A stretch of 64,000 nucleotides of DNA, from the IMG/VR virus record IMGVR_UViG_3300042471_000812. One strand, 5' to 3'. Shown piece by piece: positions 1-64,000 of this stretch. The position numbers and the translations under genes are program-made. Origin of the DNA: an uncultured virus (IMG/VR IMGVR_UViG_3300042471_000812). Taxonomy: Duplodnaviria; Heunggongvirae; Uroviricota; Caudoviricetes. Position 1 is the first letter of the stretch, and each line of letters opens with the position of its first letter. Under the pieces are notes generated by a model. That model had not been told where the DNA came from. It did not search any database and saw nothing but the letters and a program-made list of their open reading frames with translations.

Positions 1-135
1 ATCAAAGCTACCCAAAAGGGCATCGGCCAAATTGTCGTATTTAAACAACAATGGTATTTTACCGGTATTAGCCAAAGCCAGTTTTCTGGCGTGTTGTGGT
101 AATTCTGCGAACCACTCGCGTGCTGTTTTTTTCAT
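1..135 (-). CDS. Partial hypothetical protein (runs off the window edge)
   Basis: ATG at 135-133 overlaps the stop of the upstream ORF; reads MKKTAREWFAELPQHARKLALAN... with no stop before base 1. Confidence 0.6.
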   Translation of the reverse strand, partial: MKKTAREWFAELPQHARKLALANTGKIPLLFKYDNLADALLGSFD

Positions 136-446
136 AGGTTTGATTTTACTTTTTCCCAGTAGTTAAGGGTTGATTCTTTAAGGTGTCCTTTCGGCCCGCC
201 ATTCCATTTCCGGGCAATAACCTCAGCGCTTTTATATCCGCTAACTTTTACCCACTTAGCAAAGGCTTCCTTCGACTTATCGCAATCGAGCCTATCCTCT
301 AAGGTAAACTGTATGCCAATGTTGTTGAAGTGTTGCACCATTGTAGGGCGGATTTGCAAGCACCCTTCCGCATCGCCATTCCGCGCCGAAGGGTTACCCC
401 CACTTTCTACCATAACGATAGCAGCAATTAAAACTAAAATATTCAT
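132..446 (-). CDS. Small lytic transglycosylase / lysozyme-fold protein with hydrophobic N-terminus
   Basis: IVMVESGGN (catalytic Glu), GCLQIRP, ARKWNGG motifs typical of SLT-like enzymes. Confidence 0.75.
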   Translation of the reverse strand: MNILVLIAAIVMVESGGNPSARNGDAEGCLQIRPTMVQHFNNIGIQFTLEDRLDCDKSKEAFAKWVKVSGYKSAEVIARKWNGGPKGHLKESTLNYWEKVKSNL

Positions 447-480
447 CTTTTGTCGTATTTAATGTAAAGGAAAGGACAAT

Positions 481-936
481 TTATGTAATATCCAAAAGAT
501 ATTTACCTTTTAACGTTTCTTCACATTTAAGCTCCATATACCTATCTGTAATTTCCATAGCATTATCCAAAGAAGAAGAAAAGAAAGCGCAATATCCCTT
601 AGAGCGTAAAAGCTCAATAGTCTTGAACTGCTCCTCCAAGTGGTTTACCTTAATGATTAACGGCCCTCTACGCTTAACCTCAGTTTGCATTTTAAGAGTA
701 CCATCTTTCTTTAAGGGGGAATCCTTCTTTAGCTCTATGTATAGGCCATGATAACTACCTTTAGGCTCAGAGATAAACACGTCGGGGTGGGTATGCGCTG
801 AACGTACTTCCTTTAACGCTACCGCCTGGCCCATAGTTACCCTCACGCCACTACTCTCGGAGGTGAATACTACGTTGGGGTATTTCTCTTTTAGGTAGTG
901 GGCGAAGGCTTTATGGATATTTTTCTCGGTACTCAC
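481..936 (-). CDS. VRR-NUC / PD-(D/E)XK nuclease (resolvase-like)
   Basis: HPDVFI...GLYIELK...Q...LRSKGY motif pattern. Confidence 0.75.
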   Translation of the reverse strand: MSTEKNIHKAFAHYLKEKYPNVVFTSESSGVRVTMGQAVALKEVRSAHTHPDVFISEPKGSYHGLYIELKKDSPLKKDGTLKMQTEVKRRGPLIIKVNHLEEQFKTIELLRSKGYCAFFSSSLDNAMEITDRYMELKCEETLKGKYLLDIT

Positions 937-1049
937 TTCTTAACTACTAGTATAAAGATTTGTGTTTTACATTCTTTGCATTTATACACCTTCTCAGGTG
1001 TTCTTTCGGGCTTTATTAACGCCCCAGAGCATATTGGGCAGTGTTTCAT
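933..1049 (-). CDS. 38-aa zinc-ribbon protein (not in the ORF track)
   Basis: MKHCPICSGALIKPERTPEKVYKCKECKTQIFILVVKK; two CxxC motifs; 4-nt overlaps with both neighbours. Confidence 0.65.
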   Translation of the reverse strand: MKHCPICSGALIKPERTPEKVYKCKECKTQIFILVVKK

Positions 1050-1891
1050 AACAATCCGTTCTTTTTAGATTTAATTGGTCGAGAGCCAAACTCATTACGA
1101 TACCTTTCATAAACGCCTCGCAAGGTAATGTTTATTTCCTTTCCGTCAAACTTTCTACCTTCAAACCTCCCCGCAAGTAATCTATCTGCAATATTCTGCT
1201 CCACGCCCATTCTATTCAAGATACAGCATATCTTAAAAACGTATAGGTTTCTCTGCCCAGGCCGAAAGGTTATGCCCGTATTCTGCACTCCCTTCTCAGC
1301 TATCCTTAACGCATCATCTATACCCCTTACCTCCATAGGGTTGAAGTAGATAGGCTTCTCCTCAGGCATGATGGGTGGCGTGTAGGTAGGTGCTTCTAGG
1401 TTTAGGTATGCTTCGGGGTCATAGGACAAGTTACACTGCTTGTTTACAGGCTTTCCGGCCTTGTCGGAAAGGCCGAAGGCAAACTCTCTATCAATACACT
1501 CCCATGCCCACTTGTGATGGTAGTTGTCCTTTGGGATAGCTGTTCTAAAGCCAACTTTAACTCCTCCCCTTGGGGAACGGAACAAAAATAAAACGTATGT
1601 TGTGTCAAGGTAGGATAGTACCCTTTCGGCGCGTTGTTTTCCATCAATGTCTAAGTGTATAATTCCAGAATGTTTAACTAAGTTCTCAGCCTTCTTTCCC
1701 CCAGAAAATACCCCAGAGGGGAAAAAGGCCGGAAGCATCATCTTCGCAGCATCAGCCTCTTCCTTTTTCATCTTCCTAATTGCTCCAATCCTATCCCTCA
1801 TGGCATCGCTTTTAATATGCCCTATGATAGTCTTGATATGCACAGGCTTACCCTCTAACTGGTAATTGTCTGGGAGAACGGTGCAAATCAT
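1046..1891 (-). CDS. BT4734/VirE-N-like primase (PrimPol) with PriCT-like C-terminus
   Basis: LPAFFPSGVF, IHLDID, FRSPRGGVK, LSYDPEAY, PGQRN motifs. Confidence 0.75.
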   Translation of the reverse strand: MICTVLPDNYQLEGKPVHIKTIIGHIKSDAMRDRIGAIRKMKKEEADAAKMMLPAFFPSGVFSGGKKAENLVKHSGIIHLDIDGKQRAERVLSYLDTTYVLFLFRSPRGGVKVGFRTAIPKDNYHHKWAWECIDREFAFGLSDKAGKPVNKQCNLSYDPEAYLNLEAPTYTPPIMPEEKPIYFNPMEVRGIDDALRIAEKGVQNTGITFRPGQRNLYVFKICCILNRMGVEQNIADRLLAGRFEGRKFDGKEINITLRGVYERYRNEFGSRPIKSKKNGLL

Positions 1892-2586
1892 AATAGCTTG
1901 GGTTGAATTTGAGATATACGCTTTTCGGCGATTTTGACGTATTCGGAAGATAGTTCGCTGCCTATGTAGTTTCGGCCTTCTTTTATCGATGCCACCGCAG
2001 TTGTGCCGCTGCCCATAAATGGGTCATAAACCAACTTTGAATTAGGAAAGCAAAGTATAAGCCTTCTGCAAAGTTGAAGAGGGAACGCCCTTTTGTGTTC
2101 TTTGTCCGTGCCTTCTGCTGTGTCCTTTATTAAATCGTTTTGACCTATTTCGTTAAAAAAATCGGTGTCCTTTGTTTTTGAAAGCCAATATATCCTTTCG
2201 GTCATTGGGTAGAATCTGCACTTGTCAAAATTTTGCGACCCATTAAACCAAACTAATTCTTGTTTTACGATTAGGTTTGATTTTAAAATCCATTCGTACG
2301 GCGAAATTTGAATGCCATTTTTTATCCTGTTTTTGTGGTTGTATAGCAAACTGCCATTAGGCTTTAATACCCTGTAAATTTCGTTTAACACTTTTATTTG
2401 CCAATCTTGGTAATCATTTTCATTCATATCATCAACGTAAAGGTCGTATGCTGAAAATACATTGTTGCCTGTGTGGTGTTTTGCACCCAAGTTGTAAGGC
2501 GGCGAAGTAACTACCAAGTCCACGAAATTGTCAGGCATTCTTGCCATTGTGTCAAGGCAGTTCTCGTTGTGAATTTGATTTATCAT
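1888..2586 (-). CDS. DNA methyltransferase, beta class (N4-C/N6-A)
   Basis: TSPPY catalytic motif followed by DPFMGSGTT SAM-binding motif. Confidence 0.9.
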   Translation of the reverse strand: MINQIHNENCLDTMARMPDNFVDLVVTSPPYNLGAKHHTGNNVFSAYDLYVDDMNENDYQDWQIKVLNEIYRVLKPNGSLLYNHKNRIKNGIQISPYEWILKSNLIVKQELVWFNGSQNFDKCRFYPMTERIYWLSKTKDTDFFNEIGQNDLIKDTAEGTDKEHKRAFPLQLCRRLILCFPNSKLVYDPFMGSGTTAVASIKEGRNYIGSELSSEYVKIAEKRISQIQPKLL

Positions 2587-3632
2587 ATCATCACCGGCAT
2601 GAAGTACAAGGCAACATCGCCCTTAATAATTCCTACCACTCGGTTATCTGCTTGGAAGCCAATGGTAGCCTCGCCAATCATTCCCACAGCTTGAAGCAAC
2701 TGCTTGCCGTTTAACCCTACCTCATTCTCTTCAAGCAATCCCGGCATCTCTTCCTCATAGTTCTTGCCAAAGTCAATATCCTCAGAAGCTACCTTCCCCT
2801 TGCCAATTCTAATCAGGGAAGTAGCCTTCGGGCTAAAAGATATACACCTTTCCACAGCACCTAAAAACTCCGGCAGGGAAACCTCGCAAAGCACTGGGTA
2901 CTCTTTAATAATAACACTTTCAATAACCTCTAATTTCATTGGGTTGTCGGCAGTACGCATGAACAAAGAGGTAATGCCATCGCTAAACTGATGCCACTTC
3001 TCAGATGCACCAACATGAACTATGCCTTGCATACTAGCAACCACCGGGATATACCTTGGGGTTATGCCCACAATCCTCCCATCGTTTTCCTCTACCCTGT
3101 CTATGTACTTAACCTCTGAGAGATAAACACTATACGCGTTGGTGGCGTAGCAATACACCTTATCCCTTCGTGTTTGTAGGTTTACTTGGCACATTTGTGG
3201 CCGCAGATCATCATTGCCAGCGAACCTGCCAGCCAAGGAAAGGTGTGAAACAAGGTCTTTAACCGGCTCGGAAAATAGCGCTGGGGCTAAGGTATAGTTA
3301 AAGGATAGTGCCGAAGAACTGTCTTGGAGTGGCACTTGGCCTTTACCCCTGCCGCTTTTGAAGTATAGCACATCGGAGGCGGTAAGCCCTATGTCTTCGG
3401 CGCTTCCCTTATTTGCGATTGTTTCAAGGTCATAGTATGAAACATAAAAGTCATTGGGAATAGTGTCGGGGAAAGCCTCAATGTTAATCAATATCGCGGC
3501 ATCTAACCCAGCGCAAGATATTGTCCTGTCTGTTACCCTCAGCCAAGAAGTTGCTGGTGCGGTGCTTTTTGCTTTTGCTACTGGCGCTAAGGCTGCCAAT
3601 GCGTTTTTTAGTTGTGTTCTAGTTACTACCAT
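2583..3632 (-). CDS. DNA polymerase III beta sliding-clamp-like protein
   Basis: ~350 aa; DDLRPQM, ATNAYS, GLNGKQLL and C-terminal FMPV resemble DnaN. Confidence 0.7.
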   Translation of the reverse strand: MVVTRTQLKNALAALAPVAKAKSTAPATSWLRVTDRTISCAGLDAAILINIEAFPDTIPNDFYVSYYDLETIANKGSAEDIGLTASDVLYFKSGRGKGQVPLQDSSSALSFNYTLAPALFSEPVKDLVSHLSLAGRFAGNDDLRPQMCQVNLQTRRDKVYCYATNAYSVYLSEVKYIDRVEENDGRIVGITPRYIPVVASMQGIVHVGASEKWHQFSDGITSLFMRTADNPMKLEVIESVIIKEYPVLCEVSLPEFLGAVERCISFSPKATSLIRIGKGKVASEDIDFGKNYEEEMPGLLEENEVGLNGKQLLQAVGMIGEATIGFQADNRVVGIIKGDVALYFMPVMI

Positions 3633-5221
3633 TTTTTTATGTAATTGTATATTTCTTCAAAGATATTTTCCTTTTTCATATTATATGGCTTACCATCAAT
3701 AATTTTATCAATGTCCTCCATTTTGTTCCCCATTAAGTTCCAGATATGCTCGTCAATAGTATCTTTTACGAGTATGGTATAGATGTTCACTGGCTTGGTC
3801 TGGCCGGCACGATACACCCTACTCACTGCCTGGGCGAAGTCAGTAGGTACAAATGCCCAATTCAAGAAGAGTACATCGGAAGCGTTTTGAAGCTCAATAG
3901 AGGTCCCTGCTGCCCTCATATTGCCAATGAATACCTTGCACCTATTATCTCCGGTAAACCTTCTAATAATGTCTCCACGCTTCTCTGTGGCAACGCTCCC
4001 ATCGATATAGGCCGCCGAAGGGTATAACTTATACACCTCTTGCAAGGGGGCGGTATAACTACCAAACACCACAGCCTTTTTCCCAGCCTCAATGATATTG
4101 TCAATAGTTTCCTTAATGATTGGCACTTTGGCTAAAGATATGATTCGATTTAGGGAATGGATATTGTTTTCAAGCTGCTGCCTAGTTCTAACCTCTTCCT
4201 CGCAGATTCTTTTAATTTCAGCCTCGTACTGTTCTAGCCACTGGCCATCGCCCTTCACATTGTAAAGCACATAGTTTTTCTTTGGCATATCCCAGCAATC
4301 TTCCAGCCGATACCTTACCATAAAGTTTGCCATTTCGCGTCTAAGCTGGGGGATATTCTTTGCCCCTTTCACTTTAAAGCCATCTTTTTCCAAGAAATTA
4401 AGGTCAAACTTCAACTTGTTGGAGCCTAAAGGGTGGCCGGCAAGTTTAAGGTAAGCAAAGAAATCATCTGCCCTATTGGTGTTGGGTGTGCCAGAGGCAA
4501 AGGTAATATGGGCATCAGAGCCTTTAAGGATAGCCTTCACTGCCTTAAACCTTTGGGTTTTGGTACTCTTAATCCGTTGGCACTCGTCTAGGATAATGTG
4601 CTTTATGCCCTTGCTTCTAAGGTAATCAACACTCCTATGCAATAGGTCATAGTTGATAATGATAAACTTTTCGTTTAGGGCTTGGATAAAGTGGCGGCGC
4701 TGGGAATACACTACGGTAAACTCAAAGGAGTTAAATCCCCACTGCTCACTCAGGGAGGTTACCCAGTTGTCTTTGGCACTGGCCTCACAAACTATTAAAG
4801 TTGGGTAGAGGTTTTTGTACTTAGACTTCATGATGGTGGTAATGGTTTTGCCGGTGCCTTGGTCTAGGGCTGCTAGGGTGTGCTTGTTGGTTACGGCAAA
4901 CATTAGGGTGTCTATTTGGTGGTGGCGTAGCTTCCTGCCGTTGAGGGGGAATAGGGAGTGTACCTTGGTGTCAAACATTTTGTAGAGTTTGTTGTATGCT
5001 ACCTTTAGCTTTTCGGCGATTATGACGCCTTGGGGAGACTTCCAATCTATGCCTCTATCATCAAGGAGATTCTTTACCGCCTCTTTGCGGAGCGCCGAAA
5101 GGTTACCCTTCCAATAGGCTTTTCCCCCCACCACAACCTTTGTCATACCATACAGCTCTGCATAATACTCTCCCTCCCTATACTCTAGATATAGGTTCCC
5201 ATTCTCCTTTAAGTGCATCAT
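3626..5221 (-). CDS. SNF2-family helicase
   Basis: DQGTGKT (Walker A), ILDECQ, SGTP, QAVSRVYRAGQ. Confidence 0.9.
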   Translation of the reverse strand: MMHLKENGNLYLEYREGEYYAELYGMTKVVVGGKAYWKGNLSALRKEAVKNLLDDRGIDWKSPQGVIIAEKLKVAYNKLYKMFDTKVHSLFPLNGRKLRHHQIDTLMFAVTNKHTLAALDQGTGKTITTIMKSKYKNLYPTLIVCEASAKDNWVTSLSEQWGFNSFEFTVVYSQRRHFIQALNEKFIIINYDLLHRSVDYLRSKGIKHIILDECQRIKSTKTQRFKAVKAILKGSDAHITFASGTPNTNRADDFFAYLKLAGHPLGSNKLKFDLNFLEKDGFKVKGAKNIPQLRREMANFMVRYRLEDCWDMPKKNYVLYNVKGDGQWLEQYEAEIKRICEEEVRTRQQLENNIHSLNRIISLAKVPIIKETIDNIIEAGKKAVVFGSYTAPLQEVYKLYPSAAYIDGSVATEKRGDIIRRFTGDNRCKVFIGNMRAAGTSIELQNASDVLFLNWAFVPTDFAQAVSRVYRAGQTKPVNIYTILVKDTIDEHIWNLMGNKMEDIDKIIDGKPYNMKKENIFEEIYNYIKKW

Positions 5222-5679
5222 AGATTCTCTTTCAGGAAGGCGTCAAAATGCTTGTAGGATTCAAAAACATTGGCGAGTTTCTTGCTAAGTTCTTTTGCAG
5301 TCCATTTCTTTTCCAGCATAGTATCAATAGCATCTTTGAATACAGCATACATAAGGTCGGAAGCCTCGGAAGAGCCATCTGCCAACCACCTGTCCCCTTC
5401 ACGCACAAACACTAAGTCAATCCCTCTGCAATACACCTCAGCGAAGCTAGAATTGTCTGTATCTACAATCACATCGCCATACGTTTCAATCGTGCCATAG
5501 CCATCGAAATTAACATATCCGGCAGAGGTAACAATCAGGCAGTCTTTACTTCCCCTTACGAGGGTGTCAAAGTCGTGCTGGTTGTGGGGGGTGGCAGAGT
5601 AAGAAACCTTGCCCATTGCGGTGTAAACGTACTCATCATCTCGATAGTCGCTTAACTTGTTGATTACAATTTTTATCAT
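5218..5679 (-). CDS. Hypothetical protein
   Basis: ORF translationally coupled within the operon. Confidence 0.6.
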   Translation of the reverse strand: MIKIVINKLSDYRDDEYVYTAMGKVSYSATPHNQHDFDTLVRGSKDCLIVTSAGYVNFDGYGTIETYGDVIVDTDNSSFAEVYCRGIDLVFVREGDRWLADGSSEASDLMYAVFKDAIDTMLEKKWTAKELSKKLANVFESYKHFDAFLKENL

Positions 5680-5682
5680 GGT

Positions 5683-6933
5683 TTAAAGTATTTCCTCTGT
5701 GAATTTAATCTCTACACCTTCCTCTGTGTCCCAGCCAACCTTTTCAAAGATAAGCTGAATATCCTCTCCGGCCAAGTCAACAATCCGCTCAAAGGTATCT
5801 TTGTCCATTGAGTTCATGTCTAGCTTCATTACCCTAAAGTTTGAGCCTAAAGCCCGGAAGATATGGAAGCCTACCTCGTATATCTTGGCAGTGTTTATCT
5901 GCCCTTCCTCAAAGGGTAGGCCGTTTAGGTAAACACCATCATCATCAAACGATAAGCCTTCCACTGGCAAGGAACTGCTAGAGAGTATCTCTGCCTTTTC
6001 CCTATCTATGTCAGCGAGTTTATTGGTTAAGGAAACACTTGCCTTTTTGTAGTGTTGGAGTTCTTGGTGTTGGGCTATGAGTGCCTCTTGGATTTTTACT
6101 TTGGCGTTATGCTCTTCGGCGGCCTTTAGCTTTTCGGATAGATGCCCTGCCGAAGGCTTTTCCCTTTTCTTTAACCAAGCATCAGCCTTTTCAATCTCTA
6201 CCTTTAGGGTTGTGTTTTCAAGCTCTAATGCCTTAATCTTTTCCCGGTAGCCATCAATCGCCGAAAGGTTATCATTGAGCTTATCAAGCCTCTCCGCCTT
6301 GCCACTCTCAGCCCTAACATAAAGCTCAACTTCTTTCCCTACATTCTGCATCTGGGAATAAATATCCGAGGTGTCAATAGCCTTTAGCATTTCCCCCAAC
6401 TCCTGACCTTTGAGCTTACCTTCGTACTCAGAAACCTTTCGGTTAACATCTGTACGATCCTCATAGGCCTTTTTCCTTTCAATATCTAACAGGTCTAATT
6501 CTTTCTTCCTACCAGACAAAGTTTTAAGAAGCTCAATTTGCTCGTTTTTCTTGCGTCTAAGGAAGTTTTCCACTACGTCAAAGGAGATAGTGCCAAGCAT
6601 CTGCCGAAAGGCCTTTATACCTAACTTCTGGCCTTGGGAGTTATGCACTGTGATATTCCCTTCGGTTTTACCGGTGTTGTTAGACCATACAGCCCTTACC
6701 TTGTAGGTATCTTGCTCATCTCCCACCTCCACGATTACCTCTGCCATAGTTTCCCCTTTACGGATTACCTCTGTGGGGTGGCCTTGGCCGGAAAGGGTGG
6801 AGAGGAAGGCTTGAATGGTTGATGTCTTACCGGCACCATTGGGCGCGGTAACAATGAACGACTTGCCATCTACGTTTATCTGGGCTTCGGATATGCCCTT
6901 GTAGTTCTTAATGTGTGCGCTTTGTAGCTTCAT
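5683..6933 (-). CDS. SMC/AAA-like ATPase with central coiled coil
   Basis: IKNYKGI, APNGAGKTS Walker A, long coiled coil, LPVEGLSFD, degenerate Walker B. Confidence 0.8.
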   Translation of the reverse strand: MKLQSAHIKNYKGISEAQINVDGKSFIVTAPNGAGKTSTIQAFLSTLSGQGHPTEVIRKGETMAEVIVEVGDEQDTYKVRAVWSNNTGKTEGNITVHNSQGQKLGIKAFRQMLGTISFDVVENFLRRKKNEQIELLKTLSGRKKELDLLDIERKKAYEDRTDVNRKVSEYEGKLKGQELGEMLKAIDTSDIYSQMQNVGKEVELYVRAESGKAERLDKLNDNLSAIDGYREKIKALELENTTLKVEIEKADAWLKKREKPSAGHLSEKLKAAEEHNAKVKIQEALIAQHQELQHYKKASVSLTNKLADIDREKAEILSSSSLPVEGLSFDDDGVYLNGLPFEEGQINTAKIYEVGFHIFRALGSNFRVMKLDMNSMDKDTFERIVDLAGEDIQLIFEKVGWDTEEGVEIKFTEEIL

Positions 6934-6938
6934 GGTTT

Positions 6939-7196
6939 TTATTGTTTAGGTTGTATGATTACTCCTTGTGGATATGATAATTCACTTTCATTCACTCCTA
7001 TTGGCATATTACCCCAACTTTCTTCAACAGGTAGTATTGTTGCTGAGGATAGGATTTCTTTTAAAGTAGATATTCTTCCTTCTAATGAACCTAATGTATG
7101 ACTTGGTTTCATTAAATGGATATTTATTCCTTCAAGTTCAGCTATCTTAGCTTCAATCTCTTGTTTACCCTCTTGGGTTAAATAAATGCCTATCAT
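6939..7196 (-). CDS. Hypothetical protein
   Basis: Coupled small ORF in an AT-rich block. Confidence 0.6.
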   Translation of the reverse strand: MIGIYLTQEGKQEIEAKIAELEGINIHLMKPSHTLGSLEGRISTLKEILSSATILPVEESWGNMPIGVNESELSYPQGVIIQPKQ

Positions 7197-7399
7197 GGTT
7201 TATTGGTTAAAGGTTTCGTTGTACTATCGTTCACCGCTGCTGCAATTGTTTGTAATATCCAAAATTCTCCGTGTTTAAAAGCCTCATTACTCTGCTCCTT
7301 CTCCATTTCTTTGGCTTGATAAAAATCAACTGCTGAAAGTTTACCATTTTCATTTAGTTGCACTTCCAACCATTCTACTGCTGTTTGCTTTGGTGTCAT
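7193..7399 (-). CDS. Small 'QTAVEWL...AKEMEKEQ' family phage protein
   Basis: Paralogous to 7396-7641 and 34505-34720. Confidence 0.7.
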   Translation of the reverse strand: MTPKQTAVEWLEVQLNENGKLSAVDFYQAKEMEKEQSNEAFKHGEFWILQTIAAAVNDSTTKPLTNKP

Positions 7400-7641
7400 G
7401 GTTTTTTGGTTTTAAAGGTTTCGTTGTAGTAATGTTCTGCTTGCTTAGTAGCTTCCATTTCTAATGGGTGTATAAGTCCTGTTAAGTGTGCATCAATAAT
7501 CTGCTCCTTCTCCATTTCTTTGGCTCGGCTAAGTAATCCTTCTAAAGTACTCCACGTCATTTGAATCTCGTGTTTATTACCAAATGATTCTAATATATCT
7601 TGAAGCCACTCAACCGCTGTTTGTTGTTTGTTGTTGCTCAT
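7396..7641 (-). CDS. Small 'QTAVEWL...AKEMEKEQ' family phage protein
   Basis: Shares QTAVEWL, AKEMEKEQI and YYNETF motifs with paralogues. Confidence 0.7.
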   Translation of the reverse strand: MSNNKQQTAVEWLQDILESFGNKHEIQMTWSTLEGLLSRAKEMEKEQIIDAHLTGLIHPLEMEATKQAEHYYNETFKTKKP

Positions 7642-7644
7642 AAG

Positions 7645-8392
7645 TTATTTGTTATAGGTTTCGTTGTAGTATTTTTCAGCGTCTGCCATTGGGTCATCAT
7701 CATTCCAACCGTTGTTTGAATAGGCGGATTATCTGCTCCTTCTCCAGTTCTTTGGCTTGTTCGCAAAAGTTAATAGCTTTGACTAATCCAATTCTATAAT
7801 CCCCTGTACGATTTGTGCCAAGTTGATTGTGGGCAGATTTTCTTATTTCTTCTTTTAGCTGGCTAATTACCAATTCTAACGCTGTTTGTTTAGATTCTAA
7901 CGCACCCTTCAACCTCATATAGTTTTCAGCTCTTTGCTTAGCTTCTTCGGTAGGTTCTTCAAGTCTTTCTTGTAAAGGTTCACAATCACAAGTTATAGTA
8001 TGACCACAATAACATTTAATTTGTTTAGGTTCTTCTTGTGGAATGATGATTTTGTATCTATCTTTAAATGAAACATCACCTCTTTGATGATATTTTCTAA
8101 CCTCAACCCTCTCACAACTTGGATTCTTTACAAACCATTCTAAGAACTCATTGTCAATAGCTTGTACCCCTTCTGCGATTAGGTCTGGGTCTGTTGTCAT
8201 TATAACTAATTTACACTCTGACAAATCAGTTAGATAATTAGGGAACTTGTTTAAAATTTGCCCTTTTTCTAATTGCCATTTACCTTTGTGTGGTCTTACA
8301 TCTTTAATTTCTTCATCAGAAGTGATGTAGAGGTATTGATGCAGAACATCAGCGCCCTCTTGCTCTTTTGTAATTAAATGTACGTTTCTCAT
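7645..8392 (-). CDS. Mosaic hypothetical protein ending in a QTA...EKEQI module; probable frameshift near the C-terminus
   Basis: Track ORF stops at 7700, but the shifted frame continues AYSNNGWNDDDPMADAEKYYNETYNK* to 7645. Confidence 0.6.
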
Positions 8393-8410
8393 GGTTTTGT
8401 GTATTAAGGG

Positions 8411-8677
8411 TTAAATGTTAATGGATAGATATTCTTCGCCTTTGGGTGTTATTTCAAAATCGCCCCTACAACCGCAAGTGCAACCATTTATTAAGCCCTT
8501 TTTAATAAGCTGGCTCATTTTAGCTAAAATTAATTTCTTGGGTGCAAAAAAGATTGCTTTGTTTTCAGGCATTGAATTTCGTACAGAATACCAGCTACAA
8601 AGATTGCCTTTTGCCTTTAGCAAAAATTGCAATATTAACTCATCTGGTATATCCTTGCATTGAACGATGTTTGTCAT
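8411..8677 (-). CDS. Hypothetical winged-helix-like protein
   Basis: LIKKGLI-GCTCGCRG-FEITPKGEEYL pattern. Confidence 0.55.
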   Translation of the reverse strand: MTNIVQCKDIPDELILQFLLKAKGNLCSWYSVRNSMPENKAIFFAPKKLILAKMSQLIKKGLINGCTCGCRGDFEITPKGEEYLSINI

Positions 8678-8688
8678 GGTGTTTGGTA

Positions 8689-8919
8689 TTAAAGGTTAGT
8701 AGGGTTTGACCAGTCAATGCGGTAGCTTGCGTTGTTCTGATTTTCAACCTTAAAGCCGTTCATTATAAGCCTTATAATGTCTTTTTCAGCAATCGGGTTA
8801 TGTACCCAGCAGTACAATTCGCCTTGCTTGGCTTTGTCAATGCAGATGGCTTCGATTTCAGCCATTGAAATTCTTGGCTTGATGGTTGCCAAGTTGTAAA
8901 GGTGGTTTGCGTAAATCAT
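8689..8919 (-). CDS. Hypothetical protein
   Basis: ORF with A-rich leader in the operon. Confidence 0.55.
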   Translation of the reverse strand: MIYANHLYNLATIKPRISMAEIEAICIDKAKQGELYCWVHNPIAEKDIIRLIMNGFKVENQNNASYRIDWSNPTNL

Positions 8920-8930
8920 GGTGTTTGTTG

Positions 8931-9158
8931 TTAATTGTTTATCTCGTTAAGTTCAATTTGCAAGCTGCTAATCATTGATGATACTCTGCCCTTGGCAAAC
9001 TCAGCCTCAACAGGCATATAGCCGAGGGCAAGGCTTAACTGCTCAATGGCGAAGCGTAGCCTTTCGGCGTTTTCCCTCTCCCTAGCAACCTTAAACAACT
9101 CCTTACCACCGTACATATTTGGCAATAACATCTCTTCTAAGAAATCAACGCCACTCAT
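8931..9158 (-). CDS. Hypothetical protein
   Basis: ORF in the operon. Confidence 0.55.
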   Translation of the reverse strand: MSGVDFLEEMLLPNMYGGKELFKVARERENAERLRFAIEQLSLALGYMPVEAEFAKGRVSSMISSLQIELNEINN

Positions 9159-9300
9159 TTCCAGTTCCTTACTTCATAATAAAAACTGAAACAAAGCCAG
9201 CTAACGCTAAACTCCAAATGCAACAGCACATTCATTCTCTGGAAGTAATCTACCCTCACGCATGGCAATAGGTAAAACGCATTTTTGTGGAAGTAGTAAC

Positions 9301-10341
9301 TCATTGGTTTTCTAATTTATATTGTTTGCAAAAATCTTTAAACTCACAGTAATCGTTGCAGCGCTTGTTCTCGCCCTCAATCTTTTTTACTATCACGCCC
9401 TCTGGGTGCTTATGCTCATTCTCCAACACCCACTGCAAAGCATCGTTCTCGCGGTAAAACTCACTCGCTAAAGACCTCTTCTGCTTCTCTGGGTTGGCAT
9501 TATACACCTTCCAGGCACTTGCACTCTGCCACTTCTCCTCTGGGGTGCATTGGTAAGAGTCCGGCCCTTCAAGCTCTACCTTCTGGTGCAAGGCGATCCT
9601 TTCGGTAACATACTCCTCAACCTCCTTAAAGCCCATTAGCGGGACCTCAATTTCCATTACCCTTTGGGGTGGATATACAGATGAAGATGTGGACTGTGCC
9701 TTACTTTTCTGCCAATCCCTGAACCACTTAACAAGTACCGATTGGGCAATGTCTATGTCAAGTTCCTTTTTAATCATCCACCGGTAAATGTTCTGTTGAA
9801 GGTTGTGCTGCCGAGATTCGTACTTGTTGGCATAAGACCATACCGACACCTTCTTAAAGTCAATGAGCTTCCTCTTATCAAGCTCTACCCTATCAAACTG
9901 CCCCTTTAGATGCCAGCCCAACACTTCAACTTGCATTATCTCCTCAGTGATAACATACTTGCGGTAATATGGGAAGCCGGAAGTTAACACTTCTTGCAGC
10001 CCTTCCCTAATTTCTTTTGATTTGAAATATAGGGGCATCTGCTCTCGGTTGTTGAACTGGCTGACTAGCTTGTCAAGAACTTCTATGGCTCGGTGCAAGG
10101 TTCTGGCATCGGCGTTATACACATCGGCCATTTCAAGTACATAGTGTAGTGCTGTGCCCTCAATAGCTGGGAGCATATCTACCACGTCTTTGTGTACCTT
10201 GTTGGCATATTTCTTTTTGAACTGCCGAATCTTTGGGCTGTCAATAAGACTGGTAACGCTTATATCCCCCTTGCTAATGTACGTTTCGCAATGGGCGGCT
10301 TTGAAGATTACCTCTGGGAGGTTGTGTTTGTTGGTTAGCAT
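9301..10341 (-). CDS. PD-(D/E)XK (Cas4-like) exonuclease
   Basis: GTALH, GQFD, LIDFK, QQNIY motifs; C-terminal Cys cluster RCNDYCEFKDFC. Confidence 0.8.
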   Translation of the reverse strand: MLTNKHNLPEVIFKAAHCETYISKGDISVTSLIDSPKIRQFKKKYANKVHKDVVDMLPAIEGTALHYVLEMADVYNADARTLHRAIEVLDKLVSQFNNREQMPLYFKSKEIREGLQEVLTSGFPYYRKYVITEEIMQVEVLGWHLKGQFDRVELDKRKLIDFKKVSVWSYANKYESRQHNLQQNIYRWMIKKELDIDIAQSVLVKWFRDWQKSKAQSTSSSVYPPQRVMEIEVPLMGFKEVEEYVTERIALHQKVELEGPDSYQCTPEEKWQSASAWKVYNANPEKQKRSLASEFYRENDALQWVLENEHKHPEGVIVKKIEGENKRCNDYCEFKDFCKQYKLENQ

Positions 10342-10449
10342 TGTGCAATGTTAAGTATTATTTTCACATCAAAATGTTAAAAATAGTTAAAAGAAAAGCG
10401 GCCACAACGAAGTAGGGCTGTTTCGCCTATACATTAGTTAGGCACAACC

Positions 10450-10935
10450 TTAAAAAAGACAGTCCAGCACATTCGAGATAGTTTCTAAATCTTTTTTATG
10501 CTTTGGATTTAGACTTGAATAAGATTTTTTTGCTTCAATTGCATAATTCACGTTTTGAATGCAAATACTTATTTCAGTTTCATTCCTGGTAAATTTGTGT
10601 TTCGAGCATTGCAATTCTTCATCAGATACTTTAAAACAACAGGTTTTTACACCTGCTATTTTAGCCCCAGTTCTTTGTATTTCAATGCCATTTGTATTAG
10701 TAACCGTATCGGAAGTTATTTCTCCAATAGTTTCAACTGATAAATATCCATTTTTAGATAAACTTTCATTCATTCCAAAAAACAAATCAATATCAGAAAT
10801 AGGTCTATTAATTAATCCAACAGCATTTAAGGCAATTGATCCGCCGAAAACGGCATTTGGAGTTTGTTTAATAATCAGTGAAATTGCGTTGAATATTTCA
10901 TCTGAAAGGATTTCTTTATTTTCTAAGTTTTTCAT
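10450..10935 (-). CDS. Nucleotidyltransferase-fold protein (cassette-borne)
   Basis: FGGSIAL...ISDIDLF (GS + DxD) motif; very AT-rich; probable ATG at 10935. Confidence 0.65.
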   Translation of the reverse strand: MKNLENKEILSDEIFNAISLIIKQTPNAVFGGSIALNAVGLINRPISDIDLFFGMNESLSKNGYLSVETIGEITSDTVTNTNGIEIQRTGAKIAGVKTCCFKVSDEELQCSKHKFTRNETEISICIQNVNYAIEAKKSYSSLNPKHKKDLETISNVLDCLF

Positions 10936-10971
10936 ATTCTTGATTTTAAAATTTAACAAATAAAAGGCTGC

Positions 10972-11067
10972 GTATAACAGCGTGTTTATGCAAGCGGGCG
11001 GACAACTTGCGATTAGTAATTAAGTTCGTGCTATGCCCGCCTGACATAAACACGCAAAACGTTATTT
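10972..11067 (-). other. attC-like recombination hairpin
   Basis: Minus strand: TAAC...GCGTGTTTATGTCAGGCGGGC-loop-GCCCGCTTGCATAAACACGC-T-GTTA; imperfect palindrome with a bulged base between AAC and GTT cores. Confidence 0.7.
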
Positions 11068-11498
11068 ACACCCCAAACCTACAAACTATTTCAATACACA
11101 AATGTTAATAATAGTTAAAAGAAAAGCGGCCACAACGGATAGCATTATAACGGCAACATCTTCAACATCAAGATGCTCGCAGTTTACCACTTTGTTGTCA
11201 TAGTAGATAAACACTGATACCATGAGTAAAACAGCTATGGCAATCATGGCATGCAGATTATTATTGTATCTCCAACTTCATGTGGCTCGGAGGTGTATAG
11301 TTTTCCGCACTCCCCATCAATGGTTTTAACTTCATATTCTGGAATGCCCAAGGCCGCCGAAACGATAATCAATATCAACATTTTCATACGTTAAAAATTA
11401 CACCGTTAACTCTCCCTATGGCAAAAATAGTCAAGGGGATAAAATAAATCTTTACGCTCAGGACAATAATCCCTGCCCAGAGCAACAGCATAAATGCC

Positions 11499-11909
11499 TT
11501 AGTCAATACTTTTTTCATGTCTATAATCTTCACTTGTTGGTACTTCATAACCCATTCTCTCCAGGTACAAAACGCAATCGCTAACAAAGGTTTTGAGCCT
11601 ATTAAAGCTCATATCCCTCTTTCCCATTAGCACAGGGGTTTCCTCCCCAGTCAAAGGGTTATGCACATTTCTTTTTGCAAATTGAAACTTCAAAAAATCA
11701 TCTGCATAGCTCTCATCTGCCGGCTCGCCCATCTCTCTCAGGAAAGCCATGCAAACTTCCAGCACAACAGCGTGGTAGTAGGCATACATAGCCTCCTTGC
11801 CCCTATTCGCGGTGGTAATAACTACCCTGCCAGTCATTTTGGGCAGGAACTTCTTAAAGTCCTCATCAACAATAATCCTCCCTTCCTTTATCGTGGCGTA
11901 GATGGTCAT
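11499..11909 (-). CDS. NinB/YbcN-like protein
   Basis: YYHAVV...DDFLKFQF...F...C...GYEVP pattern. Confidence 0.45.
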   Translation of the reverse strand: MTIYATIKEGRIIVDEDFKKFLPKMTGRVVITTANRGKEAMYAYYHAVVLEVCMAFLREMGEPADESYADDFLKFQFAKRNVHNPLTGEETPVLMGKRDMSFNRLKTFVSDCVLYLERMGYEVPTSEDYRHEKSID

Positions 11910-12253
11910 GCGAATTGTTTTAACTCTTGGTAAAAGCCTCTGTCAAACTCTTTGGCATTGGATATTTGCTTGTCGTAGTATAGCAAGGTAGTTCTATCTT
12001 TACCTATGAATGCCCAGACAACTTTTCTGGCAATCTTTAGGGAGGAAAGGTAAAAGTATATTGCTATTCGGGCTTTTACAAGCTCCCGGTTCTTTTTCTT
12101 CCCACGAATATCCTCCAAGGTAACATTGTAGTAGGCCAAAATATGGTCAACAGAGTTCTGGGCGGCATCCATCTGCCTTATCCTGTTCTGTATCTCCAAC
12201 CCAAGCTCAATGAGTTGCAACTTATTCAATTCCGAAAGCCTTAAAGCGCTCAT
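11906..12253 (-). CDS. DnaA C-terminal (domain IV)-like HTH protein
   Basis: DIRGKKKNRELVKAR...IGKDRTTLLYY resembles the DnaA DNA-binding domain. Confidence 0.7.
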   Translation of the reverse strand: MSALRLSELNKLQLIELGLEIQNRIRQMDAAQNSVDHILAYYNVTLEDIRGKKKNRELVKARIAIYFYLSSLKIARKVVWAFIGKDRTTLLYYDKQISNAKEFDRGFYQELKQFA

Positions 12254-12590
12254 AAGATTGTGGATCGTGTTTTTGTATGTAGTCTAGTTTAACTCTTAAA
12301 TTGTTATGCCCCTTCACCTCCTGGGCATAAGCCTCCCAGCTTTCCCATTGGTGGTGGGCAGTTCTGCCTTCCAGCTGAATGTTATTCACGTCCCAAGCAA
12401 GTTCACTCTTACCCATTTCTTGGCATCGCTTAACGCTGATTATGTGGGAACAGTCTAGCCTTTCATCTGTCCGCCCTGAGGCGTGGCAGTAATGCTCTAC
12501 GCTATCCACCAGAGATTGCTTGGCTTCCTTTATCTTGGCATCAATGATGCTCTTAGACACTCTCCCTGAGCTTGTGTTGTAGTGATTCAT
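12222..12590 (-). CDS. NinG/HNH-like nuclease
   Basis: CHASG...LDCSHIIS...WDVNNI...HHQWE; probable ATG at 12590. Confidence 0.55.
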   Translation of the reverse strand: MNHYNTSSGRVSKSIIDAKIKEAKQSLVDSVEHYCHASGRTDERLDCSHIISVKRCQEMGKSELAWDVNNIQLEGRTAHHQWESWEAYAQEVKGHNNLRVKLDYIQKHDPQSYERFKAFGIE

Positions 12591-12951
12591 GGAGTTCAAG
12601 GAGTTGGTGGATATTGGCAAAGTTTTCCTCTATGTACCTATTGGGTTTAAAGGAGTTGGTGTATAGGGTGTGGTAGTTAGATATGAGTTCTTTCATTCTC
12701 ACAAAGTATTCCTCTGGGTGATAGTTTTTGCTTGTCTGTTCCCACCTAAACTTGTCTAGGGTTTCTTTGGCATGGAGTATCTCTCCGGCGTGTTCAACGG
12801 CGCCGTAAATCTCTTCCAAGTGCTGATAAACCAATACCATAATCGGGCCGAAAGATGCAAGCATAGCGTTCATGCTCGGCACCTGAACCAACCGGAACAA
12901 ATTCATAGGGATAACAGCCTTTAGCGTGTTATTTTCAACAACTATCTTCAT
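12553..12951 (-). CDS. Hypothetical protein
   Basis: ORF whose start codon abuts the IS left end. Confidence 0.6.
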   Translation of the reverse strand: MKIVVENNTLKAVIPMNLFRLVQVPSMNAMLASFGPIMVLVYQHLEEIYGAVEHAGEILHAKETLDKFRWEQTSKNYHPEEYFVRMKELISNYHTLYTNSFKPNRYIEENFANIHQLLELHESLQHKLRESV

Positions 12952-14225
12952 AGTATTGGAGCGTGAAACCCATTCATCACGTAGTGTGGATGGGAGGTAA
13001 GCGACACGCTAACGCCTTTAAAGTTAAACAAATTTAAAACTATTTTCTGATATAAGAAACTTTTAGTATTTTTGTACGTATTTATTATTGTATGAAACTC
13101 ACTTTGAAAATTAAACTTTTGCCTACTGATGAACAGGCTAACTTGCTTCTCGATACGATGAAGGAAGCTAATACTGTTTGCAATGCCATTTCTGAGGTGG
13201 CTTGGGAGAAGCGTATTTTCAATAATTTTAAACTCCATCACGAAGTTTACCATTCTTACAAAGCTACATTCAAACTTTCTTCTCAAATTCTTGTACGTTG
13301 TATTGCAAAAGTTGCTGATGCCTACAAACTTGATAAGAAAACCAAGAGAGAGTTTCGTCCACTTGGAAGTATTGGTTATGACAGTAGGATTATGACCTAC
13401 AAGCCGAATGATATTGTATCTCTTTGGGCTATTGGTGGTAGGATTAAAATACCTTTTGTGTGCCATAACCGAAATTATTTGCCTTACATTAAAGGTGAGG
13501 CGGATTTGGTTTACAAGAAAGGTAAATTTTACTTGTTTCAAACCGTTGATGTTCCCGAAGAAGAAGTAAAAGATATTGAAGAATTTATCGGAGTTGATAT
13601 GGGGCTGTTGGAAATAGCGGCACTTAGTAATGGCAAATCTTTTAATTCTAAAAAACTTAACGATTATAGAGAAAAACGACAAAAAGTAAGGAGTTCGCTT
13701 CAAAGCAAAGGTACGAAAGGCTGTAAAAAAGTCCTGAAACGATTGTCTGGCAAAGAACGAACTACAAGTACAATTATCAATCACACAATAAGCAAACAAA
13801 TTGTTCAACTTGCAAAATCCGAAGGTAAAGGAATTGCAATTGAGAATTTGAAAGGCATTAGATTTTCTGCTAACAAGAAAGGCAAAAAATTTAGAAGCAG
13901 AGTAGGAAAATGGAACTTCAATCAACTCAGAAGTTTTCTTACTTACAAGTGTTTGCTTAATGGCGTTAAATTGGTAGATGTGCCACCTGCTTATACGAGT
14001 AAGACTTGCCATAATTGTCTGCATATAGGCAATAGACAAGGCAAAAAATTTACTTGTAAAAACTGCAATTCTGTGTTTGATGCTGATGAAAATGCAGCAA
14101 AGAACATAGCATTGTTGGGGATGAATGTAAACCATCCTGAAAAGCCGAGTATGTTGTACTGTCAAGTGCATTCGTTCTTAGGTTTAAAGCCCATCCCATC
14201 GCTTTAGCGTGGGTGGGTAGTTTAC
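12952..14225 (+). mobile_element. Non-autonomous IS200/IS605 (IS1341-type) element, TnpB only
   Basis: Left-end hairpin 12969-12994 preceded by GAAA; right-end hairpin 14190-14218 preceded by AAAG and ending TTAC; follows TTCAT; no tnpA. Confidence 0.85.
13092..14207 (+). CDS. tnpB: RNA-guided endonuclease TnpB
   Basis: N-terminal HTH, RuvC GVDMG / IAIENL / DADENAA, zinc finger CHNC...CKNC. Confidence 0.95.
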   Translation: MKLTLKIKLLPTDEQANLLLDTMKEANTVCNAISEVAWEKRIFNNFKLHHEVYHSYKATFKLSSQILVRCIAKVADAYKLDKKTKREFRPLGSIGYDSRIMTYKPNDIVSLWAIGGRIKIPFVCHNRNYLPYIKGEADLVYKKGKFYLFQTVDVPEEEVKDIEEFIGVDMGLLEIAALSNGKSFNSKKLNDYREKRQKVRSSLQSKGTKGCKKVLKRLSGKERTTSTIINHTISKQIVQLAKSEGKGIAIENLKGIRFSANKKGKKFRSRVGKWNFNQLRSFLTYKCLLNGVKLVDVPPAYTSKTCHNCLHIGNRQGKKFTCKNCNSVFDADENAAKNIALLGMNVNHPEKPSMLYCQVHSFLGLKPIPSL

Positions 14226-14620
14226 ATAAACTTCGTTGTAATTCCAAGTAACTTAAAAATCTTTTCGCAATCTTTGAACCGTATTGGCCGGTAGCCACCA
14301 TGCAGCCGAAAGAACTTGTCGTAAGACATATCCAGCAGGTTAGCCACTTGGGCTACCTTTAGCTTCTTGGCTACCATTGCATAGCGGATAACCTCTAGGA
14401 ATGGCCGGTCGGTGTGGGGAGTGTACGTGCCCCTGAACTTCACCTTAAACTCTAAGGCTATGCTCATGGCTTTGAGATACCTTACCACAAGCTTCATATC
14501 AACATCTTCACCACTTTCAATCCTTGGGCCGGAAGAACTATCAACCTCTTTCAAGGTCATGTTCCTAGCCTTGCGAAGGGCTTGTAGGTTTCGGCCTAGT
14601 GCCATACCACTTTCTGTCAT
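14222..14620 (-). CDS. Tandem XRE-type HTH regulator
   Basis: LQALRKARNMTLKEV and second HTH LKVAQVANLLDMS; probable ATG at 14620 (ATGA overlap with upstream stop). Confidence 0.7.
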   Translation of the reverse strand: MTESGMALGRNLQALRKARNMTLKEVDSSSGPRIESGEDVDMKLVVRYLKAMSIALEFKVKFRGTYTPHTDRPFLEVIRYAMVAKKLKVAQVANLLDMSYDKFFRLHGGYRPIRFKDCEKIFKLLGITTKFM

Positions 14621-15093
14621 AGTAGTTGGTTTACTTTTTGGATTAAACTTTCGCCGATATACTCTCGGCAAATGTCTGCGGTTTGTTGGCGGTTTAAGGC
14701 ATCACTATAAGCATCAGCAGCAGCAGCATAAGCAGCATAAGCAGCAGCAGCATAAGCATCAGCAGCAGCAGCATAAGCAGCATCAGCAGCAGCACGAGAA
14801 GCAGCAGCAGCAGCGTCTAACTCTTCACGAGTAGCTTTGCCTTCGCCAAATGCAATAGCTACATTAACAGCGTTTATACTTCGCTCGTCTTTCATTAAAT
14901 GCCTTATTGTATTGGCATAATGCCCTTTTGCTAATGTGCAAAGTCGCAAATCTGCATCAACTTTTTTGGCAAGCCACAGCAACCAATCCCCTTGGTGGCA
15001 GGTTGCAACTACTTCTTCAATGGGCATATCACCTGCCCATTCTCTTGCACTTTCGCAAGCGTCTAATTCGATTAAAAGTTCTTTGAATGTCAT
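14617..15093 (-). CDS. Hypothetical protein with Ala-rich AAADAY repeats
   Basis: ACESAREW, GDWLLWL, AAAADAYAAA tract. Confidence 0.7.
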   Translation of the reverse strand: MTFKELLIELDACESAREWAGDMPIEEVVATCHQGDWLLWLAKKVDADLRLCTLAKGHYANTIRHLMKDERSINAVNVAIAFGEGKATREELDAAAAASRAAADAAYAAAADAYAAAAYAAYAAAADAYSDALNRQQTADICREYIGESLIQKVNQLL

Positions 15094-15347
15094 TGTGTTT
15101 GTTTTAATCGCATTCGATAAATTGAAGTCTGGATGGCGATAAGCACCCCCAGGTTCTTTTTTTTGCAGTAGTCCATGTGGCCGTACTTCTTGCCGTTGTG
15201 CTGAACATCATAGATAACAAACACATCTTCCCCTTCAAAATTCTCTAGGGCGGCCCTGGCGGCAAGGTAGTGGCCGGTTAACTCATTCGGCGAGTCGAAC
15301 TCATCGGTTAGCTCTGTGCCGTTAATCGTTACGGTAATGGTTCCCAT
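15090..15347 (-). CDS. Hypothetical protein
   Basis: Coupled ORF. Confidence 0.55.
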   Translation of the reverse strand: MGTITVTINGTELTDEFDSPNELTGHYLAARAALENFEGEDVFVIYDVQHNGKKYGHMDYCKKKNLGVLIAIQTSIYRMRLKQTQ

Positions 15348-15559
15348 ATACTGTACTCTGAGCTATCAATCTTTGGGTTGATTGCCTTAAAGCCTCGGTC
15401 ATAAACCCTAGGGAACATAAAGCCCCCTTTAGAGGCTGTGGTAGCATCTACTTGGTCGATTGTAATTCTCATTTCGCCTTGCCAAGCGCTGATGACTACA
15501 ACATCACCCACTTGCAGTTTTTCGCCATAAACTCTGGATCTCTTTTTATCTTTTGCCAT
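15329..15559 (-). CDS. Hypothetical protein
   Basis: ORF downstream of a TACCTTTG promoter element (15585-15592, minus). Confidence 0.55.
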   Translation of the reverse strand: MAKDKKRSRVYGEKLQVGDVVVISAWQGEMRITIDQVDATTASKGGFMFPRVYDRGFKAINPKIDSSEYSIWEPLP

Positions 15560-15692
15560 TGGTTAAAAATTTAAAGGTTTGGAACAAAGGTATAAATTTA
15601 TTCAGGGTTACCAAGTATTTGCAAAAAAATACCCCCCTATCTTTCAAGGGGGAGTATCTTACCCTTACCTGCAAACACTTATTGTTAATACT

Positions 15693-16115
15693 CTAATAAG
15701 TATCTTCTGTACTTAACTTATTGTCCCTCAGCATCTTAGCAGCAGTTTTCTTTGAGTTAATTCCTTTAGTGAGTGCAATGGAATCTTTTATCGAATCGGC
15801 AAGGTCGCCGAAAAGTATTTCTTGCAAGGGCACTTTAAGATACCAGCTCAGCACAATAAGTTCCGAGAGTTCAATCCTAGGGTAGTAGCCTTTCCTATCT
15901 TTCAACAAGTACCTACATATCCCTAGTTTATTCCTTTTCAGATACCTAGTGAGGAACACCGGAGGCGTGCCGCTAGTCATAAGAATAGCCCTTACATTCT
16001 CCTCTATCTTTAGGAGCATAACCTCAGCATTAAGGAGTGCATCGTACTTTAGAGGCTGTTGATTCCATTTATTCTCCCGCCATCCTCTTGCTCTATGCTT
16101 GCTAGTGTCGGCCAT
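15693..16115 (-). CDS. Hypothetical, possibly degenerate HTH protein
   Basis: PRIELSELIVLSWYLKVPLQEIL resembles an XRE C-terminal helix pair. Confidence 0.5.
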   Translation of the reverse strand: MADTSKHRARGWRENKWNQQPLKYDALLNAEVMLLKIEENVRAILMTSGTPPVFLTRYLKRNKLGICRYLLKDRKGYYPRIELSELIVLSWYLKVPLQEILFGDLADSIKDSIALTKGINSKKTAAKMLRDNKLSTEDTY

Positions 16116-16142
16116 AGTAGTATGATTGCAATTATGTAAAGT

Positions 16143-16514
16143 TTAAGAAGGCAAAGAACTAACAATAACGCTAGTACCGCCGGTCTCTTTATCAACCCGT
16201 AAAGATACATCCGCACCCTTGACAAACGCCTTGACGCTTTCAGCCGAAAGCCCAAGGTTGTTAATATCCTGCCTGCCATATCTTTCAACATTAAGGTTGG
16301 GGAGTGTTACCTTGCCGGCTTGCAAGTCTATCAGCGGGGTTACCTCGTTGCTGGGTAAAATCCAATCCTGCCCACTCCTCACAATTCCCTTCGAGGCGAG
16401 GAGTCGGATCAAGAATAAGTTGCTTTCCGGGCCGGAGCCTGCAAAGATTATCCGGTAGATAGCTTCCTGAGGTGTTTCCTCCAGGCTGATTAAAACTCTT
16501 AAAGGTGTTTTCAT
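16143..16514 (-). CDS. Hypothetical protein
   Basis: ORF in the operon. Confidence 0.5.
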   Translation of the reverse strand: MKTPLRVLISLEETPQEAIYRIIFAGSGPESNLFLIRLLASKGIVRSGQDWILPSNEVTPLIDLQAGKVTLPNLNVERYGRQDINNLGLSAESVKAFVKGADVSLRVDKETGGTSVIVSSLPS

Positions 16515-16782
16515 TTTTCAAAGTATTTGCGAAGTCATTAAAATCTTTAGCTGGGTTAGCGTTAACGGTTGATTGTACTTTTATCATAACTCAATGTAAT
16601 GGTTAATAAAATTCTCAGGGTTTGCCCTTCGGCGCTTATACCTTTCCCGCGCTACCTTTATTTGATTCTGGGTAAAGGTATAATTAGAAGGTGAGGTAAA
16701 CAATAGGTGGATAACAATCCCAATGGCTAATGACCAAAGGGGGATAATAAGCAGCAGTATCATATCTTTCAACTAATAAGGG

Positions 16783-17007
16783 TTAATGGTTTGAGAATAA
16801 AGGTTTTAGGGCGTGGTAATCCTCCCTGCTTATTTCGGTGAAATCGTGGTAACCGTCAAAGGCTTCCAAGAGCTTAGAGGGGGGTGTTACGCCGTTGATA
16901 AAGGCGTACACGTTGCCTAGTTTAGAGGTTACCTGTTTGCCGGAGCGATACTGCTCAACGGCATCTAAACCAAACAGGAAATAGGTGGTGCTGATTTCAA
17001 TTTTCAT
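16783..17007 (-). CDS. Hypothetical protein
   Basis: ORF with AACCCTT leader. Confidence 0.55.
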   Translation of the reverse strand: MKIEISTTYFLFGLDAVEQYRSGKQVTSKLGNVYAFINGVTPPSKLLEAFDGYHDFTEISREDYHALKPLFSNH

Positions 17008-17025
17008 GGTTGAATTGTTTAAGGG

Positions 17026-17637
17026 TTAATAGTTTTTACAAGCAAGCCTTGCGTCTTCTAAAGTTTCCCCAAGGTATTCATGTAAGTTCAAGGAAAAATA
17101 GTATCCAGCATCATAATCCCCTGTTCCATTTGAGTAAGGTTCTTTAAGAAAAAATATCTCATCTTCAGCATGCTCAAAAGGAGGTGTATCCCAAGATAAA
17201 ACTTCGTTAATCTCTCCGTTTTCGCAAACGAAAGAAGCTCCAAAACCTTGCTCTTCTTCCCATTCAAAAGTAAAGTTTGGGATAATTTTGGATAGCATCT
17301 CAAGTATGTTTAGTGAAACCGGACACCAAGCTGTGGTAAAACGATATGTGTCTCCATCCATTTCGTTGTCATAGGCGCCCCACTTGGTACCCCAATTTTG
17401 ATGCGCCCATTCATACCAATTATTTTGTCCGTACTTTTTAATAAGCTCTTGGCTTTCTTCTTGTGTTATTCCAATCTCCCCATTTTCCTTTTCAAGTTGG
17501 GAAATGATTCGTGTTGGAGCGGTAGTGTTTACCAGTTCTTGTGGCATAGGCACAAGGAACTGTGGTAGCCCTACTTTTGCAATTTCTTTTAATAGTTCTG
17601 AGTCAGAACTAAGGTGGCAATAAACGTGATTAGGCAT
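17026..17637 (-). CDS. YubB/DUF1281 ferredoxin-like domain protein
   Basis: MPNH, NWYEWAHQNWGTKW, FTTAW motifs. Confidence 0.8.
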   Translation of the reverse strand: MPNHVYCHLSSDSELLKEIAKVGLPQFLVPMPQELVNTTAPTRIISQLEKENGEIGITQEESQELIKKYGQNNWYEWAHQNWGTKWGAYDNEMDGDTYRFTTAWCPVSLNILEMLSKIIPNFTFEWEEEQGFGASFVCENGEINEVLSWDTPPFEHAEDEIFFLKEPYSNGTGDYDAGYYFSLNLHEYLGETLEDARLACKNY

Positions 17638-17713
17638 AGTTGTAAGTATTAAAGGTGGTTAATGGTTAGTGGTTAAATGTTAAGGGTTAAAGGAGCGGTA
17701 TCATATTCATCTA

Positions 17714-17935
17714 CTAAATGTGCAAAAGGGTTGATTTTAGATGGTGTTCGGTTGCCTTGATATATCCGAGTAGGAAAAAGTTAAGATGCTCGTAGCCTAG
17801 GGAGGGGCTTATACATATACCTTCCTTCGTGGCGTAGTAGTGTTTAATCTTTTTCCGCCTGTCTAGGTGGTGCCATTCGTGTACCACTAGGCCGCATTTA
17901 TCGGCGGCGTTCTGGAGTGATTGCAGTTCGTTCAT
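17714..17935 (-). CDS. Hypothetical protein
   Basis: ORF with AACCCT leader. Confidence 0.55.
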   Translation of the reverse strand: MNELQSLQNAADKCGLVVHEWHHLDRRKKIKHYYATKEGICISPSLGYEHLNFFLLGYIKATEHHLKSTLLHI

Positions 17936-17998
17936 AGGGTTAAGGGTTAATTTAAGGTTTGAATAAAGCGCCGGAATGGGTAGCGGCGCCGAAAGATA

Positions 17999-18427
17999 TT
18001 AAAGGTTAAAATTATCAGCAAAGGAGTAATAATCCTCCTCGGTTAGAATAATGTGGTCAAGTACTTGGCAATCAAAGAATGCTGCCATGTCTTTAATTTT
18101 CTTTGTTATGTCCTTGTCCTGTTGGCTTGGCGTAAGGTTCCCAGATGGGTGGTTGTGGGCTAAGATAACCCCATAGCACATTGTTTCGGCGATGTACTTG
18201 GCGATGATTTTAATATCAACATAGGTCCCGGCCACGCCGCCTTGGCTAATCTTTACGAAGCCTACTGTGCTGTTTGCTCGGTTGACTAGGAGCATAAAAA
18301 AGCTCTCGTAGATTCCAATATCATCGGAGTAAAACTGCCGGATAAATTCTTCTGCTGCTTTGCTAGTGGTTATCTTGACCTTTGGAAAGTCGGTTTTTGT
18401 TTTTTTGATGGTTAGTTCAGGTGTCAT
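17999..18427 (-). CDS. RadC-like JAB domain protein
   Basis: E...ILAHNHPSGNLTPSQQD...VLDHII. Confidence 0.9.
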   Translation of the reverse strand: MTPELTIKKTKTDFPKVKITTSKAAEEFIRQFYSDDIGIYESFFMLLVNRANSTVGFVKISQGGVAGTYVDIKIIAKYIAETMCYGVILAHNHPSGNLTPSQQDKDITKKIKDMAAFFDCQVLDHIILTEEDYYSFADNFNL

Positions 18428-18453
18428 GGTTATTTATTTAAGGTTTGAAAAAG

Positions 18454-18478
18454 AGCGCCGATTTTTAGGCCGGCGCCG
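18454..18478 (-). terminator. GC-rich hairpin followed by a U-tract (near-identical copy at 19800-19825, variant at 17968-17990)
   Basis: Minus strand GGCGCCGG-CCTAAAAA-(T/C)CGGCGCTC-TTTT just after a stop codon. Confidence 0.6.
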
Positions 18479-18489
18479 AAGGGGTTAAT

Positions 18490-19764
18490 TTAATCGTTGT
18501 TAATCATTACAGGCATTAACAAAGAGGTAAGGTTAAAGAGCGAAGGCCTAGGCTCACCAAAGTAGTGGATTGTAACCTCGTCCGCCTCAATACTCTTTAG
18601 CACGTCGATAAGGAGCGCAGCATTGTACCCTATCTTAATACTTCCAGAGGCGGGAGCGGTGGCGGCAAAGTTCGTACCTCTGTCAAGGTCGGAGGCGCTT
18701 ACATTCAGCCTTTCGCCCTCGCAGGTCAATACCACTAGCTTTGTATCTTTGTGCGCTGCTTTAAGGGCATTTTCTAGCAAAGGTAAAAGCGCCTTTTTGC
18801 TAAAGGTTAAGGTCGATTCGGCGCTGTCTGGATTCGGCATGATTGCTTCATACTTTGGATATATCGCATCAACCAACCATTCCCTTCCTAAAGTAACTCC
18901 AATATCTTCAAAGGTGGCGTAATCAGTATGTCCCTTAATTTGCGAATGTTTAAGAAGCTCTAGGGCTGCCTTTGATAGGATCACCCCCTCGCTCTCAAAT
19001 TGTGCCTCTAGGACGCGTAAACGGTGGGCATCGGTGGCGCATATCTTACCATTAGCAAAGTAGGCGCCGTTCATTGCTGGTTTTAATTCGTTCTTGCTTA
19101 GGAATGTTTTGAGGGTGTCAAAAGCGTTAAGCGCGCTGGAGCTGATAAGTAGTTTACCCGCTTTGTCGATATTAAAGCTTTCCTCGGTGGGTGTTACGCC
19201 TGCCTTCATTCCATTCTCAAAGGTGGCGATTCCTTCCTGAATGTTTACCGGTATGCCGTTGTCCTTAATAAACGAAGCTTCAATACTTACTTTGCCAAAG
19301 GTGGCGTCCAGTTCGTAGTGAACCGGCCCTATCTTAGAGAAATAGCTTAGCACGTTACCCTCCAGGATTGCGTATGGTGCCGCCTTGCTTATAGGTAAGA
19401 TCCTGAATAGTTCTTTTACCCCAAACTTTGCGGAGCGCTTAGCTCGCGGAGGGGTTGGTGGTGTTGGTGGCGTTGATGGTATAACCGGCGCGTCCTGGAT
19501 AACTACCTTAGGCGCTTCGTGTACCACTACCTTGGGCGCTTCCATTGTAACACTTGCGAGGGTAATGGGTGCGGCGGTGGGTGCGGAGTAAATGATGGCC
19601 TCAAAGGTCTCCCGTTTCTTTGCTGAAGCAATCCAGCCAGGGCCTCCCTTTAAGTATGGGTTGAACTTCGCGCCGGCATCCCTGAGCGCGTCCTTTATGG
19701 GCTTAGTGTCTCCGTGAATTTTGATAGCTTTTTCGCTGTAATTTTCAATTTGAATCTGTAACAT
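18490..19764 (-). CDS. Fusion: N-terminal YSEKAI/GDTK domain, Pro-rich linker, C-terminal beta-clamp-like domains
   Basis: KPAMNG, ATDAHRL, YPKYEAI, GYNAALLIDVL, LLMPV match the DnaN C-terminal two thirds. Confidence 0.75.
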   Translation of the reverse strand: MLQIQIENYSEKAIKIHGDTKPIKDALRDAGAKFNPYLKGGPGWIASAKKRETFEAIIYSAPTAAPITLASVTMEAPKVVVHEAPKVVIQDAPVIPSTPPTPPTPPRAKRSAKFGVKELFRILPISKAAPYAILEGNVLSYFSKIGPVHYELDATFGKVSIEASFIKDNGIPVNIQEGIATFENGMKAGVTPTEESFNIDKAGKLLISSSALNAFDTLKTFLSKNELKPAMNGAYFANGKICATDAHRLRVLEAQFESEGVILSKAALELLKHSQIKGHTDYATFEDIGVTLGREWLVDAIYPKYEAIMPNPDSAESTLTFSKKALLPLLENALKAAHKDTKLVVLTCEGERLNVSASDLDRGTNFAATAPASGSIKIGYNAALLIDVLKSIEADEVTIHYFGEPRPSLFNLTSLLMPVMINND

Positions 19765-19835
19765 GGTTTAAAGGATTAAAGGGTTAAAGGTTTGAAAAGG
19801 AGCGCCGGTTTTTAGGCCGGCGCCGAAGGGTTAAT

Positions 19836-20306
19836 TTATGAGAAATACAGTTTAGTGTTGCGTGTTTTAATACGCCAATTACGTTTAATCGCGGCGCGTA
19901 TTTCGTTCCCATCTTTGTACACGTTGCTGCCGTCTTCATACTTTTCGCCTCTGTAACTTTCCCAAATTACAGAAGCTAAAGCTCTGCAAGCCGCCGTTCT
20001 GTACTCAGTAGGAAAATACTGCCCAGTGATATACTGAAGCTTACCGCCCTCCAAAGATAGGCGCCCTGAGGTGCTGGTGAGGTGTTTACTTAATACTTCG
20101 TCAATGTTTGCGCCGTACCGGTCTGATGCGAGTTCTAATAGCTCGTAAAAGCTGTTTCGGTCTTTAAGTGCCTCGTTGTAGTCTTGCCGGTAGTCTTTCA
20201 TACTTCCATAGTTGCAAAGGTCGAAGCCTGGGCGTTGGTTAACAAAGTTTCTTAGCATTGAGGTTGCTTGTAGAGTGTTCATGGTGTTAATGGTTAAATG
20301 GTTCAT
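19836..20306 (-). CDS. Hypothetical protein
   Basis: QRPGFD...GQYFPTEYR; early-region ORF. Confidence 0.65.
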   Translation of the reverse strand: MNHLTINTMNTLQATSMLRNFVNQRPGFDLCNYGSMKDYRQDYNEALKDRNSFYELLELASDRYGANIDEVLSKHLTSTSGRLSLEGGKLQYITGQYFPTEYRTAACRALASVIWESYRGEKYEDGSNVYKDGNEIRAAIKRNWRIKTRNTKLYFS

Positions 20307-20362
20307 AATTGATAAAGGGTTAAAGGGTTAAAGGGTTAAAGGTTTAAATGTTATCGGATTTT

Positions 20363-20572
20363 TCAGTCGCGCCGAAGGGCATTACCTAAATTAGCGGCCA
20401 AAACAATACTAAGTAAAGCAAGACAAGCACTCATAAAGAGTAAAAACCAATCTTCCTTCATTACCGCCCAATAAAGCACCTGGAGAAAAAGTCCAAGGGC
20501 ACCGGCAAAAAATAAAACGTAAATAAGCTGCTGAACTTTGCGGTTTAAGAAAGATAAAAGGATCAAAAGCAT
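20363..20572 (-). CDS. Small membrane protein
   Basis: Two hydrophobic segments; conserved AAAAACCATG leader. Confidence 0.55.
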   Translation of the reverse strand: MLLILLSFLNRKVQQLIYVLFFAGALGLFLQVLYWAVMKEDWFLLFMSACLALLSIVLAANLGNALRRD

Positions 20573-20583
20573 GGTTTTTGGTA

Positions 20584-20850
20584 TTAAGGGGTTTGAATGA
20601 ATGAAAAAAGATAGGCACCTGGGCGGAGTAGATATTCAGAGTACACGAGCTTGAAGCCTGCAACCTCTATTATTTTGCTGTCATCCCCAAAGTTCACCGG
20701 CCAAGAGCTTTGTAAATATGCTCTCTCGCAGCCTGGGCATACTTTGTTAATTACTTTGGCAAAAATCCTATTTGCTTTCTCGTTTTTGTCCTTGGAAATG
20801 TAGTTCCAAGTTTTCGGTATTGGTTTGTCGCCTGTGGTGTAGGTTTTCAT
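20584..20850 (-). CDS. Hypothetical protein
   Basis: Conserved leader. Confidence 0.6.
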   Translation of the reverse strand: MKTYTTGDKPIPKTWNYISKDKNEKANRIFAKVINKVCPGCERAYLQSSWPVNFGDDSKIIEVAGFKLVYSEYLLRPGAYLFSFIQTP

Positions 20851-20913
20851 GTGTTTTTGTATTAAAGGGTTAAAGGTTGCGCGTTAACAGAGCCGCGCCC
20901 CTCTGGGATTAAT

Positions 20914-21183
20914 TTAGATATACTCAAAGTTAAAGGTCCGCACCGTTTTGGTTTGCTTGTCGGGGCTTGTTGCTGTATCTTTTACAACTTTGTACCCATA
21001 ACAAGTGTAAGAGCGCTGCTGAGAAACTGATCCGCCTAGGCGCCTAAAGAACGAAGCGGAATCGATGATATTCGTGTACTGCTTCTCGCTTATTTCTTTG
21101 GTCTCCGTTTCGCGTAAAAGATACGTCGTTTTTGTGTTTGGGTTTTTGTCGAAGCTTTCTGTTTTTAACGTGATTTTTAACAT
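20914..21183 (-). CDS. Hypothetical protein
   Basis: Conserved leader. Confidence 0.6.
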   Translation of the reverse strand: MLKITLKTESFDKNPNTKTTYLLRETETKEISEKQYTNIIDSASFFRRLGGSVSQQRSYTCYGYKVVKDTATSPDKQTKTVRTFNFEYI

Positions 21184-21201
21184 GGTTTTTGGTATTAAGG
21201 G

Positions 21202-21450
21202 TTAAACAAGATTAACAGCGGCAGCCACTCCGTCCGGATTGCAGCCTGCATAAAGCATGGCGATGGCTATTGTTTTTTTGTACTTTGGCTGATAAGATAA
21301 GATTCCCATGTAGTCCCCATAATAGTTTTTAGTTGTTTGGGGGGCGGCATGAATAGCGTCAAGGGCTGGAGCCAAGTCTTCCGCTAATTTTTTAATAACG
21401 TCCTGCAATTCAGGGCTTAGATTGTTGATAAAACTTTGAGCTTTTGTCAT
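21202..21450 (-). CDS. Hypothetical protein
   Basis: Conserved leader. Confidence 0.6.
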   Translation of the reverse strand: MTKAQSFINNLSPELQDVIKKLAEDLAPALDAIHAAPQTTKNYYGDYMGILSYQPKYKKTIAIAMLYAGCNPDGVAAAVNLV

Positions 21451-21505
21451 GGTTTTTGGTATTAAGGGTTAAAGGTTTCTGAATTATTGTAAGGCGCCGA
21501 AAGGC

Positions 21506-21736
21506 TTAAATGTAAGATACATTCCCGTACCGGTCATATTTATACTTAATAGTAACGCCTAGGGAATCAGTAAGCGATACAACCCGATCCTTTTTATCGT
21601 AAACTCTATTGCTAAAGTAACCGGTTGAAGCTTCAAAGCGGGTGCAATTACCGCGCTCATCGTATTGCCAATTAAAGGTGATGCCGTCAACTGTTTGTTG
21701 GATGCGCCTGCCGTTTGCGTTTCTAATTGTGGTCAT
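21506..21736 (-). CDS. Small YD-repeat protein
   Basis: YDERGN, YDKKDR, YDRYGN repeats; probable ATG at 21736. Confidence 0.65.
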   Translation of the reverse strand: MTTIRNANGRRIQQTVDGITFNWQYDERGNCTRFEASTGYFSNRVYDKKDRVVSLTDSLGVTIKYKYDRYGNVSYI

Positions 21737-21746
21737 GGTTTTAGGC

Positions 21747-22001
21747 TTAAATGTTAACAGCTTTAGAAAAGTCAGGGGCAACCCGCATATCTAATACAGC
21801 TATGCGCAGGCGGTCAATGTTATTTTTCTCAGCATAAGCAATACCCGCCCTCTCAAGCTCATCTAGATTAGTATATCCCCTGCACTCAAATAGAATGTCT
21901 TCCTTGTAATCAGGTTCACCCGCTTTAGTAACGTAAAGCAACGTTGTGGTTTGGGAATGTTGCGGTAAAATTTGCCGCGTGATTTTGATTTTTGCGTTCA
22001 T
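21747..22001 (-). CDS. Hypothetical protein (first gene of the leftward early operon)
   Basis: Downstream of TAGGTTTG promoter element at 22030-22037 (minus). Confidence 0.6.
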   Translation of the reverse strand: MNAKIKITRQILPQHSQTTTLLYVTKAGEPDYKEDILFECRGYTNLDELERAGIAYAEKNNIDRLRIAVLDMRVAPDFSKAVNI

Positions 22002-22029
22002 GGTTTTTGATTTTGATTATTGAACAAGA

Positions 22030-22037
22030 CAAACCTA
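22030..22037 (-). promoter_or_regulatory. Bacteroidota sigma-70 -7 element (TAnnTTTG)
   Basis: TAGGTTTG; similar elements precede genes at 25254, 28277, 30533, 34480, 36512, 38633, 40901 (plus). Confidence 0.65.
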
Positions 22038-22399
22038 CAAACGTTTTTTTTAAAAAACAATACCCCGCAAGAAATAAAAGCAAAAAAAATGCATCTTTTT
22101 TTAATCTTTTTTTAAAAGCCCTTTATTTGCAAGGCATACAGAACGAGAATAATTTTTGAAAAGTGTACATTTTTTAAGGGTTGGAAGGTATAAAGGTAGG
22201 GGTTGGGGGAGTGTAGGATAAAGAAAAAGTGAACCGTTGACCATACTCAGGCATCAAAATAGGTGCAAAATTGCCAACCGTTGCGCACCTGAATGAAGCT
22301 AATGGAGTTTTTTGAGAGTAGGTATGCATCTAAATAACATTTGCGAAACGAACAAAAGGGAAATGTTATTGCGTAAAGATACACCCGCGTCCAGGTATG

Positions 22400-22910
22400 C
22401 GCCCAGGTGTGCGCGTGTGTGTGCGTGTGCGTGCGTGCGCGTAAAACTTTTCGCGTATGGATCAGGGCGTGGCAGGTGCGTTTCGTTTCGCGTTTCTTTT
22501 CGCGCGTATGTGCGTGCGTGGGGGTGCGTGCGCGTATAGGTGCGCGCGTGGGGTGGGGTGGGGTGCAAGGCCGCCGGTACTTTTGGGCGCGGGCGCATCG
22601 GCTGGCTTCTACATATACACCGGGAACACAAAGGGATAAGCTGTTTACCTTTACCACAACCCCAAGGCTCTTTACCACACCCCTTTACCACGAACCCAAG
22701 GGGATAAGCTGTTTACCACAACCCCTTTACCACACCCCTTTACCACTTCCCAAGGCTTCTTTACTTCCCCAAGGCTGTTTGGCGTACATGGGGGCTGTTT
22801 GCTTCTCTCTGGGTTACCTTGTTGGTAGTTGTCTATTGGGTTACCTTTTCTCTTGGTTACCTTATTGGGTTCTCTTTGGTTGGGGGGGGTGGGGTTGTGG
22901 GGGGGGGGTG
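22400..22910. repeat. Non-coding low-complexity/iteron block (candidate origin or packaging region)
   Basis: Alternating purine-pyrimidine tracts 22407-22550; six TTTACCAC copies 22650-22746; GGGATAAGCTGTTTACC twice; three GGTTACCTT; G-runs 22881-22907. Confidence 0.7.
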
Positions 22911-22952
22911 TTTTTTTGGCAGGGGTGCTTTTCGGCGCGGTTGGGTAATGGG

Positions 22953-23198
22953 CTATTTTTTGGAAGATTTCCCTCCCTTGCCGTTCCTTGCCCTATTGGT
23001 GCTTTTAGCTTCGTTTACGAGCTTCCCAGACTTGGTATGGGACTTATCCATGCCTTTAGGTGCTGGGTTGGCTCTATTGGCTTTATTTAGGGCTGCACGA
23101 TACTTTCTACGCTCTGGGGTGGAGTGGTATTCTTTGTTATAGGCGTTTTTCTTCTTTCGGGCCTCTGGGTTTTGCTTGAAGTATTCGGCTGATTTCAT
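22953..23198 (-). CDS. Small basic HNH-like protein
   Basis: GMDKSH...STNRARNG; TATCTTTG promoter element upstream (23203-23210, minus). Confidence 0.6.
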   Translation of the reverse strand: MKSAEYFKQNPEARKKKNAYNKEYHSTPERRKYRAALNKANRANPAPKGMDKSHTKSGKLVNEAKSTNRARNGKGGKSSKK

Positions 23199-23478
23199 GC
23201 TACAAAGATAAGCCTTTCGGCCAAATTGCCCTTTTGGAACGATATTCCAATTTTATATTAAATGTCTATCCCAAAAGTACAAAAACGAAAAGGGGGGTTT
23301 TATACAAAAATTCCCGATGCAAGCCTTTTTTATTTGCTTTTTTTATTAATTGTTAACAAATGGAAAGATGTCGTGGGGTTCGAGTTGTAGCTGTTCAACA
23401 AGAATCTTTATCCCTTCAATGGCTTGGAGAACTGAGCAGTCTAGGTTATACTCCACAGTCATTTTATCCCCTTCCTGT

Positions 23479-23718
23479 TCAAATTTGATTAGTAGGTGCT
23501 GCATTTATTGAATCGCATAAATGTTTGGCTAGATCGTAATCTTGCTGGGTTTCATACTTGTGGCTGGGGGCAGGCTTCCCCCACACCCTTAGCCATCTTT
23601 GGGAAGGGGCAGTGCCCAGGTTGGTGTAGAACTCTATAACGCTTACCTTGTCTCCAGAGGTTATTTCTAGCTCTGTGCCTAGGTAGTTGTTGTCTAGGGG
23701 AAGGATTCTAGCTCTCAT
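23479..23718 (-). CDS. Hypothetical protein
   Basis: ATGA-coupled to the phosphoesterase gene. Confidence 0.55.
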   Translation of the reverse strand: MRARILPLDNNYLGTELEITSGDKVSVIEFYTNLGTAPSQRWLRVWGKPAPSHKYETQQDYDLAKHLCDSINAAPTNQI

Positions 23719-24752
23719 CGTACTTTACGGTTATCAATGCGAAAGTTTTCAACGCTGAAATCCCCATCTTCATCAATCTCAACAATTGCAGCACCGTGAT
23801 TCCATTTCGTGTATGCGAATGGGCGGTATGCTGGTTGCAAGTCGCAAAGGCAACCCGTAGAAAAGCAAGCAACTCCTTTGCTGTTCAGGTCGCTTTCGTG
23901 ATGCTCCGATGTTTGATGGTTGTGGCCAGCCAATACAGATGCCTTGCCCCGCAGAAACAATCCCCGTGCTGGGTTTACCGGGCTGAATATGCTATCACCA
24001 AATTCGTGGCCATGCAGTACACTTAGCTTGCCGAACTTGGCGTGTTGGCGGCTGTCGATTAACTCAATATCAAGTTCATCAAGTCCCAATGCAGCCTTTA
24101 GTTGAAGCCCGGGCAAGGTAATCAACTCAGGTGCGTTTTGAAGTATGTACCTATCCCAGCGGTCTTCGTGGTTGCCCAGCTTGTAAAAAACAGGCAGCCC
24201 AAGGCTTACAAGCCCAGCCAAGAAATCCCGAACCATTTGCACCTCAACGGGGGCCGACATCAACGCTGGGTCTTTTTCCCATCGGCTAATCTTAGCGAAG
24301 TCGATTACATCGCCGTTTAGGTATATCGCATCAACCCCGTTTTTGAACCCGTAGTCGATAGCCGTTTCGATTGCTGGCAGTTCGTGGTACGGGAAATGAA
24401 GGTCGGACAAAACCAAGGGCTTGCGTATGTTGTTCGGCAGATGCCATACCTCTTTGCTGGTCTTTTCCCCTCGGCCCATGAACGCTTGCATGTATTCGCT
24501 GGGCTTCATTTGCTCAGGGTTGTATAGCTTTTCCCGAAACGACCCGCTGATTGTTGCATGAGCTTTAAGCTTTTCGCCTACCGCACCCGTTCGGTAGCGG
24601 ATTGAACATCGCACCCTATCAACCTCTTTGTTCGTTTGCTCAAATGCACCGGGGTTTTCCATTACAATTTTGCGGGCTAATGTACGTTTAAAAAAACCCG
24701 GTTCTTGGGTATCAACGTAGCTGTCTATGATTTTTACTTGTTGTTCGGTCAT
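23715..24752 (-). CDS. Calcineurin-like metallophosphoesterase
   Basis: SDLH, NGD..D, GNHE, HGH, GHNH motifs. Confidence 0.9.
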   Translation of the reverse strand: MTEQQVKIIDSYVDTQEPGFFKRTLARKIVMENPGAFEQTNKEVDRVRCSIRYRTGAVGEKLKAHATISGSFREKLYNPEQMKPSEYMQAFMGRGEKTSKEVWHLPNNIRKPLVLSDLHFPYHELPAIETAIDYGFKNGVDAIYLNGDVIDFAKISRWEKDPALMSAPVEVQMVRDFLAGLVSLGLPVFYKLGNHEDRWDRYILQNAPELITLPGLQLKAALGLDELDIELIDSRQHAKFGKLSVLHGHEFGDSIFSPVNPARGLFLRGKASVLAGHNHQTSEHHESDLNSKGVACFSTGCLCDLQPAYRPFAYTKWNHGAAIVEIDEDGDFSVENFRIDNRKVR

Positions 24753-25053
24753 AGGTTTTTTTTGGGGACTAAGATATGCAAAAAAAAACCAACCCCCACT
24801 TTTTCAAGATGGGGGCTGGTAAAGACGACAGGAGACATCACAAAGATACTTAATTTTTACTTTTCGGCGCGGTGGGGTATTCGTAACATTTATTGCCAAT
24901 ATTTGTTACGATAATCGAGATAAAACCGATTACCATAACCTAACGTAACAACTTGTAAGAAAAGGGATAAAACGCTTTGTTTTTGCGTCTTTAATGACAA
25001 GTTAGTAGTCAAGAGATGAAGGAGGCATTTCTACCTCCTTCATGCATCTTACA

Positions 25054-25170
25054 TAGCCGAAGACAGGATTCGAACCTGTATGAAATTATGCTTTAGTGTA
25101 CCATCATGTGTTTCCACTTAGATACAAAGTTAATTTCTTTCTTAGCGTCTACCAATTCCGCCACCTGACT
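25054..25170 (-). ncRNA. tRNA-like RNA lacking a canonical anticodon arm
   Basis: AGTCAGG-TGGCGGAATTGGTAGACGC (Leu-type D arm) ... ACAGG-TTCGAAT-CCTGT (T arm); imperfect acceptor stem; ~65-nt central insert. Confidence 0.65.
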
Positions 25171-25265
25171 ATGACACAAAACTAATAAAAGAAACCAAAC
25201 CTTAAAAGTGTTAAAAAATGTTAACTGCATGGCAGCATTAAAGAAATGTTATTTACATTTGTGGC

Positions 25266-25916
25266 ATGAGATACATAGCTTATGGTAGGACATCTACCAA
25301 CAAACAGGACAATGGCATTGAGGTTCAGCGCCAGGCATTGCAGACCTACAACCCTGAGAAGTGGTTTATTGAGCAGGAGAGTGGTAAGAATAAGGAGCGG
25401 CCTCAGCTTCTTGCAGCGTTAGAGTATTGCAAGGAGCATGATTGCACGTTGTTATTCTATAAGATTGACCGATTGGCTAGGGACGCCGAATATGCACTAA
25501 AGATTAAGAACTCTGGTGTAAAGTTACGCTGCCACACCATGCCGGAGATTAACACGATGGTATTTGGTATTTTTGCTGTTATCGCCCAAGATGAGGCTGA
25601 GACCATTTCCAAGCGGACAAAGGAAGCCCTTAACATCTTAAAGCAGAATGGCAAGAAGTTGGGTTATTATTCCCACAAGCAGGAGTTACCTAGGGAGCAT
25701 TTTAACTATATGCAGGAGCGTAGTGTTGAGGTTCGTAGGGAGAGGTCTAAGGCTAGGCTTAGTAATGCTGTTAGGCTTGCTAGGAGGTTTAAGGATTCGG
25801 GTATGAGTTATGCTGCTATTGCCGAGGAGTTTAATGCTCTTGGCATGAAGAGTTCTAGGGGTAAAGGGTTTTTGCCTATGACTGTTCAAAGGCTTATTCG
25901 TTTCGGCGCGGTATGA
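25266..25916 (+). CDS. Serine recombinase (resolvase/invertase family)
   Basis: YGRTST catalytic Ser, ESGKNKERPQL, KIDRLAR, ISKRTKEAL, C-terminal HTH. Confidence 0.9.
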   Translation: MRYIAYGRTSTNKQDNGIEVQRQALQTYNPEKWFIEQESGKNKERPQLLAALEYCKEHDCTLLFYKIDRLARDAEYALKIKNSGVKLRCHTMPEINTMVFGIFAVIAQDEAETISKRTKEALNILKQNGKKLGYYSHKQELPREHFNYMQERSVEVRRERSKARLSNAVRLARRFKDSGMSYAAIAEEFNALGMKSSRGKGFLPMTVQRLIRFGAV

Positions 25917-26209
25917 CCTTCCCCTGCATAGGTTGTGGTGCGTGTTGCCGAAGGGTTGGTAGCATACAAAAGTTCCCCGAAGACCACCCTCTACACTTTC
26001 CCTACAAGAACACTAATGGTGTGTGTGAAAACCTTGTAGATAATCAGTGTAAGGTGTATAATGACAGGCCGTTAGTGTGTAATGTTGAGAAGCTCCGAGA
26101 GTTTTTAGGCGCCGAAAAGGAATCCTTTTACGCTGAAAACATCAAGTATTGTCGTATCTTTGCCAAAGAAGACGGCATAGATTATGATAATCATAGACAA
26201 ATCCCCTGA
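25913..26209 (+). CDS. YkgJ-family Cys-cluster (Zn/Fe-chelating) protein
   Basis: CIGCGACC...C...C.VY..RPLVC. Confidence 0.85.
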   Translation: MTFPCIGCGACCRRVGSIQKFPEDHPLHFPYKNTNGVCENLVDNQCKVYNDRPLVCNVEKLREFLGAEKESFYAENIKYCRIFAKEDGIDYDNHRQIP

Positions 26210-27506
26210 GAAAAAGTCTGCCCCCTACATCTGGCAAGACCCAGAGGTATCAAAAATGACCAAGAAGCAAGAAATCGCTTGGAGGGAAGAGGAGATACGA
26301 AGGTGGCGAGAAGGGTACAACGGCATTATGCCTTCCCACTATTTCGCCCTAAGCCAAGGCTTCATCAAGCTCCCATCAGGGAAAACCGTAAGACCTTGGT
26401 GGAGGGATTGGGACGCTGGATTGCACGAACAATATGAGAACGATAGGAAGAAACACAACTCCCTATATGTCTTTAAGCGTAGGCGATACGCCCTTACCAC
26501 ATACTTTGTTGGCTTTGAGCCGTTGCGCATAGCCCTTACCGATAAGGGTTCGGTGTGTGGCTTTACCTCTTGCGATGTCCCTCGCGGCAACACCGCGTAC
26601 AGGGAGAAGCTAATGGTAGCCTTTAGCAACTTTGATGCTCAGTGGAACTACACCAACCTAGACGCTAAAGACTTGAAGGATTTGGAGAAGGATAATGGCT
26701 TGCCGGATTGGGAAGTGTTCCGCACTGCCCCAGGCACTAGAGATGGCACCAAATTGCGTATTCAGTTTATGAAGAAGGAAAAGGTAGGCACTCTGGAGAA
26801 GTTTCGGGAAACGACAGATATAAGCGAAATAACCTATGCCCAGACATCTAGGAAGGAAAGCGATGCTGCCGCCTTTGAGGGTTTTACCATGAACTATTTG
26901 TTTGTAGATGAGTTTTTCCTTCACCCATACGCAAATAGGGTGTATGCTTCGGCGGAGGCTTCCCTTTCAGATGGCTTTGTGAGAACTGGAATGTTTATCA
27001 CTGGCGGTTCTTGTGGGGAGATGTCCCATCAAGGTATTGCCAATGCCAGAAGGGTTATCAAAGACAGCACCGATGGGAGCAAGGAGAGTGTGTTCTTTAT
27101 CCCCGGTTATGCTTGTGTGGATAAAGCCCCAGAGTTTGATGAGTTTGGCAATGAGACCGGCAAGATAGTTTCCTTCATGCATGGCAACGCTGGGCATCAC
27201 TATGTTGGCTCTAGGAGAATACACCAGCCGGCATACAGCGATGAGAAAAAGGCTAGGGATTATATCCTAAGCACTAGGGAGAAGTTATCAAGAAGCAGCG
27301 ATCCAACAAAGTTTCGTCAGTTTATGAAAGCCTATCCAATTACTTTGGACGAGTTGCTAGAGGCCAGTGGCGATAGTTTGCTCTCTGATGATATTATGGA
27401 GTATGCTAGGAGGCAGAAGAAGGCTATCCTAAACCAAAAGGACAAGGCGTTTATCGAGTATAAGTTCAAGCAGATAGATGGTCAGCTTAAAATCGTGCCG
27501 CTATGA
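26184..27506 (+). CDS. Terminase large subunit, N-terminal ATPase part
   Basis: KRRR Walker-A-like segment, LFVDEF Walker B, FFIPGY, YPITLDE; lies upstream of portal. Confidence 0.7.
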   Translation: MIIIDKSPEKKSAPYIWQDPEVSKMTKKQEIAWREEEIRRWREGYNGIMPSHYFALSQGFIKLPSGKTVRPWWRDWDAGLHEQYENDRKKHNSLYVFKRRRYALTTYFVGFEPLRIALTDKGSVCGFTSCDVPRGNTAYREKLMVAFSNFDAQWNYTNLDAKDLKDLEKDNGLPDWEVFRTAPGTRDGTKLRIQFMKKEKVGTLEKFRETTDISEITYAQTSRKESDAAAFEGFTMNYLFVDEFFLHPYANRVYASAEASLSDGFVRTGMFITGGSCGEMSHQGIANARRVIKDSTDGSKESVFFIPGYACVDKAPEFDEFGNETGKIVSFMHGNAGHHYVGSRRIHQPAYSDEKKARDYILSTREKLSRSSDPTKFRQFMKAYPITLDELLEASGDSLLSDDIMEYARRQKKAILNQKDKAFIEYKFKQIDGQLKIVPL

Positions 27507-28276
27507 AGACACTAAGTAAGTTAATGATACTAGAACACCCTCAGGCTGATGGGATTTATTACATGGGCACTGACCCTATACCTTTTGGAGATAGGGGGCA
27601 GGCACACCTAGAGACTGAGGAGCGAAGTAAACAATGCTCTGTGATTATTCGGGAGAACCCAGAGAATGAAAAGGCTCCCTATCCTGTGGCGTATTACCTT
27701 GCTAGGACTAATGATGTGGACTTTGTGTTTAATGAGACCTTTGCTTTGCAGAAGGCTTATAATGATTGCAAGAACAACTTAGAGCGTAATGCTGGGGGTG
27801 TGTTTATGCAGAGGTATGATGATTCAGGGTTGAGCAGGTATTTAAGCCATTATCCCTATTCGGCGCTTTTGGCTAATTGGCGGAATGCCAAGCTAGGGAA
27901 AGAAAAGAAAAGGCTTAGAGGCTGGAACAACGATAACAGCACCAAAGGGCCAGCAATCAAAGTATTGGTGGAATGGATAATCTATGGCATGGATTACTGC
28001 TGGGGATATGAGATTATTGAAGACATTGAAAAGTTGGGGGTAGAGAATACCGATATTGCCTGGGCGCTTATCGCTGCCCTGTTAGACTGGAAGCACCACT
28101 ACAACATCAGGGAGATTAAGTACCAAGAGCAGAAGCCAATCTACAAGACTGTGTATGTGAGTGAGGGCGGCAGGCCAGTGGCGAAAAGGATTAAACTAAG
28201 GGGTATCCAAGGCCACGAGGGTATAGACATGGACTTGAGGCTTACCCACAACCCAAAGTCAGATGGATTTTTTTAA
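27503..28276 (+). CDS. Terminase large subunit, C-terminal nuclease part
   Basis: ILEHP, YYMGTDPI, LERN, NTDIA RNase H-like acidic residues. Confidence 0.7.
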   Translation: MKTLSKLMILEHPQADGIYYMGTDPIPFGDRGQAHLETEERSKQCSVIIRENPENEKAPYPVAYYLARTNDVDFVFNETFALQKAYNDCKNNLERNAGGVFMQRYDDSGLSRYLSHYPYSALLANWRNAKLGKEKKRLRGWNNDNSTKGPAIKVLVEWIIYGMDYCWGYEIIEDIEKLGVENTDIAWALIAALLDWKHHYNIREIKYQEQKPIYKTVYVSEGGRPVAKRIKLRGIQGHEGIDMDLRLTHNPKSDGFF

Positions 28277-28300
28277 TATCTTTGTTGTAATTTTACCTGA

Positions 28301-30535
28301 ATGATTTTAACTTCACCTACTTCTGGGGTTTATATTAGCAGCTTGCCTGAGCAGGCATTGAGCGATGAGCAGATAACTCAAAAGTATCATTCTTTGGAAG
28401 AGTGGTATGCCCAATGTGTTCGGTTTGTGGCTGGAATGTATAACCGCCCCAACTACAATACTGGCCGGCCAGATGGCAGTGTGGTATCTTCCTTCACCAA
28501 TAGTGCTTTGTTTCAAAACACTCCGGTGCAGCAGATGATTAACAACTACATGTATTTTCATGGGGACCAGCCAAACGATAGGTTTTCCTATTTGTTTGAG
28601 GACCCTTTGCAGAATAAGGTATTGCCTGGGGGTGGTGGTTCGCTTATTATCCCTACCCCTTGGGAAAGGGGGCATCAGGTGTATAATTTGATTACTCACT
28701 TGATTGGCAGCTTTTCGGGCCGTATAGCCTATTCAAAGCTATCTATTCAGAACAATAGCAAGGAAGGTAGGGCAAAGGCCGAAAGTGAGCGTATGCAAGC
28801 CTATATGTTTGCCATGATGAAAAAGACTGGCATACTTGATGAGCTTGCTAATTTGGGTGTGGAGTATAACCCTTTCCCGGCTGCCTCAGACGCCGAATTT
28901 GAAGACCTAATGGAATACATCAACAACTTCCCCCAAGAGATTGAGGCGTTAAAGTTGATGAAGGATATTATCTTTAGGAACAACACCCCAGCGCTTATAG
29001 AGAAGATATTTTCAAACACGATTATAAATCGCATTGGTGCGATGCTCGTTGATACTGATGAAGAGGGTTATGTTCGCCACCATGTGGTACAGCCGCAGCA
29101 GGTAATCATTGACCAAGTTGGTGATGAGGATTTTTCCGATAGGGATAGGTTTGCTGGGTACATTGAGTTTTTATCTCCTGAGGAGGTTATCTCCAAGTAC
29201 AAGATAACTGATGAGGAAGAGCGTAACACTATTTATTCTATGGCTGGGGGTACGGTACCTACGGCCAATGATTTTTATGGTTCAGCACAAGGGTATTATT
29301 TCCCTTGGTGGTGGAGTGAAGGTGAAGGGCGTGTGGCTTGTGTTACTGCTTTTTGGAAGTCTTACAAGAATGTTGATATTGGGGATTTAATCGAGGGGAA
29401 AGGCCGCCGGAAGAAAGGAGACTTTATGTTTCAAACTATTCGGCGCGGTACCCTAATCGGAAACCAAATCCTAAAGAACTTTGGCGAGGATAAGAATATC
29501 GTAAGGAATCCCTTTAAGCCTAAAGAGGCTGTCCTTCCCATTCTTTCTGTTCGGCCGTACACTCGCATTGGTTACAACAAAAGCTTAGTGGATAGGCTTC
29601 GTGCTGCCCAAGACAAGATAGATGTCATGGAGGCAAAGATTACCGATGCCATAGCCCATGACTTAGGGAATGTGTATGTGTTTTATGGCGATGCCATTGA
29701 AACTGATGCCGATGAGTTTATGAGCGATATTAAGAAGAATCGCTTTACCTTTTTGCGTAGGAGTACCGGTGAGGACTTAGACCAAAGCGACTTCCAAAGG
29801 GTAATGGAAAAGCTTGATATGGGTATTACCCAGAACATCATGCACTACATAAACCTGAAAAAGGAGAAGCAAGCAGAGATGGAGGCTATTGCCTCAGTGA
29901 GCAAGATAGCCCTTGGGCAGCAGCAGACCTATGTAGGTATGAACACCCAAGTGAACACCATCGCCCAAAATGCTAAAGGCGTGGAATACTACTTTGCCTC
30001 AGTGATTAAGCTCTATGCCGATGTTATGCAGTATAGCATAGAGAAGCAGAAGCTTGTTTTAATTAACGATGGCGACAAGGAACTTGAAAGAGAGATACTC
30101 AGTGAGCGTGGCTCGGAGTATTTGAAACTTAATAAAGATTTCTCTTTTACCAAGTTGAATGTCCGGATAGTTGTTGAAGATGTTATCAACTCGGAGAGTA
30201 AGGGAAGGTTAATGCAAATGGCTGTGGCAATGGCTCAGAGTGGCCAGATGGATATGCTTGATTATTTACGCATAGAGACTGCCAACACTTACAACGAGCT
30301 TATGAATTACTTTGAGGCTGCAATCCGCAGGAAGAAGAAGGAAGAGGCTCAGATGAAGGCTATGCAGCAAATGCAGCAGATGGCCGCTATTGAAGCCCAA
30401 GGGCAGCAGTTAGCACAGCTAGAGGCTATGAAGCAAGATGGCCAAGATGCTCGCCATGCCGATAAGATGGAGCTTGATGCTACTAAGTTGGGGCTAGAAA
30501 CTGGGGAAAAATTGATGTTAAATAATAATATGTAA
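28301..30535 (+). CDS. Portal protein
   Basis: 744 aa after terminase; SLVDRLRAAQD motif; Q-rich C-terminal coil as in crAss-like portals. Confidence 0.8.
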   Translation: MILTSPTSGVYISSLPEQALSDEQITQKYHSLEEWYAQCVRFVAGMYNRPNYNTGRPDGSVVSSFTNSALFQNTPVQQMINNYMYFHGDQPNDRFSYLFEDPLQNKVLPGGGGSLIIPTPWERGHQVYNLITHLIGSFSGRIAYSKLSIQNNSKEGRAKAESERMQAYMFAMMKKTGILDELANLGVEYNPFPAASDAEFEDLMEYINNFPQEIEALKLMKDIIFRNNTPALIEKIFSNTIINRIGAMLVDTDEEGYVRHHVVQPQQVIIDQVGDEDFSDRDRFAGYIEFLSPEEVISKYKITDEEERNTIYSMAGGTVPTANDFYGSAQGYYFPWWWSEGEGRVACVTAFWKSYKNVDIGDLIEGKGRRKKGDFMFQTIRRGTLIGNQILKNFGEDKNIVRNPFKPKEAVLPILSVRPYTRIGYNKSLVDRLRAAQDKIDVMEAKITDAIAHDLGNVYVFYGDAIETDADEFMSDIKKNRFTFLRRSTGEDLDQSDFQRVMEKLDMGITQNIMHYINLKKEKQAEMEAIASVSKIALGQQQTYVGMNTQVNTIAQNAKGVEYYFASVIKLYADVMQYSIEKQKLVLINDGDKELEREILSERGSEYLKLNKDFSFTKLNVRIVVEDVINSESKGRLMQMAVAMAQSGQMDMLDYLRIETANTYNELMNYFEAAIRRKKKEEAQMKAMQQMQQMAAIEAQGQQLAQLEAMKQDGQDARHADKMELDATKLGLETGEKLMLNNNM

Positions 30536-30558
30536 CTTTGCAATCTAAAACGACAAAT

Positions 30559-31515
30559 ATGGCAGAGACAACAGACGAAGAGGTATTAGTACCTCAGGTG
30601 GCAAACACCACCGAAGAGACATCGGCAGGCGCCCCTGAAACAACCCCAGAGGTTGCAGATGAGGTAGAAGTCGAATCATTTGAGGAGGACCCTGACTACA
30701 AGGACTTCTACACTGGGCCAAAAGCCCCAGCGGAAGGCGATAAGGTTAGTATCTCCCCAGAGGAGTATAGTTCTTTGAAGCAAGCTGCCTCAGAGTTAGA
30801 GCAGCTCAAAAACAACCCTACTGCCTTGGCGGTGCTTAACCACTTCACAAGTGGAGGTACTGCGGAGCAGCTAGCGGCACGTTTTGACACTCGTGATTAC
30901 ACCAAGATGAGTGAGGTTGAGCTTTACCGCTTAGACTTAGCAAGTGTTCCTGGGGTAACTCAAGAGGAGATAGACGATGAGCTTGAGCGCTTTGAGGATA
31001 TGTCTGCTGTTCAGCGTAAGCGTTTAGCTGCCGATATTCGGGAAAGGCTAGAGCGTAGCCGCAACAAAGGTGCTGATGAGCTAGTAAGCTCTGTGGAGAA
31101 ATCCAAGCAACAAGAACAGCAGGTGCTTGCAAACTTTAATAAAGAATTTGAGGCTGAAATTGAGAAGTGGGAAAAGAAAGGTAAATACTTTGGCTTGAAC
31201 TATGACAAGCAAATGGCGGGCAAGGTTCGTCAGTTTGTCAAGGAAACCAATGGCCTAATTTTCATCAATTCTGATGGAAGCTTAAATGCTCGGAACTTCC
31301 ACACTGCGGTAGTTGCCCTTCTAGACCTTCCCAGATTAGCAAGTGCTAAGTTAAACGAAGGTGTTAGAAAAGGTGTACGAAACGTTGTTAAAGAAGTCCA
31401 TAACGCCGGAGATAAAAGTACCTCTCCTGGCGGCTCTGAAAACCCACAGTCAACAAAACGAATCGATGATCCGTATGAGTCTTGGGTAAGGAGTCAATCT
31501 GGTGCTAAACGTTAA
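30559..31515 (+). CDS. Capsid scaffolding protein (acidic)
   Basis: Acidic N-terminus, coiled coil, located between portal and capsid; probable ATG at 30559. Confidence 0.6.
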   Translation: MAETTDEEVLVPQVANTTEETSAGAPETTPEVADEVEVESFEEDPDYKDFYTGPKAPAEGDKVSISPEEYSSLKQAASELEQLKNNPTALAVLNHFTSGGTAEQLAARFDTRDYTKMSEVELYRLDLASVPGVTQEEIDDELERFEDMSAVQRKRLAADIRERLERSRNKGADELVSSVEKSKQQEQQVLANFNKEFEAEIEKWEKKGKYFGLNYDKQMAGKVRQFVKETNGLIFINSDGSLNARNFHTAVVALLDLPRLASAKLNEGVRKGVRNVVKEVHNAGDKSTSPGGSENPQSTKRIDDPYESWVRSQSGAKR

Positions 31516-31526
31516 AATTAACTAAC

Positions 31527-32936
31527 ATGGCTTTTCAGTCGCTTGATTTATCAACAAACCTGACGCTTCGTGGCCTAAACGATGTAAATCGCCCACAAGC
31601 TGTCTATGACGTTAGTGGAGGGTATCGCTCTCTATACTACGTTATGAGTATCATCTCAAACACTACTAAACAATTCCCCGGTTCACCTGAGGTTCCCTAC
31701 TCTGTGGGTTACAACTCTACCGACCGCCGGTTCCAAACCACTTACCTTGATGATTTAAGCATCATTGCCACTATCCAAAGCAGAACTGTTGTTGGGGTAA
31801 ATTTAGTTCTTACCATCACTGGTGTGAACAACGATGCTTTCCGTCGTGGGGACGTTGTGCTTGGAGGAATGGATTTCTCTCGCTTAGGGCAGGTGGTAAC
31901 CGCTACCGCTGGCACTATTGAGATTGCTCCTTTCCAGCCTTTGAATGCTTTCGCCGTTACCGACTTTGCTGTTGGTGCTTTCGTGCGTGTAGCGTTTGAC
32001 TCTTCCAACGTAGTACGTTCTACCGGTAAGACTTCTCTAACCGTTACCCCTCGTACCGATTGGAATACCATTTCTACCATTCGGGATTCTTTTGAATGGT
32101 CTTTGCAAAACACCAATGTAGCCTCTTTGATTTCAAAGGTTGGCGATGGTGGCTTGTGGCAAAACGCCCAGATTAACCTAACCTCTCAGCGCATGCTTAC
32201 GAGCATTGACAAGGCGATGTTAATCTCTCAGCGCGCACAATCCAACAATGCTTTGGGTGAGCAAGATACCTTCGGAGGTCTTGATTGGGCTTTGCGTAAC
32301 CGCAATGGCTATGTTGTTGACTTGCAAAATGCAATGACTCGTGGTCAGTTTGACGATTTCTTGACTGAGGTTACTCTTCGCAAGAGTGGTAACAGACAGA
32401 ACATTGGTCTTCTTGTTATGGGTACTCAAGCCTTCAACCGCATCAGTTCTTTCGGAAATGGAGACTTTATCCGTTACCAACGTGATTTGAGCGATGGCGA
32501 TAAGACTCTGGGTGTAAACTTCCAATATGTAGAGATTTCCGGTCGCCGGTTTGCTCTTTACATTGCCGATGTTCTTGACAACCGTTTCTTCTTCCCAGAA
32601 ACCTCTACGATTGCTGGTGTGAATGGAACTATCAAGTCCAATGACATCTATTACATCGACACTGAGCCAATCAAAACTGACAATGGCATGGGCTTCAAGC
32701 CAGCCGTTGAGATGTTGCACTGGTCTCCCGATGGCACCCCTGGTGGTGGTCAACCCTTCTATGCTGGTATGATCAATGGTATGAACAATGCTGTTGTTAG
32801 CTCTGCTGACATCATTTCTGCTTCTGCCAACAATGTGGTTACTCCCGTTGAAGGTTCGGCTTTGCATTTGATGTACAAAGGTGGTATGAACATGATTACC
32901 GGTGAGTTCTCTGGTAAAATTGGTTATTTGTTCTAA
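31527..32936 (+). CDS. Major capsid protein
   Basis: Position, 469-aa size, biased highly expressed codon usage, TFGGLDW-type motif. Confidence 0.75.
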   Translation: MAFQSLDLSTNLTLRGLNDVNRPQAVYDVSGGYRSLYYVMSIISNTTKQFPGSPEVPYSVGYNSTDRRFQTTYLDDLSIIATIQSRTVVGVNLVLTITGVNNDAFRRGDVVLGGMDFSRLGQVVTATAGTIEIAPFQPLNAFAVTDFAVGAFVRVAFDSSNVVRSTGKTSLTVTPRTDWNTISTIRDSFEWSLQNTNVASLISKVGDGGLWQNAQINLTSQRMLTSIDKAMLISQRAQSNNALGEQDTFGGLDWALRNRNGYVVDLQNAMTRGQFDDFLTEVTLRKSGNRQNIGLLVMGTQAFNRISSFGNGDFIRYQRDLSDGDKTLGVNFQYVEISGRRFALYIADVLDNRFFFPETSTIAGVNGTIKSNDIYYIDTEPIKTDNGMGFKPAVEMLHWSPDGTPGGGQPFYAGMINGMNNAVVSSADIISASANNVVTPVEGSALHLMYKGGMNMITGEFSGKIGYLF

Positions 32937-32955
32937 TTTTTAAAACTAATAAGAT

Positions 32956-34245
32956 ATGTCACTATTATCAAATCCCCGTCCTTTAGCATTTGTAATGAAT
33001 GCTCCCGTTGCCACTAACTTTAGCGTTGCGAACGGCCTGATTAGCATTTCTGGTTTGACCGATGCGCTTCCTAAATTTTCTACCCTTCGTCTTTTGACTG
33101 AGGGGTTGGAGGAGAGCCAAGTTGCCCAGACTTCTAATTTCAGCGTTGCTTTTACCGCAGCTGCTAGCACAACCTATGCACTTAATGTAACTGGTGTGAA
33201 CACTTTAACTGGCCTTACTGAGGCTCGCAAAGTGTCTTTCACTTCTGGTGTAACTTTTAGTGCTGCTGGAATTGCTGCTGCTTTGGTTAACTTGGTGAAC
33301 TCTTTGCCTTTCGGCGCTACCGCCACTGGCACAGGTACTCCTGTTACCATTTCCGGTTTAGCGTCTTTGGTTGTTGTTGATGCTGGTAACACTACTGTTA
33401 CCTCTGGCAATGCTGTTATTGCCCCCAATGCCACGGCTAGCACTGCTATCACTCAGAGCATCGCTCCGAATGGTACTGCTGCTACTGCTGTTGCTGGTAC
33501 TGCTACCGTAACTGTTACCACTGCTGCTGCTCATGGATTGCTTCCTGGCGACGTTGTAGATTTGGCTGGTGCTGCCACCTTCCTTTTCGTTGATGTTCGC
33601 CCTGGTTCCCTTCAAACTGCTGCTGCTTCTGTTGACAATGTTATCGTTGCTAGCGTACCAACTTCTACCACTTTCACCTTGCAAGGTGTGAGAGGTAACG
33701 GAAGCACCAACGCTGGCACTTTGACAATCACCACCAAGAACGTAGTTACTGTTACTACTTTAGCTGCTCATGGTTTGGTTGTTGGAAACGCAGTTAGCGT
33801 GAGTGGTGTTGCTACTTTGACTGTGAATGGAGGTGCTGCCTTCACTTCACTTGTTCGTAGCGTACCTGCCACCGACAAACTTGTGTTGTTGGGTGCTGGA
33901 AATGGTTCTACCAACTCAGGCACTATCGTAATTACCCGGATTGCCCAACCTGCCAAGGGTTACAACTATGGCACTAAGGTTGGTACTGGAGTTAATTCCG
34001 AGTGGCGTGCTGCTGATGGCTCTGGAGCTGTTACTGCCAACCAAGGTTACACTTTGTTAGGTCTTGAGTATGCGAATGATGTTGTTGACAACATTTCTAT
34101 TCGTCAGGCTCAAAGCCAGCAAGTGTATATCTTGTTGAATGAGGGTGCTACTGGTTATGGTGCTTCTGTGAAGGCTCTTCAAGAGATTCTAAGCAACTGG
34201 GCGCCTAACACCACCCTTGCCAATCCAGCTTCTATTGCTCCCTGA
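32956..34245 (+). CDS. Capsid decoration/auxiliary virion protein
   Basis: A/T/G/V-rich beta protein with two VTT..AHGL..GD/N.V repeats; follows the capsid gene. Confidence 0.6.
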   Translation: MSLLSNPRPLAFVMNAPVATNFSVANGLISISGLTDALPKFSTLRLLTEGLEESQVAQTSNFSVAFTAAASTTYALNVTGVNTLTGLTEARKVSFTSGVTFSAAGIAAALVNLVNSLPFGATATGTGTPVTISGLASLVVVDAGNTTVTSGNAVIAPNATASTAITQSIAPNGTAATAVAGTATVTVTTAAAHGLLPGDVVDLAGAATFLFVDVRPGSLQTAAASVDNVIVASVPTSTTFTLQGVRGNGSTNAGTLTITTKNVVTVTTLAAHGLVVGNAVSVSGVATLTVNGGAAFTSLVRSVPATDKLVLLGAGNGSTNSGTIVITRIAQPAKGYNYGTKVGTGVNSEWRAADGSGAVTANQGYTLLGLEYANDVVDNISIRQAQSQQVYILLNEGATGYGASVKALQEILSNWAPNTTLANPASIAP

Positions 34246-34268
34246 GTAATATCGGATTGAATAAAATT

Positions 34269-34298
34269 AGCCCCTTCCTTTTTGGTTGGGGCTTTTTT
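34269..34298 (+). terminator. Intrinsic terminator after the capsid operon
   Basis: AGCCCC...GGGGCT followed by TTTTT. Confidence 0.75.
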
Positions 34299-34504
34299 AT
34301 TGTATTTGGTTGGGGGTTTTTTAGTATTTGCAGTGCTGGCTTTTGTACTGATTAAATTACTATATTTGCATGTGAGTTTTGTGTTTTTTGCTCATAGGTT
34401 AAGGTTTAGCTCCCTCCGCGTAAGTGGGGGGAGTTTTTATTTTTAACACTTATTAACATTTGCGTGTTGGTTTTTTATTTAGGTTTGCAGAAACAAAAAC
34501 ACCC

Positions 34505-34720
34505 ATGAGCAACAAACAACAAACCGCAGTGGAATGGCTAATTGAAAGATATTTTGCAAGTAACGAACCTTTTGATTATAAACATTTAGCCCAAGCCAAA
34601 GAAATGGAGAAGGATAAAATGAAGAATTTATGGCATGCAGCGATATCTCACGGAGGTTGTAAATGCTATGATGAGATTATGACATTTGAAGAATACTACA
34701 AAGAAACCTTTAACAAATAA
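34505..34720 (+). CDS. Small 'QTAVEWL' family phage protein
   Basis: MSNKQQTAVEWL...AKEMEK...YYKETF; ATG at 34505. Confidence 0.7.
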   Translation: MSNKQQTAVEWLIERYFASNEPFDYKHLAQAKEMEKDKMKNLWHAAISHGGCKCYDEIMTFEEYYKETFNK

Positions 34721-34723
34721 CCC

Positions 34724-35020
34724 ATGCAACAACCAATTAACTTTTGCGACATTATGGCCCTTGGCTTCAACATGGAAAGCGGGCACGACCCTGTGTTTGA
34801 AAGACAACACGGCTACGAGTACAAAATCTTTACCAAGATGCTTGCCCCCACGCTGATGCTGGACTGGAATCAAGAAACACGCCTTTGCCAACTGTTTGTA
34901 ATTCGCCCCGAAGATGGGCATATCTATCAACGCATCCCTGTTATCGATACCAATTCTTTGCAAACGCTTGTTAATTCTTTCAAAAAACCCGAAGCCGATA
35001 CGTGCTATACGGCTTGCTAA
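34724..35020 (+). CDS. Hypothetical protein
   Basis: ORF whose TAA stop lies within GCTAAC. Confidence 0.6.
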   Translation: MQQPINFCDIMALGFNMESGHDPVFERQHGYEYKIFTKMLAPTLMLDWNQETRLCQLFVIRPEDGHIYQRIPVIDTNSLQTLVNSFKKPEADTCYTAC

Positions 35021-35042
35021 CACGAAATTAAACTGAAACAAA

Positions 35043-35252
35043 ATGGCAGACGAAAGAGATTGGAAACACTTCGCTAAAATGGCAAAAGAAGCACAAAAAC
35101 CCGCCTTGCAACAAACCGATGTTAGCGGTAGGTTTGTTCCTATTCGCTATTACATAACCGAGTTTTTTTGTTGGGTTGTTTGCGGAATAGATTTTTACAA
35201 AGACTACCGTAGATTTTATAAAGGACAAAATAAAGGACAAAATGTCCCTTAA
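35043..35252 (+). CDS. Hypothetical protein reading through a cassette core site
   Basis: ALQQTDVSGR is encoded across GTTAGCGGTAGG; complementary CTTACCGCTAAC follows the stop. Confidence 0.5.
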   Translation: MADERDWKHFAKMAKEAQKPALQQTDVSGRFVPIRYYITEFFCWVVCGIDFYKDYRRFYKGQNKGQNVP

Positions 35253-35676
35253 ACTTACCGCTAACTAATGTATAGGCGAAACAACCCCCGATAGGGTGCG
35301 GCTGCATTAGAAACCAAGCATCCAACTACCGATAGGGTACGAATTTCGTTTCCGTTTAGAACCCAAACAATTAGCCCCAGCCTTGGGGCTTTTTGTATTA
35401 AGTATCTCGCCATTAATTCCTTCGGCGGTTTTGGTAAATCGGAAAAGTTAGGTATATTTGACTGCCAGCTTATCCGCGTTCTTTTACCTTTCATAATTTA
35501 AGCTGGCTTTTTGGTTATCCCTCCCCCCACCTTTTTTTTGATTTTGAGGTGGGGGGATTTTTTCAACGCAACACTATGGATCAAAACGTAATTTGTGGCA
35601 ATAACATTGACCTATTAAGGGAGTACCCAGACAATCATTTTGACGCTATACCTACTCAACTCAAATTTAATTTCTA

Positions 35677-36417
35677 ATGAGCAAGCAAGAAATACTATTA
35701 GGAGATTGCTTAGAACTTATGAAGGACATACCAAACGGAAGTATTGATATGATACTTTGTGATTTACCTTATGGAATGACAAGTAATAAGTGGGATTGTG
35801 AAATTGATTTAACTGAACTTTGGAAGCAATATAAAAGGATTATAGAGCCAAATGGAGTAATAGCACTAACAGCAGGACAGCCATTTACTTCAAAACTTGT
35901 TTCGTCAAATTTTGAAATGTTTAGACACGAGTGGATTTGGAACAAAGATAGAGGAAGTAATTTTGCAAATACAGTAAGAGAGCCAATGAAAGAACACGAA
36001 AGCGTTTTAATATTTAGTAATGGCAAATGGACTTACAATAAGCAAATGGAAGAACGCAAAGGGAGTGGATTGGCAAGGGCAAAACAAAAATTCCATTGGA
36101 AGCCAAAAAGCGAGAATTACAGGGTAATGGAAGAAAAAAAAGCAGATAGCATTTCTGATTTAAGAGTTCCGAGTTCAGTTCAATTTTTCAAATGCGATAG
36201 AGGTATGCACCCAACGCAAAAACCAACTGAACTATTTGAGTATTTAATCAAAACCTACACCAATGAGGGTGATTTAGTTTTGGATAACACAGCAGGGAGC
36301 GGAACGACTGCGATAGCGTGTTTTAATACCAACCGCCAATTTATTGTAATGGAGAAGGAGGAGAAGTATTACGAAATTATTTTGAAGAGAGTGGCAGAAC
36401 ATAGAGGGATATTCTAA
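35677..36417 (+). CDS. DNA methyltransferase, beta class (N6-A/N4-C)
   Basis: CDLPYG, HPTQKP, VLDNTAGSGTT. Confidence 0.9.
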   Translation: MSKQEILLGDCLELMKDIPNGSIDMILCDLPYGMTSNKWDCEIDLTELWKQYKRIIEPNGVIALTAGQPFTSKLVSSNFEMFRHEWIWNKDRGSNFANTVREPMKEHESVLIFSNGKWTYNKQMEERKGSGLARAKQKFHWKPKSENYRVMEEKKADSISDLRVPSSVQFFKCDRGMHPTQKPTELFEYLIKTYTNEGDLVLDNTAGSGTTAIACFNTNRQFIVMEKEEKYYEIILKRVAEHRGIF

Positions 36418-36543
36418 AGAAAAGAGTACATTTGTACCGCAACCCACCTGAGCATTTTTTCATAACCTTTGTGTTCCAACTAATAGGGTTTGGTGGGTTG
36501 TTTTTTTTTCTTATCTTTGTGGCGGAACACAAATAAATTTCTT

Positions 36544-37917
36544 ATGAATAATGTTTATCCGCCGAAAACCCCAACCCCGCCGAAGAGCCGAAAAAAGGTA
36601 CAAAGAACAATCTACCTACCCAAGGACATTAAACTCAAAGTAGAAGCCTTAGACATTAAGCGCTGCGACAAGGATAACATTTACAAATTCTTAATGATAC
36701 TCATCTCCAAGGCAAAGAAGGAAGGGGATATTTACAGGGAGGTGGCGTTAGCGTTCAACTACTTAAAGAGGGTGTTAGGGGCAGGCACTTACAAAAGGAT
36801 AATCACACATTTAGAAAAGTTAGGGATAATCACTTGCGACTACTTTAAGGTTATGACACTTAATAAGAGTGGGAGGTGTTATAGGTATAAGTTGGTATTT
36901 AAGGAGAGATATTCTAGGGATAAAGTGGTCGCGGTATCATATTCTTCTACTAAATCATCAGAAGCCTTGCAAACACAAGTGTTTCAAGAGTGGTTTGAGG
37001 GGGATTTTAAGAGTTTAGTTATGCCAATGAATGAGCTTCGGGCGATTGCGAAGCGCCGAAAGGAAAATGTAAGCCTTACCAACTGCAAAGTAGGTACTGA
37101 GATAAGGGAAAATGTAGTTGAGATAGTTGATATTCGCACAAATTTCTCATATAGGGCGAGTAAAGAGGTGGCAATGGGTAGGGCAAACCTTCACAATCGG
37201 TTACTCATACAGGATAAGTCTGCGTGTTACATAATGACTGAGGGGGAGTATTTGAGGTTCAAGCGTTCTGCGGTGGAGTTGTCGGATAGTGATGCGTTGA
37301 ATAAGATAGAATCTGGGAATTTGCGAGCGGCCCGAAACACTACCAACCAAAGGCTAGACACGAACTTCACCAACTTACCAAACGAGTTTATGGCTGAGAT
37401 ATGCAAGGCGAACAACTTAAAAACCTTAGACATTGTAAATTCCCAGATAGCGTTAATGTCAAGAGTAATGCCCGACCTCAACACAGCCGATTCCGAGCTG
37501 TTTAAGAGCATTTCGGTAGATGGCACGTTCTACGAGTCAGTTCAGCAGTTGCTAGGCTTAAAATCAAGGAAAGAGGCTAAAATCGTTTCCTTTGAAATGT
37601 TGTTTAGTGCAAGGGGCAACAGGAGTGTTTATTTGAAGCGTATGCGAGAGGTATTCCCTTCGGTAATGGCGTGGGTAGATGGGTATAAGTTGGAGCATGG
37701 GGATAATATGTTTGCGGTGATGTTGCAGAGGGAGGAGAGCAAGATATTTGTTGATGGGTTGCTCCGCCGCATTAAGGTGCTGGGGTATTTGTGTTTCACG
37801 AAGCATGACAGCATTATTTACCGGGCGGGGGATGCTGGGGAGATAGAGCGGATCGCCGAAGGATATTTTGCTGAGATAGGTTTTGAGTGCAAGTATAAAA
37901 TAGAGGATTATTTGTAA
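36544..37917 (+). CDS. Family-A-polymerase-like protein without exonuclease domain
   Basis: TLDIVNSQ (motif A), RKEAKIVSFEMLF (motif B-like), LQREES, TKHDSI (motif C); probable ATG at 36544. Confidence 0.55.
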   Translation: MNNVYPPKTPTPPKSRKKVQRTIYLPKDIKLKVEALDIKRCDKDNIYKFLMILISKAKKEGDIYREVALAFNYLKRVLGAGTYKRIITHLEKLGIITCDYFKVMTLNKSGRCYRYKLVFKERYSRDKVVAVSYSSTKSSEALQTQVFQEWFEGDFKSLVMPMNELRAIAKRRKENVSLTNCKVGTEIRENVVEIVDIRTNFSYRASKEVAMGRANLHNRLLIQDKSACYIMTEGEYLRFKRSAVELSDSDALNKIESGNLRAARNTTNQRLDTNFTNLPNEFMAEICKANNLKTLDIVNSQIALMSRVMPDLNTADSELFKSISVDGTFYESVQQLLGLKSRKEAKIVSFEMLFSARGNRSVYLKRMREVFPSVMAWVDGYKLEHGDNMFAVMLQREESKIFVDGLLRRIKVLGYLCFTKHDSIIYRAGDAGEIERIAEGYFAEIGFECKYKIEDYL

Positions 37918-38606
37918 TGTTTAGTTATTACGGAAGCAAATCAAAAATAGTGGATTACTATCCACCGCCGAAACACAAAAGGATAATTGAACCTTTTGCT
38001 GGAAGTGCAAGGTATAGTTTGAAATATTGGCAGAATGATGTTTTGCTCGTAGATAAATACCCTGTGATTGTATCAATATGGGAATACTTAATCAAAGCTA
38101 CAAAAGCAGATATTTTAAACTTACCCGATATTGTTACAGGGCAAAATGTAGATGATTTTGATATTACACAAGTTGAAAAATGGCTAATAGGATTTTGTAT
38201 AAATGGTGGTTCAGCATCACCTAAGAAAACTGCAAAAGACTACAATACTTGGGGTGAAGCAAAAACAAGAATTGCTAATGATATTGAAAAGATAAAACAT
38301 TGGAAGGTGCAGCTTGGAAGCTATGAAGAACTTGAAAACGAAGATGCAACTTGGTTTATTGACCCACCATATCAAGTAGGTGGCGAATGGTATGTAAAAA
38401 GCACAAAGCATATTGATTTTGATAGCTTGGGTAATTGGTGTAAAAGCAGAAACGGACAAGTGATAGTATGCGAAAACACAAAAGCAACTTGGCTACCATT
38501 TAAACCAATGATTGATATGCAAGGTGCAATGTATAAAACAACGGAAGCAATATGGTCAAATCAAAGAACGAATTATGATTCAGTACAACAATCATTTGAT
38601 TTTTAG
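37917..38606 (+). CDS. Dam-like (D12 class) DNA adenine methyltransferase
   Basis: YYGSKS, EPFAGSA, FIDPPY. Confidence 0.85.
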   Translation: MFSYYGSKSKIVDYYPPPKHKRIIEPFAGSARYSLKYWQNDVLLVDKYPVIVSIWEYLIKATKADILNLPDIVTGQNVDDFDITQVEKWLIGFCINGGSASPKKTAKDYNTWGEAKTRIANDIEKIKHWKVQLGSYEELENEDATWFIDPPYQVGGEWYVKSTKHIDFDSLGNWCKSRNGQVIVCENTKATWLPFKPMIDMQGAMYKTTEAIWSNQRTNYDSVQQSFDF

Positions 38607-38671
38607 ATTATTTGTAATTGTGAATTTACTTGTATATTTGCACTAGAATTTTTTAACTAAAACGAGATTTA

Positions 38672-39520
38672 ATGAAACAGCCAGCTGTTATTTTCAAAAC
38701 GGCCAATCCAAATGGAGGCCAGCATTATCCTGGGGTGTATTACTCTGAGGACAAGCGAATGTTTGTTTATTTATTGGGCAGGGGAACGGTAACGGAGACA
38801 AAGACCGAGACTACTGACCCTGGCATTTTGAACTCTTTGTTTCGTGCCACGTTAGACCGGAACCAGCCAATTTTAGCGGGTTCTCAGTTGCCTTATCAAT
38901 TTGAGGATTTCAGTGAGGTATTGGAAAACAAGGAGGCGTTATCCTTTTTCAAGGCTTTAGCCCAAGACCCGTTGGTTCAGTGTGATGCTGACATATTGGT
39001 TGGAGGGTTGAAGAAGAAGTATTCTCCGAGGTTTATCTTAGAGATTCCCTCGCTGTATGTTAGCCGGAAGGCAACTGACACTAAGACTAAGGCCACGATA
39101 TTAGCTTCCTTTGTTGTTTTGACTGAGGATGAAAAGCGCGAGGTATGTTGGTACTTTGAGGTTGACCCAAGGGAAATGAGTGATGATGATATGCTAGTTG
39201 AGATGGCCGGGGATGGTGGAAAGTTGTATGGTGAGGAGAATGCGAAGCGTTACATCAGCAAGTTTGTAGAGACAGCTTCTTTGGGTGATGCTTACACTGC
39301 GAGGGTTATTGCCATTAAGAAGGCGATGATTATGTCTCAGTCTGACCAGGAGCCATTGGATTATCGTGAGGGCAACTATTATCATGGGGAGACTTATGTA
39401 GGCAAGGATGTTGACACTATTTTGGCATTCTTTGATGAGAACAAGCGTTTGTTTGATTCATTGATTGGCGGATTGGTGAGCAGCGCCGAAGAGAAAAAAA
39501 CAAGAGGAAAGGCGAAGTAG
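38672..39520 (+). CDS. Hypothetical protein
   Basis: 282-aa ORF with its own promoter (38633) and terminator (39527-39559). Confidence 0.7.
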   Translation: MKQPAVIFKTANPNGGQHYPGVYYSEDKRMFVYLLGRGTVTETKTETTDPGILNSLFRATLDRNQPILAGSQLPYQFEDFSEVLENKEALSFFKALAQDPLVQCDADILVGGLKKKYSPRFILEIPSLYVSRKATDTKTKATILASFVVLTEDEKREVCWYFEVDPREMSDDDMLVEMAGDGGKLYGEENAKRYISKFVETASLGDAYTARVIAIKKAMIMSQSDQEPLDYREGNYYHGETYVGKDVDTILAFFDENKRLFDSLIGGLVSSAEEKKTRGKAK

Positions 39521-39526
39521 GAGATA

Positions 39527-39559
39527 GGGCCTCGGCAATAGTGCCGGGGCCTTTTTTTT
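39527..39559 (+). terminator. Intrinsic terminator
   Basis: GGCCTCGGCA-ATAG-TGCCGGGGCC followed by TTTTTTTT. Confidence 0.85.
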
Positions 39560-39572
39560 AACCCTAAAGGAA

Positions 39573-39899
39573 ATGACACAGGATTTATTTATAGAGACAA
39601 TTTTAGCTTTAAAGAAGCAAGTCCGGCACGACACCAAGTTTGCTAGGAAGATAAGCAAGTTGTTTACTGACTGCCAGATGATTGGTTACAACAATGATGT
39701 TTTAATTGAGCAGATGGTAAAGGTATTGGCTGAGCTTACTGGGGACAAGAGTGATTGGATTGGGTATTATGTTTGGGAGCTTAGCTTTGGTGATGATTGG
39801 CTGGAGGGTGCTGTAATGTTTGGGGGTAAGGACATAAAGCTCCAAACGCCCACAGACTTGTGGAATTTGTTGCAAATGGGAAAAGGGGTAAAGCCATGA
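39573..39899 (+). CDS. Hypothetical protein
   Basis: DWIGYYVWELSFG...LWNLL, a common phage small-protein pattern. Confidence 0.65.
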   Translation: MTQDLFIETILALKKQVRHDTKFARKISKLFTDCQMIGYNNDVLIEQMVKVLAELTGDKSDWIGYYVWELSFGDDWLEGAVMFGGKDIKLQTPTDLWNLLQMGKGVKP

Positions 39900-40016
39900 C
39901 CAATAAACCATTCATTAACCCTATTTTGTACCTTTAATGACGCAAAAATGATGCAAATATGATTATGAAAGAAGAACAAAAACAAAGAATTAAGCATAAA
40001 ACAACAAATATAAAAT

Positions 40017-40289
40017 ATGGAAACGGAAACTAAATTATCAGACTACACTCGCAGCTTGCGCCAAACTGCTGTTATGCCTTGTTTTTTTATCGGACAGGAA
40101 GTCAAAACAGAACATGGTATTGGTATTATAGTAGCTATTGAAATGCCACACAACGGACTTTATTTGCAACCCGAAAGAGCCGAAGCAGTTGTTTGGTACA
40201 GCACAGAAAGAGCGTTTGAAGAAGGTATTAAGTGGGTTAGCTTCACTTATAAATTGTCAGAATTGTCGGCTGTTGAAAATGAGGCATAA
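40017..40289 (+). CDS. Hypothetical protein reading through a cassette core site
   Basis: LRQTAVMPCF is encoded across GTTATGCCT; stop lies inside the complementary AGGCATAAC. Confidence 0.6.
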   Translation: METETKLSDYTRSLRQTAVMPCFFIGQEVKTEHGIGIIVAIEMPHNGLYLQPERAEAVVWYSTERAFEEGIKWVSFTYKLSELSAVENEA

Positions 40290-40319
40290 CTATCGTATAG
40301 GCGAAATAAACGAGATATT

Positions 40320-40556
40320 ATGAGCCAACTAATTCTAAAATTTAACCTTCCCGAAGAAGAAACCGAGGCCAACTTTGCATTAAAGGGTGGGGAATACTTC
40401 TTGGTCCTGCATGACCTTTGCCAAAAGCTGAGGGATATTACCAAGTACGGGAATAACCCCTTTATCGGCAGAACAGCAAGCGAGCAAGAGGTTCTACTTG
40501 CGGAGCAGATACGGGAGTATCTTTCTGAGCAAAACATTGATGAGTTGTTGCGATAG
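40320..40556 (+). CDS. Hypothetical protein
   Basis: LKFNLPEE motif ORF. Confidence 0.6.
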   Translation: MSQLILKFNLPEEETEANFALKGGEYFLVLHDLCQKLRDITKYGNNPFIGRTASEQEVLLAEQIREYLSEQNIDELLR

Positions 40557-40574
40557 CCCAAAAACGCCGAAAAG

Positions 40575-40880
40575 ATGAAGCACATAGAAACAAAATCTGA
40601 ACTAGAAGAGTTCTTAACCAACCCCTCCGCCTTTTTAGTTATTGGAGCTACATGGTGTGGCCCATGCATGCTTATGGGTCCAGCCCTAGAAAAGTATTCT
40701 GAGGGGAGGAATGTAGCCAAGATAAACATTGACAAGTGCGACAGCGACCTCGCCGAAGAGATTAAGGGTAAGTATCGTATAATGGGAGTACCAAAGTCTA
40801 TGCAATTTGAGAATGGGGAGCTTGTAAAGGACACTGTTGGCAAGCTTAGTCTGCAAGATATGGAGAGCATGTTTGGGTAA
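40575..40880 (+). CDS. Thioredoxin
   Basis: ATWCGPC active site. Confidence 0.9.
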   Translation: MKHIETKSELEEFLTNPSAFLVIGATWCGPCMLMGPALEKYSEGRNVAKINIDKCDSDLAEEIKGKYRIMGVPKSMQFENGELVKDTVGKLSLQDMESMFG

Positions 40881-40916
40881 TTATCCAAATTCTTTTTTTG
40901 TATCTTTGTCTCTACT

Positions 40917-42026
40917 ATGCCAACAACCGGATTAGAATTATCAAGGGAGTTAGACTTGCAGATTGACAAGGATTACTCCGGCTATTTAAGCCCTGCCAAG
41001 AAGAATAGGCTATTTTTAATGGCTTATATCAATTTGGCCGAAAAGAAATACAATGGTTTAGACCGGCAGCAAGTATATGATGAGCTTACTCACTTCTTAA
41101 AAGTTGACAAGGAGTATGAGATAAGGAATGGAAAGATATATACATCTCCGCTGCAAATTTCAGTTCTAACCTATGCGCCCGGCACATCTACCATTACGAC
41201 AGTGTTGGATCATGGTTTGCTAGCTGGAGATGTTATTCAGATTAACAATGTTCAAGGGGTTCTTGGTATTTCGGGGAACTTCACCATTCAGCAGGTATTA
41301 ACCCCCAAGCAGTTTACCGTTTCCCAGCAGACATTTTCTGGGGTGTATGTTCCCAATACTGGGAATGTTACCTCGGACAAGATTATTTTTGATTACCACC
41401 ACTTACTGACTGTTGAGTGTATTTATGTTCGGCAGTACATTAAGAACAACATTGTAGATGCCACCAATGCTACTCCGATAGTTATTAAGGTTGAGGGTAG
41501 GACAGATTTACGGAGTGGGGAGAAGGTAACGATTACTGGTGTTACCGGCAACTTAACGGCGAATGGAATTTACTATTTGAAGAGGTTGTATGCTTATGAG
41601 GGGTACAGTAAGTATTCGTTGTATCAGGACAAGGATTTAACGATTCCTGTTGCTGGCTTCGGGCCGTACAATAGTGGTGGGGAGATTAAGAAGGAGTTTG
41701 ACAACTATGCTGTTCAGCGTATTTCCGACCAGAAGATTAGTATTTTCAGTGATGCTACTGTTGAGTTCCCTAAGTTTCAAGTGAGTGAGGGGTATTTGGT
41801 TTTCGAGCCGGCGCCGAACAAGATAAGAATTGACTACATGACTGAGGGGCAGGTATCTCCCACACCAAGGATAGACGTGAATGATGATGCCACAGACTTA
41901 GAGTTGTACTACAACAAGAAGTTTTTGGTACGGCTAGTGAACGAAGCTGCCGACCTATTCAGTTTACAACAAAGGGATTTAAGCCAGTATCAGGCCCAAA
42001 CCCAAGAAACCATTGAGAATCCATGA
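40917..42026 (+). CDS. Tail ring/adaptor protein with inserted beta-repeat domains
   Basis: First gene of the tail module; HGLLAGDV / DLRSGEKV repeats. Confidence 0.55.
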   Translation: MPTTGLELSRELDLQIDKDYSGYLSPAKKNRLFLMAYINLAEKKYNGLDRQQVYDELTHFLKVDKEYEIRNGKIYTSPLQISVLTYAPGTSTITTVLDHGLLAGDVIQINNVQGVLGISGNFTIQQVLTPKQFTVSQQTFSGVYVPNTGNVTSDKIIFDYHHLLTVECIYVRQYIKNNIVDATNATPIVIKVEGRTDLRSGEKVTITGVTGNLTANGIYYLKRLYAYEGYSKYSLYQDKDLTIPVAGFGPYNSGGEIKKEFDNYAVQRISDQKISIFSDATVEFPKFQVSEGYLVFEPAPNKIRIDYMTEGQVSPTPRIDVNDDATDLELYYNKKFLVRLVNEAADLFSLQQRDLSQYQAQTQETIENP

Positions 42027-42673
42027 AGCGTAGCGACATATTAGATAGATTGTCTGTGTATAAGGGTGGTGGGGTATCGACCGATGAGGCTGTACCTTCC
42101 TACCAGTATTACCTTTCTCGATTACATTCTATGCGTGAATTTGCTTTGCGGGAGGAGTTTCGGCGTGATGGGGTTATCAACCCAGCGAATTACCAGAACC
42201 ATTGGTTGGAGTATGATGAGGAGTTGAACCAAGATGATTGCCGGTTTTACCTTTTCCGCTGCCCAAGGATTTTGCAATTAACCAATAGGGATAGTGGCTT
42301 TGGGTATGTTGGGAGTGAAGATGGCATGAGCCAGTACAATTTATTTACAAGTCCAGAGCGTTTTGCTGTTGCCCAGGGGCATAGGTTTACGAAGTTGGGC
42401 AACAAGATTTCTGCTGCGTATGATTGGGAGGAGGAAATGATGAAGTTAAACCAGCCGGTTAAGAGGGGTTTGGTTCGGGCGGTGTTTTTAAGGCCGGAAG
42501 ATGTACCTACGTTCAATGTTGATATTGATGATTATCCTTTTAGTGCGAAGGGCTTGGAGATACTTGAAGAAGCGATTTCCAAGGGCACTATAAACTATAT
42601 CCTTCGGGTTCCACAGGACAAGGTATCGAATGGCAATACCGACGCGGATTTGTTAAAAACGCCGAATAGATGA
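42023..42673 (+). CDS. Tail ring protein
   Basis: Position; VRAVF..PE...DDYP motif as in crAss-like ring proteins. Confidence 0.55.
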   Translation: MKRSDILDRLSVYKGGGVSTDEAVPSYQYYLSRLHSMREFALREEFRRDGVINPANYQNHWLEYDEELNQDDCRFYLFRCPRILQLTNRDSGFGYVGSEDGMSQYNLFTSPERFAVAQGHRFTKLGNKISAAYDWEEEMMKLNQPVKRGLVRAVFLRPEDVPTFNVDIDDYPFSAKGLEILEEAISKGTINYILRVPQDKVSNGNTDADLLKTPNR

Positions 42674-43338
42674 GATACACAACGATACCCATATCCAACG
42701 CCATATCAAGGGCGAAGATGGAATTAAACTTGGAGCATACTCAGGAGTATGACCCTTACCTATTGATACTAGCCAACGATGCGTTAATGCACATAGGCAG
42801 TGTTGACCAGATAAGTGAGCATAGTGCTGTGTATGACATTGTGGACAACAAGGTAGCGTTACCTGCTGGCCTTGTTTCGCTTGTTGCGTTTATTTTTGTA
42901 GATGATGATGGTTGCCCTACAAGTTCTGGCTATGTTGATGAGACCAAGATATTAAGGGGTCCTGTTGGCGGTTTTTTTGACTTTGGGTATAGTATCCAGG
43001 CGAATGATGGTGGGCAGATTGTGTTTGATTGTTCTATTGATTTACCAACGGAGAAGGTAAGACTTTTCTGGGAGGGTAGGTTAGTGGATAAGTATGGTGT
43101 GAGTTTAATGCACGAGATGGAGGAGCGTGGTGTTTCGGCGTATATTTGTTACAAGTTTGCTCGGAGGTTCCCCACGCTGTATGATAGGGGAATGATTGGA
43201 GATTTCAAGAAGGAGTGGGAGAATCAGAAGAGATTTTTGAGGGCTGATGCTGTGGTGAATAGTTATCGTCAGAATAGGGGTAAGATACAGGATTTGTGGA
43301 ATGCGTATGTTGTTTACAAGCCTTTTGGAAATAGTTAA
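42670..43338 (+). CDS. Tail ring/tubular protein
   Basis: Position; LP..L, AYI.YK...W pattern. Confidence 0.55.
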   Translation: MRYTTIPISNAISRAKMELNLEHTQEYDPYLLILANDALMHIGSVDQISEHSAVYDIVDNKVALPAGLVSLVAFIFVDDDGCPTSSGYVDETKILRGPVGGFFDFGYSIQANDGGQIVFDCSIDLPTEKVRLFWEGRLVDKYGVSLMHEMEERGVSAYICYKFARRFPTLYDRGMIGDFKKEWENQKRFLRADAVVNSYRQNRGKIQDLWNAYVVYKPFGNS

Positions 43339-43341
43339 GAT

Positions 43342-46300
43342 ATGGCGAATATATTACCTGTGCAGAATAACATTAAGGGCACGTTAGATTTAGATAGCGA
43401 GTTTGGGGAGGTGCGTTCCGGGAATTATGTAGGCGCCGAAAACGTACAATTTATTAGCAAGGAGGGTAACGAGAGTATTCCCAAGCAACCTTTCATAGGC
43501 AATAAGTTATTATTTGACAAGGGGAGTGTAGAGGTACAGAACAAGCGGTTTCGGCTTTTCTTTGATTTGGGCGATACGTTCACTTTTCAAGTGTTTTCCG
43601 CCAACAATTCCCAGCAGATAAGTAGTTTGTTCAGCGTTCCTTCCAACGCATCTTATGCGGCGTATAGGAGTGCTATTCAAGGCTTTTTAACGAGCGCTGG
43701 CCTTTCTTCTACTATCACGATAGGCTCTGACCATTTGAACGTGGAGATAACCTCTGTGGCAACGTATGACTATCAGTTTAGGGTAAGTGGTGTGAGGGTT
43801 ATTGTTACCCAGGAGAGCATTGCCAACAACTTCACTGGCTTTTTGAAAGACATTGGGAGTTTTGATTTGAATGGCGATTTGTTTTTATTTTCAACCCCTC
43901 AGGAAGAGTTGCCTGAGGAGTTGGGTATTGTGAGCGTAAGTTCTCTCGGAGTGGTAACTACTTTGTTGCCACATGGCTTAGTTTCTGGCAATGAGGTTCG
44001 GCTTGCCGGCAATGGGACCAACGATGGTATTTTGTTGGTTCAGGTTGTGCTTACTCCCACTTCATTCACTTACCATTACCCTGCTGGTGTTACTGGCACT
44101 GGGGGTATATTGACAAAGAATTACACTGGTGTAGGGGAGATTGGGGTTGCCCAATTTAATGAGCAGGCCGAAACGGGAACTTACACAAGATTGTTGAGGA
44201 GTAAAGAGTTCGGCTTTAACACGCTGCACCAGATAGACTGCGATGGGGAGATTAACCCATTAGGTAAGTCGCTTTATTTTAATCAGTACAAGTACAACCC
44301 ACCTAGGGTATTTTATTATTCTGGGGCGTATGTAACTGATGGGGCTTTGACTTATGTTATCCCTGAGAATCGATATGAGTATGGCACTATTGACTTGGAG
44401 ACAAGGACAATCTTGAACATACAAACTGCAAAGTTAGATTTGGTAAGTGTGAGCGAGGGCGGTAATTTGAAGGCTGGGAATAAGCAGTATTTCATTAGGT
44501 TTCTAACTTCCGAAGATGCGTTGTCGGGCACTGATTATCATGCGTTTACTGGCAACGTGAATATATATAAGGCGTTTGCCACTGGCGATCCAAACAAGAT
44601 TGCTGGCAATGTTTCCGGCACGATTACTTCCAAGAAGGTTACGTTGAGGGTTGAGAATGCCCAGCCGGCTTTGTTTGGATTTCTGGAGTTGTGTGTTGCC
44701 GAGTGGTTTGGGGATTCAGTAACTTTTTCCACTGTTCGCAGGGAGGAGTTTACTGAGGAGACATTTGAGATTGAGCATACTGGTTTTGAGGTTGCCACGC
44801 CACTTTCCACTGAGGAGGTGTTGCGGTTAAACTCATTGATTAAGAACATTGGCGGCCAGCGTATTGTTGACAATCGGTTGGTGATGCATGACATTACTTA
44901 CGAAGAGCGCAAGGATTTTAGGGCTTGGGCCGAAAGGATTAACCACACAATTATCAAGGAAGAGATTACCGGTAATGGATTTGTAGCTTCGGGAAAGGTG
45001 TATGGAGGTTATCAGAACCCTCAGAACACGTTTAGGACTGTTGGCTACAAGTGGTTTGAAACGTACAGGTTTGGCATTAGGTTGTATTTGAAGGAGGGTG
45101 GTGTTACCGAAACCTTTTGGATTGATGATATAAAGTTTGATATTACTCCCACGAATGTAACCACGCCGAATAGAAGAGTAGGCACACCTCCCCCCAACTA
45201 TGAGTTAAACGTACAAGCATTAGACGACAACTTCTTTGTTCCTGGGGTAGATTTTAGCAACATAGATTTCGACTATTTAATTGATGGCAGAAGGTTGAGG
45301 GATATTGTCGGCAAGGTTGAGTTTATGAGGGTGGAGCTTGGGGATAATACCAAGGAGGTTTTGGTTAATGGCATGGGGATAATTGGTATGTCTGGTCATT
45401 TTAATTCTAACTCGAAAATAATTGGAAATGTAAGGAACGGATACCCAAATGTAAATCAAACGACAACTCCAAATTATGGAGTAAGGTATCCTTTTCCGTT
45501 TTTTTCAGGGCAAGGTTCTTTTGGACTTTTGGGAACTGGTAATGTTGGAACACTTCCTTTTAACGTAGCATATCAACCTACAAGTGCTTTTTACGGATTT
45601 AGGTATATGTATGCAACAAATGGAATGGATAGTTCCGACCAGTATGCATATCAGCAAAACTATAAGCCAAGGGATTCTATTTTTATTGTTTCTAACGATG
45701 TTGTTTTTGGTAAGGATACTATTGAGTTTCAGCCTGGAGACCAAATAATAAACTTTGGAAGGCCATTGGCAGAAGCTGGCGCTCCATTTCCGGGAACAAC
45801 AATAAATCTTTTTAATTTCATAAGAGATTTCAGGTTGTTGAATTTGGGTGTTAATGGTACTCCAAACCCATATTTTCACAACATACAAGATGCAAAATTG
45901 TTGCCTAGGGATTCATTAGAGATTATGTTGACAAGCGGTATAAATTGCCACTATGTTTCAAGTGCTAAATCTTCTGACAATGGAGTTCTGCCTCAAGATG
46001 TTGCAGAAAGAACATACGCATTTGAGTCTAGCATCGCTGTTTCGTTGGCAGATTTACTTTTACCCGGAAGTTGGTCTCGCGGGCCAAACGATCCGCTTTA
46101 TCCAGATGCAAATTACACCAACACTAACGAGGGCGTTTATTGGGTGAGTTATTATCGACCAAGGATATACACTACGCCAGACGCTTCAAAGTTTGGGGAT
46201 AGGGAGAGTTCGCAGTACATTTCTACTGGCATAAGCCAGATTGTCAATGACAATGTTCCTTCCTTATTTAACCTAAAGGTTTTTGGTGGGGACACGTTTA

Positions 46301-47862
46301 TTGGCAGAACTCAGTTGAAATTCTGGAATCACTTGACAGAAACGCTTGGTATTGATTATACCGATGAAACTTATGCTATGTCGTTTGTTGCTCAAAGTAC
46401 GGTAAGCCCAGAAATGCGTACTGATATAGGCCAAATTGCTCCAGCTTCTTTCCCTGCCACGCCAACCAATGACTATAAGACATGGCTAACAAACTTGACT
46501 TTAGATTCTACGGAGTATGATACTAGCTATAATTTCCACGCGGTAGGTAATTCAAACGCATACAATGAAACAAGAACTTTCGTTGAGGAGTTCCCCTCTC
46601 GCGTAATATGGAGCGACTTAAAGCCTGATGGTAGTTTCTTTGATTCATACAGGTTTTTCCCTCCCGGCCAGTTCAATGATTATTCAAGGAATTACGGTCC
46701 GGTGGTACACATAGAAACTATTGATGATGAGTTTTTTGTAATGCAGCACAGGAATTTCAGCAGGGAGTATTTCAACACTACCGGCACGATAAGCTCTGAC
46801 ACCGATGAGTTGGTGATATTGGGTAATGCTGGTGTTCTTGCTCGCAAGGGTGCTACCATTACCTCTTATGGTTCGCTTCACAAGTGGTCTTGCGTTAAGG
46901 GGCGTAGTGCTTCTGGCCGAGATGTGTTGTATTGGTTCAATGCTGAGAATGGTTTATTCTTAAAGTATGGCGGAAGGGGTGCAGAGCCATTAAGTATGGC
47001 GAAGGGGTTAAACCAGTGGTTCAATGAGAACAGCAAATTTGTTTACAGCCACAACACTCCGGCAGCAGGCAGGGGGATATGTGGTGGTTGGAACGAGCGT
47101 TTCCAAGAGTTGCGTTATACCTTTAGGGGTTACAAGAATAGCCCTGAGTGGGGTGTAGGTAATACTTACGATAAGGGTGATGTGGTTATTTATGGCGGTA
47201 ATGGGTTTGTTCCTGTGCAGTTGTATTTGTCTAGGGTTGACCATATTAGTTCTCCTGCGAACATTCCTGGGGGAAACACTGTAACGTGGGAGGCTATTTC
47301 CGAAAAAGATTCACGTTATTACAATGTATTTACATTGGTGTATAATGAGATGAAAGATGGCTTTACGAGTTTCTTATCTCCGAAGCCGTTGATATATCAT
47401 CGTTGGAGGAATAATTTATTGACACAGCGTTATGGTGAGTGGAGTCAGTATCCAAATTACTTAGAGAATTTCGGTGATTACAACACTTGGTATTCTTCTG
47501 AGGAAGGGGAGTTGGCCGAAGATGGTTTTGTCATTCCGGTTATCAATTACAATAGCGATGTGATTAAGAAGTTTTCGGCGTTGTATGTTGATAGTGAGGT
47601 TGCTCCTGACAGGGTTGAGTTTTTCACTCCTGAGCATGAGAGTTTTTTGGTGTTGAGTGATTTTGAGAGTAGGGAAGGTATGTGGGTAAGCACTATTAAA
47701 AACGATATTTTAACCGCGCCGAATGGCATAAACGATGGGGATACTAGCAGGCTGTTTGGTCGGTACTTACTGGTCAAGGTTTTCTTTTCTCCCAAAAAAT
47801 TCCAATCTTTGCGTAACATAAGAGTGCGCTTACAATTTAATTCACGATATTTACAAACATAG
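43342..47862 (+). CDS. Tail stabilisation / muzzle protein
   Basis: 1506 aa; GYKWFETYRFGI, FGGDTFI, RVIWSD, SFLSPKP motifs. Confidence 0.7.
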   Translation: MANILPVQNNIKGTLDLDSEFGEVRSGNYVGAENVQFISKEGNESIPKQPFIGNKLLFDKGSVEVQNKRFRLFFDLGDTFTFQVFSANNSQQISSLFSVPSNASYAAYRSAIQGFLTSAGLSSTITIGSDHLNVEITSVATYDYQFRVSGVRVIVTQESIANNFTGFLKDIGSFDLNGDLFLFSTPQEELPEELGIVSVSSLGVVTTLLPHGLVSGNEVRLAGNGTNDGILLVQVVLTPTSFTYHYPAGVTGTGGILTKNYTGVGEIGVAQFNEQAETGTYTRLLRSKEFGFNTLHQIDCDGEINPLGKSLYFNQYKYNPPRVFYYSGAYVTDGALTYVIPENRYEYGTIDLETRTILNIQTAKLDLVSVSEGGNLKAGNKQYFIRFLTSEDALSGTDYHAFTGNVNIYKAFATGDPNKIAGNVSGTITSKKVTLRVENAQPALFGFLELCVAEWFGDSVTFSTVRREEFTEETFEIEHTGFEVATPLSTEEVLRLNSLIKNIGGQRIVDNRLVMHDITYEERKDFRAWAERINHTIIKEEITGNGFVASGKVYGGYQNPQNTFRTVGYKWFETYRFGIRLYLKEGGVTETFWIDDIKFDITPTNVTTPNRRVGTPPPNYELNVQALDDNFFVPGVDFSNIDFDYLIDGRRLRDIVGKVEFMRVELGDNTKEVLVNGMGIIGMSGHFNSNSKIIGNVRNGYPNVNQTTTPNYGVRYPFPFFSGQGSFGLLGTGNVGTLPFNVAYQPTSAFYGFRYMYATNGMDSSDQYAYQQNYKPRDSIFIVSNDVVFGKDTIEFQPGDQIINFGRPLAEAGAPFPGTTINLFNFIRDFRLLNLGVNGTPNPYFHNIQDAKLLPRDSLEIMLTSGINCHYVSSAKSSDNGVLPQDVAERTYAFESSIAVSLADLLLPGSWSRGPNDPLYPDANYTNTNEGVYWVSYYRPRIYTTPDASKFGDRESSQYISTGISQIVNDNVPSLFNLKVFGGDTFIGRTQLKFWNHLTETLGIDYTDETYAMSFVAQSTVSPEMRTDIGQIAPASFPATPTNDYKTWLTNLTLDSTEYDTSYNFHAVGNSNAYNETRTFVEEFPSRVIWSDLKPDGSFFDSYRFFPPGQFNDYSRNYGPVVHIETIDDEFFVMQHRNFSREYFNTTGTISSDTDELVILGNAGVLARKGATITSYGSLHKWSCVKGRSASGRDVLYWFNAENGLFLKYGGRGAEPLSMAKGLNQWFNENSKFVYSHNTPAAGRGICGGWNERFQELRYTFRGYKNSPEWGVGNTYDKGDVVIYGGNGFVPVQLYLSRVDHISSPANIPGGNTVTWEAISEKDSRYYNVFTLVYNEMKDGFTSFLSPKPLIYHRWRNNLLTQRYGEWSQYPNYLENFGDYNTWYSSEEGELAEDGFVIPVINYNSDVIKKFSALYVDSEVAPDRVEFFTPEHESFLVLSDFESREGMWVSTIKNDILTAPNGINDGDTSRLFGRYLLVKVFFSPKKFQSLRNIRVRLQFNSRYLQT

Positions 47863-47866
47863 TATT

Positions 47867-48523
47867 ATGCCAGCACCATTAGCAATAGGTTCATTAGTTT
47901 TAGGTGGTATCCAGACCATAGGTGGTTTGGCTGCTGCGCTTTCGATGGGTAGGCGCCCAAGGTTTGCCGAGGACCCACGATTTGCCCAGGCGGCAGGTCG
48001 CGCCGAATACATGGCTGGAATGGGGTATATGCCTCAGGAGCGTGCCGCGTTTCAAGGCGATATAGCTTCTCAGACCGCTGGGGATTATCGTAGGGGGATT
48101 GATATGTCTGGTGGCAATATGGCGAGGGCGTTGGGGGGTATAAGCACTGCTAGGACGATGGGTGCGTATAACCGGTTTGCCGCTCAGGACGCCGCGTTGC
48201 GTAGGCAGAACATTCAGTATTCCGACCAGTTTTCAAGGGAAAGGCAGCGTAGAGCTGATATGCAAACGCAGGCGGATATGGCACAGTATGACAGAGAGCA
48301 ACAGGCAACAGGGCAGGCTATTAGTTCGGGTTTGACAGGTATGGCTGGTGCGGCGAACTTTAGCCAAGCGATGAATTTTTATGGCAAGCAGGGTATGAGT
48401 GGGGCTAGTGGTGGTGGTGGACTTGATTTCCTTGGTGGAAAAACTAGCGCACCTAACTTTGGGGGAGTTGGCTTTCAGAAAATTTATAGTGGAGGTTTCC
48501 CTTTGAAATTCCCCGCCGAATAA
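47867..48523 (+). CDS. Probable ejection/pilot protein
   Basis: Gly/Ala/Gln-rich with hydrophobic N-terminus, follows the muzzle gene. Confidence 0.55.
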   Translation: MPAPLAIGSLVLGGIQTIGGLAAALSMGRRPRFAEDPRFAQAAGRAEYMAGMGYMPQERAAFQGDIASQTAGDYRRGIDMSGGNMARALGGISTARTMGAYNRFAAQDAALRRQNIQYSDQFSRERQRRADMQTQADMAQYDREQQATGQAISSGLTGMAGAANFSQAMNFYGKQGMSGASGGGGLDFLGGKTSAPNFGGVGFQKIYSGGFPLKFPAE

Positions 48524-48549
48524 CAAAACGCGCCGAAAAGCAATAATCA

Positions 48550-50178
48550 ATGACACCACTAGTAGCAGGTATAGCATTAACAGGAAAAGCCCCAGTGTAC
48601 GAAAACGTATATATGGCAGGGCTTAAACAAAAGGCAGCTGGTGAGACGGCCAAGGCGAAGGAAAAAGCAAAGGCAGCGGAGGATATTGAAAAGTCAATAA
48701 ATGTTGACCCTTCAAAGTATCATTTTTCAATGCAACCTCTTGTGAAGGAAAAGGCTTCCGAAGCTCTAACAAAGATGAGAAAGGTAATGGCTGAAGACCC
48801 TGTAAGAGGTATAAACACGGCTAATGATATAAAGCGAGATTTGCTTATAGATTTAGCTGGGATGGCAAACGCAAGCAATCAACTTTTTGAAAGGGAAAAG
48901 CCTACTTACACTTCTACATACCTTCGTCCGGATGCTACATTTAGGGCGCTGAATAGCAAGGATATTCGTGAAGCGATTAAAGACCCTGCGGTACAGAAAG
49001 AGCTTCAAGATTATGATTGGCAAATAAATGTTGACCCAAACGGTAGGGTATCCATAAACTTTTCGGATATAAAAAGTTTTGATGTAAGGAAGGAGTACAA
49101 TACTTTTCAGGGCGATATTATAAACCAATTTGCTCCTAAGTTGGCTGAAAAGTTTAGGGTTGGCGGGACAACTAGGCAAGAGCTTTCTCAGGTGATAACC
49201 AAAGAAAGGTCTGATGCTTATTTAGATTTAATCTCTTCGGATCCTGTTGGAGGAAAAAGTGCTGTGTTTAATTGGAAGAAAAAGTATAACGTTGACATTA
49301 CAACACCTGAAGGAAAGCAAAAAGTTTACGAGACATTTGTTGCGCCAGAAAGGTCAGCGGTTACCTCTCGGCCTGCAATGAATATTAATATTGGCGACGG
49401 AAGTAAAACGACAACTTCTCCAGTTGTTTCTCAAGCTTCTCTAACTGCTGATACTAGTTATAACTGGAGTCCATCGGCAAGGCCAGAAGGCCACTATGTT
49501 TTACAATTTGCGGAAGGGTTTGGCAACAAGAATCTTGTCGCTAGTGATGTAAATGGAAATCCATTAAAGTTTGAAAGCCAAAAAGAGGCAGAAGAATATC
49601 TTGTCAATAATAGCAAGTTTGATTATGAAGCTATTAAAACTTTAAACTTAGATATTCCTCCTGTTGGCATTACAATTCCTGCTGGTGAAAAGTCCTTTAC
49701 TATTGGCGAGGAGGGTTCTCGTACTGGTTATGGTGAAAATGTTGAGTCTAATACTTTCAATATGAAAGTTAATAGGTTGGAAACTGTGGAAACTTATACT
49801 GGTGATAAGATTTTGACTGTTGGTTTATTTAGAATGGAAAAGGGGGACATTATACCCCCAGAAATATCAAAATACGTTCCTTCTGATAAAACAGAAAAAA
49901 GGGTTTTTGTTGTCGGAGAGGTGCAAACTTCATATAAAACAAATGTAGGGACAAGGGATAGTGGTGGTACTGTGTATGTTCCTGCTACTAAGCAAAATAT
50001 AAGTGCCATTATTTCAAAGCTTACTCCATCAGACAAGGAAACAAGAAAGATGCTTGAAGATATTAATACTGGCAGGCAAAAGCTTGGTGATGGTAGGATA
50101 ATCGGCGCAGCAACGAAGGGCGCCGAAAGGCAACCTAAGAGTGGTTTTAGTTTGTTAGAATTTGATAATATAGCATAA
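48550..50178 (+). CDS. Probable internal virion (ejection) protein
   Basis: Position between pilot protein and giant protein. Confidence 0.5.
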   Translation: MTPLVAGIALTGKAPVYENVYMAGLKQKAAGETAKAKEKAKAAEDIEKSINVDPSKYHFSMQPLVKEKASEALTKMRKVMAEDPVRGINTANDIKRDLLIDLAGMANASNQLFEREKPTYTSTYLRPDATFRALNSKDIREAIKDPAVQKELQDYDWQINVDPNGRVSINFSDIKSFDVRKEYNTFQGDIINQFAPKLAEKFRVGGTTRQELSQVITKERSDAYLDLISSDPVGGKSAVFNWKKKYNVDITTPEGKQKVYETFVAPERSAVTSRPAMNINIGDGSKTTTSPVVSQASLTADTSYNWSPSARPEGHYVLQFAEGFGNKNLVASDVNGNPLKFESQKEAEEYLVNNSKFDYEAIKTLNLDIPPVGITIPAGEKSFTIGEEGSRTGYGENVESNTFNMKVNRLETVETYTGDKILTVGLFRMEKGDIIPPEISKYVPSDKTEKRVFVVGEVQTSYKTNVGTRDSGGTVYVPATKQNISAIISKLTPSDKETRKMLEDINTGRQKLGDGRIIGAATKGAERQPKSGFSLLEFDNIA

Positions 50179-53100
50179 TGAGTAAAGAGATACTAAAAGG
50201 CATATTTGAGGAGAACATAGCTCCTGTGCGTGAAGACATAACCTTTGAGGGTTGGGTAGATAAGATTAGGGATAACGAGGAGTACAAGGTGGGTTTATTT
50301 GAGAACTACGTCCAGCCGAGTATGCCTGAGGCCACATTTGAGGAGTTTAATTCTAATGCGTTTGGAAGCCTGGGAAAGGTGGAGGCCCCACTTGCTGGGG
50401 CGCAATCCGAAGAAAGTTTTTCCCCTACCGAATCCGTATCGAGCGAATTTGAGGTAGGGCCACCTGCTGGGGGAACGCCTCCCGGTGTTGAGCCAAAGGG
50501 TGCGCCGGTTGCTGAGGCTGCTGCGTTGGTTGGGGAGGTTGGCTCAGAGGGTGAGCCTACGATTATTGGGCAGGAGTTAGACCCTTACACGATTGTTGAG
50601 GAGGACGATAGGAATTTCTTTGAGCGTCTTTTTGGCGAGGAGCGTTATCGCAGGGTAACGGAGCGTGCGGTGGAAACGATACCGGCTTTGACTAGGTTAT
50701 TTGGCAAGGCTGCTGCGAAGGATGTTCAGGAAGAGATAAATGATTTAGGTAGGGCTATGGAGGCTGACCCTGAGTTTGTGATTAAGGCTTCGCAGAATGG
50801 TCTTTTCACTACGAACAATTTAGCCACGTATTTAAGTCAAGAGGCTGCCGGGGATAAGAAGGGCGCCGAAGAGATAAATATGTTTTTAGAAAAGGGTGCA
50901 ACGGGCAAGACTACTCAGTTTGAAAGGTTCAAGACGCTATATGCTCCAATCGAAAAAGAGCGCAACGAGGCTATACAAAAAGAGTTATTATCCAACAGAG
51001 ATTATGTAGCGTTAAGGGGAAAGATAGATGCTGAGTTTAATAGTCAGCGAGTAGGTGTTGATGAGAAGTATGATTTTAAGGCTTTGATGGGTGAGGAGTT
51101 TAAGGTTGGCGAGAAGGAATTGTTGGGCAAGTACGAATCTGCCACGCTTGCTTTACCTATGCAATTAGAAACCAAGGCGAGTGAGTTGAAGTTTGACTAT
51201 CAGACCAAGGTGAATAATGGGCAGATGGGTGTTAACGAAGCCAATGAAGGCTTAAAGCGTGATTTAGATGCTTATGGTGCGGAGTTGCAGAAGCAGAGTG
51301 ATGAGGCGTTGGGGGAGTATAATTCCGGCGTTAGCGCCTTGGCCGAAAGGGTACAAAAGGGTGTTAAGGATAAGCCAGAGTTCAAGGCTTACATGGACGA
51401 GTTGAACGACTTGCGTAATGGGGTTGTTGAGAGTTTTTCTGGCGATTACCAAAAGATTCAGCAGGCGGTGTTCAACAATATTGCCCCTAAGTACAACTCT
51501 AAGATTGAGAGTGCTATAACGAATAGCATGAAGGGTGAAACTCCTTTGCTTAACAAGTCTGGGGTAAAGGGTAATATTGACAAGATTTTGGGAAATAGGG
51601 GTTGGGATTACTTACCTTTCGACCAGAAGAAGGCTGCGTTGGATACTATGTTTGGCACTGCCTTATCTAAGTTAAAGCGTAGTGGTGTTCAGATAAACGA
51701 TGGTGTTGTTGCTGGGTTGCGTGCTGAGTTTGACGATGCGTTTATGGATAGGGCGTATTTTACCAAGAAGGGTACTCCTTCTTTGTTTATGGTAAAGACG
51801 CGTGCTATTGAGGAGGCTGAACGTCTTGACGAGATGCTTAAAGAGCGTGAGGCAAAGACTGGCACTAAGACATACACTTCTGGGATATATGGTTCGGAGT
51901 TTGGTGTTGGCGGTATGGGTTATGATGATACTGACGTTCAGGAGTTGCGGTTAGCGAGGGAAAAGTTACAGGAGATAATTGAGATGCCTGAAACGATGTC
52001 GGATAATGAGTGGTCGAATTTTTGGAATGGGTTAACTTCTGGGAAGGTTGTTGATTATTTGCCTTTTGTTTCTGGGTTAAAGAATTTGAGTGGCACGTTG
52101 GCGTTGTATCGTGCTGTGGGTAAGGACACTGAATCTGCCCGATATTTGAAAAACGCCGAAGCGTTAAATTCCACATACAAAAATATGTATGAGGTAAACA
52201 ACATGGCTTCGGATTGGTATAGGGCTGGTAGGGGTACTGCCGAGAGTTTACCTTTTATGATGGAGTTTGCTGCCACCGCAGGGATAGGTAGTGGCGTAAG
52301 GATAGCAACTGAAAAGGTTGCTGTAAAGTTGCTTGGCAAACAGGCAGAAACGATGGTTGGCAAGTCGTTTAAGGTTCTTGCTGGAACGCTTGTTAGTTCG
52401 TTAGCGCAAACCACGTTAAACCCTCAGCGTTATGTAGATGAAACGTTGAAGCGTATGACGCCCCAGATGACTATTGCGTTTTCTCCTGAGGGTGATGATT
52501 TGGTTGCCATGTTAGACAGCAGTGATGCTGAGGGTGGCTTTGAGGCTGCGTTAAAAGGTTTTGGTGTAACCGCTTCCGAGTATTTCTCTGAGGGGTTAGG
52601 TTTTGCGGGAGCGAGGGCAATGAAAGCGTTGGGGAGTAAGATGTTGCAGAATGAGTTTTTGAAGAAGGCGTATGTGGGTTGGTATATGAGCAAGTTCAAT
52701 TTAGATACACCTACTGCGTTTAAGAAGATTGCGGAGATGGGTGGTTGGAATGGATTTTTGATGGAGTTTGGCGAAGAGCTTGTAAACATACCGTTGACCA
52801 ATTTGATTACTGGTGATGCGAAGGTAATGGAGGGCATCATTAAGGACGGGGAGTTTGATACTGAGAACTTGGCCGATATTGCTCGCACCTTATTGCCTAT
52901 TAGCCTTGCTGGCGGTTCAGTTAGTTTGGGTGGTTTAGCTATCAACAAAATAGCCCCTGAGGGCGTTACGGTAACGTATAGGGACATTAACAACCTGCCT
53001 ACTACCGAAACCATTAACAAGGGTGTTTGGGACGCTGTAACTGAGGTTATGAAGTCTCCTTCCAAGGTGCGTGATTTTATTGCGAATGAGTTACCTAAGT

Positions 53101-56100
53101 TAAAGGTAGATGGTAAGGGTAGGGAGTTAGTAACTTCTATGTTAGAGCGTTCTGCTATTGAGTTTGATAGGGGTGTTGTTGGTGTTGGTACGCGTCAGGT
53201 TGCTGAGGCTACTTCTCCTTTGGAGGTAACTTTCGAGCCTATTCCCGAAACGGGGGGCGCGCCGAAGGTTGAAATAATTGCCAAGCGTAGGCAGAAGTTA
53301 AACAAGGACAGGACTAAGTTAGTACCTACTGGTGGTTTTGATTATTTCGCAAAGGTAGGGGATAGAGAGGTTAAGTTAAGTGATGCTGAGTATAAGGCAT
53401 ATAAGGATAGCGGTGTGTTGCCTGAGAGTGTTTCGGCGGTTGAGGCTACTCCGAAAGTTGAGGGGGAGGCTGTTACTCCTGAGGCGGTTTCTCCTGAGGT
53501 TCCTGCGTTAAGAGATGTAGAGAGTACGGCTGAGGCGTTGGAGGGGGTTAATAATAAAAACCCACAAGAAATTATTGACGCTTCAAAAAAAATAGACAAA
53601 GTTGAATATATTGAAGAAGGTGAAGCAAGGGAAATTATAGAAAGTTACACTCATTATAAAAGTGGGAACTCAAAATCTCCAGCAACAAGATGGGCGGGAT
53701 GGTTTCAATCTATAAACGCAGCAAATAAAAAGTTTATAGTTGAAGATATACAAAATGACCCTAAATTAAGAAATGCAATGCTTTCTTTATTTTTTGATGT
53801 ATATAAGTCAGAGTTAAACTTCAAGGGCTCTTTTGATGATTTTTTAAATACCGAAATTACTCTTTATAGGGGTGTTACTTTGGCTGATAAAAAGGGCGTT
53901 GGCCAAGAAGGATTTTCAGCTTTTTCTACTACAAAAAATAGGGTTTCTGCATACGCTGATGAACAAGCCATAGGCAAAGGACAAGTTAAAGAAATTAAAA
54001 TAAAGCCCATTGATACTTATGGTGCTGTGAATTATATTGGAGGTGGAGAGATAGAGGTTTTAGTCCCAACTGAATTTAAAAATGAAACAATAAGGCAAGA
54101 TTTTATCAGGCTTTTAGAATTAAATATAGGATTGTTTAGTGAAGAGCAAACAGAGCTGCTTGAGAAATACTACGACAAAGAAGATTACATATCTGGATTG
54201 GCATTTATCAAATCTATAATTTCTTCCAAACCAAAACAACTTTCCGAAGCCTACCACAAGGCGAAGGAGGACGGAAGCAATCCTGAGTTAGTTAGTGCGG
54301 TAGAGGAGTTGTTAGGCAAACCCACCCAAACGCCCGAAGTCGCCGAAGGGCAACCTGCCGAGGTTATTTCCCCAGAGGTAGCGGAAGTGTTATCAACCGA
54401 GGACACCACACGTATTGCGTTAGAATCGCTAGAGGTGTTACCTGAGGGCATAGAGAGTGCCGAGGAAGGTGCGCGTATCTACCACGAAGCGATAGGCAAG
54501 GAGGAGCGTACTGAGGCTGAGGACGCTGTTGTTATGGCGGTGGAGGATGCGGTTATTGGTGGTGCGGTTGTGCCTGAGGTGGAAACTCCCGAAGCGGTAG
54601 AAACCGCCGAAACAGTTACCCCCGAAGAGGTATCTACCGAGGGTGTTACCCCAGAGGTTCCTGGGGTGGTGGAAGCCGCCGAAGGGCAAAGGCAGCCAAG
54701 TCGTGTAGCCACCTTTTTCTCTGGTGCAGGCACAATGGAAGCGTCTTTACCCAACGCCCAATCTGTTATGGCTGTTGAGTTCAACCCAGCGTACGTTGAA
54801 GCGTACAACAAAGCCTTTGGTGTTGAGTATGAAGCCAAAGATGTTAGGGATATTAACCCTGAGGAAGTGATAGCTTCTAAGCCGGACATATTCCATGCTT
54901 CTCCTGTTTGCAAGAACTTTTCGGCGGCCAAGAATAAACGAACAGTTTTGAAGTCAGATATGGAATCGGCTGATGCTGTTGCGAGGGTTATTCGTGAGGC
55001 ACAACCACCGATTGTAACGATAGAAAATGTTCCTGACTACCAAGGCACTGTTCCATTTGAAACAATAGTAAAGGCGTTAGAAGATGCGGGCTACACCTTT
55101 GATGTTGGAGTTTACAACTCTGCGGATTTCGGTGGTGTTCAAAATAGGGAGCGTCTGTTAATTCGTGCTGTGAAGAGTGGCGAACTGCCACCTATCCAAG
55201 AGAAAACTGCTCCTGGGGATTGGTATTCTGCAATAGAGGATTTGATTGAAGGCGCTCCGGATTCAAAGTTTGAATCTAGGAGTGAGAGTGAGAATTGGGA
55301 GATGACTAGGATTAAGGATATGGTGCGTAAGGGTAAGTTAGATGCAACCAAGCCAATCATTACTATGGGTGGTTCTGCTTCTAGCGGTGTGGCTGCTGCT
55401 GCCAATGCTGGCGGCCCTGCGCCTACGTTATTAAGCACTTCGCGTTCTGTTCCAAGGATTATTTTGCCTGATGGCACAGTTAAGAGGGTAACTCCTGAGA
55501 TGATGCGTAGGCTTATGGGATTGCCTGAGAGTTATCCTATACCTTCCAACCCAAAGATTGCGAAGGAAGTTTTGGGGAATGGCGTTGATGGAGCGTTTAC
55601 TAGGGCGTTGATTGACCCGTTGTTGAATCGCGCCGAAACGCAACCCAGCGCCGAAGCGCAACCCAGCGCCGAAGGTTTAACTTCTAAGGAGAAAGCAGAA
55701 CAAGCCAACAAGCGCGCCGAAGAGATAGCCGAAAAGATACGCAAGAATTTAAGAGGTAGGGGCGGCATTACAGGCATAACGCCTTTTTCTCGCGCCAAGC
55801 GTTTAGCGGAGGTGGATAGGGCTACCCTTGCGTTGATTAAGGATTACATTTACCAAAAGGTTCTTGCCGGTGCATACACCTTCAAGGATTTTGTGGAGGA
55901 TATGAAGGAGAACAGCAAGCGGATTTTTGGTGTGCAGATTGAGGTTGCTAATTCTGATAAATCAATATTCCATTCAGCGCAGTCTCGTTTTGAGATAAAC
56001 GATGCTTTTGCTCAGGAGATATTGGATTTGAAAGATGATTTTCTCTTTTCTATTGCCGCTATGTCTGGCCGAATGAATATGAATTTTCAGGAGTTTATAT

Positions 56101-59100
56101 CTTCAAATAGTGCATTGGTTAACGGATTTGTGAATCGCGCCGAAAGCATTTACGGTTTAGACGATCAAGCTATGATGTTAGTGCAAGAGATGTACCAAGA
56201 CGCGTTACGTGCTGCTGCCAACCGCGCCGAATCGTACACTACTCTAGAAGATGTAAAGAAGTTCCACGAAACCAAGGAAGAGTTGTTAGGCTTAGAGAGG
56301 GACATGGAAAGGGCGCGTATCAACGAAGAGATAAAGCGTAGGCGTAACTGGTTGAGCAGAAACTTTGACAAGTTCCAGCGTGCGTTTATTACTCCTGTGA
56401 AAAACTTTAATCGTGCGTTTGGGTATAGGGCTGGTAAGTTTTCCGATTACAGAACTTCGCAAGAGCGTGATGTATATTCTGCACGTAAGTATCGTATGGG
56501 TGCTTCCACCAAGGCAGGCAATTGGTACAATGCTATCCACAACAAGATTTATGGTGGGTTGTCTTGGTTTGAGAAGGTAGAGTTAGACAAGTATTTGATT
56601 TATCGTAGGATTGTAGAGGTTTCTGAGGTACGCAATCAAAGGGCTGCGGAGTATAAGAAACTCGAAGCTGAATTAGCGGCTGGCGTTACTCCGGTAAGAA
56701 AGCAAGAGATTAAGGAGGCTATGGCGGAGCTTGAAAAGGCGGGCATGGGTGAGGTTAAGAGTGGTTCGATTATGGTTGATGGTAAGAAGGAGGAATACAC
56801 TGTTGCGCTTGCTGAGGCGTTTGTGAATGACATAAACGCTCGTAATGATGCTTTGGCAATCAAAATTAGGAATCGCGCCGAAATGTACACTGAGGCTAAC
56901 AATGAGTTGTTAAAAATGCGTTTAGATTCAGGCGAAATATCTCAGGAGGCTTACGATTCAATGCAGAAGCGTGATTATGTTCGCAGGTTGTTTGTTGACC
57001 TTTCAAACACAACCTTAGATGAAGCAAATTATTCCCCTGTATCTAAAGAGATAAAAGCTATCAAGGAAGGTAGTGAGGACGCAATATTGGAGATGGATAC
57101 TCAGGCTTTGTTGCAGATTAACGCTCAAATAACTTTCGATAGTGTTGCTAAAAACAACTTCATTAAAAAGGTTGTTGGTTGGTCGGAAGCTAAGCAGCAG
57201 GATTATTTAGACAAGGCGCTTGAAAAGTTCAAGGACGCTCGTGCTAGAACGGAGAGGTATCTTCGTTCTAGTCCTAGGCCATTAACTCAAGACGAGATAG
57301 ACAGATTCATAAAGGAGCAGACGTTATTTATTCCTTTGAGTAATGATGCGAAGGTTCCTAGTGGGTTTACTGCGCAGAAGTATTTTGTAGATGGTGTTGA
57401 GAAGAGGGTTGCTGTTCGTAATGATATTGCAAACATATTTCAAACGCCAAGTGGAAGGGGTATTAACGAGAACAGTTTTGCTATTAAGGCTATATCTGCG
57501 CTTCTTTTAACTCCGGTCATTAAGGCTTCGGCGGTATTTGTAAACCCAGCGTTTGCGATAGGTAACTTTGCCCTTGACGTAATTCATGCGTCAATGGTTA
57601 CTAGGGATTTGTATAAGTCGTTTACTTTTAACCTTGGTACTATTTTGGCAAAGGCTACGGGATATACTGCGGAGAACATATATCGCAAGGCGGTGAAGTA
57701 TGGTGCTTCCCTTTTTGGTAGAACTGCCAGGGATTCAAAGTTCGAGCGTCTTGTAAAGGATTACTTTGAGCATGGTGGAGGTATGTCTGGCCTTTCCAAT
57801 CCTTCGTCAAGAATGTATAGTGATAAGCTGTCTAGTAGTGCTTTGCGTAGGAGCTTTGGTGATGCTATGGATGGTATTATTGCTGTGTTGGACGTAATAA
57901 ATTCTTTGCAATCGGGTTCGGAGCTTATTACTAGGGTTATTGTTTATGAGGCTGCATTGGATAAAAACATAGCGGCGTATAGGGAGAAGAATGGTGTTGA
58001 CCCAGTTGGGGAGGATTTAGCGTTAATGAAGATGTCTGCGGCGGCGAGTTCTGCTGATTTGATTGATTTCAGGGAAGGCGCCGAAGCAACAAAAGCGTTC
58101 GACCAAACCCTTCTGCCTTTCTTAAACGCTATGATTCAAGGTGCCAAGGCAGAGATTGATTTTGCATCCAAGAATCCTTTACTTGCTGCTGCAAGATTGG
58201 CAGAGTTTGGAGGTATGGCACTTGGGGCTGCTCTGTACAATGCTAATTCCGGAGATGAAGATGAAAAAGAGGGTATCGTTGGCTACAATGGTATTACCGA
58301 TTACATAAAGTCGAACTTCTTTGTAATGATGATGCCTTGGACTAAGAAGAATGAGCGTGGGGAAATTGTCCGTCCGTTCATATCAATTAAGTTGCCTGCT
58401 GCGTTAAAGGCCACGAACATTTTGGTTAGCGGTATGGTTGCTGACCAAGGGGCGGAGAATACTATTGGCCAAATGGCAAGTGCGTTAGAGGGTGGTTATG
58501 TTCCTGAGATTGGTTCTGTATCTCCTACCGCCCAGATTTTTATGGCTTTGAATTACAATAGGGATGCGTTTAGGAAGGGCGCTCCGGTGTATCGTGGTAG
58601 GGCAGACGTGTTATTAACTGAGCGTTTCAACGCAGGGGAAACGAAGGCTATTTATCGTGATTTGTTTGGTGCTATGTATGATTTAATCAATGAGGATGGC
58701 GAGAATGAGGGTGTTTTAGGTTTTGATGAGGCGGGGCCGGCGCAATGGCAAGCGGCTTTCGAGAAGGCAATATCTTCAAACAATCCATACTACCTTGGCA
58801 TTACGTCCACCTACGCGACCATATCTTCGCTATACGGCAAGGATAATAAGAAAGAGGTAGATGCGCTTATGGACGAGAAGTTTGCTGCCTTAAATGCGTT
58901 TGGGAGCAGAGTATATCGCGAGCCGAATAGTAGTGTTCAGCAGAAGAATATGAAGGATAGGAAACAGGTTGATTTCCTTCGCGACCAGATAGGTTCTTGG
59001 CAAAAAAAGAACGATGATGCTATTGAGTTTGCTGCCAAGACGATACGGGATATTAACAAGTTAGAGGGTAACTCGAAGAATGTTAAAATAGATTTATTCT

Positions 59101-59618
59101 TTGACAGGGAGGTGTTTAATTATATTTCTGATGCTCAAATGATTAAGGGGATAAAGGATCAAGGCATAAAAGATATTCCTGAGAACTTAGATGACCTTAA
59201 TAAAGTTATCAATAAAGAGCAAACTCGTTTGTCGTTGAGACTTTTAGAAGAGTTTAAACCAAACTTTGTTTTCAAGCATCCGGCGTTAAAGAGTTATGCG
59301 CAGAGTGAGGATTCTTATGTTGGTTTAAACGCCGAAATGATTAACAAAATTGCTAAAGAGTATGACAGTTCTAGGAATAGGAGGTCATATCTTATTGCGT
59401 TGAAGTTTGTTGCTGGTGATGATTTTAAGAATATCGTTCAACAAATTGGGGCGCACGAAAGGGACTTGTCTGTTGTAGAAGGTATTACAGAAACTACGAG
59501 TGCAACTAAGTACAAGCGACTTTATCTTCGTCCTGATAATAGAAGCTCAAAGCCAATATCCTCCGAGTCTGCAATAAACAATTTGATACTGCTAAAATAT
59601 TTATTGACAAATGAGTAA
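50178..59618 (+). CDS. Giant polyvalent virion protein with ART-like and C5-cytosine MTase domains
   Basis: LYRG/FSAFST/EIEVLV at ~53860-54065; FFSGAG, SPVC, ENV, QNRER, RRLMGLP, LGNGV at ~54700-55600; LPD38-like PFLNAMIQG near the C-terminus. Confidence 0.8.
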   Translation: MSKEILKGIFEENIAPVREDITFEGWVDKIRDNEEYKVGLFENYVQPSMPEATFEEFNSNAFGSLGKVEAPLAGAQSEESFSPTESVSSEFEVGPPAGGTPPGVEPKGAPVAEAAALVGEVGSEGEPTIIGQELDPYTIVEEDDRNFFERLFGEERYRRVTERAVETIPALTRLFGKAAAKDVQEEINDLGRAMEADPEFVIKASQNGLFTTNNLATYLSQEAAGDKKGAEEINMFLEKGATGKTTQFERFKTLYAPIEKERNEAIQKELLSNRDYVALRGKIDAEFNSQRVGVDEKYDFKALMGEEFKVGEKELLGKYESATLALPMQLETKASELKFDYQTKVNNGQMGVNEANEGLKRDLDAYGAELQKQSDEALGEYNSGVSALAERVQKGVKDKPEFKAYMDELNDLRNGVVESFSGDYQKIQQAVFNNIAPKYNSKIESAITNSMKGETPLLNKSGVKGNIDKILGNRGWDYLPFDQKKAALDTMFGTALSKLKRSGVQINDGVVAGLRAEFDDAFMDRAYFTKKGTPSLFMVKTRAIEEAERLDEMLKEREAKTGTKTYTSGIYGSEFGVGGMGYDDTDVQELRLAREKLQEIIEMPETMSDNEWSNFWNGLTSGKVVDYLPFVSGLKNLSGTLALYRAVGKDTESARYLKNAEALNSTYKNMYEVNNMASDWYRAGRGTAESLPFMMEFAATAGIGSGVRIATEKVAVKLLGKQAETMVGKSFKVLAGTLVSSLAQTTLNPQRYVDETLKRMTPQMTIAFSPEGDDLVAMLDSSDAEGGFEAALKGFGVTASEYFSEGLGFAGARAMKALGSKMLQNEFLKKAYVGWYMSKFNLDTPTAFKKIAEMGGWNGFLMEFGEELVNIPLTNLITGDAKVMEGIIKDGEFDTENLADIARTLLPISLAGGSVSLGGLAINKIAPEGVTVTYRDINNLPTTETINKGVWDAVTEVMKSPSKVRDFIANELPKLKVDGKGRELVTSMLERSAIEFDRGVVGVGTRQVAEATSPLEVTFEPIPETGGAPKVEIIAKRRQKLNKDRTKLVPTGGFDYFAKVGDREVKLSDAEYKAYKDSGVLPESVSAVEATPKVEGEAVTPEAVSPEVPALRDVESTAEALEGVNNKNPQEIIDASKKIDKVEYIEEGEAREIIESYTHYKSGNSKSPATRWAGWFQSINAANKKFIVEDIQNDPKLRNAMLSLFFDVYKSELNFKGSFDDFLNTEITLYRGVTLADKKGVGQEGFSAFSTTKNRVSAYADEQAIGKGQVKEIKIKPIDTYGAVNYIGGGEIEVLVPTEFKNETIRQDFIRLLELNIGLFSEEQTELLEKYYDKEDYISGLAFIKSIISSKPKQLSEAYHKAKEDGSNPELVSAVEELLGKPTQTPEVAEGQPAEVISPEVAEVLSTEDTTRIALESLEVLPEGIESAEEGARIYHEAIGKEERTEAEDAVVMAVEDAVIGGAVVPEVETPEAVETAETVTPEEVSTEGVTPEVPGVVEAAEGQRQPSRVATFFSGAGTMEASLPNAQSVMAVEFNPAYVEAYNKAFGVEYEAKDVRDINPEEVIASKPDIFHASPVCKNFSAAKNKRTVLKSDMESADAVARVIREAQPPIVTIENVPDYQGTVPFETIVKALEDAGYTFDVGVYNSADFGGVQNRERLLIRAVKSGELPPIQEKTAPGDWYSAIEDLIEGAPDSKFESRSESENWEMTRIKDMVRKGKLDATKPIITMGGSASSGVAAAANAGGPAPTLLSTSRSVPRIILPDGTVKRVTPEMMRRLMGLPESYPIPSNPKIAKEVLGNGVDGAFTRALIDPLLNRAETQPSAEAQPSAEGLTSKEKAEQANKRAEEIAEKIRKNLRGRGGITGITPFSRAKRLAEVDRATLALIKDYIYQKVLAGAYTFKDFVEDMKENSKRIFGVQIEVANSDKSIFHSAQSRFEINDAFAQEILDLKDDFLFSIAAMSGRMNMNFQEFISSNSALVNGFVNRAESIYGLDDQAMMLVQEMYQDALRAAANRAESYTTLEDVKKFHETKEELLGLERDMERARINEEIKRRRNWLSRNFDKFQRAFITPVKNFNRAFGYRAGKFSDYRTSQERDVYSARKYRMGASTKAGNWYNAIHNKIYGGLSWFEKVELDKYLIYRRIVEVSEVRNQRAAEYKKLEAELAAGVTPVRKQEIKEAMAELEKAGMGEVKSGSIMVDGKKEEYTVALAEAFVNDINARNDALAIKIRNRAEMYTEANNELLKMRLDSGEISQEAYDSMQKRDYVRRLFVDLSNTTLDEANYSPVSKEIKAIKEGSEDAILEMDTQALLQINAQITFDSVAKNNFIKKVVGWSEAKQQDYLDKALEKFKDARARTERYLRSSPRPLTQDEIDRFIKEQTLFIPLSNDAKVPSGFTAQKYFVDGVEKRVAVRNDIANIFQTPSGRGINENSFAIKAISALLLTPVIKASAVFVNPAFAIGNFALDVIHASMVTRDLYKSFTFNLGTILAKATGYTAENIYRKAVKYGASLFGRTARDSKFERLVKDYFEHGGGMSGLSNPSSRMYSDKLSSSALRRSFGDAMDGIIAVLDVINSLQSGSELITRVIVYEAALDKNIAAYREKNGVDPVGEDLALMKMSAAASSADLIDFREGAEATKAFDQTLLPFLNAMIQGAKAEIDFASKNPLLAAARLAEFGGMALGAALYNANSGDEDEKEGIVGYNGITDYIKSNFFVMMMPWTKKNERGEIVRPFISIKLPAALKATNILVSGMVADQGAENTIGQMASALEGGYVPEIGSVSPTAQIFMALNYNRDAFRKGAPVYRGRADVLLTERFNAGETKAIYRDLFGAMYDLINEDGENEGVLGFDEAGPAQWQAAFEKAISSNNPYYLGITSTYATISSLYGKDNKKEVDALMDEKFAALNAFGSRVYREPNSSVQQKNMKDRKQVDFLRDQIGSWQKKNDDAIEFAAKTIRDINKLEGNSKNVKIDLFFDREVFNYISDAQMIKGIKDQGIKDIPENLDDLNKVINKEQTRLSLRLLEEFKPNFVFKHPALKSYAQSEDSYVGLNAEMINKIAKEYDSSRNRRSYLIALKFVAGDDFKNIVQQIGAHERDLSVVEGITETTSATKYKRLYLRPDNRSSKPISSESAINNLILLKYLLTNE

Positions 59619-60015
59619 CTACACCAAACCGAAATTAAGGGAGAGCATTAAGGATAGGGTAATGGCTTCTAGCAAGGGTGGCAAGCCTGGCCAGTGGTCA
59701 GCGCGGAAGGCACAGCTTTTATCTCAGGAGTATGAGAAGAAGGGTGGGGGGTATAGTGGCGGCAAGAGTGGTGCCCAGAAGAGTTTAAGTAAGTGGACTA
59801 AGGAGGAGTGGGGTACTAAGAGTGGCAAGCCTTCTACGCAGGGGCCGAAGGCTACTGGTGAGCGGTATTTACCAAAGGCAGCGCGTGAGGCGTTATCGCC
59901 GAAGGAGTATGCTGCCACTTCTGCCAAGAAGCGTAGTGATACTGCCAAGGGCAAGCAGTTTAGTAGTCAGCCCAAGAAAATAGCAACCAAAACAAGTAAA
60001 TATCGTGGAAAGTAA
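59611..60015 (+). CDS. Basic phage protein (DUF5872-like)
   Basis: GGKPGQWSARKAQ, SLSKWTKEEW, ERYLPK. Confidence 0.75.
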   Translation: MSNYTKPKLRESIKDRVMASSKGGKPGQWSARKAQLLSQEYEKKGGGYSGGKSGAQKSLSKWTKEEWGTKSGKPSTQGPKATGERYLPKAAREALSPKEYAATSAKKRSDTAKGKQFSSQPKKIATKTSKYRGK

Positions 60016-60178
60016 GTTCAAGAAATTGCAAAAGAGTGTAGCCAAGGGCTACGCCGAAAAGGGTAGTAAGAAAGCTATGGAGATTGGCGCTGCCGTTGCG
60101 TATAAGCAGGGTGTCAAGAAATATGGCAAGGAGGTTATGACTAAGAAATCCATTGCCGGAAAGAAGAAAAAAAAGTAG
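60005..60178 (+). CDS. Small Lys-rich protein (not in the ORF track)
   Basis: GTG start; ESKFKKLQKSVAKG...AGKKKKK*. Confidence 0.6.
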   Translation: MESKFKKLQKSVAKGYAEKGSKKAMEIGAAVAYKQGVKKYGKEVMTKKSIAGKKKKK

Positions 60179-60200
60179 TATCTTTGAAACAAAAATTGTT

Positions 60201-60299
60201 ATGAAAGCAACTACCAAGGGTGGTTCAACCACCAAAACAAAAGTTACCACTAGTGGTGGCTCTGGAAAGAAAGTAAAAGTAACCACTAAATCCTGTTAA
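60201..60299 (+). CDS. 32-aa Lys/Thr-rich peptide (not in the ORF track)
   Basis: MKATTKGGSTTKTKVTTSGGSGKKVKVTTKSC*, preceded by TATCTTTG at 60179. Confidence 0.55.
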   Translation: MKATTKGGSTTKTKVTTSGGSGKKVKVTTKSC

Positions 60300-60301
60300 T
60301 T

Positions 60302-60457
60302 ATGTACGGAATGAAGAAAGCTGGCGGTAGCAAAACCGCTAAAATGGGCAAAATGGCTGGCAAAATGGCTGGCATGGTTGCTGGTGCTAAGGCTGGCGCT
60401 AAGGCTGGCAAGGCTATGGGCAAAATGGCTGCTGCCAAGGTGTCTAAGAAAAAATGA
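60302..60457 (+). CDS. 51-aa Lys/Ala/Gly/Met-rich peptide (not in the ORF track)
   Basis: MYGMKKAGGSKTAKMGKMAGK...KVSKKK*; ATGA-coupled to the next gene. Confidence 0.6.
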   Translation: MYGMKKAGGSKTAKMGKMAGKMAGMVAGAKAGAKAGKAMGKMAAAKVSKKK

Positions 60458-60759
60458 AGAAAGACTCTCGAATAGAGCGTGCAGGTGTGGCTGGGTTTAA
60501 TAAACCTAAGGCCACACCTTCCCACCCTACTAAGAGCCATATTGTAGTGGCTAAGGAGGGTGATAAGGTAAAGACTTTGCGCTTTGGTCAACAGAATGTC
60601 AAGACCAACCAAACTGTCGGGCAGAGGGAGGCTTTCAAGTCTCGCCATGCCAAGAACATTGCGAAGGGCAAAATGAGTCCTGCGTATTGGGCAGATAAGG
60701 TAAAGTGGTCTAGTTCCAAGACAAAATCTCCATCTAAGAAATGGGTTAAGGGAAGCTAA
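60454..60759 (+). CDS. Basic phage protein
   Basis: GFNKPK, KTLRFGQ, FKSRH, SPAYWA motifs. Confidence 0.75.
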   Translation: MKKDSRIERAGVAGFNKPKATPSHPTKSHIVVAKEGDKVKTLRFGQQNVKTNQTVGQREAFKSRHAKNIAKGKMSPAYWADKVKWSSSKTKSPSKKWVKGS

Positions 60760-61298
60760 TGTTACAGATAAATTTCACCGCCAATCTTGCAGAGAATTGC
60801 AAGGACATCAACTTGGTAGATACTACTGGGGATTATGATGCTGTAAACAATCCGGAAGGGTGGGGGGCGCCGAATGCGTCCACCTCTAACATTTCCCAGT
60901 CAAACATATACATAACCCCTCCAAGTGGCATAAGCTACATCATAGGCGCCACAGCGTTACTAAACGATGAGCAGACTATCTTAGGCACTTCAATAGGCTA
61001 TACTACCAAGTTGCCTGATGGCTATTACGACATAAGGTATGAGGTCCAGGGCACGTTTGGTGGGAATAGTGGTGTGTTGAGTAGTGAGCGTAAGAACGTG
61101 TTGTTTTACGGCAATGTATTCTGTTGCATTGAGAAGATGAATGTTGAGGGGGATTGTTTGTGTGAAACCTCTGAGCTTGAAGATATGCTGCTGTTGTTTG
61201 AGGCTATGAAGGCCGCCGATGAGTGTTGCGATATTGTTTGTGCCAAAAAGATACTTAATGAATTAACCAGGCGTTGTGCCAAAAAATGTAATTGCTGA
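60759..61298 (+). CDS. Cys-rich virion protein
   Basis: DTTG.Y...NP.GWG, LPDGYY, C-terminal Cys cluster. Confidence 0.6.
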   Translation: MLQINFTANLAENCKDINLVDTTGDYDAVNNPEGWGAPNASTSNISQSNIYITPPSGISYIIGATALLNDEQTILGTSIGYTTKLPDGYYDIRYEVQGTFGGNSGVLSSERKNVLFYGNVFCCIEKMNVEGDCLCETSELEDMLLLFEAMKAADECCDIVCAKKILNELTRRCAKKCNC

Positions 61299-62101
61299 TG
61301 AGCTGTAATTGTCAAGATACTCCTTGTTCGTGTGTAGATGGGTTGAACTCGTTTACCACTTTAGCGGCTAGTTTCACTCAGCCAGGTGTTGGGTTAAATG
61401 TTACCGTTTCCACCACTAACCTCGGCCAGTTGAATAACCGGTGGGTGGGTGTTAATCAGATTTTATATGTTGTGGGTGGTGGTTACTACCAAGTGGTTAG
61501 TATCCCTAGCTTAGTATCTATCCAGCTTAAAAACTTGGGATATACTGGCAATGCTGCCCCTGCCGCTACGGTTGCTTCTGGGGGCAATGTGTCCCCAGGT
61601 GGGTTAGCTGGGGTTACCGGCCCTTCTGGGGTTAATGGCACTGTATTGTTGTTTAACGACCACACTCAGCAAACTGCGACTTCTAGTGCCACGTTATACA
61701 CTTACTCAATGCCCCAAGGCACGTTAGCGCCGAATGGATCACAGCTAGAGTTAGAATTTTACATAAACACTTCTGTCAGCCCAAACACAAGGAATATGCG
61801 TATTGGGATTGGGGCCACTACCTTTGTTTTCCAGAACTTAGGATTATCTTCAAGCACTTTCGTTCAGAGGGGCTATGCTACGGTTACGAGGCTCAGTGCA
61901 ACAACTGTTGCAATTTCTGTGAAGTCTGAGACATCTACTGTTTCCGGGAACTTAATCACTACGGAAAACTACTACACTACTTCTGCTGCTGTTACGAACT
62001 TGGATAGTGGTGGTGCCATTGCTATTACTTTGCAGAGTGTTATCTCTACTACGGGCACAATAACTGCCGAATACTTTACAATTAAAAGAAACTTGATATG
62101 A
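61298..62101 (+). CDS. Tail fibre/collar-associated protein
   Basis: Cys-rich N-terminus, short GxxGxxG segment, beta-rich C-terminus. Confidence 0.6.
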   Translation: MSCNCQDTPCSCVDGLNSFTTLAASFTQPGVGLNVTVSTTNLGQLNNRWVGVNQILYVVGGGYYQVVSIPSLVSIQLKNLGYTGNAAPAATVASGGNVSPGGLAGVTGPSGVNGTVLLFNDHTQQTATSSATLYTYSMPQGTLAPNGSQLELEFYINTSVSPNTRNMRIGIGATTFVFQNLGLSSSTFVQRGYATVTRLSATTVAISVKSETSTVSGNLITTENYYTTSAAVTNLDSGGAIAITLQSVISTTGTITAEYFTIKRNLI

Positions 62102-63753
62102 TAGTCCAGTCCTACAAAACGATTGCAATAGGTGTAGCCAATTTAACTTTGGAGGGGGCTTCTTCTGCTTCCACGTTAAACTTGGATGAGAATGACCTTT
62201 TGAAGTATTATGTAATGACTACTGCTGGGGTAAGTTTATCTTCTCCGCTAACGATTGCGTATGGTGGGGCAGGTACTCCTCCAACGGGAATGGTTGGAAT
62301 GTTTTTCTTCCCTGGGGGTGTTACCTTGGGGGCAAATACTTTCACGATATTTGGGTATGCGTTGAGTGCTACTGAGGCGTTGAAGGGCGCTGTGATTGCG
62401 GTGGTGTATAATGGTTCTGCTTTTAGTGTTTCTGTGTTACCGGCGGCAAATGCTACTGAGTGGATAGAAACTGGAGATATTGCTGCCTTGGCGGTTACTA
62501 ATGCCAAGATAGCGACTGGTATTGATGGAAGCAAGGTTTCGGTTGGTAGTATGCCTGCTGACAGGTTAGCTGCTGCGAGCATTACAAATGCTCAGTTGGC
62601 CACCATGCCGACCTTGACTATTAAGGGCAACAATACGGGGGGCGCTTCCACTCCCATTGACCTTACGGCAGCTCAGGTATGGGTGATGCTTGGGGGTCAA
62701 ATCTTTACTGCTGCTGCCGGCACGAGTAGTTTTGTGCAAAATGGTAGTGGTTCTACGGCTGCTGGCAATTATGCTGGGGCTGTTGGGCAGAGTAATGTTG
62801 CCAGTGGTCTTAATTCCTTTGCTCAGGGCAACGGAAACACCACGAGTGGGGCTAGGGCTTCGGCTAGTGGCAATGCCAACACAGCGAGTGGTTCTAACTC
62901 AAAGGCTGTGGGGGATAGCAACGTTGCTTCTGGGGTTAATTCTTTCGCTGGGGGTATAAGCTCTACGGCGAGTGGCACTCAGTCATTTGCGTATGGGGAG
63001 GGTGTTACTGCTAGTGGCAATAATTCTATTGCTTTAGGTGAAGATGTAACGGCTAGCCGGGAGGGTGAATTTGCCCGAAACAATGGGAACACTGTAACGC
63101 TCCGCAAGCATGCTATTAACTTATTGCAATCTGCCACTACGAATGCTACTCCAGCAATAATGTTTTTGGGGGATAGTGGTTTATCGTTTAACGTGCCCAC
63201 TAATTCTTCTGTTGCGTTTAGCGCTTTAGTAAACGCCGTTCAGGATAATACTGGTGGCGGTGGCGCCCCTGGAGATAGTGCAAGTTGGCATTTGACTGGC
63301 TTGGTTAAGAATGTGGGGGGTACTACTTCCCTTGTGAATGGTATTAACTTCGACACTACTTTGTCGCGTACTATTCGCGAAGCGGGAACGGCTCAGGCTG
63401 GTGCTGCTGGCACTATTACCTTGCAGGCTGGTGCTACTTCCATTACCAATGCGTTTGAGCGCTCCTACATTTACATCATTAGCGGTACCGGTTCTGGGCA
63501 GAATAGGGAGATTACTGCGTACAATGGCACTACGAAGGTTGCTACGGTATCTCCCAACTGGAGTGTTAACCCTGACAATACTTCTGTGTATCGTATTGTT
63601 ACCCAAGAGCATTATCAGTCCACCACTATTGGTTGGGACGTGAATGCTGTGGCAAACAATGCTACTGACACGTTGGATATAACGGTAACTGGTGAGGGGA
63701 GCAAGAACATTGTTTGGTATTGCCGGTTAGAAACCATTGAATTAGGGTTCTAA
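62098..63753 (+). CDS. Tail fibre with YadA-head-like 14-residue repeats
   Basis: Repeated ASG.NS.A.G.... Confidence 0.7.
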   Translation: MIVQSYKTIAIGVANLTLEGASSASTLNLDENDLLKYYVMTTAGVSLSSPLTIAYGGAGTPPTGMVGMFFFPGGVTLGANTFTIFGYALSATEALKGAVIAVVYNGSAFSVSVLPAANATEWIETGDIAALAVTNAKIATGIDGSKVSVGSMPADRLAAASITNAQLATMPTLTIKGNNTGGASTPIDLTAAQVWVMLGGQIFTAAAGTSSFVQNGSGSTAAGNYAGAVGQSNVASGLNSFAQGNGNTTSGARASASGNANTASGSNSKAVGDSNVASGVNSFAGGISSTASGTQSFAYGEGVTASGNNSIALGEDVTASREGEFARNNGNTVTLRKHAINLLQSATTNATPAIMFLGDSGLSFNVPTNSSVAFSALVNAVQDNTGGGGAPGDSASWHLTGLVKNVGGTTSLVNGINFDTTLSRTIREAGTAQAGAAGTITLQAGATSITNAFERSYIYIISGTGSGQNREITAYNGTTKVATVSPNWSVNPDNTSVYRIVTQEHYQSTTIGWDVNAVANNATDTLDITVTGEGSKNIVWYCRLETIELGF

Positions 63754-64000
63754 TGGAGCCATACAAGTATGTGTGTAAATACTTAGATGCTTTGCACTCA
63801 GGGAACTGGGAGAAGGCTGAGGAGTATTTGGCATGTGCTAGGAAGGGCATTGTTGTTGTTATTCCCGACCCGAATGTTATCGGCCCCAATGTTAGTTTGT
63901 ATGTAAATGTTTGCAGTTATTTAGATGCTTTGCATTCTGGGAAGTGGGAACTCGCCGAAAAGTATCTTGCTTGTGCGAGGGCTTCATATTTACTTTCAGG
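63753..64000 (+). CDS. Partial protein with an internal duplication
   Basis: VCKYLDALHSGNWEKAEEYLACAR and VCSYLDALHSGKWELAEKYLACAR; runs off the window. Confidence 0.65.
   Translation, partial: MEPYKYVCKYLDALHSGNWEKAEEYLACARKGIVVVIPDPNVIGPNVSLYVNVCSYLDALHSGKWELAEKYLACARASYLLS

What the first reader, a model, noticed from the sequence alone, without database searches (positions are those of the whole stretch)
384..63959. Genome-wide over-represented heptamer CGCCGAA
Seen: my hand count gives about 52 CGCCGAA on the plus strand (e.g. 384, 5093, 18474, 26110, 36560, 41812, 48001, 55631, 60868, 63953) and about 24 TTCGGCG (e.g. 1625, 5012, 22931, 25902, 29439, 47574). It is often extended to GGCGCCGAA or CGCGCCGAA and occurs both inside and between genes. 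A rough base-composition estimate (assuming ~42% GC) predicts about 2 per strand, so enrichment is roughly 15-fold. I found none inside the AT-rich, probably recent inserts (TnpB element, 6.94-8.9k block, MTase 35677-36417, ART insert). Inference: a cis-acting site maintained by a phage or host process, comparable to Chi, HIP1 or DNA-uptake sequences, but not one I recognise.
Basis: partly seen in the sequence, partly recalled or inferred. Interest (0 to 1): 0.85.

Follow-up and report, generated by a model that had tools for sequence, protein, structure and literature searches.

The report
Phage genome studded with one heptamer
A freshwater phage carries about twenty times more copies of the seven-letter word CGCCGAA than chance allows, kept in place by selection on the DNA itself rather than on the proteins, which marks it as a still unidentified recognition site for some DNA-handling protein.

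Summary
It is the top 7-mer (z=35). Shuffling synonymous codons while keeping every protein and each gene's codon usage leaves 17±3, so codon pairs do not explain it. Sites lie in all six frames and between genes. They arise by point substitution, not insertion, and 65 of 288 positions that could encode the word synonymously do so.

Lineages 82-90% identical keep the sites more often than ordinary 7-mers (14/14 vs 52%; 15/23 vs 34%), with turnover. Relatives at 42-58% protein identity have 1 copy in 44.5 kb.

The full site is bipartite: TTCCGR, 11-12 bp, (G)CGCCGAA, RRG. The upstream half is present at 28/76 sites against 1.4% of random positions.

Strand bias is regional: 37:6 in 36-64 kb and 15:18 elsewhere.

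No enrichment was found in 702 sampled Bacteroidota genomes, including those with the closest TnpB.

The best reading (about 0.35) is a selected recognition site for a lineage-specific, probably phage-encoded, DNA-binding or DNA-processing protein. The main rival (about 0.25) is a Chi-like host signal, as in Chi-rich lambdoid phages. The function was not shown, and the host was not identified.

The parts
384..390 (+). CGCCGAA core
1625..1631 (-). CGCCGAA core
1924..1930 (-). core with upstream CCGA half-site at -16
3396..3402 (-). CGCCGAA core
4013..4019 (+). CGCCGAA core
5012..5018 (-). CGCCGAA core
5093..5099 (+). CGCCGAA core
6115..6121 (-). core with upstream half-site at -16
6259..6265 (+). 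core with upstream half-site at -15
9063..9069 (-). CGCCGAA core
10842..10848 (+). CGCCGAA core
11355..11361 (+). CGCCGAA core, intergenic
15286..15292 (-). core with upstream half-site at -15
15806..15812 (+). CGCCGAA core
16628..16634 (-). core with upstream half-site at -15
17987..17993 (+). core, intergenic, inside a GC hairpin (GCGCCG/CGGCGC)
18185..18191 (-). CGCCGAA core
18474..18480 (+). core, intergenic, inside a GC hairpin
18817..18823 (-). CGCCGAA core; absent in L010
19821..19827 (+). core, intergenic, inside a GC hairpin (MFE -16.9)
20370..20376 (+). core with upstream half-site at -15
21495..21501 (+). CGCCGAA core, intergenic
22931..22937 (-). CGCCGAA core
24863..24869 (-). CGCCGAA core
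25484..25490 (+). core with upstream half-site at -15
25902..25908 (-). CGCCGAA core
26110..26116 (+). core with upstream half-site; absent in L010
26948..26954 (-). CGCCGAA core
27859..27865 (-). CGCCGAA core
28891..28897 (+). core on the conserved Ala-Glu of the portal protein
29439..29445 (-). core with upstream half-site; portal RQ/KK changed to RR
33310..33316 (-). CGCCGAA core; absent in L010
35421..35427 (-). core with upstream half-site at -15
36560..36566 (+). core, first of a pair 18 nt apart
36578..36584 (+). core, second of the pair
37054..37060 (+). core with upstream half-site at -15
37854..37860 (+). core; in L010 the site sits 15 nt downstream instead
37966..37972 (+). CGCCGAA core
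39484..39490 (+). core with upstream half-site at -15
40565..40571 (+). CGCCGAA core, just upstream of the thioredoxin gene
40751..40757 (+). CGCCGAA core
41812..41818 (+). CGCCGAA core
42159..42165 (-). CGCCGAA core
42660..42666 (+). core with upstream half-site at -15
43134..43140 (-). CGCCGAA core; absent in L010
43434..43440 (+). core with upstream half-site at -15
45164..45170 (+). CGCCGAA core
47574..47580 (-). CGCCGAA core
47717..47723 (+). CGCCGAA core
48001..48007 (+). CGCCGAA core
48514..48520 (+). core, first of a pair 17 nt apart
48531..48537 (+). core, second of the pair, intergenic
50121..50127 (+). CGCCGAA core
50864..50870 (+). core with upstream half-site at -15
52154..52160 (+). 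core with upstream half-site at -15
53260..53266 (+). core with upstream half-site at -15
53432..53438 (-). core with upstream half-site at -15
54341..54347 (+). CGCCGAA core
54605..54611 (+). core with upstream half-site at -16
54677..54683 (+). CGCCGAA core
54920..54926 (-). CGCCGAA core
55631..55637 (+). core, first of three copies 18 nt apart (coding tandem repeat)
55649..55655 (+). core, second of three
55667..55673 (+). core, third of three
55715..55721 (+). CGCCGAA core
56138..56144 (+). core with upstream half-site (N-R-A-E protein context)
56225..56231 (+). core (N-R-A-E protein context)
56876..56882 (+). core (N-R-A-E protein context)
57527..57533 (-). CGCCGAA core
58079..58085 (+). 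CGCCGAA core
59330..59336 (+). CGCCGAA core
59897..59903 (+). CGCCGAA core
60052..60058 (+). CGCCGAA core
60868..60874 (+). core with upstream half-site at -15
61728..61734 (+). CGCCGAA core
63953..63959 (+). CGCCGAA core
36001..64000 (+). region of strong strand bias: 37 sites on +, 6 on -; 37% of + synonymous-potential sites realised against 8% of - ones
1..36000 (.). region without strand bias: 15 sites on +, 18 on -; about 20% of potential sites realised in either orientation

Best explanation
Shown: CGCCGAA is the strong core of a longer, asymmetric, bipartite site. The consensus is TTCCGR, then 11-12 bp, then (G)CGCCGAA, then RRG and a weak TAA. The site is written into both strands of this phage chromosome about once per 840 bp, through genes in every frame and between genes. 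It is made by point substitutions and is kept by selection on the DNA.

Inferred: it is the recognition site of a sequence-specific protein that contacts double-stranded DNA over about 28 bp, through two direct CCGA-type half-sites 17-18 bp apart. The protein most likely belongs to this phage lineage rather than to the host. It uses the sites to act on phage DNA all along its length, as a 'this is my chromosome' mark. The purpose could be loading or priming in replication or recombination, site-specific nicking, or protection. In the 36-64 kb late-gene region the action depends on orientation.

Which protein binds the site and what it does there are not shown.
For: 1. The enrichment is real and sharp.
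- 76 copies against 3.7-4.9 expected.
- It is the top 7-mer, z=35.
- One-mismatch neighbours are near expectation, apart from NGCCGAA at 1.5-2.6x.

2. Coding does not explain it.
- Synonymous shuffles give 17 +/- 3.
- Sites occur in six frame/orientation classes plus 7 intergenic positions.
- 65 of 288 positions that could hold the word synonymously do hold it.

3. Sites are made in place.
- Portal sites sit on an Ala-Glu that is conserved in all 8 homologues, and on an RQ->RR change, with no insertion.
- At 26478 the window has CGT AGG CGA TAC and L010 has CGC CGA AGG TAT. Both encode RRRY.
- At 27595, RGQ in the window corresponds to RAE with a recoded Arg in L010.
- At 37854/37869 the site moves 15 nt between two Ala-Glu pairs.

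4. Sites are under purifying selection.
- 14 of 14 sites are kept in L007, against 52% of all 7-mers.
- 15 of 23 are kept in L010, against 34%.

5. The footprint is bipartite.
- CSGR lies at -15/-16 in 28 of 76 sites.
- The same element is at 41 of 3000 random positions, 4 of 40 DGCCGAA sites and 1 of 51 other CGCCG sites.
- It is repeated in the sister lineage L010 at 17 of 29 sites.
- Natural tandem pairs are 17-18 nt apart.

6. The word is lineage-specific.
- Density is 0.8-1.45/kb in loci with 95-100% portal identity.
- Relatives with 42-58% protein identity and the same GC have 1 copy in 44.5 kb.
- The 26-kb element G406 shares 98%-identical modules, yet has only 2 copies in its other ~21 kb.

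7. No host-like enrichment was found.
- 401 Bacteroidota genomes.
- The five with the highest ratios have observed about equal to expected under an order-2 Markov model.
- The TnpB-donor-like genome G002 has 45 against 40 expected.
- 301 Flavobacteriales genomes.
Against: - No binding protein was identified, and no gene was shown to co-occur with the motif.
- The one lineage-specific gene I could test (36541-37917) is a compact family-A DNA polymerase. Phages carrying distant homologues of it have 0-3 copies of the word.
- The true host is unknown. The samples cover only a few per cent of Bacteroidota species, so a host-encoded reader is not excluded.
- 48 of 76 sites lack a recognisable upstream half-site.
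- Flank conservation around conserved sites is not clearly above baseline (14 and 13 sites).
- Spacing is random (CV 0.94), so nothing points to a spacing requirement.
- The regional strand bias (37:6 against 15:18) is not predicted by simple binding and remains unexplained.
Confidence: 0.35

Rival explanations
1. Host Chi-like signal. The word, or its complement TTCGGCG, is what the host's RecBCD/AddAB-type helicase-nuclease recognises. The phage has accumulated it to stop degradation of its linear or rolling-circle DNA and to recruit host recombination, as Chi-rich lambdoid phages do.
For: - It is an asymmetric 7-mer of Chi-like size.
- Its density (1.2/kb) is the same order as in Chi-rich phages. 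LLS has 23 sites, 20 in the active orientation and clustered towards one end. MD8 has 32, all in one orientation. Phages lacking Rec modules are Chi-enriched (PMC12315714, passages read; PMC3784561, abstract only).
- The strand bias is 37:6 over 28 kb.
- The word is lineage-specific, as expected if relatives infect hosts with other Chi words.
- No single-strand annealing protein or Gam-type inhibitor was recognised in the Pfam and PHROG scans of the ORFs I submitted.
- The same heptamer was once proposed as Chi-like in Ralstonia solanacearum, from a correlation with transformation frequency (PMC2013936, passages read). That is a weak, high-GC precedent.
Against: - No sampled Bacteroidota genome shows the word enriched.
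- Both orientations are strongly enriched over 36 kb, 15:18 against about 1 expected each.
- The ~28-bp bipartite context is not a known feature of Chi recognition, which reads 5-8 nt of single strand (my knowledge).
- The phage does encode nuclease and recombination functions: a PD-(D/E)XK nuclease, an SbcC/SbcD-like pair and resolvase-like proteins.
- The genome map is circularly permuted between assemblies, so the bias could not be tied to a physical end.
Confidence: 0.25
2. By-product or target of DNA modification and repair. The word is the target of one of the phage's or host's DNA methyltransferases, and a linked biased repair (very-short-patch type) or selection for methylatable sites has driven its accumulation, as proposed for HIP1 in cyanobacteria (my knowledge).
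For: - The phage encodes at least four methyltransferase domains: N6_N4 at 1888-2586 and 35677-36417, D12 at 37917-38606, and a C5 domain inside the 3146-aa protein.
- Asymmetric 6-7-mers are typical of type IIG, type III and BREX methylation motifs (my knowledge).
- Multi-base clustered changes create the sites.
Against: - One-mismatch neighbours, including the C->T variants TGCCGAA (10 vs 7.1) and CGCTGAA (11 vs 6.0), are not depleted.
- No Vsr-type gene was found in the Pfam scans.
- Two of the methyltransferase genes (35677-36417, 37917-38606) are missing from the equally motif-rich L010 lineage.
- Phages normally avoid modification and restriction targets rather than accumulate them. This phage does avoid GATC, GTSAC and CGWCG.
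- The upstream half-site is not explained.
Confidence: 0.12
3. Transcript-level signal. The word acts in RNA, affecting stability, processing or translation of late messages.
For: Sense orientation predominates: 47 sense against 18 antisense realised sites from equal opportunity (148 against 140). In 36-64 kb the figures are 37% against 8%.
Against: - Antisense and intergenic sites are themselves many-fold enriched.
- In 1-36 kb the two orientations are equally used, 18-24%.
- There is no excess folding (-9.5 against -8.9 kcal/mol, sd 4.5).
- There is no Rfam match.
Confidence: 0.04
4. Artefact of coding. Ala-Glu and Pro-Lys/Asn codon pairs, or repeated protein motifs, generate the word.
For: - 31 sites are xxC GCC GAA (Ala-Glu) and 13 are xCG CCG AAx.
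- A few sites come from protein repeats in the 3146-aa gene: three copies 18 nt apart at 55631-55673, and N-R-A-E at 55631, 56138, 56225 and 56876.
Against: - Shuffles that keep the proteins and per-gene codon usage give 17 +/- 3 against 76.
- There are 23 antisense and 7 intergenic sites.
- Relatives encoding the same conserved Ala-Glu lack the word.
Confidence: 0.02
5. Small dispersed repeat. A miniature mobile element or hairpin repeat has inserted many times.
For: Three intergenic copies (17987, 18474, 19821) lie in similar GC hairpins.
Against: - There is no insertion relative to homologues.
- Flanks are not conserved beyond the weak half-site.
- There is no excess hairpin energy overall.
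- Sites differ from relatives by substitutions only.
Confidence: 0.02

Closest known systems
Chi-rich phages (E. coli lambdoid phage LLS, P. aeruginosa phage MD8; PMC12315714, passages read)
   Same: A short asymmetric word is enriched tens of times in a 40-60 kb phage genome. It lies inside genes and has a marked orientation bias in part of the genome.
   Different: In those phages the word is the host's proven or presumed Chi, almost all copies share one orientation, and copies cluster near one end. Here no host with the word is known, both orientations are strongly enriched over 36 kb, there are 76 sites rather than 20-32, and the site has a second half 17-18 bp upstream.
DNA uptake sequences (Neisseria DUS, Pasteurellaceae USS) and their presence in phages of those hosts (my knowledge)
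   Same: The density is about one per kb on both strands and inside genes. Sites are created by point substitution, and a core is flanked by weaker context.
   Different: DUS and USS are properties of the host genome and depend on competence. No sampled candidate host carries this word in excess, and the sequence is unrelated.
HIP1 (GCGATCGC) of cyanobacteria (my knowledge)
   Same: It is a genome-wide iterated word written through coding sequence.
   Different: HIP1 is a palindrome, is host-wide and is linked to a methyltransferase. This word is asymmetric, is specific to one phage lineage, and its neighbours are not depleted.
Proposed Chi-like cGCCGAAc of Ralstonia solanacearum (PMC2013936, passages read)
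   Same: The heptamer is identical.
   Different: That is a 67%-GC bacterium in which the word is common anyway. The evidence is a rank correlation with transformation frequency, not an enzymatic test. There is no link to this 43%-GC freshwater phage, and the match is probably coincidence.

Membership tests
Chi (crossover hotspot instigator) sites | Short (5-8 nt) asymmetric word | tested here: met
   7-nt non-palindromic core with all seven positions fixed
Chi (crossover hotspot instigator) sites | Over-represented, with replichore skew, in the host chromosome | tested here: inconclusive
   Not enriched in 401 + 301 sampled Bacteroidota genomes or in genomes holding the closest TnpB; the true host is unknown
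Chi (crossover hotspot instigator) sites | Recognised by the host RecBCD/AddAB and attenuates its nuclease | not testable with these tools
   Needs the host enzyme and an in vitro or genetic assay
Chi (crossover hotspot instigator) sites | In Chi-rich phages: one active orientation relative to the open DNA end | tested here: inconclusive
   37:6 in 36-64 kb but 15:18 in 1-36 kb; physical ends unknown and the map is permuted between assemblies
DNA uptake sequences (DUS/USS) | Hundreds to thousands of copies in the competent host's genome | tested here: inconclusive
   No sampled genome has a phage-like density; host unknown
HIP1-type iterated palindromes | Palindromic word | tested here: not met
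   The reverse complement of CGCCGAA is TTCGGCG, a different word
HIP1-type / very-short-patch repair drive | Depletion of the one-step (C->T) neighbours of the word | tested here: not met
   TGCCGAA 10 vs 7.1 and CGCTGAA 11 vs 6.0; the neighbours sum to about expectation
Dispersed mini-repeats (REP/MITE-like) | Inserted unit with conserved flanks or hairpin | tested here: not met
   No insertion relative to homologues; flank information is low; folding energy equals that of random windows
Codon-pair / protein-repeat artefact | Enrichment disappears when proteins and codon usage are kept but codons are shuffled | tested here: not met
   17.0 +/- 2.9 against 76 observed
Known RNA families | Match to an Rfam model | tested here: not met
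   0 matches at gathering thresholds in the window

The most novel reading that the evidence does not exclude
The phage labels its own chromosome. A phage-encoded machine (a helicase-nuclease, primase, nickase or entry ratchet) reads a bipartite word that the host chromosome essentially lacks. It can therefore tell viral DNA from host DNA by sequence alone. This would be a viral counterpart of Chi or DUS, with the word and its reader evolving together within one phage lineage.
Probability: 0.2. Interest if true: 0.85.

Novelty: new variant of a known kind. Interest (0 to 1): 0.6.

Why it matters
Genome-wide iterated words such as Chi, DUS/USS, KOPS and HIP1 have each led to a DNA-handling machine. 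Here an uncultured, widespread lake phage has filled 22% of all positions that could encode one heptamer. It did so within a single lineage, and no sampled host shares the word. If the reader protein is phage-encoded, this would be a sequence-based self-mark in a virus. If it is the host's helicase-nuclease, the word would be a candidate Chi for a freshwater Bacteroidota host and a handle for host assignment of related phages from metagenomes. In either case the motif is a cheap and specific marker for this phage lineage.

Tried and rejected
- Codon and protein artefact: rejected.
- General hairpin or structured element: motif windows fold no better than random windows (-9.48 against -8.94 kcal/mol, sd 4.5). 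Only three intergenic copies lie in GC hairpins.
- Regular spacing: gaps fit a random scatter (CV 0.94; largest gap 3931 bp, P=0.5).
- Neighbour depletion expected from a repair drive: not seen.
- Host search via TnpB: the closest relatives (92% and 91%) are in Bacteroidota MAGs. Their genomes are not enriched.
- Host search by counting the word: none enriched in 401 genomes of the phylum and 301 Flavobacteriales.
- Link to CGNCG-free genomes: TnpB was not found in 5 of the CGNCG-free genomes.
- Phage collection: blastn of 7.9 kb gave no match. No whole genome is held for the window.
- IMG/VR relatives: portal and capsid searches returned only the window's own contig plus weak domain hits. The genome-contig scan with the portal found nothing.
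- Link between the motif and the lineage-specific 458-aa gene: the gene is a compact family-A polymerase. Loci of its distant homologues have 0-3 copies, so there is no association.
- GCCGAGG in G406 (15 copies, all on +): looks like an Ala-Glu-Gly/Ala codon effect on a one-strand genome, not a dialect of the motif.
- Flank conservation profile: too few sites (14 and 13) to show a footprint.
- Sequencing runs: 20 lake or freshwater runs hold the phage, but all as contigs, so ends, nicks and base modification could not be examined. I did not lay reads.
- Earlier scan notes: nothing on this genome, and one unrelated tandem-repeat note.
- Literature: the whole-word search for CGCCGAA/TTCGGCG returned one paper, on Ralstonia.

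Full report
**Observation.** The window holds 76 exact copies of CGCCGAA, 52 on the + strand and 24 on the - strand.
- Dinucleotide-preserving shuffles give 3.67 (sd 1.86, largest 9; 0 of 100 reach 76).
- An order-2 Markov model gives 4.2 and base composition gives 4.9.
- Under the order-2 model it is the most over-represented 7-mer by a wide margin (z=35).
- The core is sharp. CGCCGA occurs 82 times and 76 of these are followed by A. Among the 21 one-mismatch neighbours only NGCCGAA is mildly raised (10-16 against 6-7), and the rest are near expectation.
- GCGCCGAA occurs 38 times against 1.2 expected.

**What the DNA is.** The window is a podovirus-like phage genome of about 66 kb.
- Annotated genes include a P22-type portal (28301-30535), a crAss-type muzzle protein (43342-47862), a 3146-aa protein with a C5-methyltransferase domain (50178-59618), three further methyltransferase genes, an SNF2 helicase, two clamp-like proteins, a PD-(D/E)XK nuclease, SbcC/SbcD-like proteins, a serine recombinase and a TnpB element.
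- It is nearly identical to a 65,909-bp IMG/VR contig. That contig starts about 14 kb away on the map and carries 76 copies (49/27) against 7 for the reversed-word control. The map is therefore circular or permuted, and the window's ends are not physical ends.
- Twenty lake or freshwater metagenome runs hold at least half of its sampled words, 8 of them flagged as possible sources of this DNA. All are held as contigs.
- The TnpB protein is 92% and 91% identical to copies in two Bacteroidota MAGs. Together with the BT4734-like and crAss-type domains, this makes a Bacteroidota host likely but not proven.

**Coding does not explain the word.**
- With a crude ORF set, sites fall as: sense xxC GCC GAA 31, antisense xxT TCG GCG 15, sense xCG CCG AAx 13, three other classes 10, and intergenic 7.
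- I shuffled synonymous codons among positions of the same amino acid. This kept all proteins and covered 20,044 codons, 94% of the window. The shuffles leave 17.0 +/- 2.9 copies per gene set (largest 26 of 100) and 14.7 +/- 2.8 globally, including the fixed intergenic copies.
- I then counted every place where the proteins would allow the word by synonymous choice alone. There are 148 such places in sense and 140 in antisense. Of these, 47 (32%) and 18 (13%) actually carry it.
- A handful of sites do come from protein repeats in the giant gene: three copies 18 nt apart at 55631-55673, and four N-R-A-E contexts.

**How sites arise and persist.**
- In the portal gene one site sits on an Ala-Glu that is conserved in all 8 homologues. 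Another sits on RR where homologues have RQ or KK. There is no insertion.
- I compared the window with sister lineages from metagenome contigs. L007 is 88-90% identical at the nucleotide level and L010 about 82%. L007 keeps 14 of 14 alignable sites, against 52% of all 7-mers. L010 keeps 15 of 23, against 34%. L010 has 6 sites of its own and L007 has 2.
- The differences are clustered substitutions:
  - At 26478 the window reads CGT AGG CGA TAC and L010 reads CGC CGA AGG TAT. Both encode RRRY.
  - At 27595 the window encodes RGQ and L010 encodes RAE with the Arg codon recoded, and the upstream half-site differs as well.
  - At 37854/37869 the site sits on the first of two Ala-Glu pairs in the window and on the second in L010.
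- This pattern fits selection, or a directed process, acting on the DNA word and tolerant of where exactly the word lies.

**The site is longer than seven bases.**
- A position matrix of the 76 oriented sites shows G at -1 (38/76), R-R-G at +7..+9 (G at +9 in 48/76), a weak T-A-A at +11..+13, and a second element C-[C/G]-G-[A/G]-[A/T] at -15..-11.
- CSGR starts at -15 in 20 sites and at -16 in 12 sites, against 0.59 expected per offset. Some sites match at both offsets.
- As unique sites this is 28 of 76. The controls are 41 of 3000 random positions, 4 of 40 DGCCGAA sites and 1 of 51 other CGCCG sites. The element recurs in L010 (17 of 29), L011 (11 of 19), L008 (5 of 14) and L007 (7 of 25).
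- Read across sites, the upstream element is TTCCGR. It is a direct, weaker repeat of the CCGA of the core, 17-18 bp upstream. Natural tandem pairs of full cores have the same spacing (18, 18, 18 and 17 nt).
- Composite sites occur in several frames and between genes.
- Motif windows do not fold better than random windows (-9.48 against -8.94 kcal/mol, sd 4.5). There is no Rfam match.
- Three intergenic copies (17987, 18474, 19821) do lie in GC hairpins that look like terminators of the minus-strand genes.

**Distribution.**
- Spacing is indistinguishable from random (CV 0.94; largest gap 3931 bp, P=0.5).
- Strand use is regional. There are 15 + and 18 - sites in 1-36 kb, and 37 + and 6 - sites in 36-64 kb.
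- Synonymous opportunity is equal on the two strands (89 against 78 potential sites in 36-64 kb). The bias is therefore real: 37% against 8% realised there, compared with 18-24% for either orientation elsewhere.
- I could not relate this to genome ends, to GC skew (the word is C-rich yet sits on the G-rich strand), or to a simple replication model. It remains unexplained.
It does not hold for low-GC DNA in general (7 sites in 8.6 kb).

**Who has the word.**
- Loci with 95-100% portal identity carry 0.8-1.45 copies per kb.
- Eight loci of relatives with 42-58% protein identity, conserved gene order and the same GC (41-45%) carry 1 copy in 44.5 kb.
- A 26-kb element with terminal repeats (G406) shares modules at 96-100% protein identity (98% at the nucleotide level for the largest block). 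Six of its 8 copies are in that block and only 2 are in its other ~21 kb.
- Candidate hosts:
  - The four genomes with TnpB relatives have 0.05-0.16 copies per kb, similar to the reversed-word control.
  - A 383-kb sample of the closest one has 45 against 40 expected.
  - Among 401 evenly sampled Bacteroidota genomes the largest ratio to the control is 4.5. The five highest-ratio genomes show observed about equal to expected under an order-2 model (39/30, 27/23, 11/11.5, 32/35, 28/25).
  - Among 301 Flavobacteriales the 8-mer GCGCCGAA never exceeds 0.10 per kb, against 0.59 per kb in the phage.
- The word was therefore not found enriched in the genomes searched. These are a small sample, and the host is unknown.

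**Interpretation.**
- Shown: a DNA-level, bipartite, asymmetric site, selected within one phage lineage.
- Inferred: a ~28-bp footprint with two direct half-sites fits a protein that reads double-stranded DNA. The lineage specificity and the lack of enrichment in candidate hosts point to a phage-encoded reader. I put this at about 0.35.
- The chief rival is a host Chi-like word, at about 0.25.
  - For it: size, density and the 37:6 bias match the recently described Chi-rich phages. LLS has 23 sites, 20 of them oriented. MD8 has 32 of 32 oriented. Such phages lack their own recombination modules (PMC12315714, passages read).
  - Against it: both orientations are strongly enriched over 36 kb, and the upstream half-site is not expected for a single-strand word.
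- A modification-linked drive (about 0.12) is weakened by three findings. Neighbours are not depleted. No Vsr gene was found. Two methyltransferase genes are absent from the equally motif-rich L010 lineage.
- The identical heptamer was once proposed as Chi-like in Ralstonia (PMC2013936). I regard this as coincidence in a 67%-GC genome.

**A gene I examined as a candidate reader.** The only gene found to be specific to the motif-bearing lineages within the comparable region (36541-37917, absent between the capsid gene and the 38672 homologue in L016 and L019) has no Pfam, PHROG or PDB sequence match.
- Its family conserves TNxRLDTNFTNLP, DxxNSQ, RxxxKxxxFxxxF and KHDS.
- It folds with pLDDT 87.7.
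- Its best structural matches are KlenTaq, Klenow and T7 DNA polymerase (Foldseek E about 4e-6).
- It is therefore a compact family-A polymerase. Phages with distant homologues do not carry the word, so nothing ties it to the motif.

**Verdict.** The process behind it remains open, the host is unknown, and no experiment-grade evidence on function is available from these tools.

Noticed in passing
Genomes G116, G140, G316, G364 (loci L030-L046); also G416, G436, G442, G450, G451, G453, G460, G506, G662: Some Bacteroidota genomes of 43-44% GC contain no CGNCG at all. Samples of 40-179 kb have 0-2 copies against 103-737 expected, and whole genomes have 0 CGCCGAA against about 350-650 for the reversed-word control. 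CGNTG/CANCG is raised 1.3-1.44x. In the Flavobacteriales sample at least 9 further genomes have 0 GCGCCGAA against 51-126 control hits. Either this is a complete purge of a 5-base pattern (a restriction-type pressure) or a systematic assembly error at a modified site. It was not resolved. TnpB of the phage was not found in five of these genomes.
   Followed up: partly
window 36541-37917 (+): A 458-aa protein without any Pfam, PHROG or PDB-sequence match is a compact family-A DNA polymerase. It has an N-terminal helical/winged-helix-like part and lacks a recognisable exonuclease domain. The conserved motifs are TNxRLDTNFTNLP, DxxNSQ, RxxxKxxxFxxxF and KHDS. AF2 pLDDT is 87.7, and Foldseek matches KlenTaq, Klenow and T7 DNA polymerase at E about 4e-6. 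The search found 37 homologues in metagenomes.
   Followed up: yes
window 50178-59618 (+): A 3146-aa ORF in the tail/ejection-protein region carries a C5 cytosine DNA methyltransferase domain (residues 1510-1805, E 2.8e-30). It also has the highest density of the heptamer, 23 sites in 9.4 kb.
   Followed up: no
whole window: Several words are strongly avoided, as is typical of restriction pressure. GTGAC/GTCAC occurs 1 time against 70 expected, GATCT 4 against 85, GATCA 15 against 88, GGCCC 33 against 119, and CGACG/CGTCG 7 against 32.
   Followed up: no
window 13092-14207 (+): A TnpB (Cas12f-like TNB plus OrfB_IS605) gene lies on the opposite strand within the minus-strand early region, in a 36% GC segment. 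It is 92% identical to a copy in a Bacteroidota MAG.
   Followed up: partly
G406 (L118+L119; 26,097 bp with direct terminal repeats): A separate 26-kb element shares the 34.7-40.5 kb block at 98% nucleotide identity. It also shares the metallophosphatase gene (23715-24752, 97% aa) and a small gene (7193-7399, 96% aa) with the window, but nothing else. This suggests recent module exchange between two different elements, presumably in the same host.
   Followed up: partly
window 34300-40900 compared with L016, L019, L010: Between the capsid gene and the 40917 gene the window has about 6.5 kb that distant relatives lack, apart from a homologue of 38672-39520. The methyltransferase genes at 35677-36417 and 37917-38606 are absent from the L010 lineage too.
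   Followed up: partly
window 17969-17993, 18456-18480, 19803-19827: Three similar GC-rich hairpins (GCGCCGG ... CCGGCGC) lie between minus-strand genes, each ending in the heptamer. They are probably terminators or RNA-stabilising stems for the early transcripts.
   Followed up: partly
L015 (5.4 kb), L110 (13 kb), L111 (12 kb): Other phage contigs show their own one-strand octamers at about one per kb: GACCAAGC 7:0 (0.31 expected) in L015, CTCCATTA 11:1 (1.1 expected) in L110, and GGCCCTAA 5:0 (0.02 expected) in L111. The contigs are too short to judge, but each phage may carry its own iterated word.
   Followed up: no

Follow-up and report, generated by a model that had tools for sequence, protein, structure and literature searches.

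The window analysed in this study, i.e., the whole 64,000-nt stretch of DNA, derives from a crAss-related lake phage that encodes a portal, a crAss muzzle-like protein and virion proteins. Several genes with predicted replication or recombination functions lie on its minus strand, including a clamp-like gene (2583-3632), an SNF2 helicase (3626-5221), a Rad50/SMC-like ATPase (5683-6933), a PD-(D/E)XK exonuclease (9301..10341) and an Mre11-like metallophosphoesterase (23715..24752). Together with resolvase-like genes, the exonuclease, Rad50-like and Mre11-like genes make up a recombination-type set. No recognisable DNA polymerase gene was found, either in the window or in the 5.3 kb of the genome that lie outside it. 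A 281-aa BT4734-like archaeo-eukaryotic-type (AEP) primase-polymerase is encoded at 1046..1891 on the minus strand (Pfam PF08800, BT4734-like_N, E 7.8e-12, above the cut-off), with the motifs IIHLDID, GGVK and SYD retained in homologues of 43-97% identity. This gene had been missed by the first-pass annotation of the window. Members of the family prime and extend on single-stranded DNA, according to two sources (PMC11724360; PMC5862659).

The heptamer CGCCGAA/TTCGGCG is spread across the entire window (1..64000), with 76 exact copies (52 on the plus and 24 on the minus strand) compared to a mean of 3.67 and a maximum of 9 in dinucleotide-preserving shuffles; with an overall expectation of about 4 (3.7-4.2), the enrichment is approximately 20-fold. 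The same heptamer read backwards occurs 5 times in a near-identical record (G001). Copies are spaced at a mean of one per 0.84 kb, with same-strand gaps reaching 7.7 kb (between the forward copies at 28891 and 36560). According to our own greedy, uncurated ORF set, 47 copies lie in gene sense, 22 are antisense and 7 are intergenic. The orientation bias (52:24 overall, 40:12 in the right arm) is confounded with gene sense and tracks it at least as well as any replication direction; the cumulative GC skew has its minimum near 10-12 kb. When information was computed position by position between -18 and +13 over 75-76 copies, the site extended to approximately 32 nt, comprised of a weak half-site (yCCGAw) 17-18 nt upstream, the exact CGCCGAA and a following R-R-G-n-W-W-A, as exemplified at 26092..26123 on the plus strand (heptamer at 26110-26116); no conservation was detected past +14 in this analysis. 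Three copies fall in an 18-nt tandem repeat (55631..55673, plus strand) within a gene of 3146 aa. Additionally, five early-arm spacers share an element, one at 18428..18489 on the minus strand and the others near 17987, 19821, 20370 and 21495, in which TTCGGCG opens a GC hairpin that is followed on the minus strand by a T-run (a terminator-like arrangement), AAACCTTTAAC repeats and the next ATG.

The first-pass annotation had described a saw-tooth flip in strand composition at the motif, from G/T-rich on its left to A/C-rich on its right, with a slow drift back. The change in composition was confirmed, but its shape is a different one. The keto skew (G+T-A-C) to the left minus that to the right on the plus strand, in arms of 150 nt, averaged +0.138 over 75 scorable copies (z=7.3, with a null sd of 0.019 from random positions) and +0.285 at third codon positions (z=8.2). 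The difference was positive at 60 of the 75 copies, exceeding +0.2 at 25 and falling below -0.2 at 2, whereas 10% of random sites exceed +0.2. All eight sites originally named as clear cases had the higher value on the left, those at 42660 and 37054 weakly. The effect had been placed between 25700 and 61000, a restriction that did not hold, as the 26 copies outside this interval averaged +0.154 with 23 positive. The direction on the plus strand was indeed the same for forward copies (z=6.6 at all positions, 8.1 at third positions) and reverse copies (z=3.1 and 3.2), because the composition tract is one-sided and turns with the motif. For 29 isolated copies, the 150 nt located 3' of CGCCGAA differed from the far flanks by -0.26±0.04, compared to just +0.05±0.03 for the near-upstream 150 nt, such that the upstream side contributes at most a quarter of the effect. 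The tract is therefore not a symmetric flip but a box whose far edge lies near +150 nt (a single step fits best at +135 to +150), in which synonymous sites of the motif strand are shifted to A+C regardless of which strand encodes the gene.

Individual tracts illustrate this geometry: the forward copy at 26110 is followed by a plus-strand tract shifted to A+C (26117..26266), the double copy at 36560 and 36578 by a tract whose step ranks among the strongest of the window (36567..36716, plus strand), and the left-arm copy at 5093, antisense to a minus-strand gene, by a plus-strand tract at 5100..5249. The reverse copy with TTCGGCG at 25902-25908 has its A+C-rich tract on the minus strand at 25752..25901 (third-position keto skew -0.84); in the L010 group of relatives, the motif is found 170 nt from there (25732), and the stretch matching 25752..25901 reads +0.19. 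For forward copies in the right arm, a baseline skew of +0.3 drops to approximately 0 within the tract, and reverse copies change in the opposite sense. Among the 60 strongest composition steps in the window, 21 lie within 40 nt of a motif (about 6 expected); the corresponding count for steps of opposite sign is 2 of 60. The tract is an average effect; single steps at motifs are unexceptional and are not the dominant composition pattern of the window.

The association depends on the exact word. At third positions, the downstream minus upstream difference was -0.285±0.038 for the exact heptamer (n=73), compared to -0.017±0.036 for 65 one-mismatch heptamers, a set including 22 nGCCGAA words that leave the Ala-Glu codons unchanged. 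The same profile was likewise absent from 1070 control k-mers, which ranged from -0.114 to +0.148 with none near the motif value; the most negative, CGCCG, is a sub-word of the motif. In a Mantel-Haenszel test with codon box and gene strand as strata, the odds ratio for keto-ending codons was 0.62 in the tracts of sense copies (z=-8.6, 1556 codons) and 1.44 in those of antisense copies (z=+5.3, 990 codons), in agreement with the proposal that the effect is independent of gene strand. A third-position shift at the motif is thus found when copies are split by orientation and gene strand, though on one side. Lys and Glu codons take no part in it. An origin of the whole pattern in chance, or in an artefact of codon or amino-acid context, might be argued from the existence of equal-size single steps away from motifs and from the use of our own ORF set for gene calls. 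This explanation has a negligible probability given the absence of the effect at one-mismatch and control words, its persistence over all positions with no gene calls at all, and the size of the third-position, Mantel-Haenszel and isolated-copy contrasts given above.

The base composition of the tract characterises one strand. On the same strand, TG, GG and GT decrease and CA, AA, AC and CC increase, and the joint loss of TG and gain of CA indicates a property of one strand rather than of the duplex. No sequence common to different tracts and no second motif at the far edge of the tract were found. The skew switch of a replication origin or terminus would give one or two sign changes between arms of many kilobases, unlike the 76 one-sided boxes of 150 nt observed.

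Both motif and tract persist among relatives. In relatives of 78-87% nucleotide identity, motif copies were kept at 34 of 43 covered positions, compared to approximately 11-12 expected neutrally by our own estimate, and the tract was present at 99 sites of four relatives. At 20 sites where just one of two relatives carries the motif (a small set from mutually non-independent relatives), the motif-bearing genome was lower in the tract by 0.165±0.055, with 15 of 20 sites negative, while the upstream control gave +0.07±0.06. Third-position differences at these sites on the motif strand were G>A by 87:34 and T>C by 56:43. Read on the opposite strand, these are C>T and A>G, the direction that the first-pass annotation had predicted for exposed single strands. 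Third-position divergence from L010 was lower in the tract than in the flanks (0.295 vs. 0.40, lower at 8 of 9 sites; bootstrap CI of the difference -0.16 to -0.04), and in the comparison with L007 the difference between tract and flanks was -0.025 and not significant. Polarised keto>amino transitions affected 27 of 764 keto sites inside tracts (0.035) compared to 343 of 6181 outside (0.055).

These comparisons bear directly on the model originally proposed, in which DNA is nicked or cut at the motif and resected from the 5' end, with the exposed 3' strand gaining C>T and A>G changes. The ties to the motif, to the DNA level and to one strand stand, and the direction of the gain/loss differences agrees; nuclease and helicase genes are also present, and a nick in one strand could account for the one-sidedness. 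However, a break with two-sided resection predicts symmetry, which the small upstream contribution contradicts, and the sharp edge at +150 is unlike a decay with run length. By a back-of-envelope estimate, added damage moving the skew from about +0.3 to 0 would raise divergence by roughly a quarter or more, whereas synonymous divergence is lower inside the tract and keto>amino transitions are not in excess, which argues against a footprint of repeated damage. The model is therefore given little chance of being correct. The naming of the SNF2, PD-(D/E)XK, SMC-like, clamp and C5-MTase genes as its candidate components is unsupported. Repair synthesis starting at the motif, offered as an alternative, may still be admitted.

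Lower divergence and a fixed-length box would instead be accounted for if a motif-loaded protein assembly covered about 150 nt of the single-stranded CGCCGAA strand, leaving it with fewer C>T and A>G changes, or if short polar heteroduplex tracts beginning at the motif were repaired with a strand bias, neither version requiring the tract itself to be functional. Either version also accounts for the drop from +0.3 to about 0 at right-arm forward copies and the opposite change at reverse copies. We nevertheless regard this explanation as improbable, as Lys and Glu codons are unshifted, a known candidate protein is lacking, both strands would often have to be single-stranded, and its predictions are inseparable from those of selection in the present data.

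A signal at the RNA level was also considered, in which the motif and an A/C-rich, weakly folding RNA are functional in transcripts or TTCGGCG acts in the manner of a terminator. The motif-strand tract as RNA folds 5.0±0.9 kcal/mol more weakly than the flanks, 47 of 69 copies within genes run in the sense direction, sense tracts outdo antisense ones (-0.33 vs. -0.18), and the hairpins that hold the five spacer copies are terminator-like and placed at the ends of genes. Antisense copies also have the tract, however, turned with the motif (z=+5.3), and C is not above G in its base content (0.216 vs. 0.212), unlike a Rho loading site; an RNA-level origin is thus considered very unlikely.

Recombination hotspots are among the known sequence signals that come near to the motif. 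In Chi-rich phages (LLS, P1) and in bacterial chromosomes, Chi is a short, asymmetric exact word, the most enriched for its length, at about one per 1-2 kb, is biased in orientation, is gained and lost between relatives and acts in one direction (PMC12315714). The motif is likewise short, asymmetric, exact, most enriched, oriented, directional and turning over between relatives. A helicase-nuclease, whether host RecBCD/AddAB or a phage enzyme, might then recognise TTCGGCG on the 3'-ended strand, with the G+T-rich 150 nt located 5' of it under selection as the end at which the recombinase loads onto the invading strand. The over-representation, orientation bias and loss of the tract with a single mismatch fit this model, as do the position of the tract 5' of TTCGGCG on that strand and the recombination-type genes of the phage. 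A preference of RecA for TGG repeats, and of Rad51 for GT-rich DNA per works cited there, is reported in PMC3763553. The same source cites the GT-rich "islands of preferred pairing" at E. coli Chi (Tracy, Chedin and Kowalczykowski 1997), together with Biaudet 1998 and Colbert 1998, who ascribed the island claim to codon usage and gene orientation. The phage tract resembles these islands as G+T-rich sequence beside a recombination word, but differs in being local (150 nt), in turning with the motif in genes on either strand and in being missing at one-mismatch words. In contrast to the motif, real Chi sites of P1 have no tract (3' minus 5' of +0.043±0.031 with a flat profile, from 27 sites within the first 50 kb, half of P1). 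Chi-rich lambdoid phages are those that lack recombination genes of their own (PMC12315714), whereas the studied phage has some, and a bipartite consensus of 32 nt does not resemble Chi. Relatives at 42-54% portal identity have one motif copy and no substitute word in 44.5 kb of partly redundant sequence. Together with the dispute over the islands, these differences make a Chi-like hotspot unlikely.

DNA uptake sequences (USS/DUS), found in the chromosomes of naturally competent bacteria, occur about once per kilobase in both orientations, within genes as well as in the hairpins of terminators, and have a weak consensus that extends past the core. The motif shares their density, both orientations, genic and hairpin copies and the weak extended consensus; we know of no polar composition tract at USS/DUS. 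Identity with an uptake sequence was rejected, given that the carrier is a phage whose relatives at 42-54% portal identity essentially lack the word. Signatures at Okazaki junctions have reportedly been described in eukaryotes by Reijns in 2015. Composition gradients in mitochondrial DNA are strand-asymmetric and arise from the time spent single-stranded, as described in PMC8565317. Both share with the tract a C>T/A>G-type asymmetry linked to replication mechanics, but they extend over kilobases or are set by chromatin, whereas the phage has 76 boxes of 150 nt that are anchored at motifs and show lower divergence.

Beyond the motif specificity, polarity, strand property, persistence in relatives and absence of excess divergence described above, we infer that reading of the motif takes place on separated DNA strands. 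The reading we favour, possible if some way short of probable, is that CGCCGAA/TTCGGCG and the half-site 17-18 nt away form a strand-specific, directional, cis-acting site of this phage lineage, most likely a start of DNA synthesis by the AEP primase-polymerase. A process starting at the motif would act on or cover approximately 150 nt in one direction; this stretch would be kept A+C-rich on the CGCCGAA strand, and G+T-rich 5' of the word on the TTCGGCG strand, by constraint or locally reduced mutation rather than by added damage. The choice of priming, and of the enzyme, is a guess, and the event could be a dedicated start or another transaction on single-stranded DNA.

Priming is suggested by the AEP enzyme with intact catalytic motifs encoded in the same genome (1046-1891), the candidate reader of the motif, by the lack of a recognisable DNA polymerase and by the density of one site per 0.84 kb, which is on the scale of lagging-strand fragments. 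The GAA-R-R-G run would be expected to yield a purine-rich primer start. The recognition words of known primases have just 3-5 nt, that of the pRN1 primase being GTG, and are not strongly enriched, whereas the phage word is an exact heptamer with about 20-fold enrichment in a bipartite site of about 32 nt that has no precedent known to us. For the T7 gp4 primase, whose word falls within this range, G/T-rich template flanks increase binding up to 10-fold and lengthen primers in vitro, according to PMC6136900. T7 words may share with the motif a reading on single-stranded template, G/T-rich flanks and a spacing on the scale of lagging-strand fragments, but the phage primase is of the AEP type. 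A genome-wide composition tract at primase words was not found in the literature searched. Additional difficulties are that a primase-polymerase free of proofreading should raise divergence, which is lower in the tract, and that simple models of exposure between priming sites, as derived but not computed, give the opposite sign in either orientation. The 7.7-kb gap between forward copies also counts against priming, the orientation bias fits gene sense at least equally, the five hairpin-borne spacer copies could indicate transcription, and the unshifted Lys and Glu codons are not predicted by a pure mutation or shielding model.

In its most specific form, which is unlikely, the priming reading would amount to a start code private to the phage: the BT4734-like AEP primase-polymerase would read the heptamer and initiate DNA synthesis at sites spread over the phage genome at about one per kilobase, with a 150-nt launch zone beside each tuned at silent positions. 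Under such a code, a borrowed host replisome would favour the copying of phage DNA over that of host DNA. The code would also set two precedents, as a cis-code for priming that spans a whole genome and as an instance of such a code shaping synonymous sites.

Oriented words present in excess are already known, among them Chi, uptake sequences and primase words, but a one-sided imprint of fixed length on silent codon positions beside an exact word was not found in the literature searched. The imprint implies a sequence-specific, directional event on one strand that is frequent or important enough to shape approximately 18% of the synonymous sites of the genome, and the tract suggests that some process acting on single-stranded DNA starts at the motif. 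Motif, direction and length are a purely computational read-out with which other phages can be screened. If the AEP primase-polymerase reads the motif, this would explain how a polymerase-less phage steers replication to its own DNA; if recombination is what the motif signals, a genuine local island of composition would be a first for signals of that kind. Either way, direct tests are possible for the enzyme, for the word and for the length of the tract.

The exact heptamer CGCCGAA (TTCGGCG in reverse) anchors a one-sided tract of about 150 nt on its 3' side, in which synonymous sites on the motif strand are shifted in composition, and this tract tracks the word through evolution. The plus-strand keto skew (G+T versus A+C) on which the first-pass annotation was built, G/T-rich to the left of the motif and A/C-rich to its right, was reproduced with 150-nt arms: the left-minus-right difference was +0.138, with a null standard deviation of 0.019 from random positions within the matching genome arm (z=7.3), and +0.285 when only third codon positions were counted (z=8.2). 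The step was positive at 60 of 75 copies, and all eight cases that had been singled out by eye were positive, two of them weakly. As had been claimed, its direction was equal for both motif orientations (forward z=6.6, reverse z=3.1). The effect was present in the proposed range of 25700-61000 but was not confined to it, as the 26 copies outside behaved alike. Similarly, the skew does change at the motif, but the described saw-tooth gave way to a one-sided tract with a sharp return. Overall, the observation holds up with very strong statistical support, and the effect is more specific than its original description.

The shape was resolved at third codon positions with each copy oriented by its own strand. 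Forward copies in the right arm fell from a skew of about +0.3 to about 0 over five 30-nt bins and recovered within one bin, while reverse copies went from about -0.22 to -0.43 in the same stretch on their own strand; left-arm copies of both orientation groups shifted by about -0.2. For 29 isolated copies (no other within 400 nt), the tract differed from the far flanks by -0.26+-0.04 and the near-upstream 150 nt by +0.05+-0.03, and the best single step for the tract end lay at +135 to +150. The tract is one-sided and turns with the motif, and therefore the plus-strand direction is equal for both orientations. Motifs accounted for 21 of the 60 largest skew steps, and equal-sized steps also occur elsewhere, so that individual steps are unexceptional.

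The shift was specific to the exact word. Among 1070 control 4- to 6-mers with at least 40 copies (116 containing CG), none went beyond -0.114, compared with -0.285 for the motif (t=-7.6), and the most negative control was the sub-word CGCCG. One-mismatch heptamers separated from every exact copy by over 200 nt gave -0.017+-0.036 (65 sites), and the 22 nGCCGAA words that leave the Ala-Glu codons unchanged gave +0.03. In a Mantel-Haenszel analysis stratified by codon box and gene strand, keto-ending codons were depleted in the tracts of sense copies (odds ratio 0.62, z=-8.6) and enriched in those of antisense copies (odds ratio 1.44, z=+5.3); therefore, the effect is synonymous and tied to the motif strand rather than the coding strand, in agreement with the earlier claim that it holds on both gene strands. 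A gene-boundary effect was ruled out as the cause because the shift persisted at 30 copies located over 300 nt inside genes, and an origin of the tracts as copies of a repeat or mobile element was ruled out because no sequence is common to them. Neither a second motif at the tract edge nor a 10-11-nt periodicity was detected.

The heptamer is the top-enriched heptamer of the window under a second-order Markov model (18-fold), with 76 copies against 3.67 expected from shuffles (shuffle maximum 9). By our own ORF calls, 47 copies lie in gene sense, 22 in antisense and 7 between genes. Aligned in motif orientation, the copies share a preferred G at -1, R-R-G-n-W-W-A after the word and a weak half-site, yCCGAw, 17-18 nt upstream, with no conservation past +14. 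Tandem heptamers occur at 55631-55673, 36560-36584 and 48514-48537 with a 17-18-nt spacing; because this equals the distance to the weak half-site, the arrangement suggests two binding units side by side. Motif copies do not in general form hairpins. In five minus-strand spacers of the early arm (17936-17998, 18428-18489, 19765-19835, 20307-20362 and 21451-21505), a cassette-boundary element was recognized in which TTCGGCG starts a GC-rich hairpin; a terminator-like T-run, AAACCTTTAAC / CCTTTAAy repeats and, directly after these, the next ATG then follow. The repeats may act as a promoter or as a translation start signal in a host of Bacteroidota type. Searches of a limited literature collection found nothing relevant on the word or on motif-linked local skew in phages.

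The association of word and tract extends to relatives. Using a portal profile, a metagenome scan recovered loci of approximately 98%, 89% and 82% nucleotide identity, and an IMG/VR search with a primase profile, in which only close relatives were found, added left-arm loci of 78-96% identity; the word was present in all of these loci at 0.8-1.45 per kb. Portal relatives of 42-54% identity, over 44.5 kb of partly redundant sequence, carried a single copy and lacked any word comparable to it, and a search for larger contigs of this clade found none. GGTGYTA and TGCCGAG were considered as substitute words in these relatives and rejected as codon-driven or inflated by near-identical loci. Where the related loci L010, L029 and L028 cover window copies, 34 of 43 were kept, against approximately 11-12 expected by our own estimate from regional identity. 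The tract shape recurred at 99 sites in four relatives in their own coordinates, although those sites and the window are not independent of one another. At shared motif sites the tract was equal in both genomes (-0.41 and -0.39), whereas at 20 sites with the word in one genome only, the tract of the word-bearing genome was lower by 0.165+-0.055 (15 of 20 negative; upstream control +0.07+-0.06). Third-position differences at these gain/loss sites comprised 195 keto>amino and 118 amino>keto changes, with transitions at G>A 87:34 and T>C 56:43. In one case (25902/25732), the word lies 170 nt apart in two lineages and the tract has moved along with it. Separately, at 12795-12810 L028 and L029 carry the exact word but the window reads CGCCGTA; since the window tract persists (-0.29) and its step is among the largest of the scan, this position looks like a recently lost motif copy.

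Within the tract, A and C are up and G and T are down on the motif strand; among dinucleotides, TG, GG and GT are down and CA, AA, AC and CC are up. TG and CA are reverse complements, and their opposite changes therefore exclude a duplex property: the shift belongs to a single strand, whether in single-stranded DNA or in RNA. Folding of the motif-strand tract is weaker than that of its flanks by 5.0+-0.9 kcal/mol with RNA parameters and by 1.1+-0.5 with DNA parameters. A signal at the RNA level is given little weight. Lys and Glu codons take no part in the shift, unlike the prediction of a pure mutation model.

The first-pass annotation had interpreted the skew as a footprint of damage following nicking or cutting at the motif and 5'-resection. 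Damage sufficient to sustain the tract is expected to increase synonymous divergence, and no rise was found, which speaks against this interpretation. Relative to L010, third-position divergence was 0.295 in tracts, as against 0.43 and 0.37 in their two flanks (tract-minus-flank -0.10, bootstrap 95% interval -0.16 to -0.04; 8 of 9 sites lower), while the difference of -0.025 relative to the related locus L007 was not significant. Additionally, transitions polarized between the window and L007 with L010 as outgroup amounted to 0.035-0.041 per site in tracts and 0.052-0.055 outside, with no keto>amino excess among the 66 tract transitions, a number too small for detecting bias. The remaining explanations are selection acting on composition, shielding of a single strand and biased repair. 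The damage model is the least favored DNA-level reading and is given little weight, and shielding or biased repair, ranked after priming, is itself regarded as unlikely.

A recombination signal resembling Chi was weighed at the same level as shielding or biased repair, and is likewise doubtful. Recombination reads single-strand words and acts in one direction, and Chi-rich phages offer a real precedent, with 23 Chi sites reported in phage LLS, 20 of them in one orientation, and 50 in P1 (PMC12315714). However, the 27 Chi sites within P1's first 50 kb gave a flat third-position profile (+0.043+-0.031) and, unlike the heptamer of this phage, carried no local strand-composition tract. This null is also a useful negative control for the old question of "GT-rich islands" around E. 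coli Chi, a claim that has been disputed and attributed to codon usage. Therefore, Chi-type action alone does not bring about such a tract.

The window represents nearly an entire phage genome from lake metagenomes. The near-identical record G001 is identical to it over 4197-64000 and extends 5.3 kb past its right end, and two relatives (L026 and L031) read through the break and join this piece to position 1; the genome map is therefore circular or carries terminal redundancy, with a size of approximately 69.4 kb. The window and G001 (of which L023 is positions 1-6000) break at the identical point, which may be a physical end or a repeat. Minus-strand genes run from approximately 24.7 kb leftwards to position 1 and plus-strand genes from 25.3 kb to the end, and third-position plus-strand keto skew is +0.26 (G+T-rich) in the right arm and near zero (+0.04) in the left. 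The cumulative GC skew minimum near 10-12 kb, which may mark an origin, lies beside a DnaA-C-like HTH gene (11906-12253) and a 540-nt spacer with a motif copy (10960-11498).

The window encodes a P22-type portal, a 1506-aa protein with a crAss muzzle domain and a 3146-aa virion-type protein (50178-59618, plus strand) whose residues 1510-1805 form a C5 cytosine methyltransferase domain; between strains, the latter gene shows large replacements near 53467-54604, at joints of metagenome contigs. Contigs from four of the 24 sequencing runs identified, compared with 44001-64000, showed about 696 differences. In 50,697 phage records, the muzzle-like protein matched only crAss-type phages of Flavobacterium, Cellulophaga and Bacteroides (22-26% identity), and for this reason a host in the Bacteroidota is likely from sequence comparison. 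DNA and portal-protein searches of the same records and genome-contig scans with the portal profile and RadC protein gave no match, and a PDB sequence search with two replication-arm proteins gave no useful one. Further genes encode three other DNA methyltransferases, a SNF2 helicase, a Rad50/SMC-like ATPase, an Mre11-like phosphoesterase, a PD-(D/E)XK exonuclease, RadC, a small serine recombinase and two clamp-like proteins (2583-3632 and 18490-19764); the C-terminal part of the second also matches a RusA-like family. An RHS-repeat match (E 1e-9) in a 91-aa ORF (21506-21781, minus strand) is odd for an early phage region.

Ranked first, though tentatively, as the mechanism behind the tract is the reading of the motif as a priming site; priming, like recombination, reads words on single strands and acts in one direction. 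The probability that the named readings leave over goes to some process not considered here. The phage encodes a BT4734-like AEP primase-polymerase (1046-1891, minus strand; Pfam E 7.8e-12) whose IIHLDID, GGVK and SYD catalytic motifs are retained in homologues down to 43% identity, while no DNA polymerase was recognizable in the window or the other 5.3 kb despite the two clamps, the primase-polymerase and the SNF2 helicase. Members of this AEP family are described as priming and extending on ssDNA (PMC11724360, PMC5862659). Against this reading, known primase words are far shorter than the heptamer, simple exposure models predict the wrong sign and a non-proofreading enzyme should not reduce divergence. 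For the T7 primase, G/T-rich template flanks are reported to increase binding and primer length (PMC6136900).

Follow-up and report, generated by a model that had tools for sequence, protein, structure and literature searches.

Two small genes of a lake-water phage are most likely swappable cassettes that end at a short docking motif

Introduction

In integrons and in attC rows that lack an integrase (CALINs; Qi et al. 2023, PMC9892861), single-gene units are bounded by folding sites whose structure is conserved and whose cores read GTT.../...AAC, and the first nucleotides of a unit can pair with the inverse core of that unit. Integron rows finish at a site of conserved sequence beside a tyrosine recombinase of the Xer/IntI group. 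CALINs also occur in phages, and for the attC1 hairpin of Polaribacter phage P12002L no recombination with IntI1 was verified (PMC9892861). In T4-type phages (PMC2839356, PMC4122927), PeSLs are repeats of conserved sequence that combine a promoter with a terminator and are exchanged through homologous recombination; these stem-loops bracket small non-essential genes in plastic regions, mark points of gene exchange and accompany presence/absence alleles between close relatives.

The system analysed here, in a stretch of 64,000 nucleotides from an uncultured virus of the Caudoviricetes (the window) and in its relatives, shares with integrons and CALINs the features of units, sites and rows just named, and with PeSLs the stem-loops around small non-essential genes in plastic regions, their role as marks of gene exchange and the presence/absence alleles; its hairpins have the same build as P12002L_attC1. 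It differs from integrons in the placement of the hairpin, which precedes its ORF on the 5' side and may include the start codon, in the length of the paired ends (15 nt, with an invariant G.T), and in the scattering of single units or several short rows over one genome. Furthermore, the ORFs are found here on the best-folding strand, whereas in integrons that strand corresponds to the bottom strand. In contrast to PeSLs, no more than 4-5 nt are invariant, the two sides of a stem change together, pairing of the ends spans the ORF, and the units are associated with a site-specific recombinase. Xer-dependent (pdif) modules and Xer-exploiting elements carry 28-bp duplex dif-like sites in inverse orientation; an Xer-like recombinase and inversely oriented bounding sites are shared with them, but the present sites are long hairpins, the six nucleotides (N6) next to GTTA are specific to the unit, and the rows end at one conserved enzyme-side site. 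The IS200/IS605 elements have hairpin ends, insert 3' of a fixed tetranucleotide and recognize their ends by pairing near the hairpin, whereas here a tyrosine recombinase, and no HUH enzyme, is associated with the unit rows.

Results

The first segment (locus A, 35018-35390) holds the following features.

35018-35021, plus strand: TAAC at the end of the 98-aa gene 34724-35020, marking where the variable block is joined on its left
35022-35042, plus strand: conserved leader ACGAAATTAAACTGAAACAAA before the variable ORF, present with small changes in 9 locus-A alleles with unrelated ORFs behind it
35043-35252, plus strand: 69-aa ORF, its head conserved and its tail supplied by the cassette
35105-35120, plus strand: hairpin half CTTGCAACAAACCGAT resembling a right arm, laid out as the right arms of complete relatives (...CAAACnGnT, then GTTA)
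35121-35135, plus strand: left inverted end of cassette A, GTTA-GCGGTA-GGTTT, pairing with 35251-35265
35251-35265, plus strand: right inverted end of cassette A, AAACT-TACCGC-TAAC, pairing with 35121-35135
35262-35283, plus strand: putative orphan attI-like motif TAACTAATGTATAGGCGAAACA, found by pattern search, 4.4 bits on the matrix described below
35284-35390, plus strand: backbone module containing CCGATAGGGT twice and, behind these repeats, a hairpin resembling an intrinsic terminator (35373-35390)

In all nine relatives of the 98-aa gene (L276-L284) the sequence is common up to the closing TAAC and is followed by the common leader and different ORFs, with at least five different fillings among the nine. 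The 69-aa ORF shares its first 11 residues with L278 and its first ~26 with L280/L281, up to GTTAGCGG, is unrelated beyond, and had no match in Pfam or PHROG. The backbone module is common to locus-A alleles with and without the motif. The preliminary description had reported that GTTAGCGGTAGG, starting at 35121, pairs with CTTACCGCTAAC (35254-35265); both strings are there, and the pairing extends to 15 nt (93%), with 14 of the 15 positions paired and a G.T on the coding strand as the sole mismatch. No complementary left arm was found upstream of the hairpin half at 35105-35120. Joints 35017>35251 and 35059>35262 occurred in Logan contigs of lake metagenomes X7, X9 and X10; such joints come from assembled contigs, and most of them are marked 'between: not known'.

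The second segment (locus B, 39957-40319) is organized as follows.

39957-40319, plus strand: inserted block of a short leader, cassette B and the motif
40017-40289, plus strand: cassette-B ORF, 90 aa
40055-40070, plus strand: CTTGCGCCAAACTGCT, which encodes ..SLRQTA and forms the right hairpin arm of cassette B, with the left arm lost in the window
40071-40085, plus strand: left inverted end of cassette B, GTTA-TGCCTT-GTTTT (codons V-M-P-C-F)
40276-40290, plus strand: right inverted end of cassette B, AAAAT-GAGGCA-TAAC, stop codon included
40287-40308, plus strand: putative orphan attI-like motif TAACTATCGTATAGGCGAAATA, found by pattern search, 5.7 bits on the matrix

Presence/absence alleles were seen directly at this locus, as the inserted block is missing in 15 of 20 close relatives, where ...GATGCAAnn directly joins ATGAGCC, and in one contig of run X9, in which 39956 is joined to 40320 with GC between. 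Since the motif at 40287 is missing from the empty alleles, it came to this locus with the cassette and does not belong to the backbone. The reported pairing of GTTATGCCT (40071-40079) with AGGCATAAC (40282-40290), with the stop codon TAA inside at 40287-40289, was confirmed and extends to 15 nt at 87%. Judged from its sequence, the 90-aa product is a real conserved small protein, with 27 homologs at identities down to 51%, and the ORF belongs to no Pfam or PHROG family. Cassette 40017-40289 recurs in at least five different contexts, and its borders were directly seen to be nucleotide-exact at TAAC: homology with L285, L288, L289 and L290 stops exactly at the TAAC with unrelated DNA beyond in each, and in L285, L287 and L288 the homology opens right behind one TAAC and closes with the block's own, the flanking DNA being unrelated left and right. 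In the latter three the same right arm has a pairing left arm, which immediately follows the upstream TAAC, the start codon lies in the loop, and the homology of the window to the relatives of cassette B begins only at 40000, inside this loop. As both window cassettes are without the left hairpin arm, they may no longer be movable.

The motif TAACTAnnGTATAGGCGAAA is present in three copies in the window (0.05 expected by chance); the 20-nt pattern with at most three mismatches gives exactly three sites, a number reached by 0 of 100 shuffles. As had been described, the 23 nt of CTAACTAATGTATAGGCGAAACA at 35261-35283 recur unchanged on the minus strand at 10419-10441, and the variant ATAACTATCGTATAGGCGAAATA is found at 40286-40308. 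Near the third copy lies the only hairpin of the window that is complete.

10419-10449, minus strand: third motif copy with the preceding end, GGTTGTGCCTAAC, best partner 9/13
10966-11077, minus strand: only complete attC-like hairpin of the window, upstream of a 169-aa ORF (10450-10959)

All three sites are co-oriented with the local genes, each forms a conserved island of 20-23 nt between genes, and each is preceded by a cassette-type TAAC end; the near-identical record G001 has the same three sites at the same spacing. A search for a complementary partner of the third site (10421, minus strand) found none, the best reaching 9/13. The hairpin at 10966-11077 consists of TAAC, a bulge of 4-5 nt, two helices, the loop, the helices again, T and GTTA, and folds at -46.3 kcal/mol on the coding strand versus -37.9 on the other; its N6 (TACGCA) mismatches the right end at 10441. 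In relatives discrete units are found with the order hairpin, GTTA-N6, ORF, N6'-TAAC, and all five hairpins analysed fold better on the coding strand, by 5.6-8.4 kcal/mol. In L043-type relatives a different three-gene array is closed by the same motif as that at 40287, and motif-ended rows were not found in 185,579 bacterial species genomes.

Taken alone, both pairs of ends are unremarkable, being 2 among 95 inverted pairs in the window, and exact GTTA-N6...N6'-TAAC pairs are not commoner there than those of control tetramers; they stand out from chance once loci are compared. At 13 of the 22 evaluable related motif contexts in viral and metagenome contigs, a GTTA partner that agrees in 11 or more of 13 positions was directly seen (12 within 800 nt), as compared with 0 of 14 unrelated chance matches to the pattern and a null rate of 2.0% among 613 other TAAC sites of the window. 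The other nine, window site 10421 included, have no partner at that threshold. Among 14 distinct cassettes with an N6 match of at least 5/6, position 11 is G on the left opposite T on the right in 14/14. The arms of a hairpin co-vary within that hairpin, while the N6 co-varies across the ORF instead. This co-variation of the ends is directly visible in cassette B, whose left end in relatives is TGCCTC, the exact complement of GAGGCA, and in L289/L290 is TGCCCC, paired with GGGGCA, a compensatory change between homologs that are 60% identical. Two tests had been suggested, one for a variable upstream gene and one for co-variation between the bases preceding AAC and those following the upstream GTT. 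The same motif is found behind at least 12 different upstream sequences, and the co-variation was seen as well, compensatory change included. Both outcomes support the earlier proposal that one recombination system serves dispersed loci and that TAACTAnnGTATAGGCGAAA is the constant downstream half of its site.

The window encodes no recombinase for this system, and no tyrosine recombinase was found in the 15 related phage records. The link to an enzyme came from P0028, a chimera of a cassette-B head and a recombinase C-terminus. This C-terminus matches the 266-aa proteins P0030/P0031 at 100% identity, and the family to which they belong has 6557 proteins; 226 relatives of the recombinase were found in viral contigs, and no relative of P0030 in loci L001-L291 or in the window. 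In other phage contigs a TAAC|TAnnATATAT site lies 46-56 nt upstream of the gene for this Xer/IntI-related recombinase, and in 73 of 76 loci a TAAC is found 35-95 nt upstream of the recombinase start, mostly as nnT-N6'-TAAC|TAnnATATAT. For 37 of 53 distinct recombinase-proximal sites a partner of at least 11/13 is present. On a position matrix built from 46 such sites, the motif at 35262 scores 4.4 bits, as high as only 1 of the 634 other TAAC sites of the window, and that at 40287 scores 5.7 bits, reached by none of the 634, whose mean is -22.7.

Cassette ends were directly seen beside the recombinase-proximal site: ends common to such sites and to the motif include, as examples, ..gcattgcaccTAAC, ..aaatggcacaTAAC, ..aatgttttaTAAC and ..attacttaTAAC, and the ORF1 unit of L043 is 96% identical over 200 nt to a cassette abutting the recombinase site in L318. 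The motif occupies the position of the conserved recombinase-proximal site, directly after the TAAC of the last cassette, and resembles it; the likeness spans only ~13 nt, and the exact motif lies beside none of the 80 recombinase genes examined. Since cassettes with the same ends abut a similar site in other phages, TAACTAnnGTATAGGCGAAA is, from its sequence and position, most likely an orphan attI-like docking site, a variant of the TAAC|TAnnRTATA site. In two Flavobacterium genomes with recombinases 44-45% identical, no cassette row was found within ~1.5 kb. In contrast to integrons, the 266-aa enzyme scores below the NCBI integron-integrase cut-off, without an IntI signature and with its match split in two where IntI carries an extra domain, and its gene is oriented in the same way as the cassettes.

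Discussion

The two segments are probably decayed or truncated cassettes of an integron-like, hairpin-based site-specific recombination system of Bacteroidota-type phages. It is also conceivable, though unlikely, that they are RNA elements combined with ordinary recombination, in which intercistronic hairpins serve as terminators, processing sites or start-codon clamps, the paired ends form an mRNA panhandle, and genes are shuffled by homologous or illegitimate recombination at conserved signals, a PeSL-like process for which PMC2839356 and PMC4122927 provide a precedent. Sense-strand folding with conserved G.U pairs, flanking A-runs and U-runs (T-runs in the DNA) and a start codon in the loop suit such a purely RNA-level role equally well, and a right arm within the coding region, window copies that look trimmed in A-rich leaders just before start codons, and the leader and terminator module common to locus-A alleles also speak for it. 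However, the hairpin sequences are unconserved apart from TAAC/GTTA, and thus offer too little homology for homologous exchange, and still the borders are nucleotide-exact in at least five contexts; moreover, the N6 pairs across the ORF and not within the adjacent hairpin, in 73 of 76 loci the same ends are found next to a gene for a tyrosine recombinase, no Rfam family matched, and sigma-70-like promoters were not in excess. An RNA role may well coexist with recombination. Folding strand bias is likewise expected of a single-strand 'peel and paste' element of the IS200/IS605 type, or of another hairpin-guided transposon, which would insert 3' of TAAC and choose its right end by base pairing with a guide adjoining the hairpin. 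The units do start right after TAAC and finish in TAAC, arbitrary sequence can follow the final TAAC, and a segment at the hairpin foot is complementary to the distal end, yet we consider this quite improbable, as no Y1/HUH transposase family was detected among the 78 window proteins scanned, the enzyme beside the rows is a tyrosine recombinase of the Xer/IntI group, and the rows are integron-like and end at a conserved site.

The inverted repeats that bound the segments could also be read as invertons, flipped at GTTA...TAAC by the phage's own Hin-type serine DNA invertase homolog (25266-25916; PF00239 4.9e-25, phrog_125 3.6e-38). This has very little probability, as no flipped cassette was seen, all BLAST matches of cassettes among loci are co-linear, G001 has the arrangement of the window, and the N6 differs from segment to segment; the invertase was present in only 1 of 10 further records tested, the close relative G011, and is lacking from G007, which is 86% complete and carries cassettes. 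Equally far-fetched is the reading of the motif as a promoter that a phage-specific RNA polymerase or sigma factor would use, with the pairs arising by chance. Such a promoter would fit a conserved intergenic island of 20-23 nt co-oriented with genes, and the motif bears what we take to be a superficial likeness to promoters of single-subunit polymerases, but the window has no RNA polymerase family, the pairs are far above chance across loci, the motif always lies behind a cassette-type TAAC end, and the copy at 35262 leads into a terminator without any gene in between.

For the cassette system, a full unit would begin on the coding strand right after TAAC with a long imperfect hairpin of conserved structure and variable sequence, whose loop sometimes holds the start codon, followed by GTTA-N6-G-TTTT, the ORF and AAAA-T-N6'-TAAC, so that its last 15 nt would pair with the segment just after its own hairpin. 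Such pairing is expected if a crossover at TAA|C opens a circular cassette that carries a single complete hairpin, which would be the logic of the R''/R' boxes of integron attC sites; the assembled contigs examined showed neither recombination products nor circles or excision junctions. Rows of units end at the sequence-conserved TAAC|TAnnRTATA... site. The recombinase would cut TAA|C on the folded coding strand and bind the motif as duplex DNA, and it presumably acts in trans because this phage encodes none. The window copies without a left arm may owe their arrival, or their trimming, to ordinary recombination within the A-rich loop that immediately precedes the start codons.

Conclusions

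The two small genes of this lake-water phage are most likely swappable cassettes that end at a short docking motif. The integron-like system behind both is barely described so far, and its recombinase is encoded by other phages.

Results

Every string named in the preliminary description was recovered at its position in the window, and when the pattern TAACTANNGTATAGGCGAAA was searched with at most three mismatches, exactly three sites were found (10421, minus strand; 35262 and 40287, plus strand), against 0.05 expected by chance and with none of 100 shuffles reaching three. All three copies of this motif, which starts at TAAC, have the orientation of the local genes and start at or directly after a stop codon. 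The same three sites, with spacing identical to that in the window, were found in G001, an IMG/VR record of 65,101 bp which has 97% of sampled words in common with the window. The 64-kb window is nearly the entire genome of a phage, in which the following features were placed.

1-24752, minus strand: replication and recombination genes
10966-11077: the sole complete palindrome in the window, upstream of the ORF ending at the third motif
25266-25916: resolvase/invertase-type serine recombinase
28301-30535: P22-like portal, from profile scans of the window proteins
35121-35135 and 35251-35265: ends of cassette A, the region of a 69-aa ORF
40017-40289: 90-aa ORF of cassette B
43342-47862: crAss-type muzzle protein, from profile scans of the window proteins

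None of 50,697 deposited phage records contains a relative of the portal protein, hence no cultured relative of the phage was found there, and 21 unannotated window proteins matched no NCBIfam family. Several DNA methylases are encoded; a C5 cytosine methylase domain was also located at residues 1510-1805 of a 3146-aa ORF (50178-59618, plus strand) downstream of the muzzle gene, which may be a giant injected or cargo protein. A 91-aa ORF (21506-21781, minus strand), within a run of very small minus-strand ORFs, has an RHS-repeat match of 1.1e-09. Window positions 34400-40900 were present in lake-water metagenome runs, and RNA run X19 gave coverage of short parts only, via contigs of relatives. 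A 24-nt inverted repeat (34376-34399 and 34501-34524, 83% complementary, 101 nt apart) surrounds the start of ORF 34460-34720, and contigs from four runs have joints near it, at 34533-34594.

Outside the window the exact pattern was found in 15 viral, 25 metagenome and 10 bacterial-genome stretches. Removal of duplicates left 41 contexts, comprising 14 unrelated chance matches (other bases at NN, located in coding sequence or bacterial chromosomes), 3 with too little upstream DNA and 24 related rows, which became 22 distinct evaluable contexts once two near-identical pairs were merged. It had been proposed that the upstream gene varies, and the related contexts do differ upstream while the motif remains constant. 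Co-variation of the bases before AAC with those after an upstream GTT had likewise been predicted, and it was scored by comparing the 13 nt ending in TAAC with the best reverse-complement GTTA partner at most 1.3 kb upstream. A score of at least 11/13 was obtained in 13 of the 22 related contexts (12 of these partners lying within 800 nt), with four more at 10/13 and five lower, and in none of the 14 chance contexts; in the null of 613 other TAAC sites in the window, 2.0% scored at least 11/13 and 0.16% scored 12/13. The co-varying ends thus speak for the proposed single recombination system at dispersed loci, of which the site at 10421 (minus strand) forms the exception, as no complementary partner was found for it.

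Within the window alone such pairs do not stand out. The two inverted pairs of the window can be extended to 15 nt, at 93% and 87%, and are unexceptional there (2 of 95 inverted pairs), and exact GTTA-N6...N6'-TAAC pairs, in which the six variable bases N6 and N6' are mutually complementary, were not above control tetramers in frequency. In a blanket test, 137 of 1021 BLAST end points (13.4%), which are not independent of one another, lay near TAAC or GTTA, against 7.8% in the null. A background example of such pairs is a 12/13 GTTA...TAAC pair inside a conserved gene (positions 846-1259 of viral locus L277, and the same gene in L279, L280 and L284), neither hairpin nor motif adjoining. In a Flavobacterium sp. 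7A contig (L205, 2501-2522), the 22-nt TAACTAATGTATAGGCGAAACA recurs exactly between genes, beside an HTH-type small gene and without a cassette partner (7/13).

In 14 distinct cassettes the cassette start is complementary to the cassette's own inverse core. The ends vary over exactly six bases, with GTTA-N6-G and then a T-run on the left, and an A-run and then T-N6'-TAAC on the right; at position 11 a G on the left stands opposite a T on the right in 14 of 14 distinct cassettes. Rows with two junction sites were found in loci L043, L288 and L280. In L043, which represents the 40287 locus, three small ORFs, with two imperfect palindromes (about 95 and 145 nt) between them, form a row ending at the motif; the palindromes are laid out as x'TAAC, bulge, helices, loop, helices and GTTAx. 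L076, which represents the 35262 locus, has two cassettes and one palindrome, and in L280/L281 a 23-nt junction carrying a motif variant joins two cassettes. The hairpins have TAAC...GTTA bases, a bulge of 4-6 nt, co-varying helices and loops of 30-75 nt, and the helices differ in sequence among palindromes while complementarity is kept within each. In all five palindromes tested the coding strand folds 5.6-8.4 kcal/mol better than its complement, because of G.T (G.U) pairs. For the N6 beside GTTA, the N6' at the distal end of the following ORF is a better match than the N6' across its own palindrome, which is the pattern expected from crossover at TAAC/GTTA. The first cassette of L076 and the second of L280 have different ORFs with identical ends and 5' leader (GTTATGTGCCGTTTTTATT... 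/ ...AATGGCACATAAC), showing that unrelated genes can share ends.

The 90-aa ORF of cassette B belongs to a genuine protein family of 27 homologs, with identity down to 51%, and relatives of its protein are encoded in seven viral loci. In L285, L287 and L288 the homologous block begins directly after an upstream TAAC; its hairpin has the start codon in the loop and a right arm coding for ..RSLRQTA, and is followed by GTTATGCCTC and the ORF up to an exact end at GAGGCATAAC, with unrelated DNA on both sides of the block in each of the three. The same right border occurs in the window, L289 and L290, of which L290 and the window both lack the upstream TAAC and left border, and it is followed by five different sequences, these being the motif, a second hairpin and three others. 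The block borders and unrelated flanks therefore define a unit of hairpin, ORF and its own TAAC end, the hairpin lying 5' of the gene. In L289/L290, which are 60% identical in protein, GTTATGCCCC pairs with GGGGCATAAC, a compensatory double change relative to TGCCTC/GAGGCA, and the window TGCCTT leaves one T.G pair at the cassette-B ends. Since the window block of cassette B starts only at 40000, inside the loop, its left hairpin arm is missing, and cassette A has only a right-arm-like half (35105-35120). Among the first loci examined no cassette was found at two motif sites or in two contexts; the evidence for recurrence in several contexts comes from the cassette-B homologs.

Locus B is empty of cassette and motif alike in 15 of 20 close relatives, where ...GATGCAAnn leads directly into the start codon (ATG) of the following gene, and the other five have a row of the L043 type. 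One contig of lake metagenome run X9, with 39956 joined to 40320 and GC between, has the same empty form. These alleles imply that the locus-B motif arrived with the inserted block. The two filled alleles have everything in common from TAAC rightwards and nothing leftwards. The gene that follows locus B has its opening 21 nt (ATGAGCCAACTAATTCTAAAA) repeated in L043, where a second copy stands at the left edge of the row of three cassettes (117-137 and 1080-1100), suggesting a non-site-specific joint at that edge. At locus A, nine relatives have a common gene ending in GCTTGCTAAC and a 21-nt leader, and then at least five different fillings; two fillings are without motif and without pair. Contigs of runs X7, X9 and X10 have joints 35017>35251 and 35059>35262 there, with the intervening bases not given. 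A separate indel is a module of about 60 nt with two CCGATAGGGT repeats (35284-35345, plus strand), which is missing from L134 and which in L276 lies between two TAACs, directly after a 98-aa gene.

No tyrosine recombinase (PF00589) was found among the 78 window proteins or in 15 related phage records, and the serine invertase was confined to the window and G011, a close relative, being absent from nine other cassette-carrying records. In the database protein P0028, residues 1-44 of the cassette-B protein are followed by the C-terminus of a recombinase, a fusion that may have arisen by a true rearrangement at a cassette row or may be an assembly chimera. Proteins of 266-268 aa with PF13495, PF00589 and PF22823, from a family of 6557 proteins at E <= 0.001, match that C-terminus with 100% identity. 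One member of 266 aa, P0030, scored 174 bits on its best NCBIfam model, of XerA type (cut-off 220), and 154 bits on the integron integrase model TIGR02249 (cut-off 265, match in two stretches); recombinases of this type fall under the curated cut-off of every NCBIfam model. Viral contigs contain 226 relatives; 80 of these loci were fetched, and upstream DNA was sufficient in 76. In 73 of the 76 the recombinase start is preceded by a TAAC at a distance of 35-95 nt, mostly 46-56 nt, in the form nnT-N6'-TAAC then TA(T/G)nnTATAT, with TAAC followed by TAnnATATAT as the conserved site.

For 53 distinct recombinase-proximal sites, 400 nt or more of upstream sequence was available, and 37 of them are partnered by a GTTA scoring 11/13 or better, its G/T polarity unchanged; the cassette ends at these sites are the very ends that abut the motif elsewhere. 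The cassette that touches the recombinase site in L318 and the first unit of the L043 row share 96% identity over 200 nt. With a position matrix built from 46 distinct recombinase-proximal sites, window motifs scored 4.4 and 5.7 bits, against a mean of -22.7 for 634 other TAAC sites, of which only one reached 4.4 bits. The window motif is a variant of the recombinase-proximal site with no recombinase gene adjoining, and the exact GTATAGGCGAAA form stood beside none of the 80 recombinase genes fetched. Together with the co-variation of ends, these sites uphold the view of the preliminary description that one recombination system is involved. Flavobacterium genomes G017 and G018 have recombinase homologs 44-45% identical, with no cassette pairs within the loci fetched. 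A relative of the L138 cassette, at 69% identity, was located on the downstream side of the recombinase gene in L336-L338 (4258-4496), and cassette rows may flank that gene on both sides.

Discussion

The motif has the position of the recombinase-proximal site and resembles it over about 13 nt. Its sequence is conserved, while the hairpins keep only their structure; this is the contrast between attI and attC in integrons. On this position, likeness and contrast, the three window motifs are read as putative orphan attI-like sites, and the two window segments as probable cassettes of an integron-like system, each having lost its left hairpin arm.

Integrons usually count as bacterial devices, with IntI as their defining element. 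In the classical form IntI, with its specific extra domain, lies next to the array, whereas the window and its 15 related records lack PF00589. An integron attI is conserved in sequence, lies beside the integrase gene and is abutted by the newest cassette; in most loci of the relatives studied here, a conserved site precedes the recombinase gene by 46-56 nt. In integrons each cassette begins with bases that pair with the inverse core of the cassette's own attC (crossover between G and TT), and the same was found in the 14 cassettes, in 13 of 22 motif contexts and in 37 of 53 recombinase-proximal cassettes, with unit borders at TAAC. The attC is an imperfect hairpin with GTTRRRY and inverse cores, an unpaired spacer and a variable loop. 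It lies 3' of the ORF, on the sense (top) strand of that ORF, whereas here the hairpin moves together with the ORF that follows it, whose start codon it can contain. A CALIN is defined by two or more neighbouring attC sites in the absence of an integrase; the window has one complete hairpin and two half sites. Phage CALINs, one of them in a Polaribacter phage, have been described (Qi et al. 2023, PMC9892861). Going by the accessible portion of that paper, HattCI alone predicted its P12002L_attC1, which is built like the present hairpins and was the sole site of six without verified IntI1 junctions; the hairpin spacing here differs from its attC examples. Full-text literature searches gave no paper on an Xer-linked, hairpin-first phage cassette system.

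Other explanations for the motif and for the exchange of genes were weighed against the integron-like reading. The nearest phage analogue for gene shuffling is the PeSL cassettes of T4-type phages, which, in the accessible literature, depend on homology given by a repeated, sequence-conserved promoter and terminator stem-loop, whereas the stems here differ in sequence and co-vary. A promoter reading was discarded, as Pfam, PHROG and NCBIfam scans gave no RNA polymerase or sigma factor and promoter-like sites were not in excess (16 against 15.5 expected). Inversion of the inverton or Hin type was rejected on the finding of only co-linear cassette matches and no flipped copies. No Pfam family of the IS200/IS605 Y1 HUH transposase was found among the 78 window proteins. 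Known RNA families gave no window match at gathering score, and their scan of the loci gave one tRNA elsewhere in L084 and otherwise weak sub-threshold matches only, in nine loci.

A host integron as source was also set aside, since 185,579 species genomes gave 10 single matches, no more than chance would produce; their partners scored 7-8/13 and they formed no rows. An "empty" target that combines both half sites (..AAC-N4-GTATAGGCGAAA) matched 45 viral stretches, and all related ones had the TAACTAnn form; the looser pattern TANNGTATAGGCGAAA matched 115 stretches, nearly all of them unrelated coding sequence, and neither was retained.

The window blocks break within A-rich loops or leaders immediately ahead of start codons, which suggests ordinary recombination following site-specific assembly; the blocks would have been assembled elsewhere and then moved or trimmed. 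Under the integron-like reading, the cut would fall between TAA and C on the folded coding strand, and a recombinase would act in trans on the window cassettes. It is possible, if rather doubtful, that a small phage devoid of its own recombinase keeps orphan docking sites at which recombinases acting in trans, from co-infecting large phages or the host, load and unload cassettes of accessory genes, within a community-wide exchange network among unrelated Bacteroidota phages; the integron-like machine would have evolved, or diverged early, with an Xer-type enzyme, and the hairpin would double as the translation-start platform of each cassette. Such an Xer-linked cassette system may well be missed by standard integron finders. 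It would bring the cassette logic of integrons to phages with a different minimal recombinase, a reversed geometry of gene and hairpin and dispersed docking sites. If active, it would explain the base-pair-precise hopping of small accessory genes between unrelated phages, and would bear on the origin of integrons from Xer-type recombinases.
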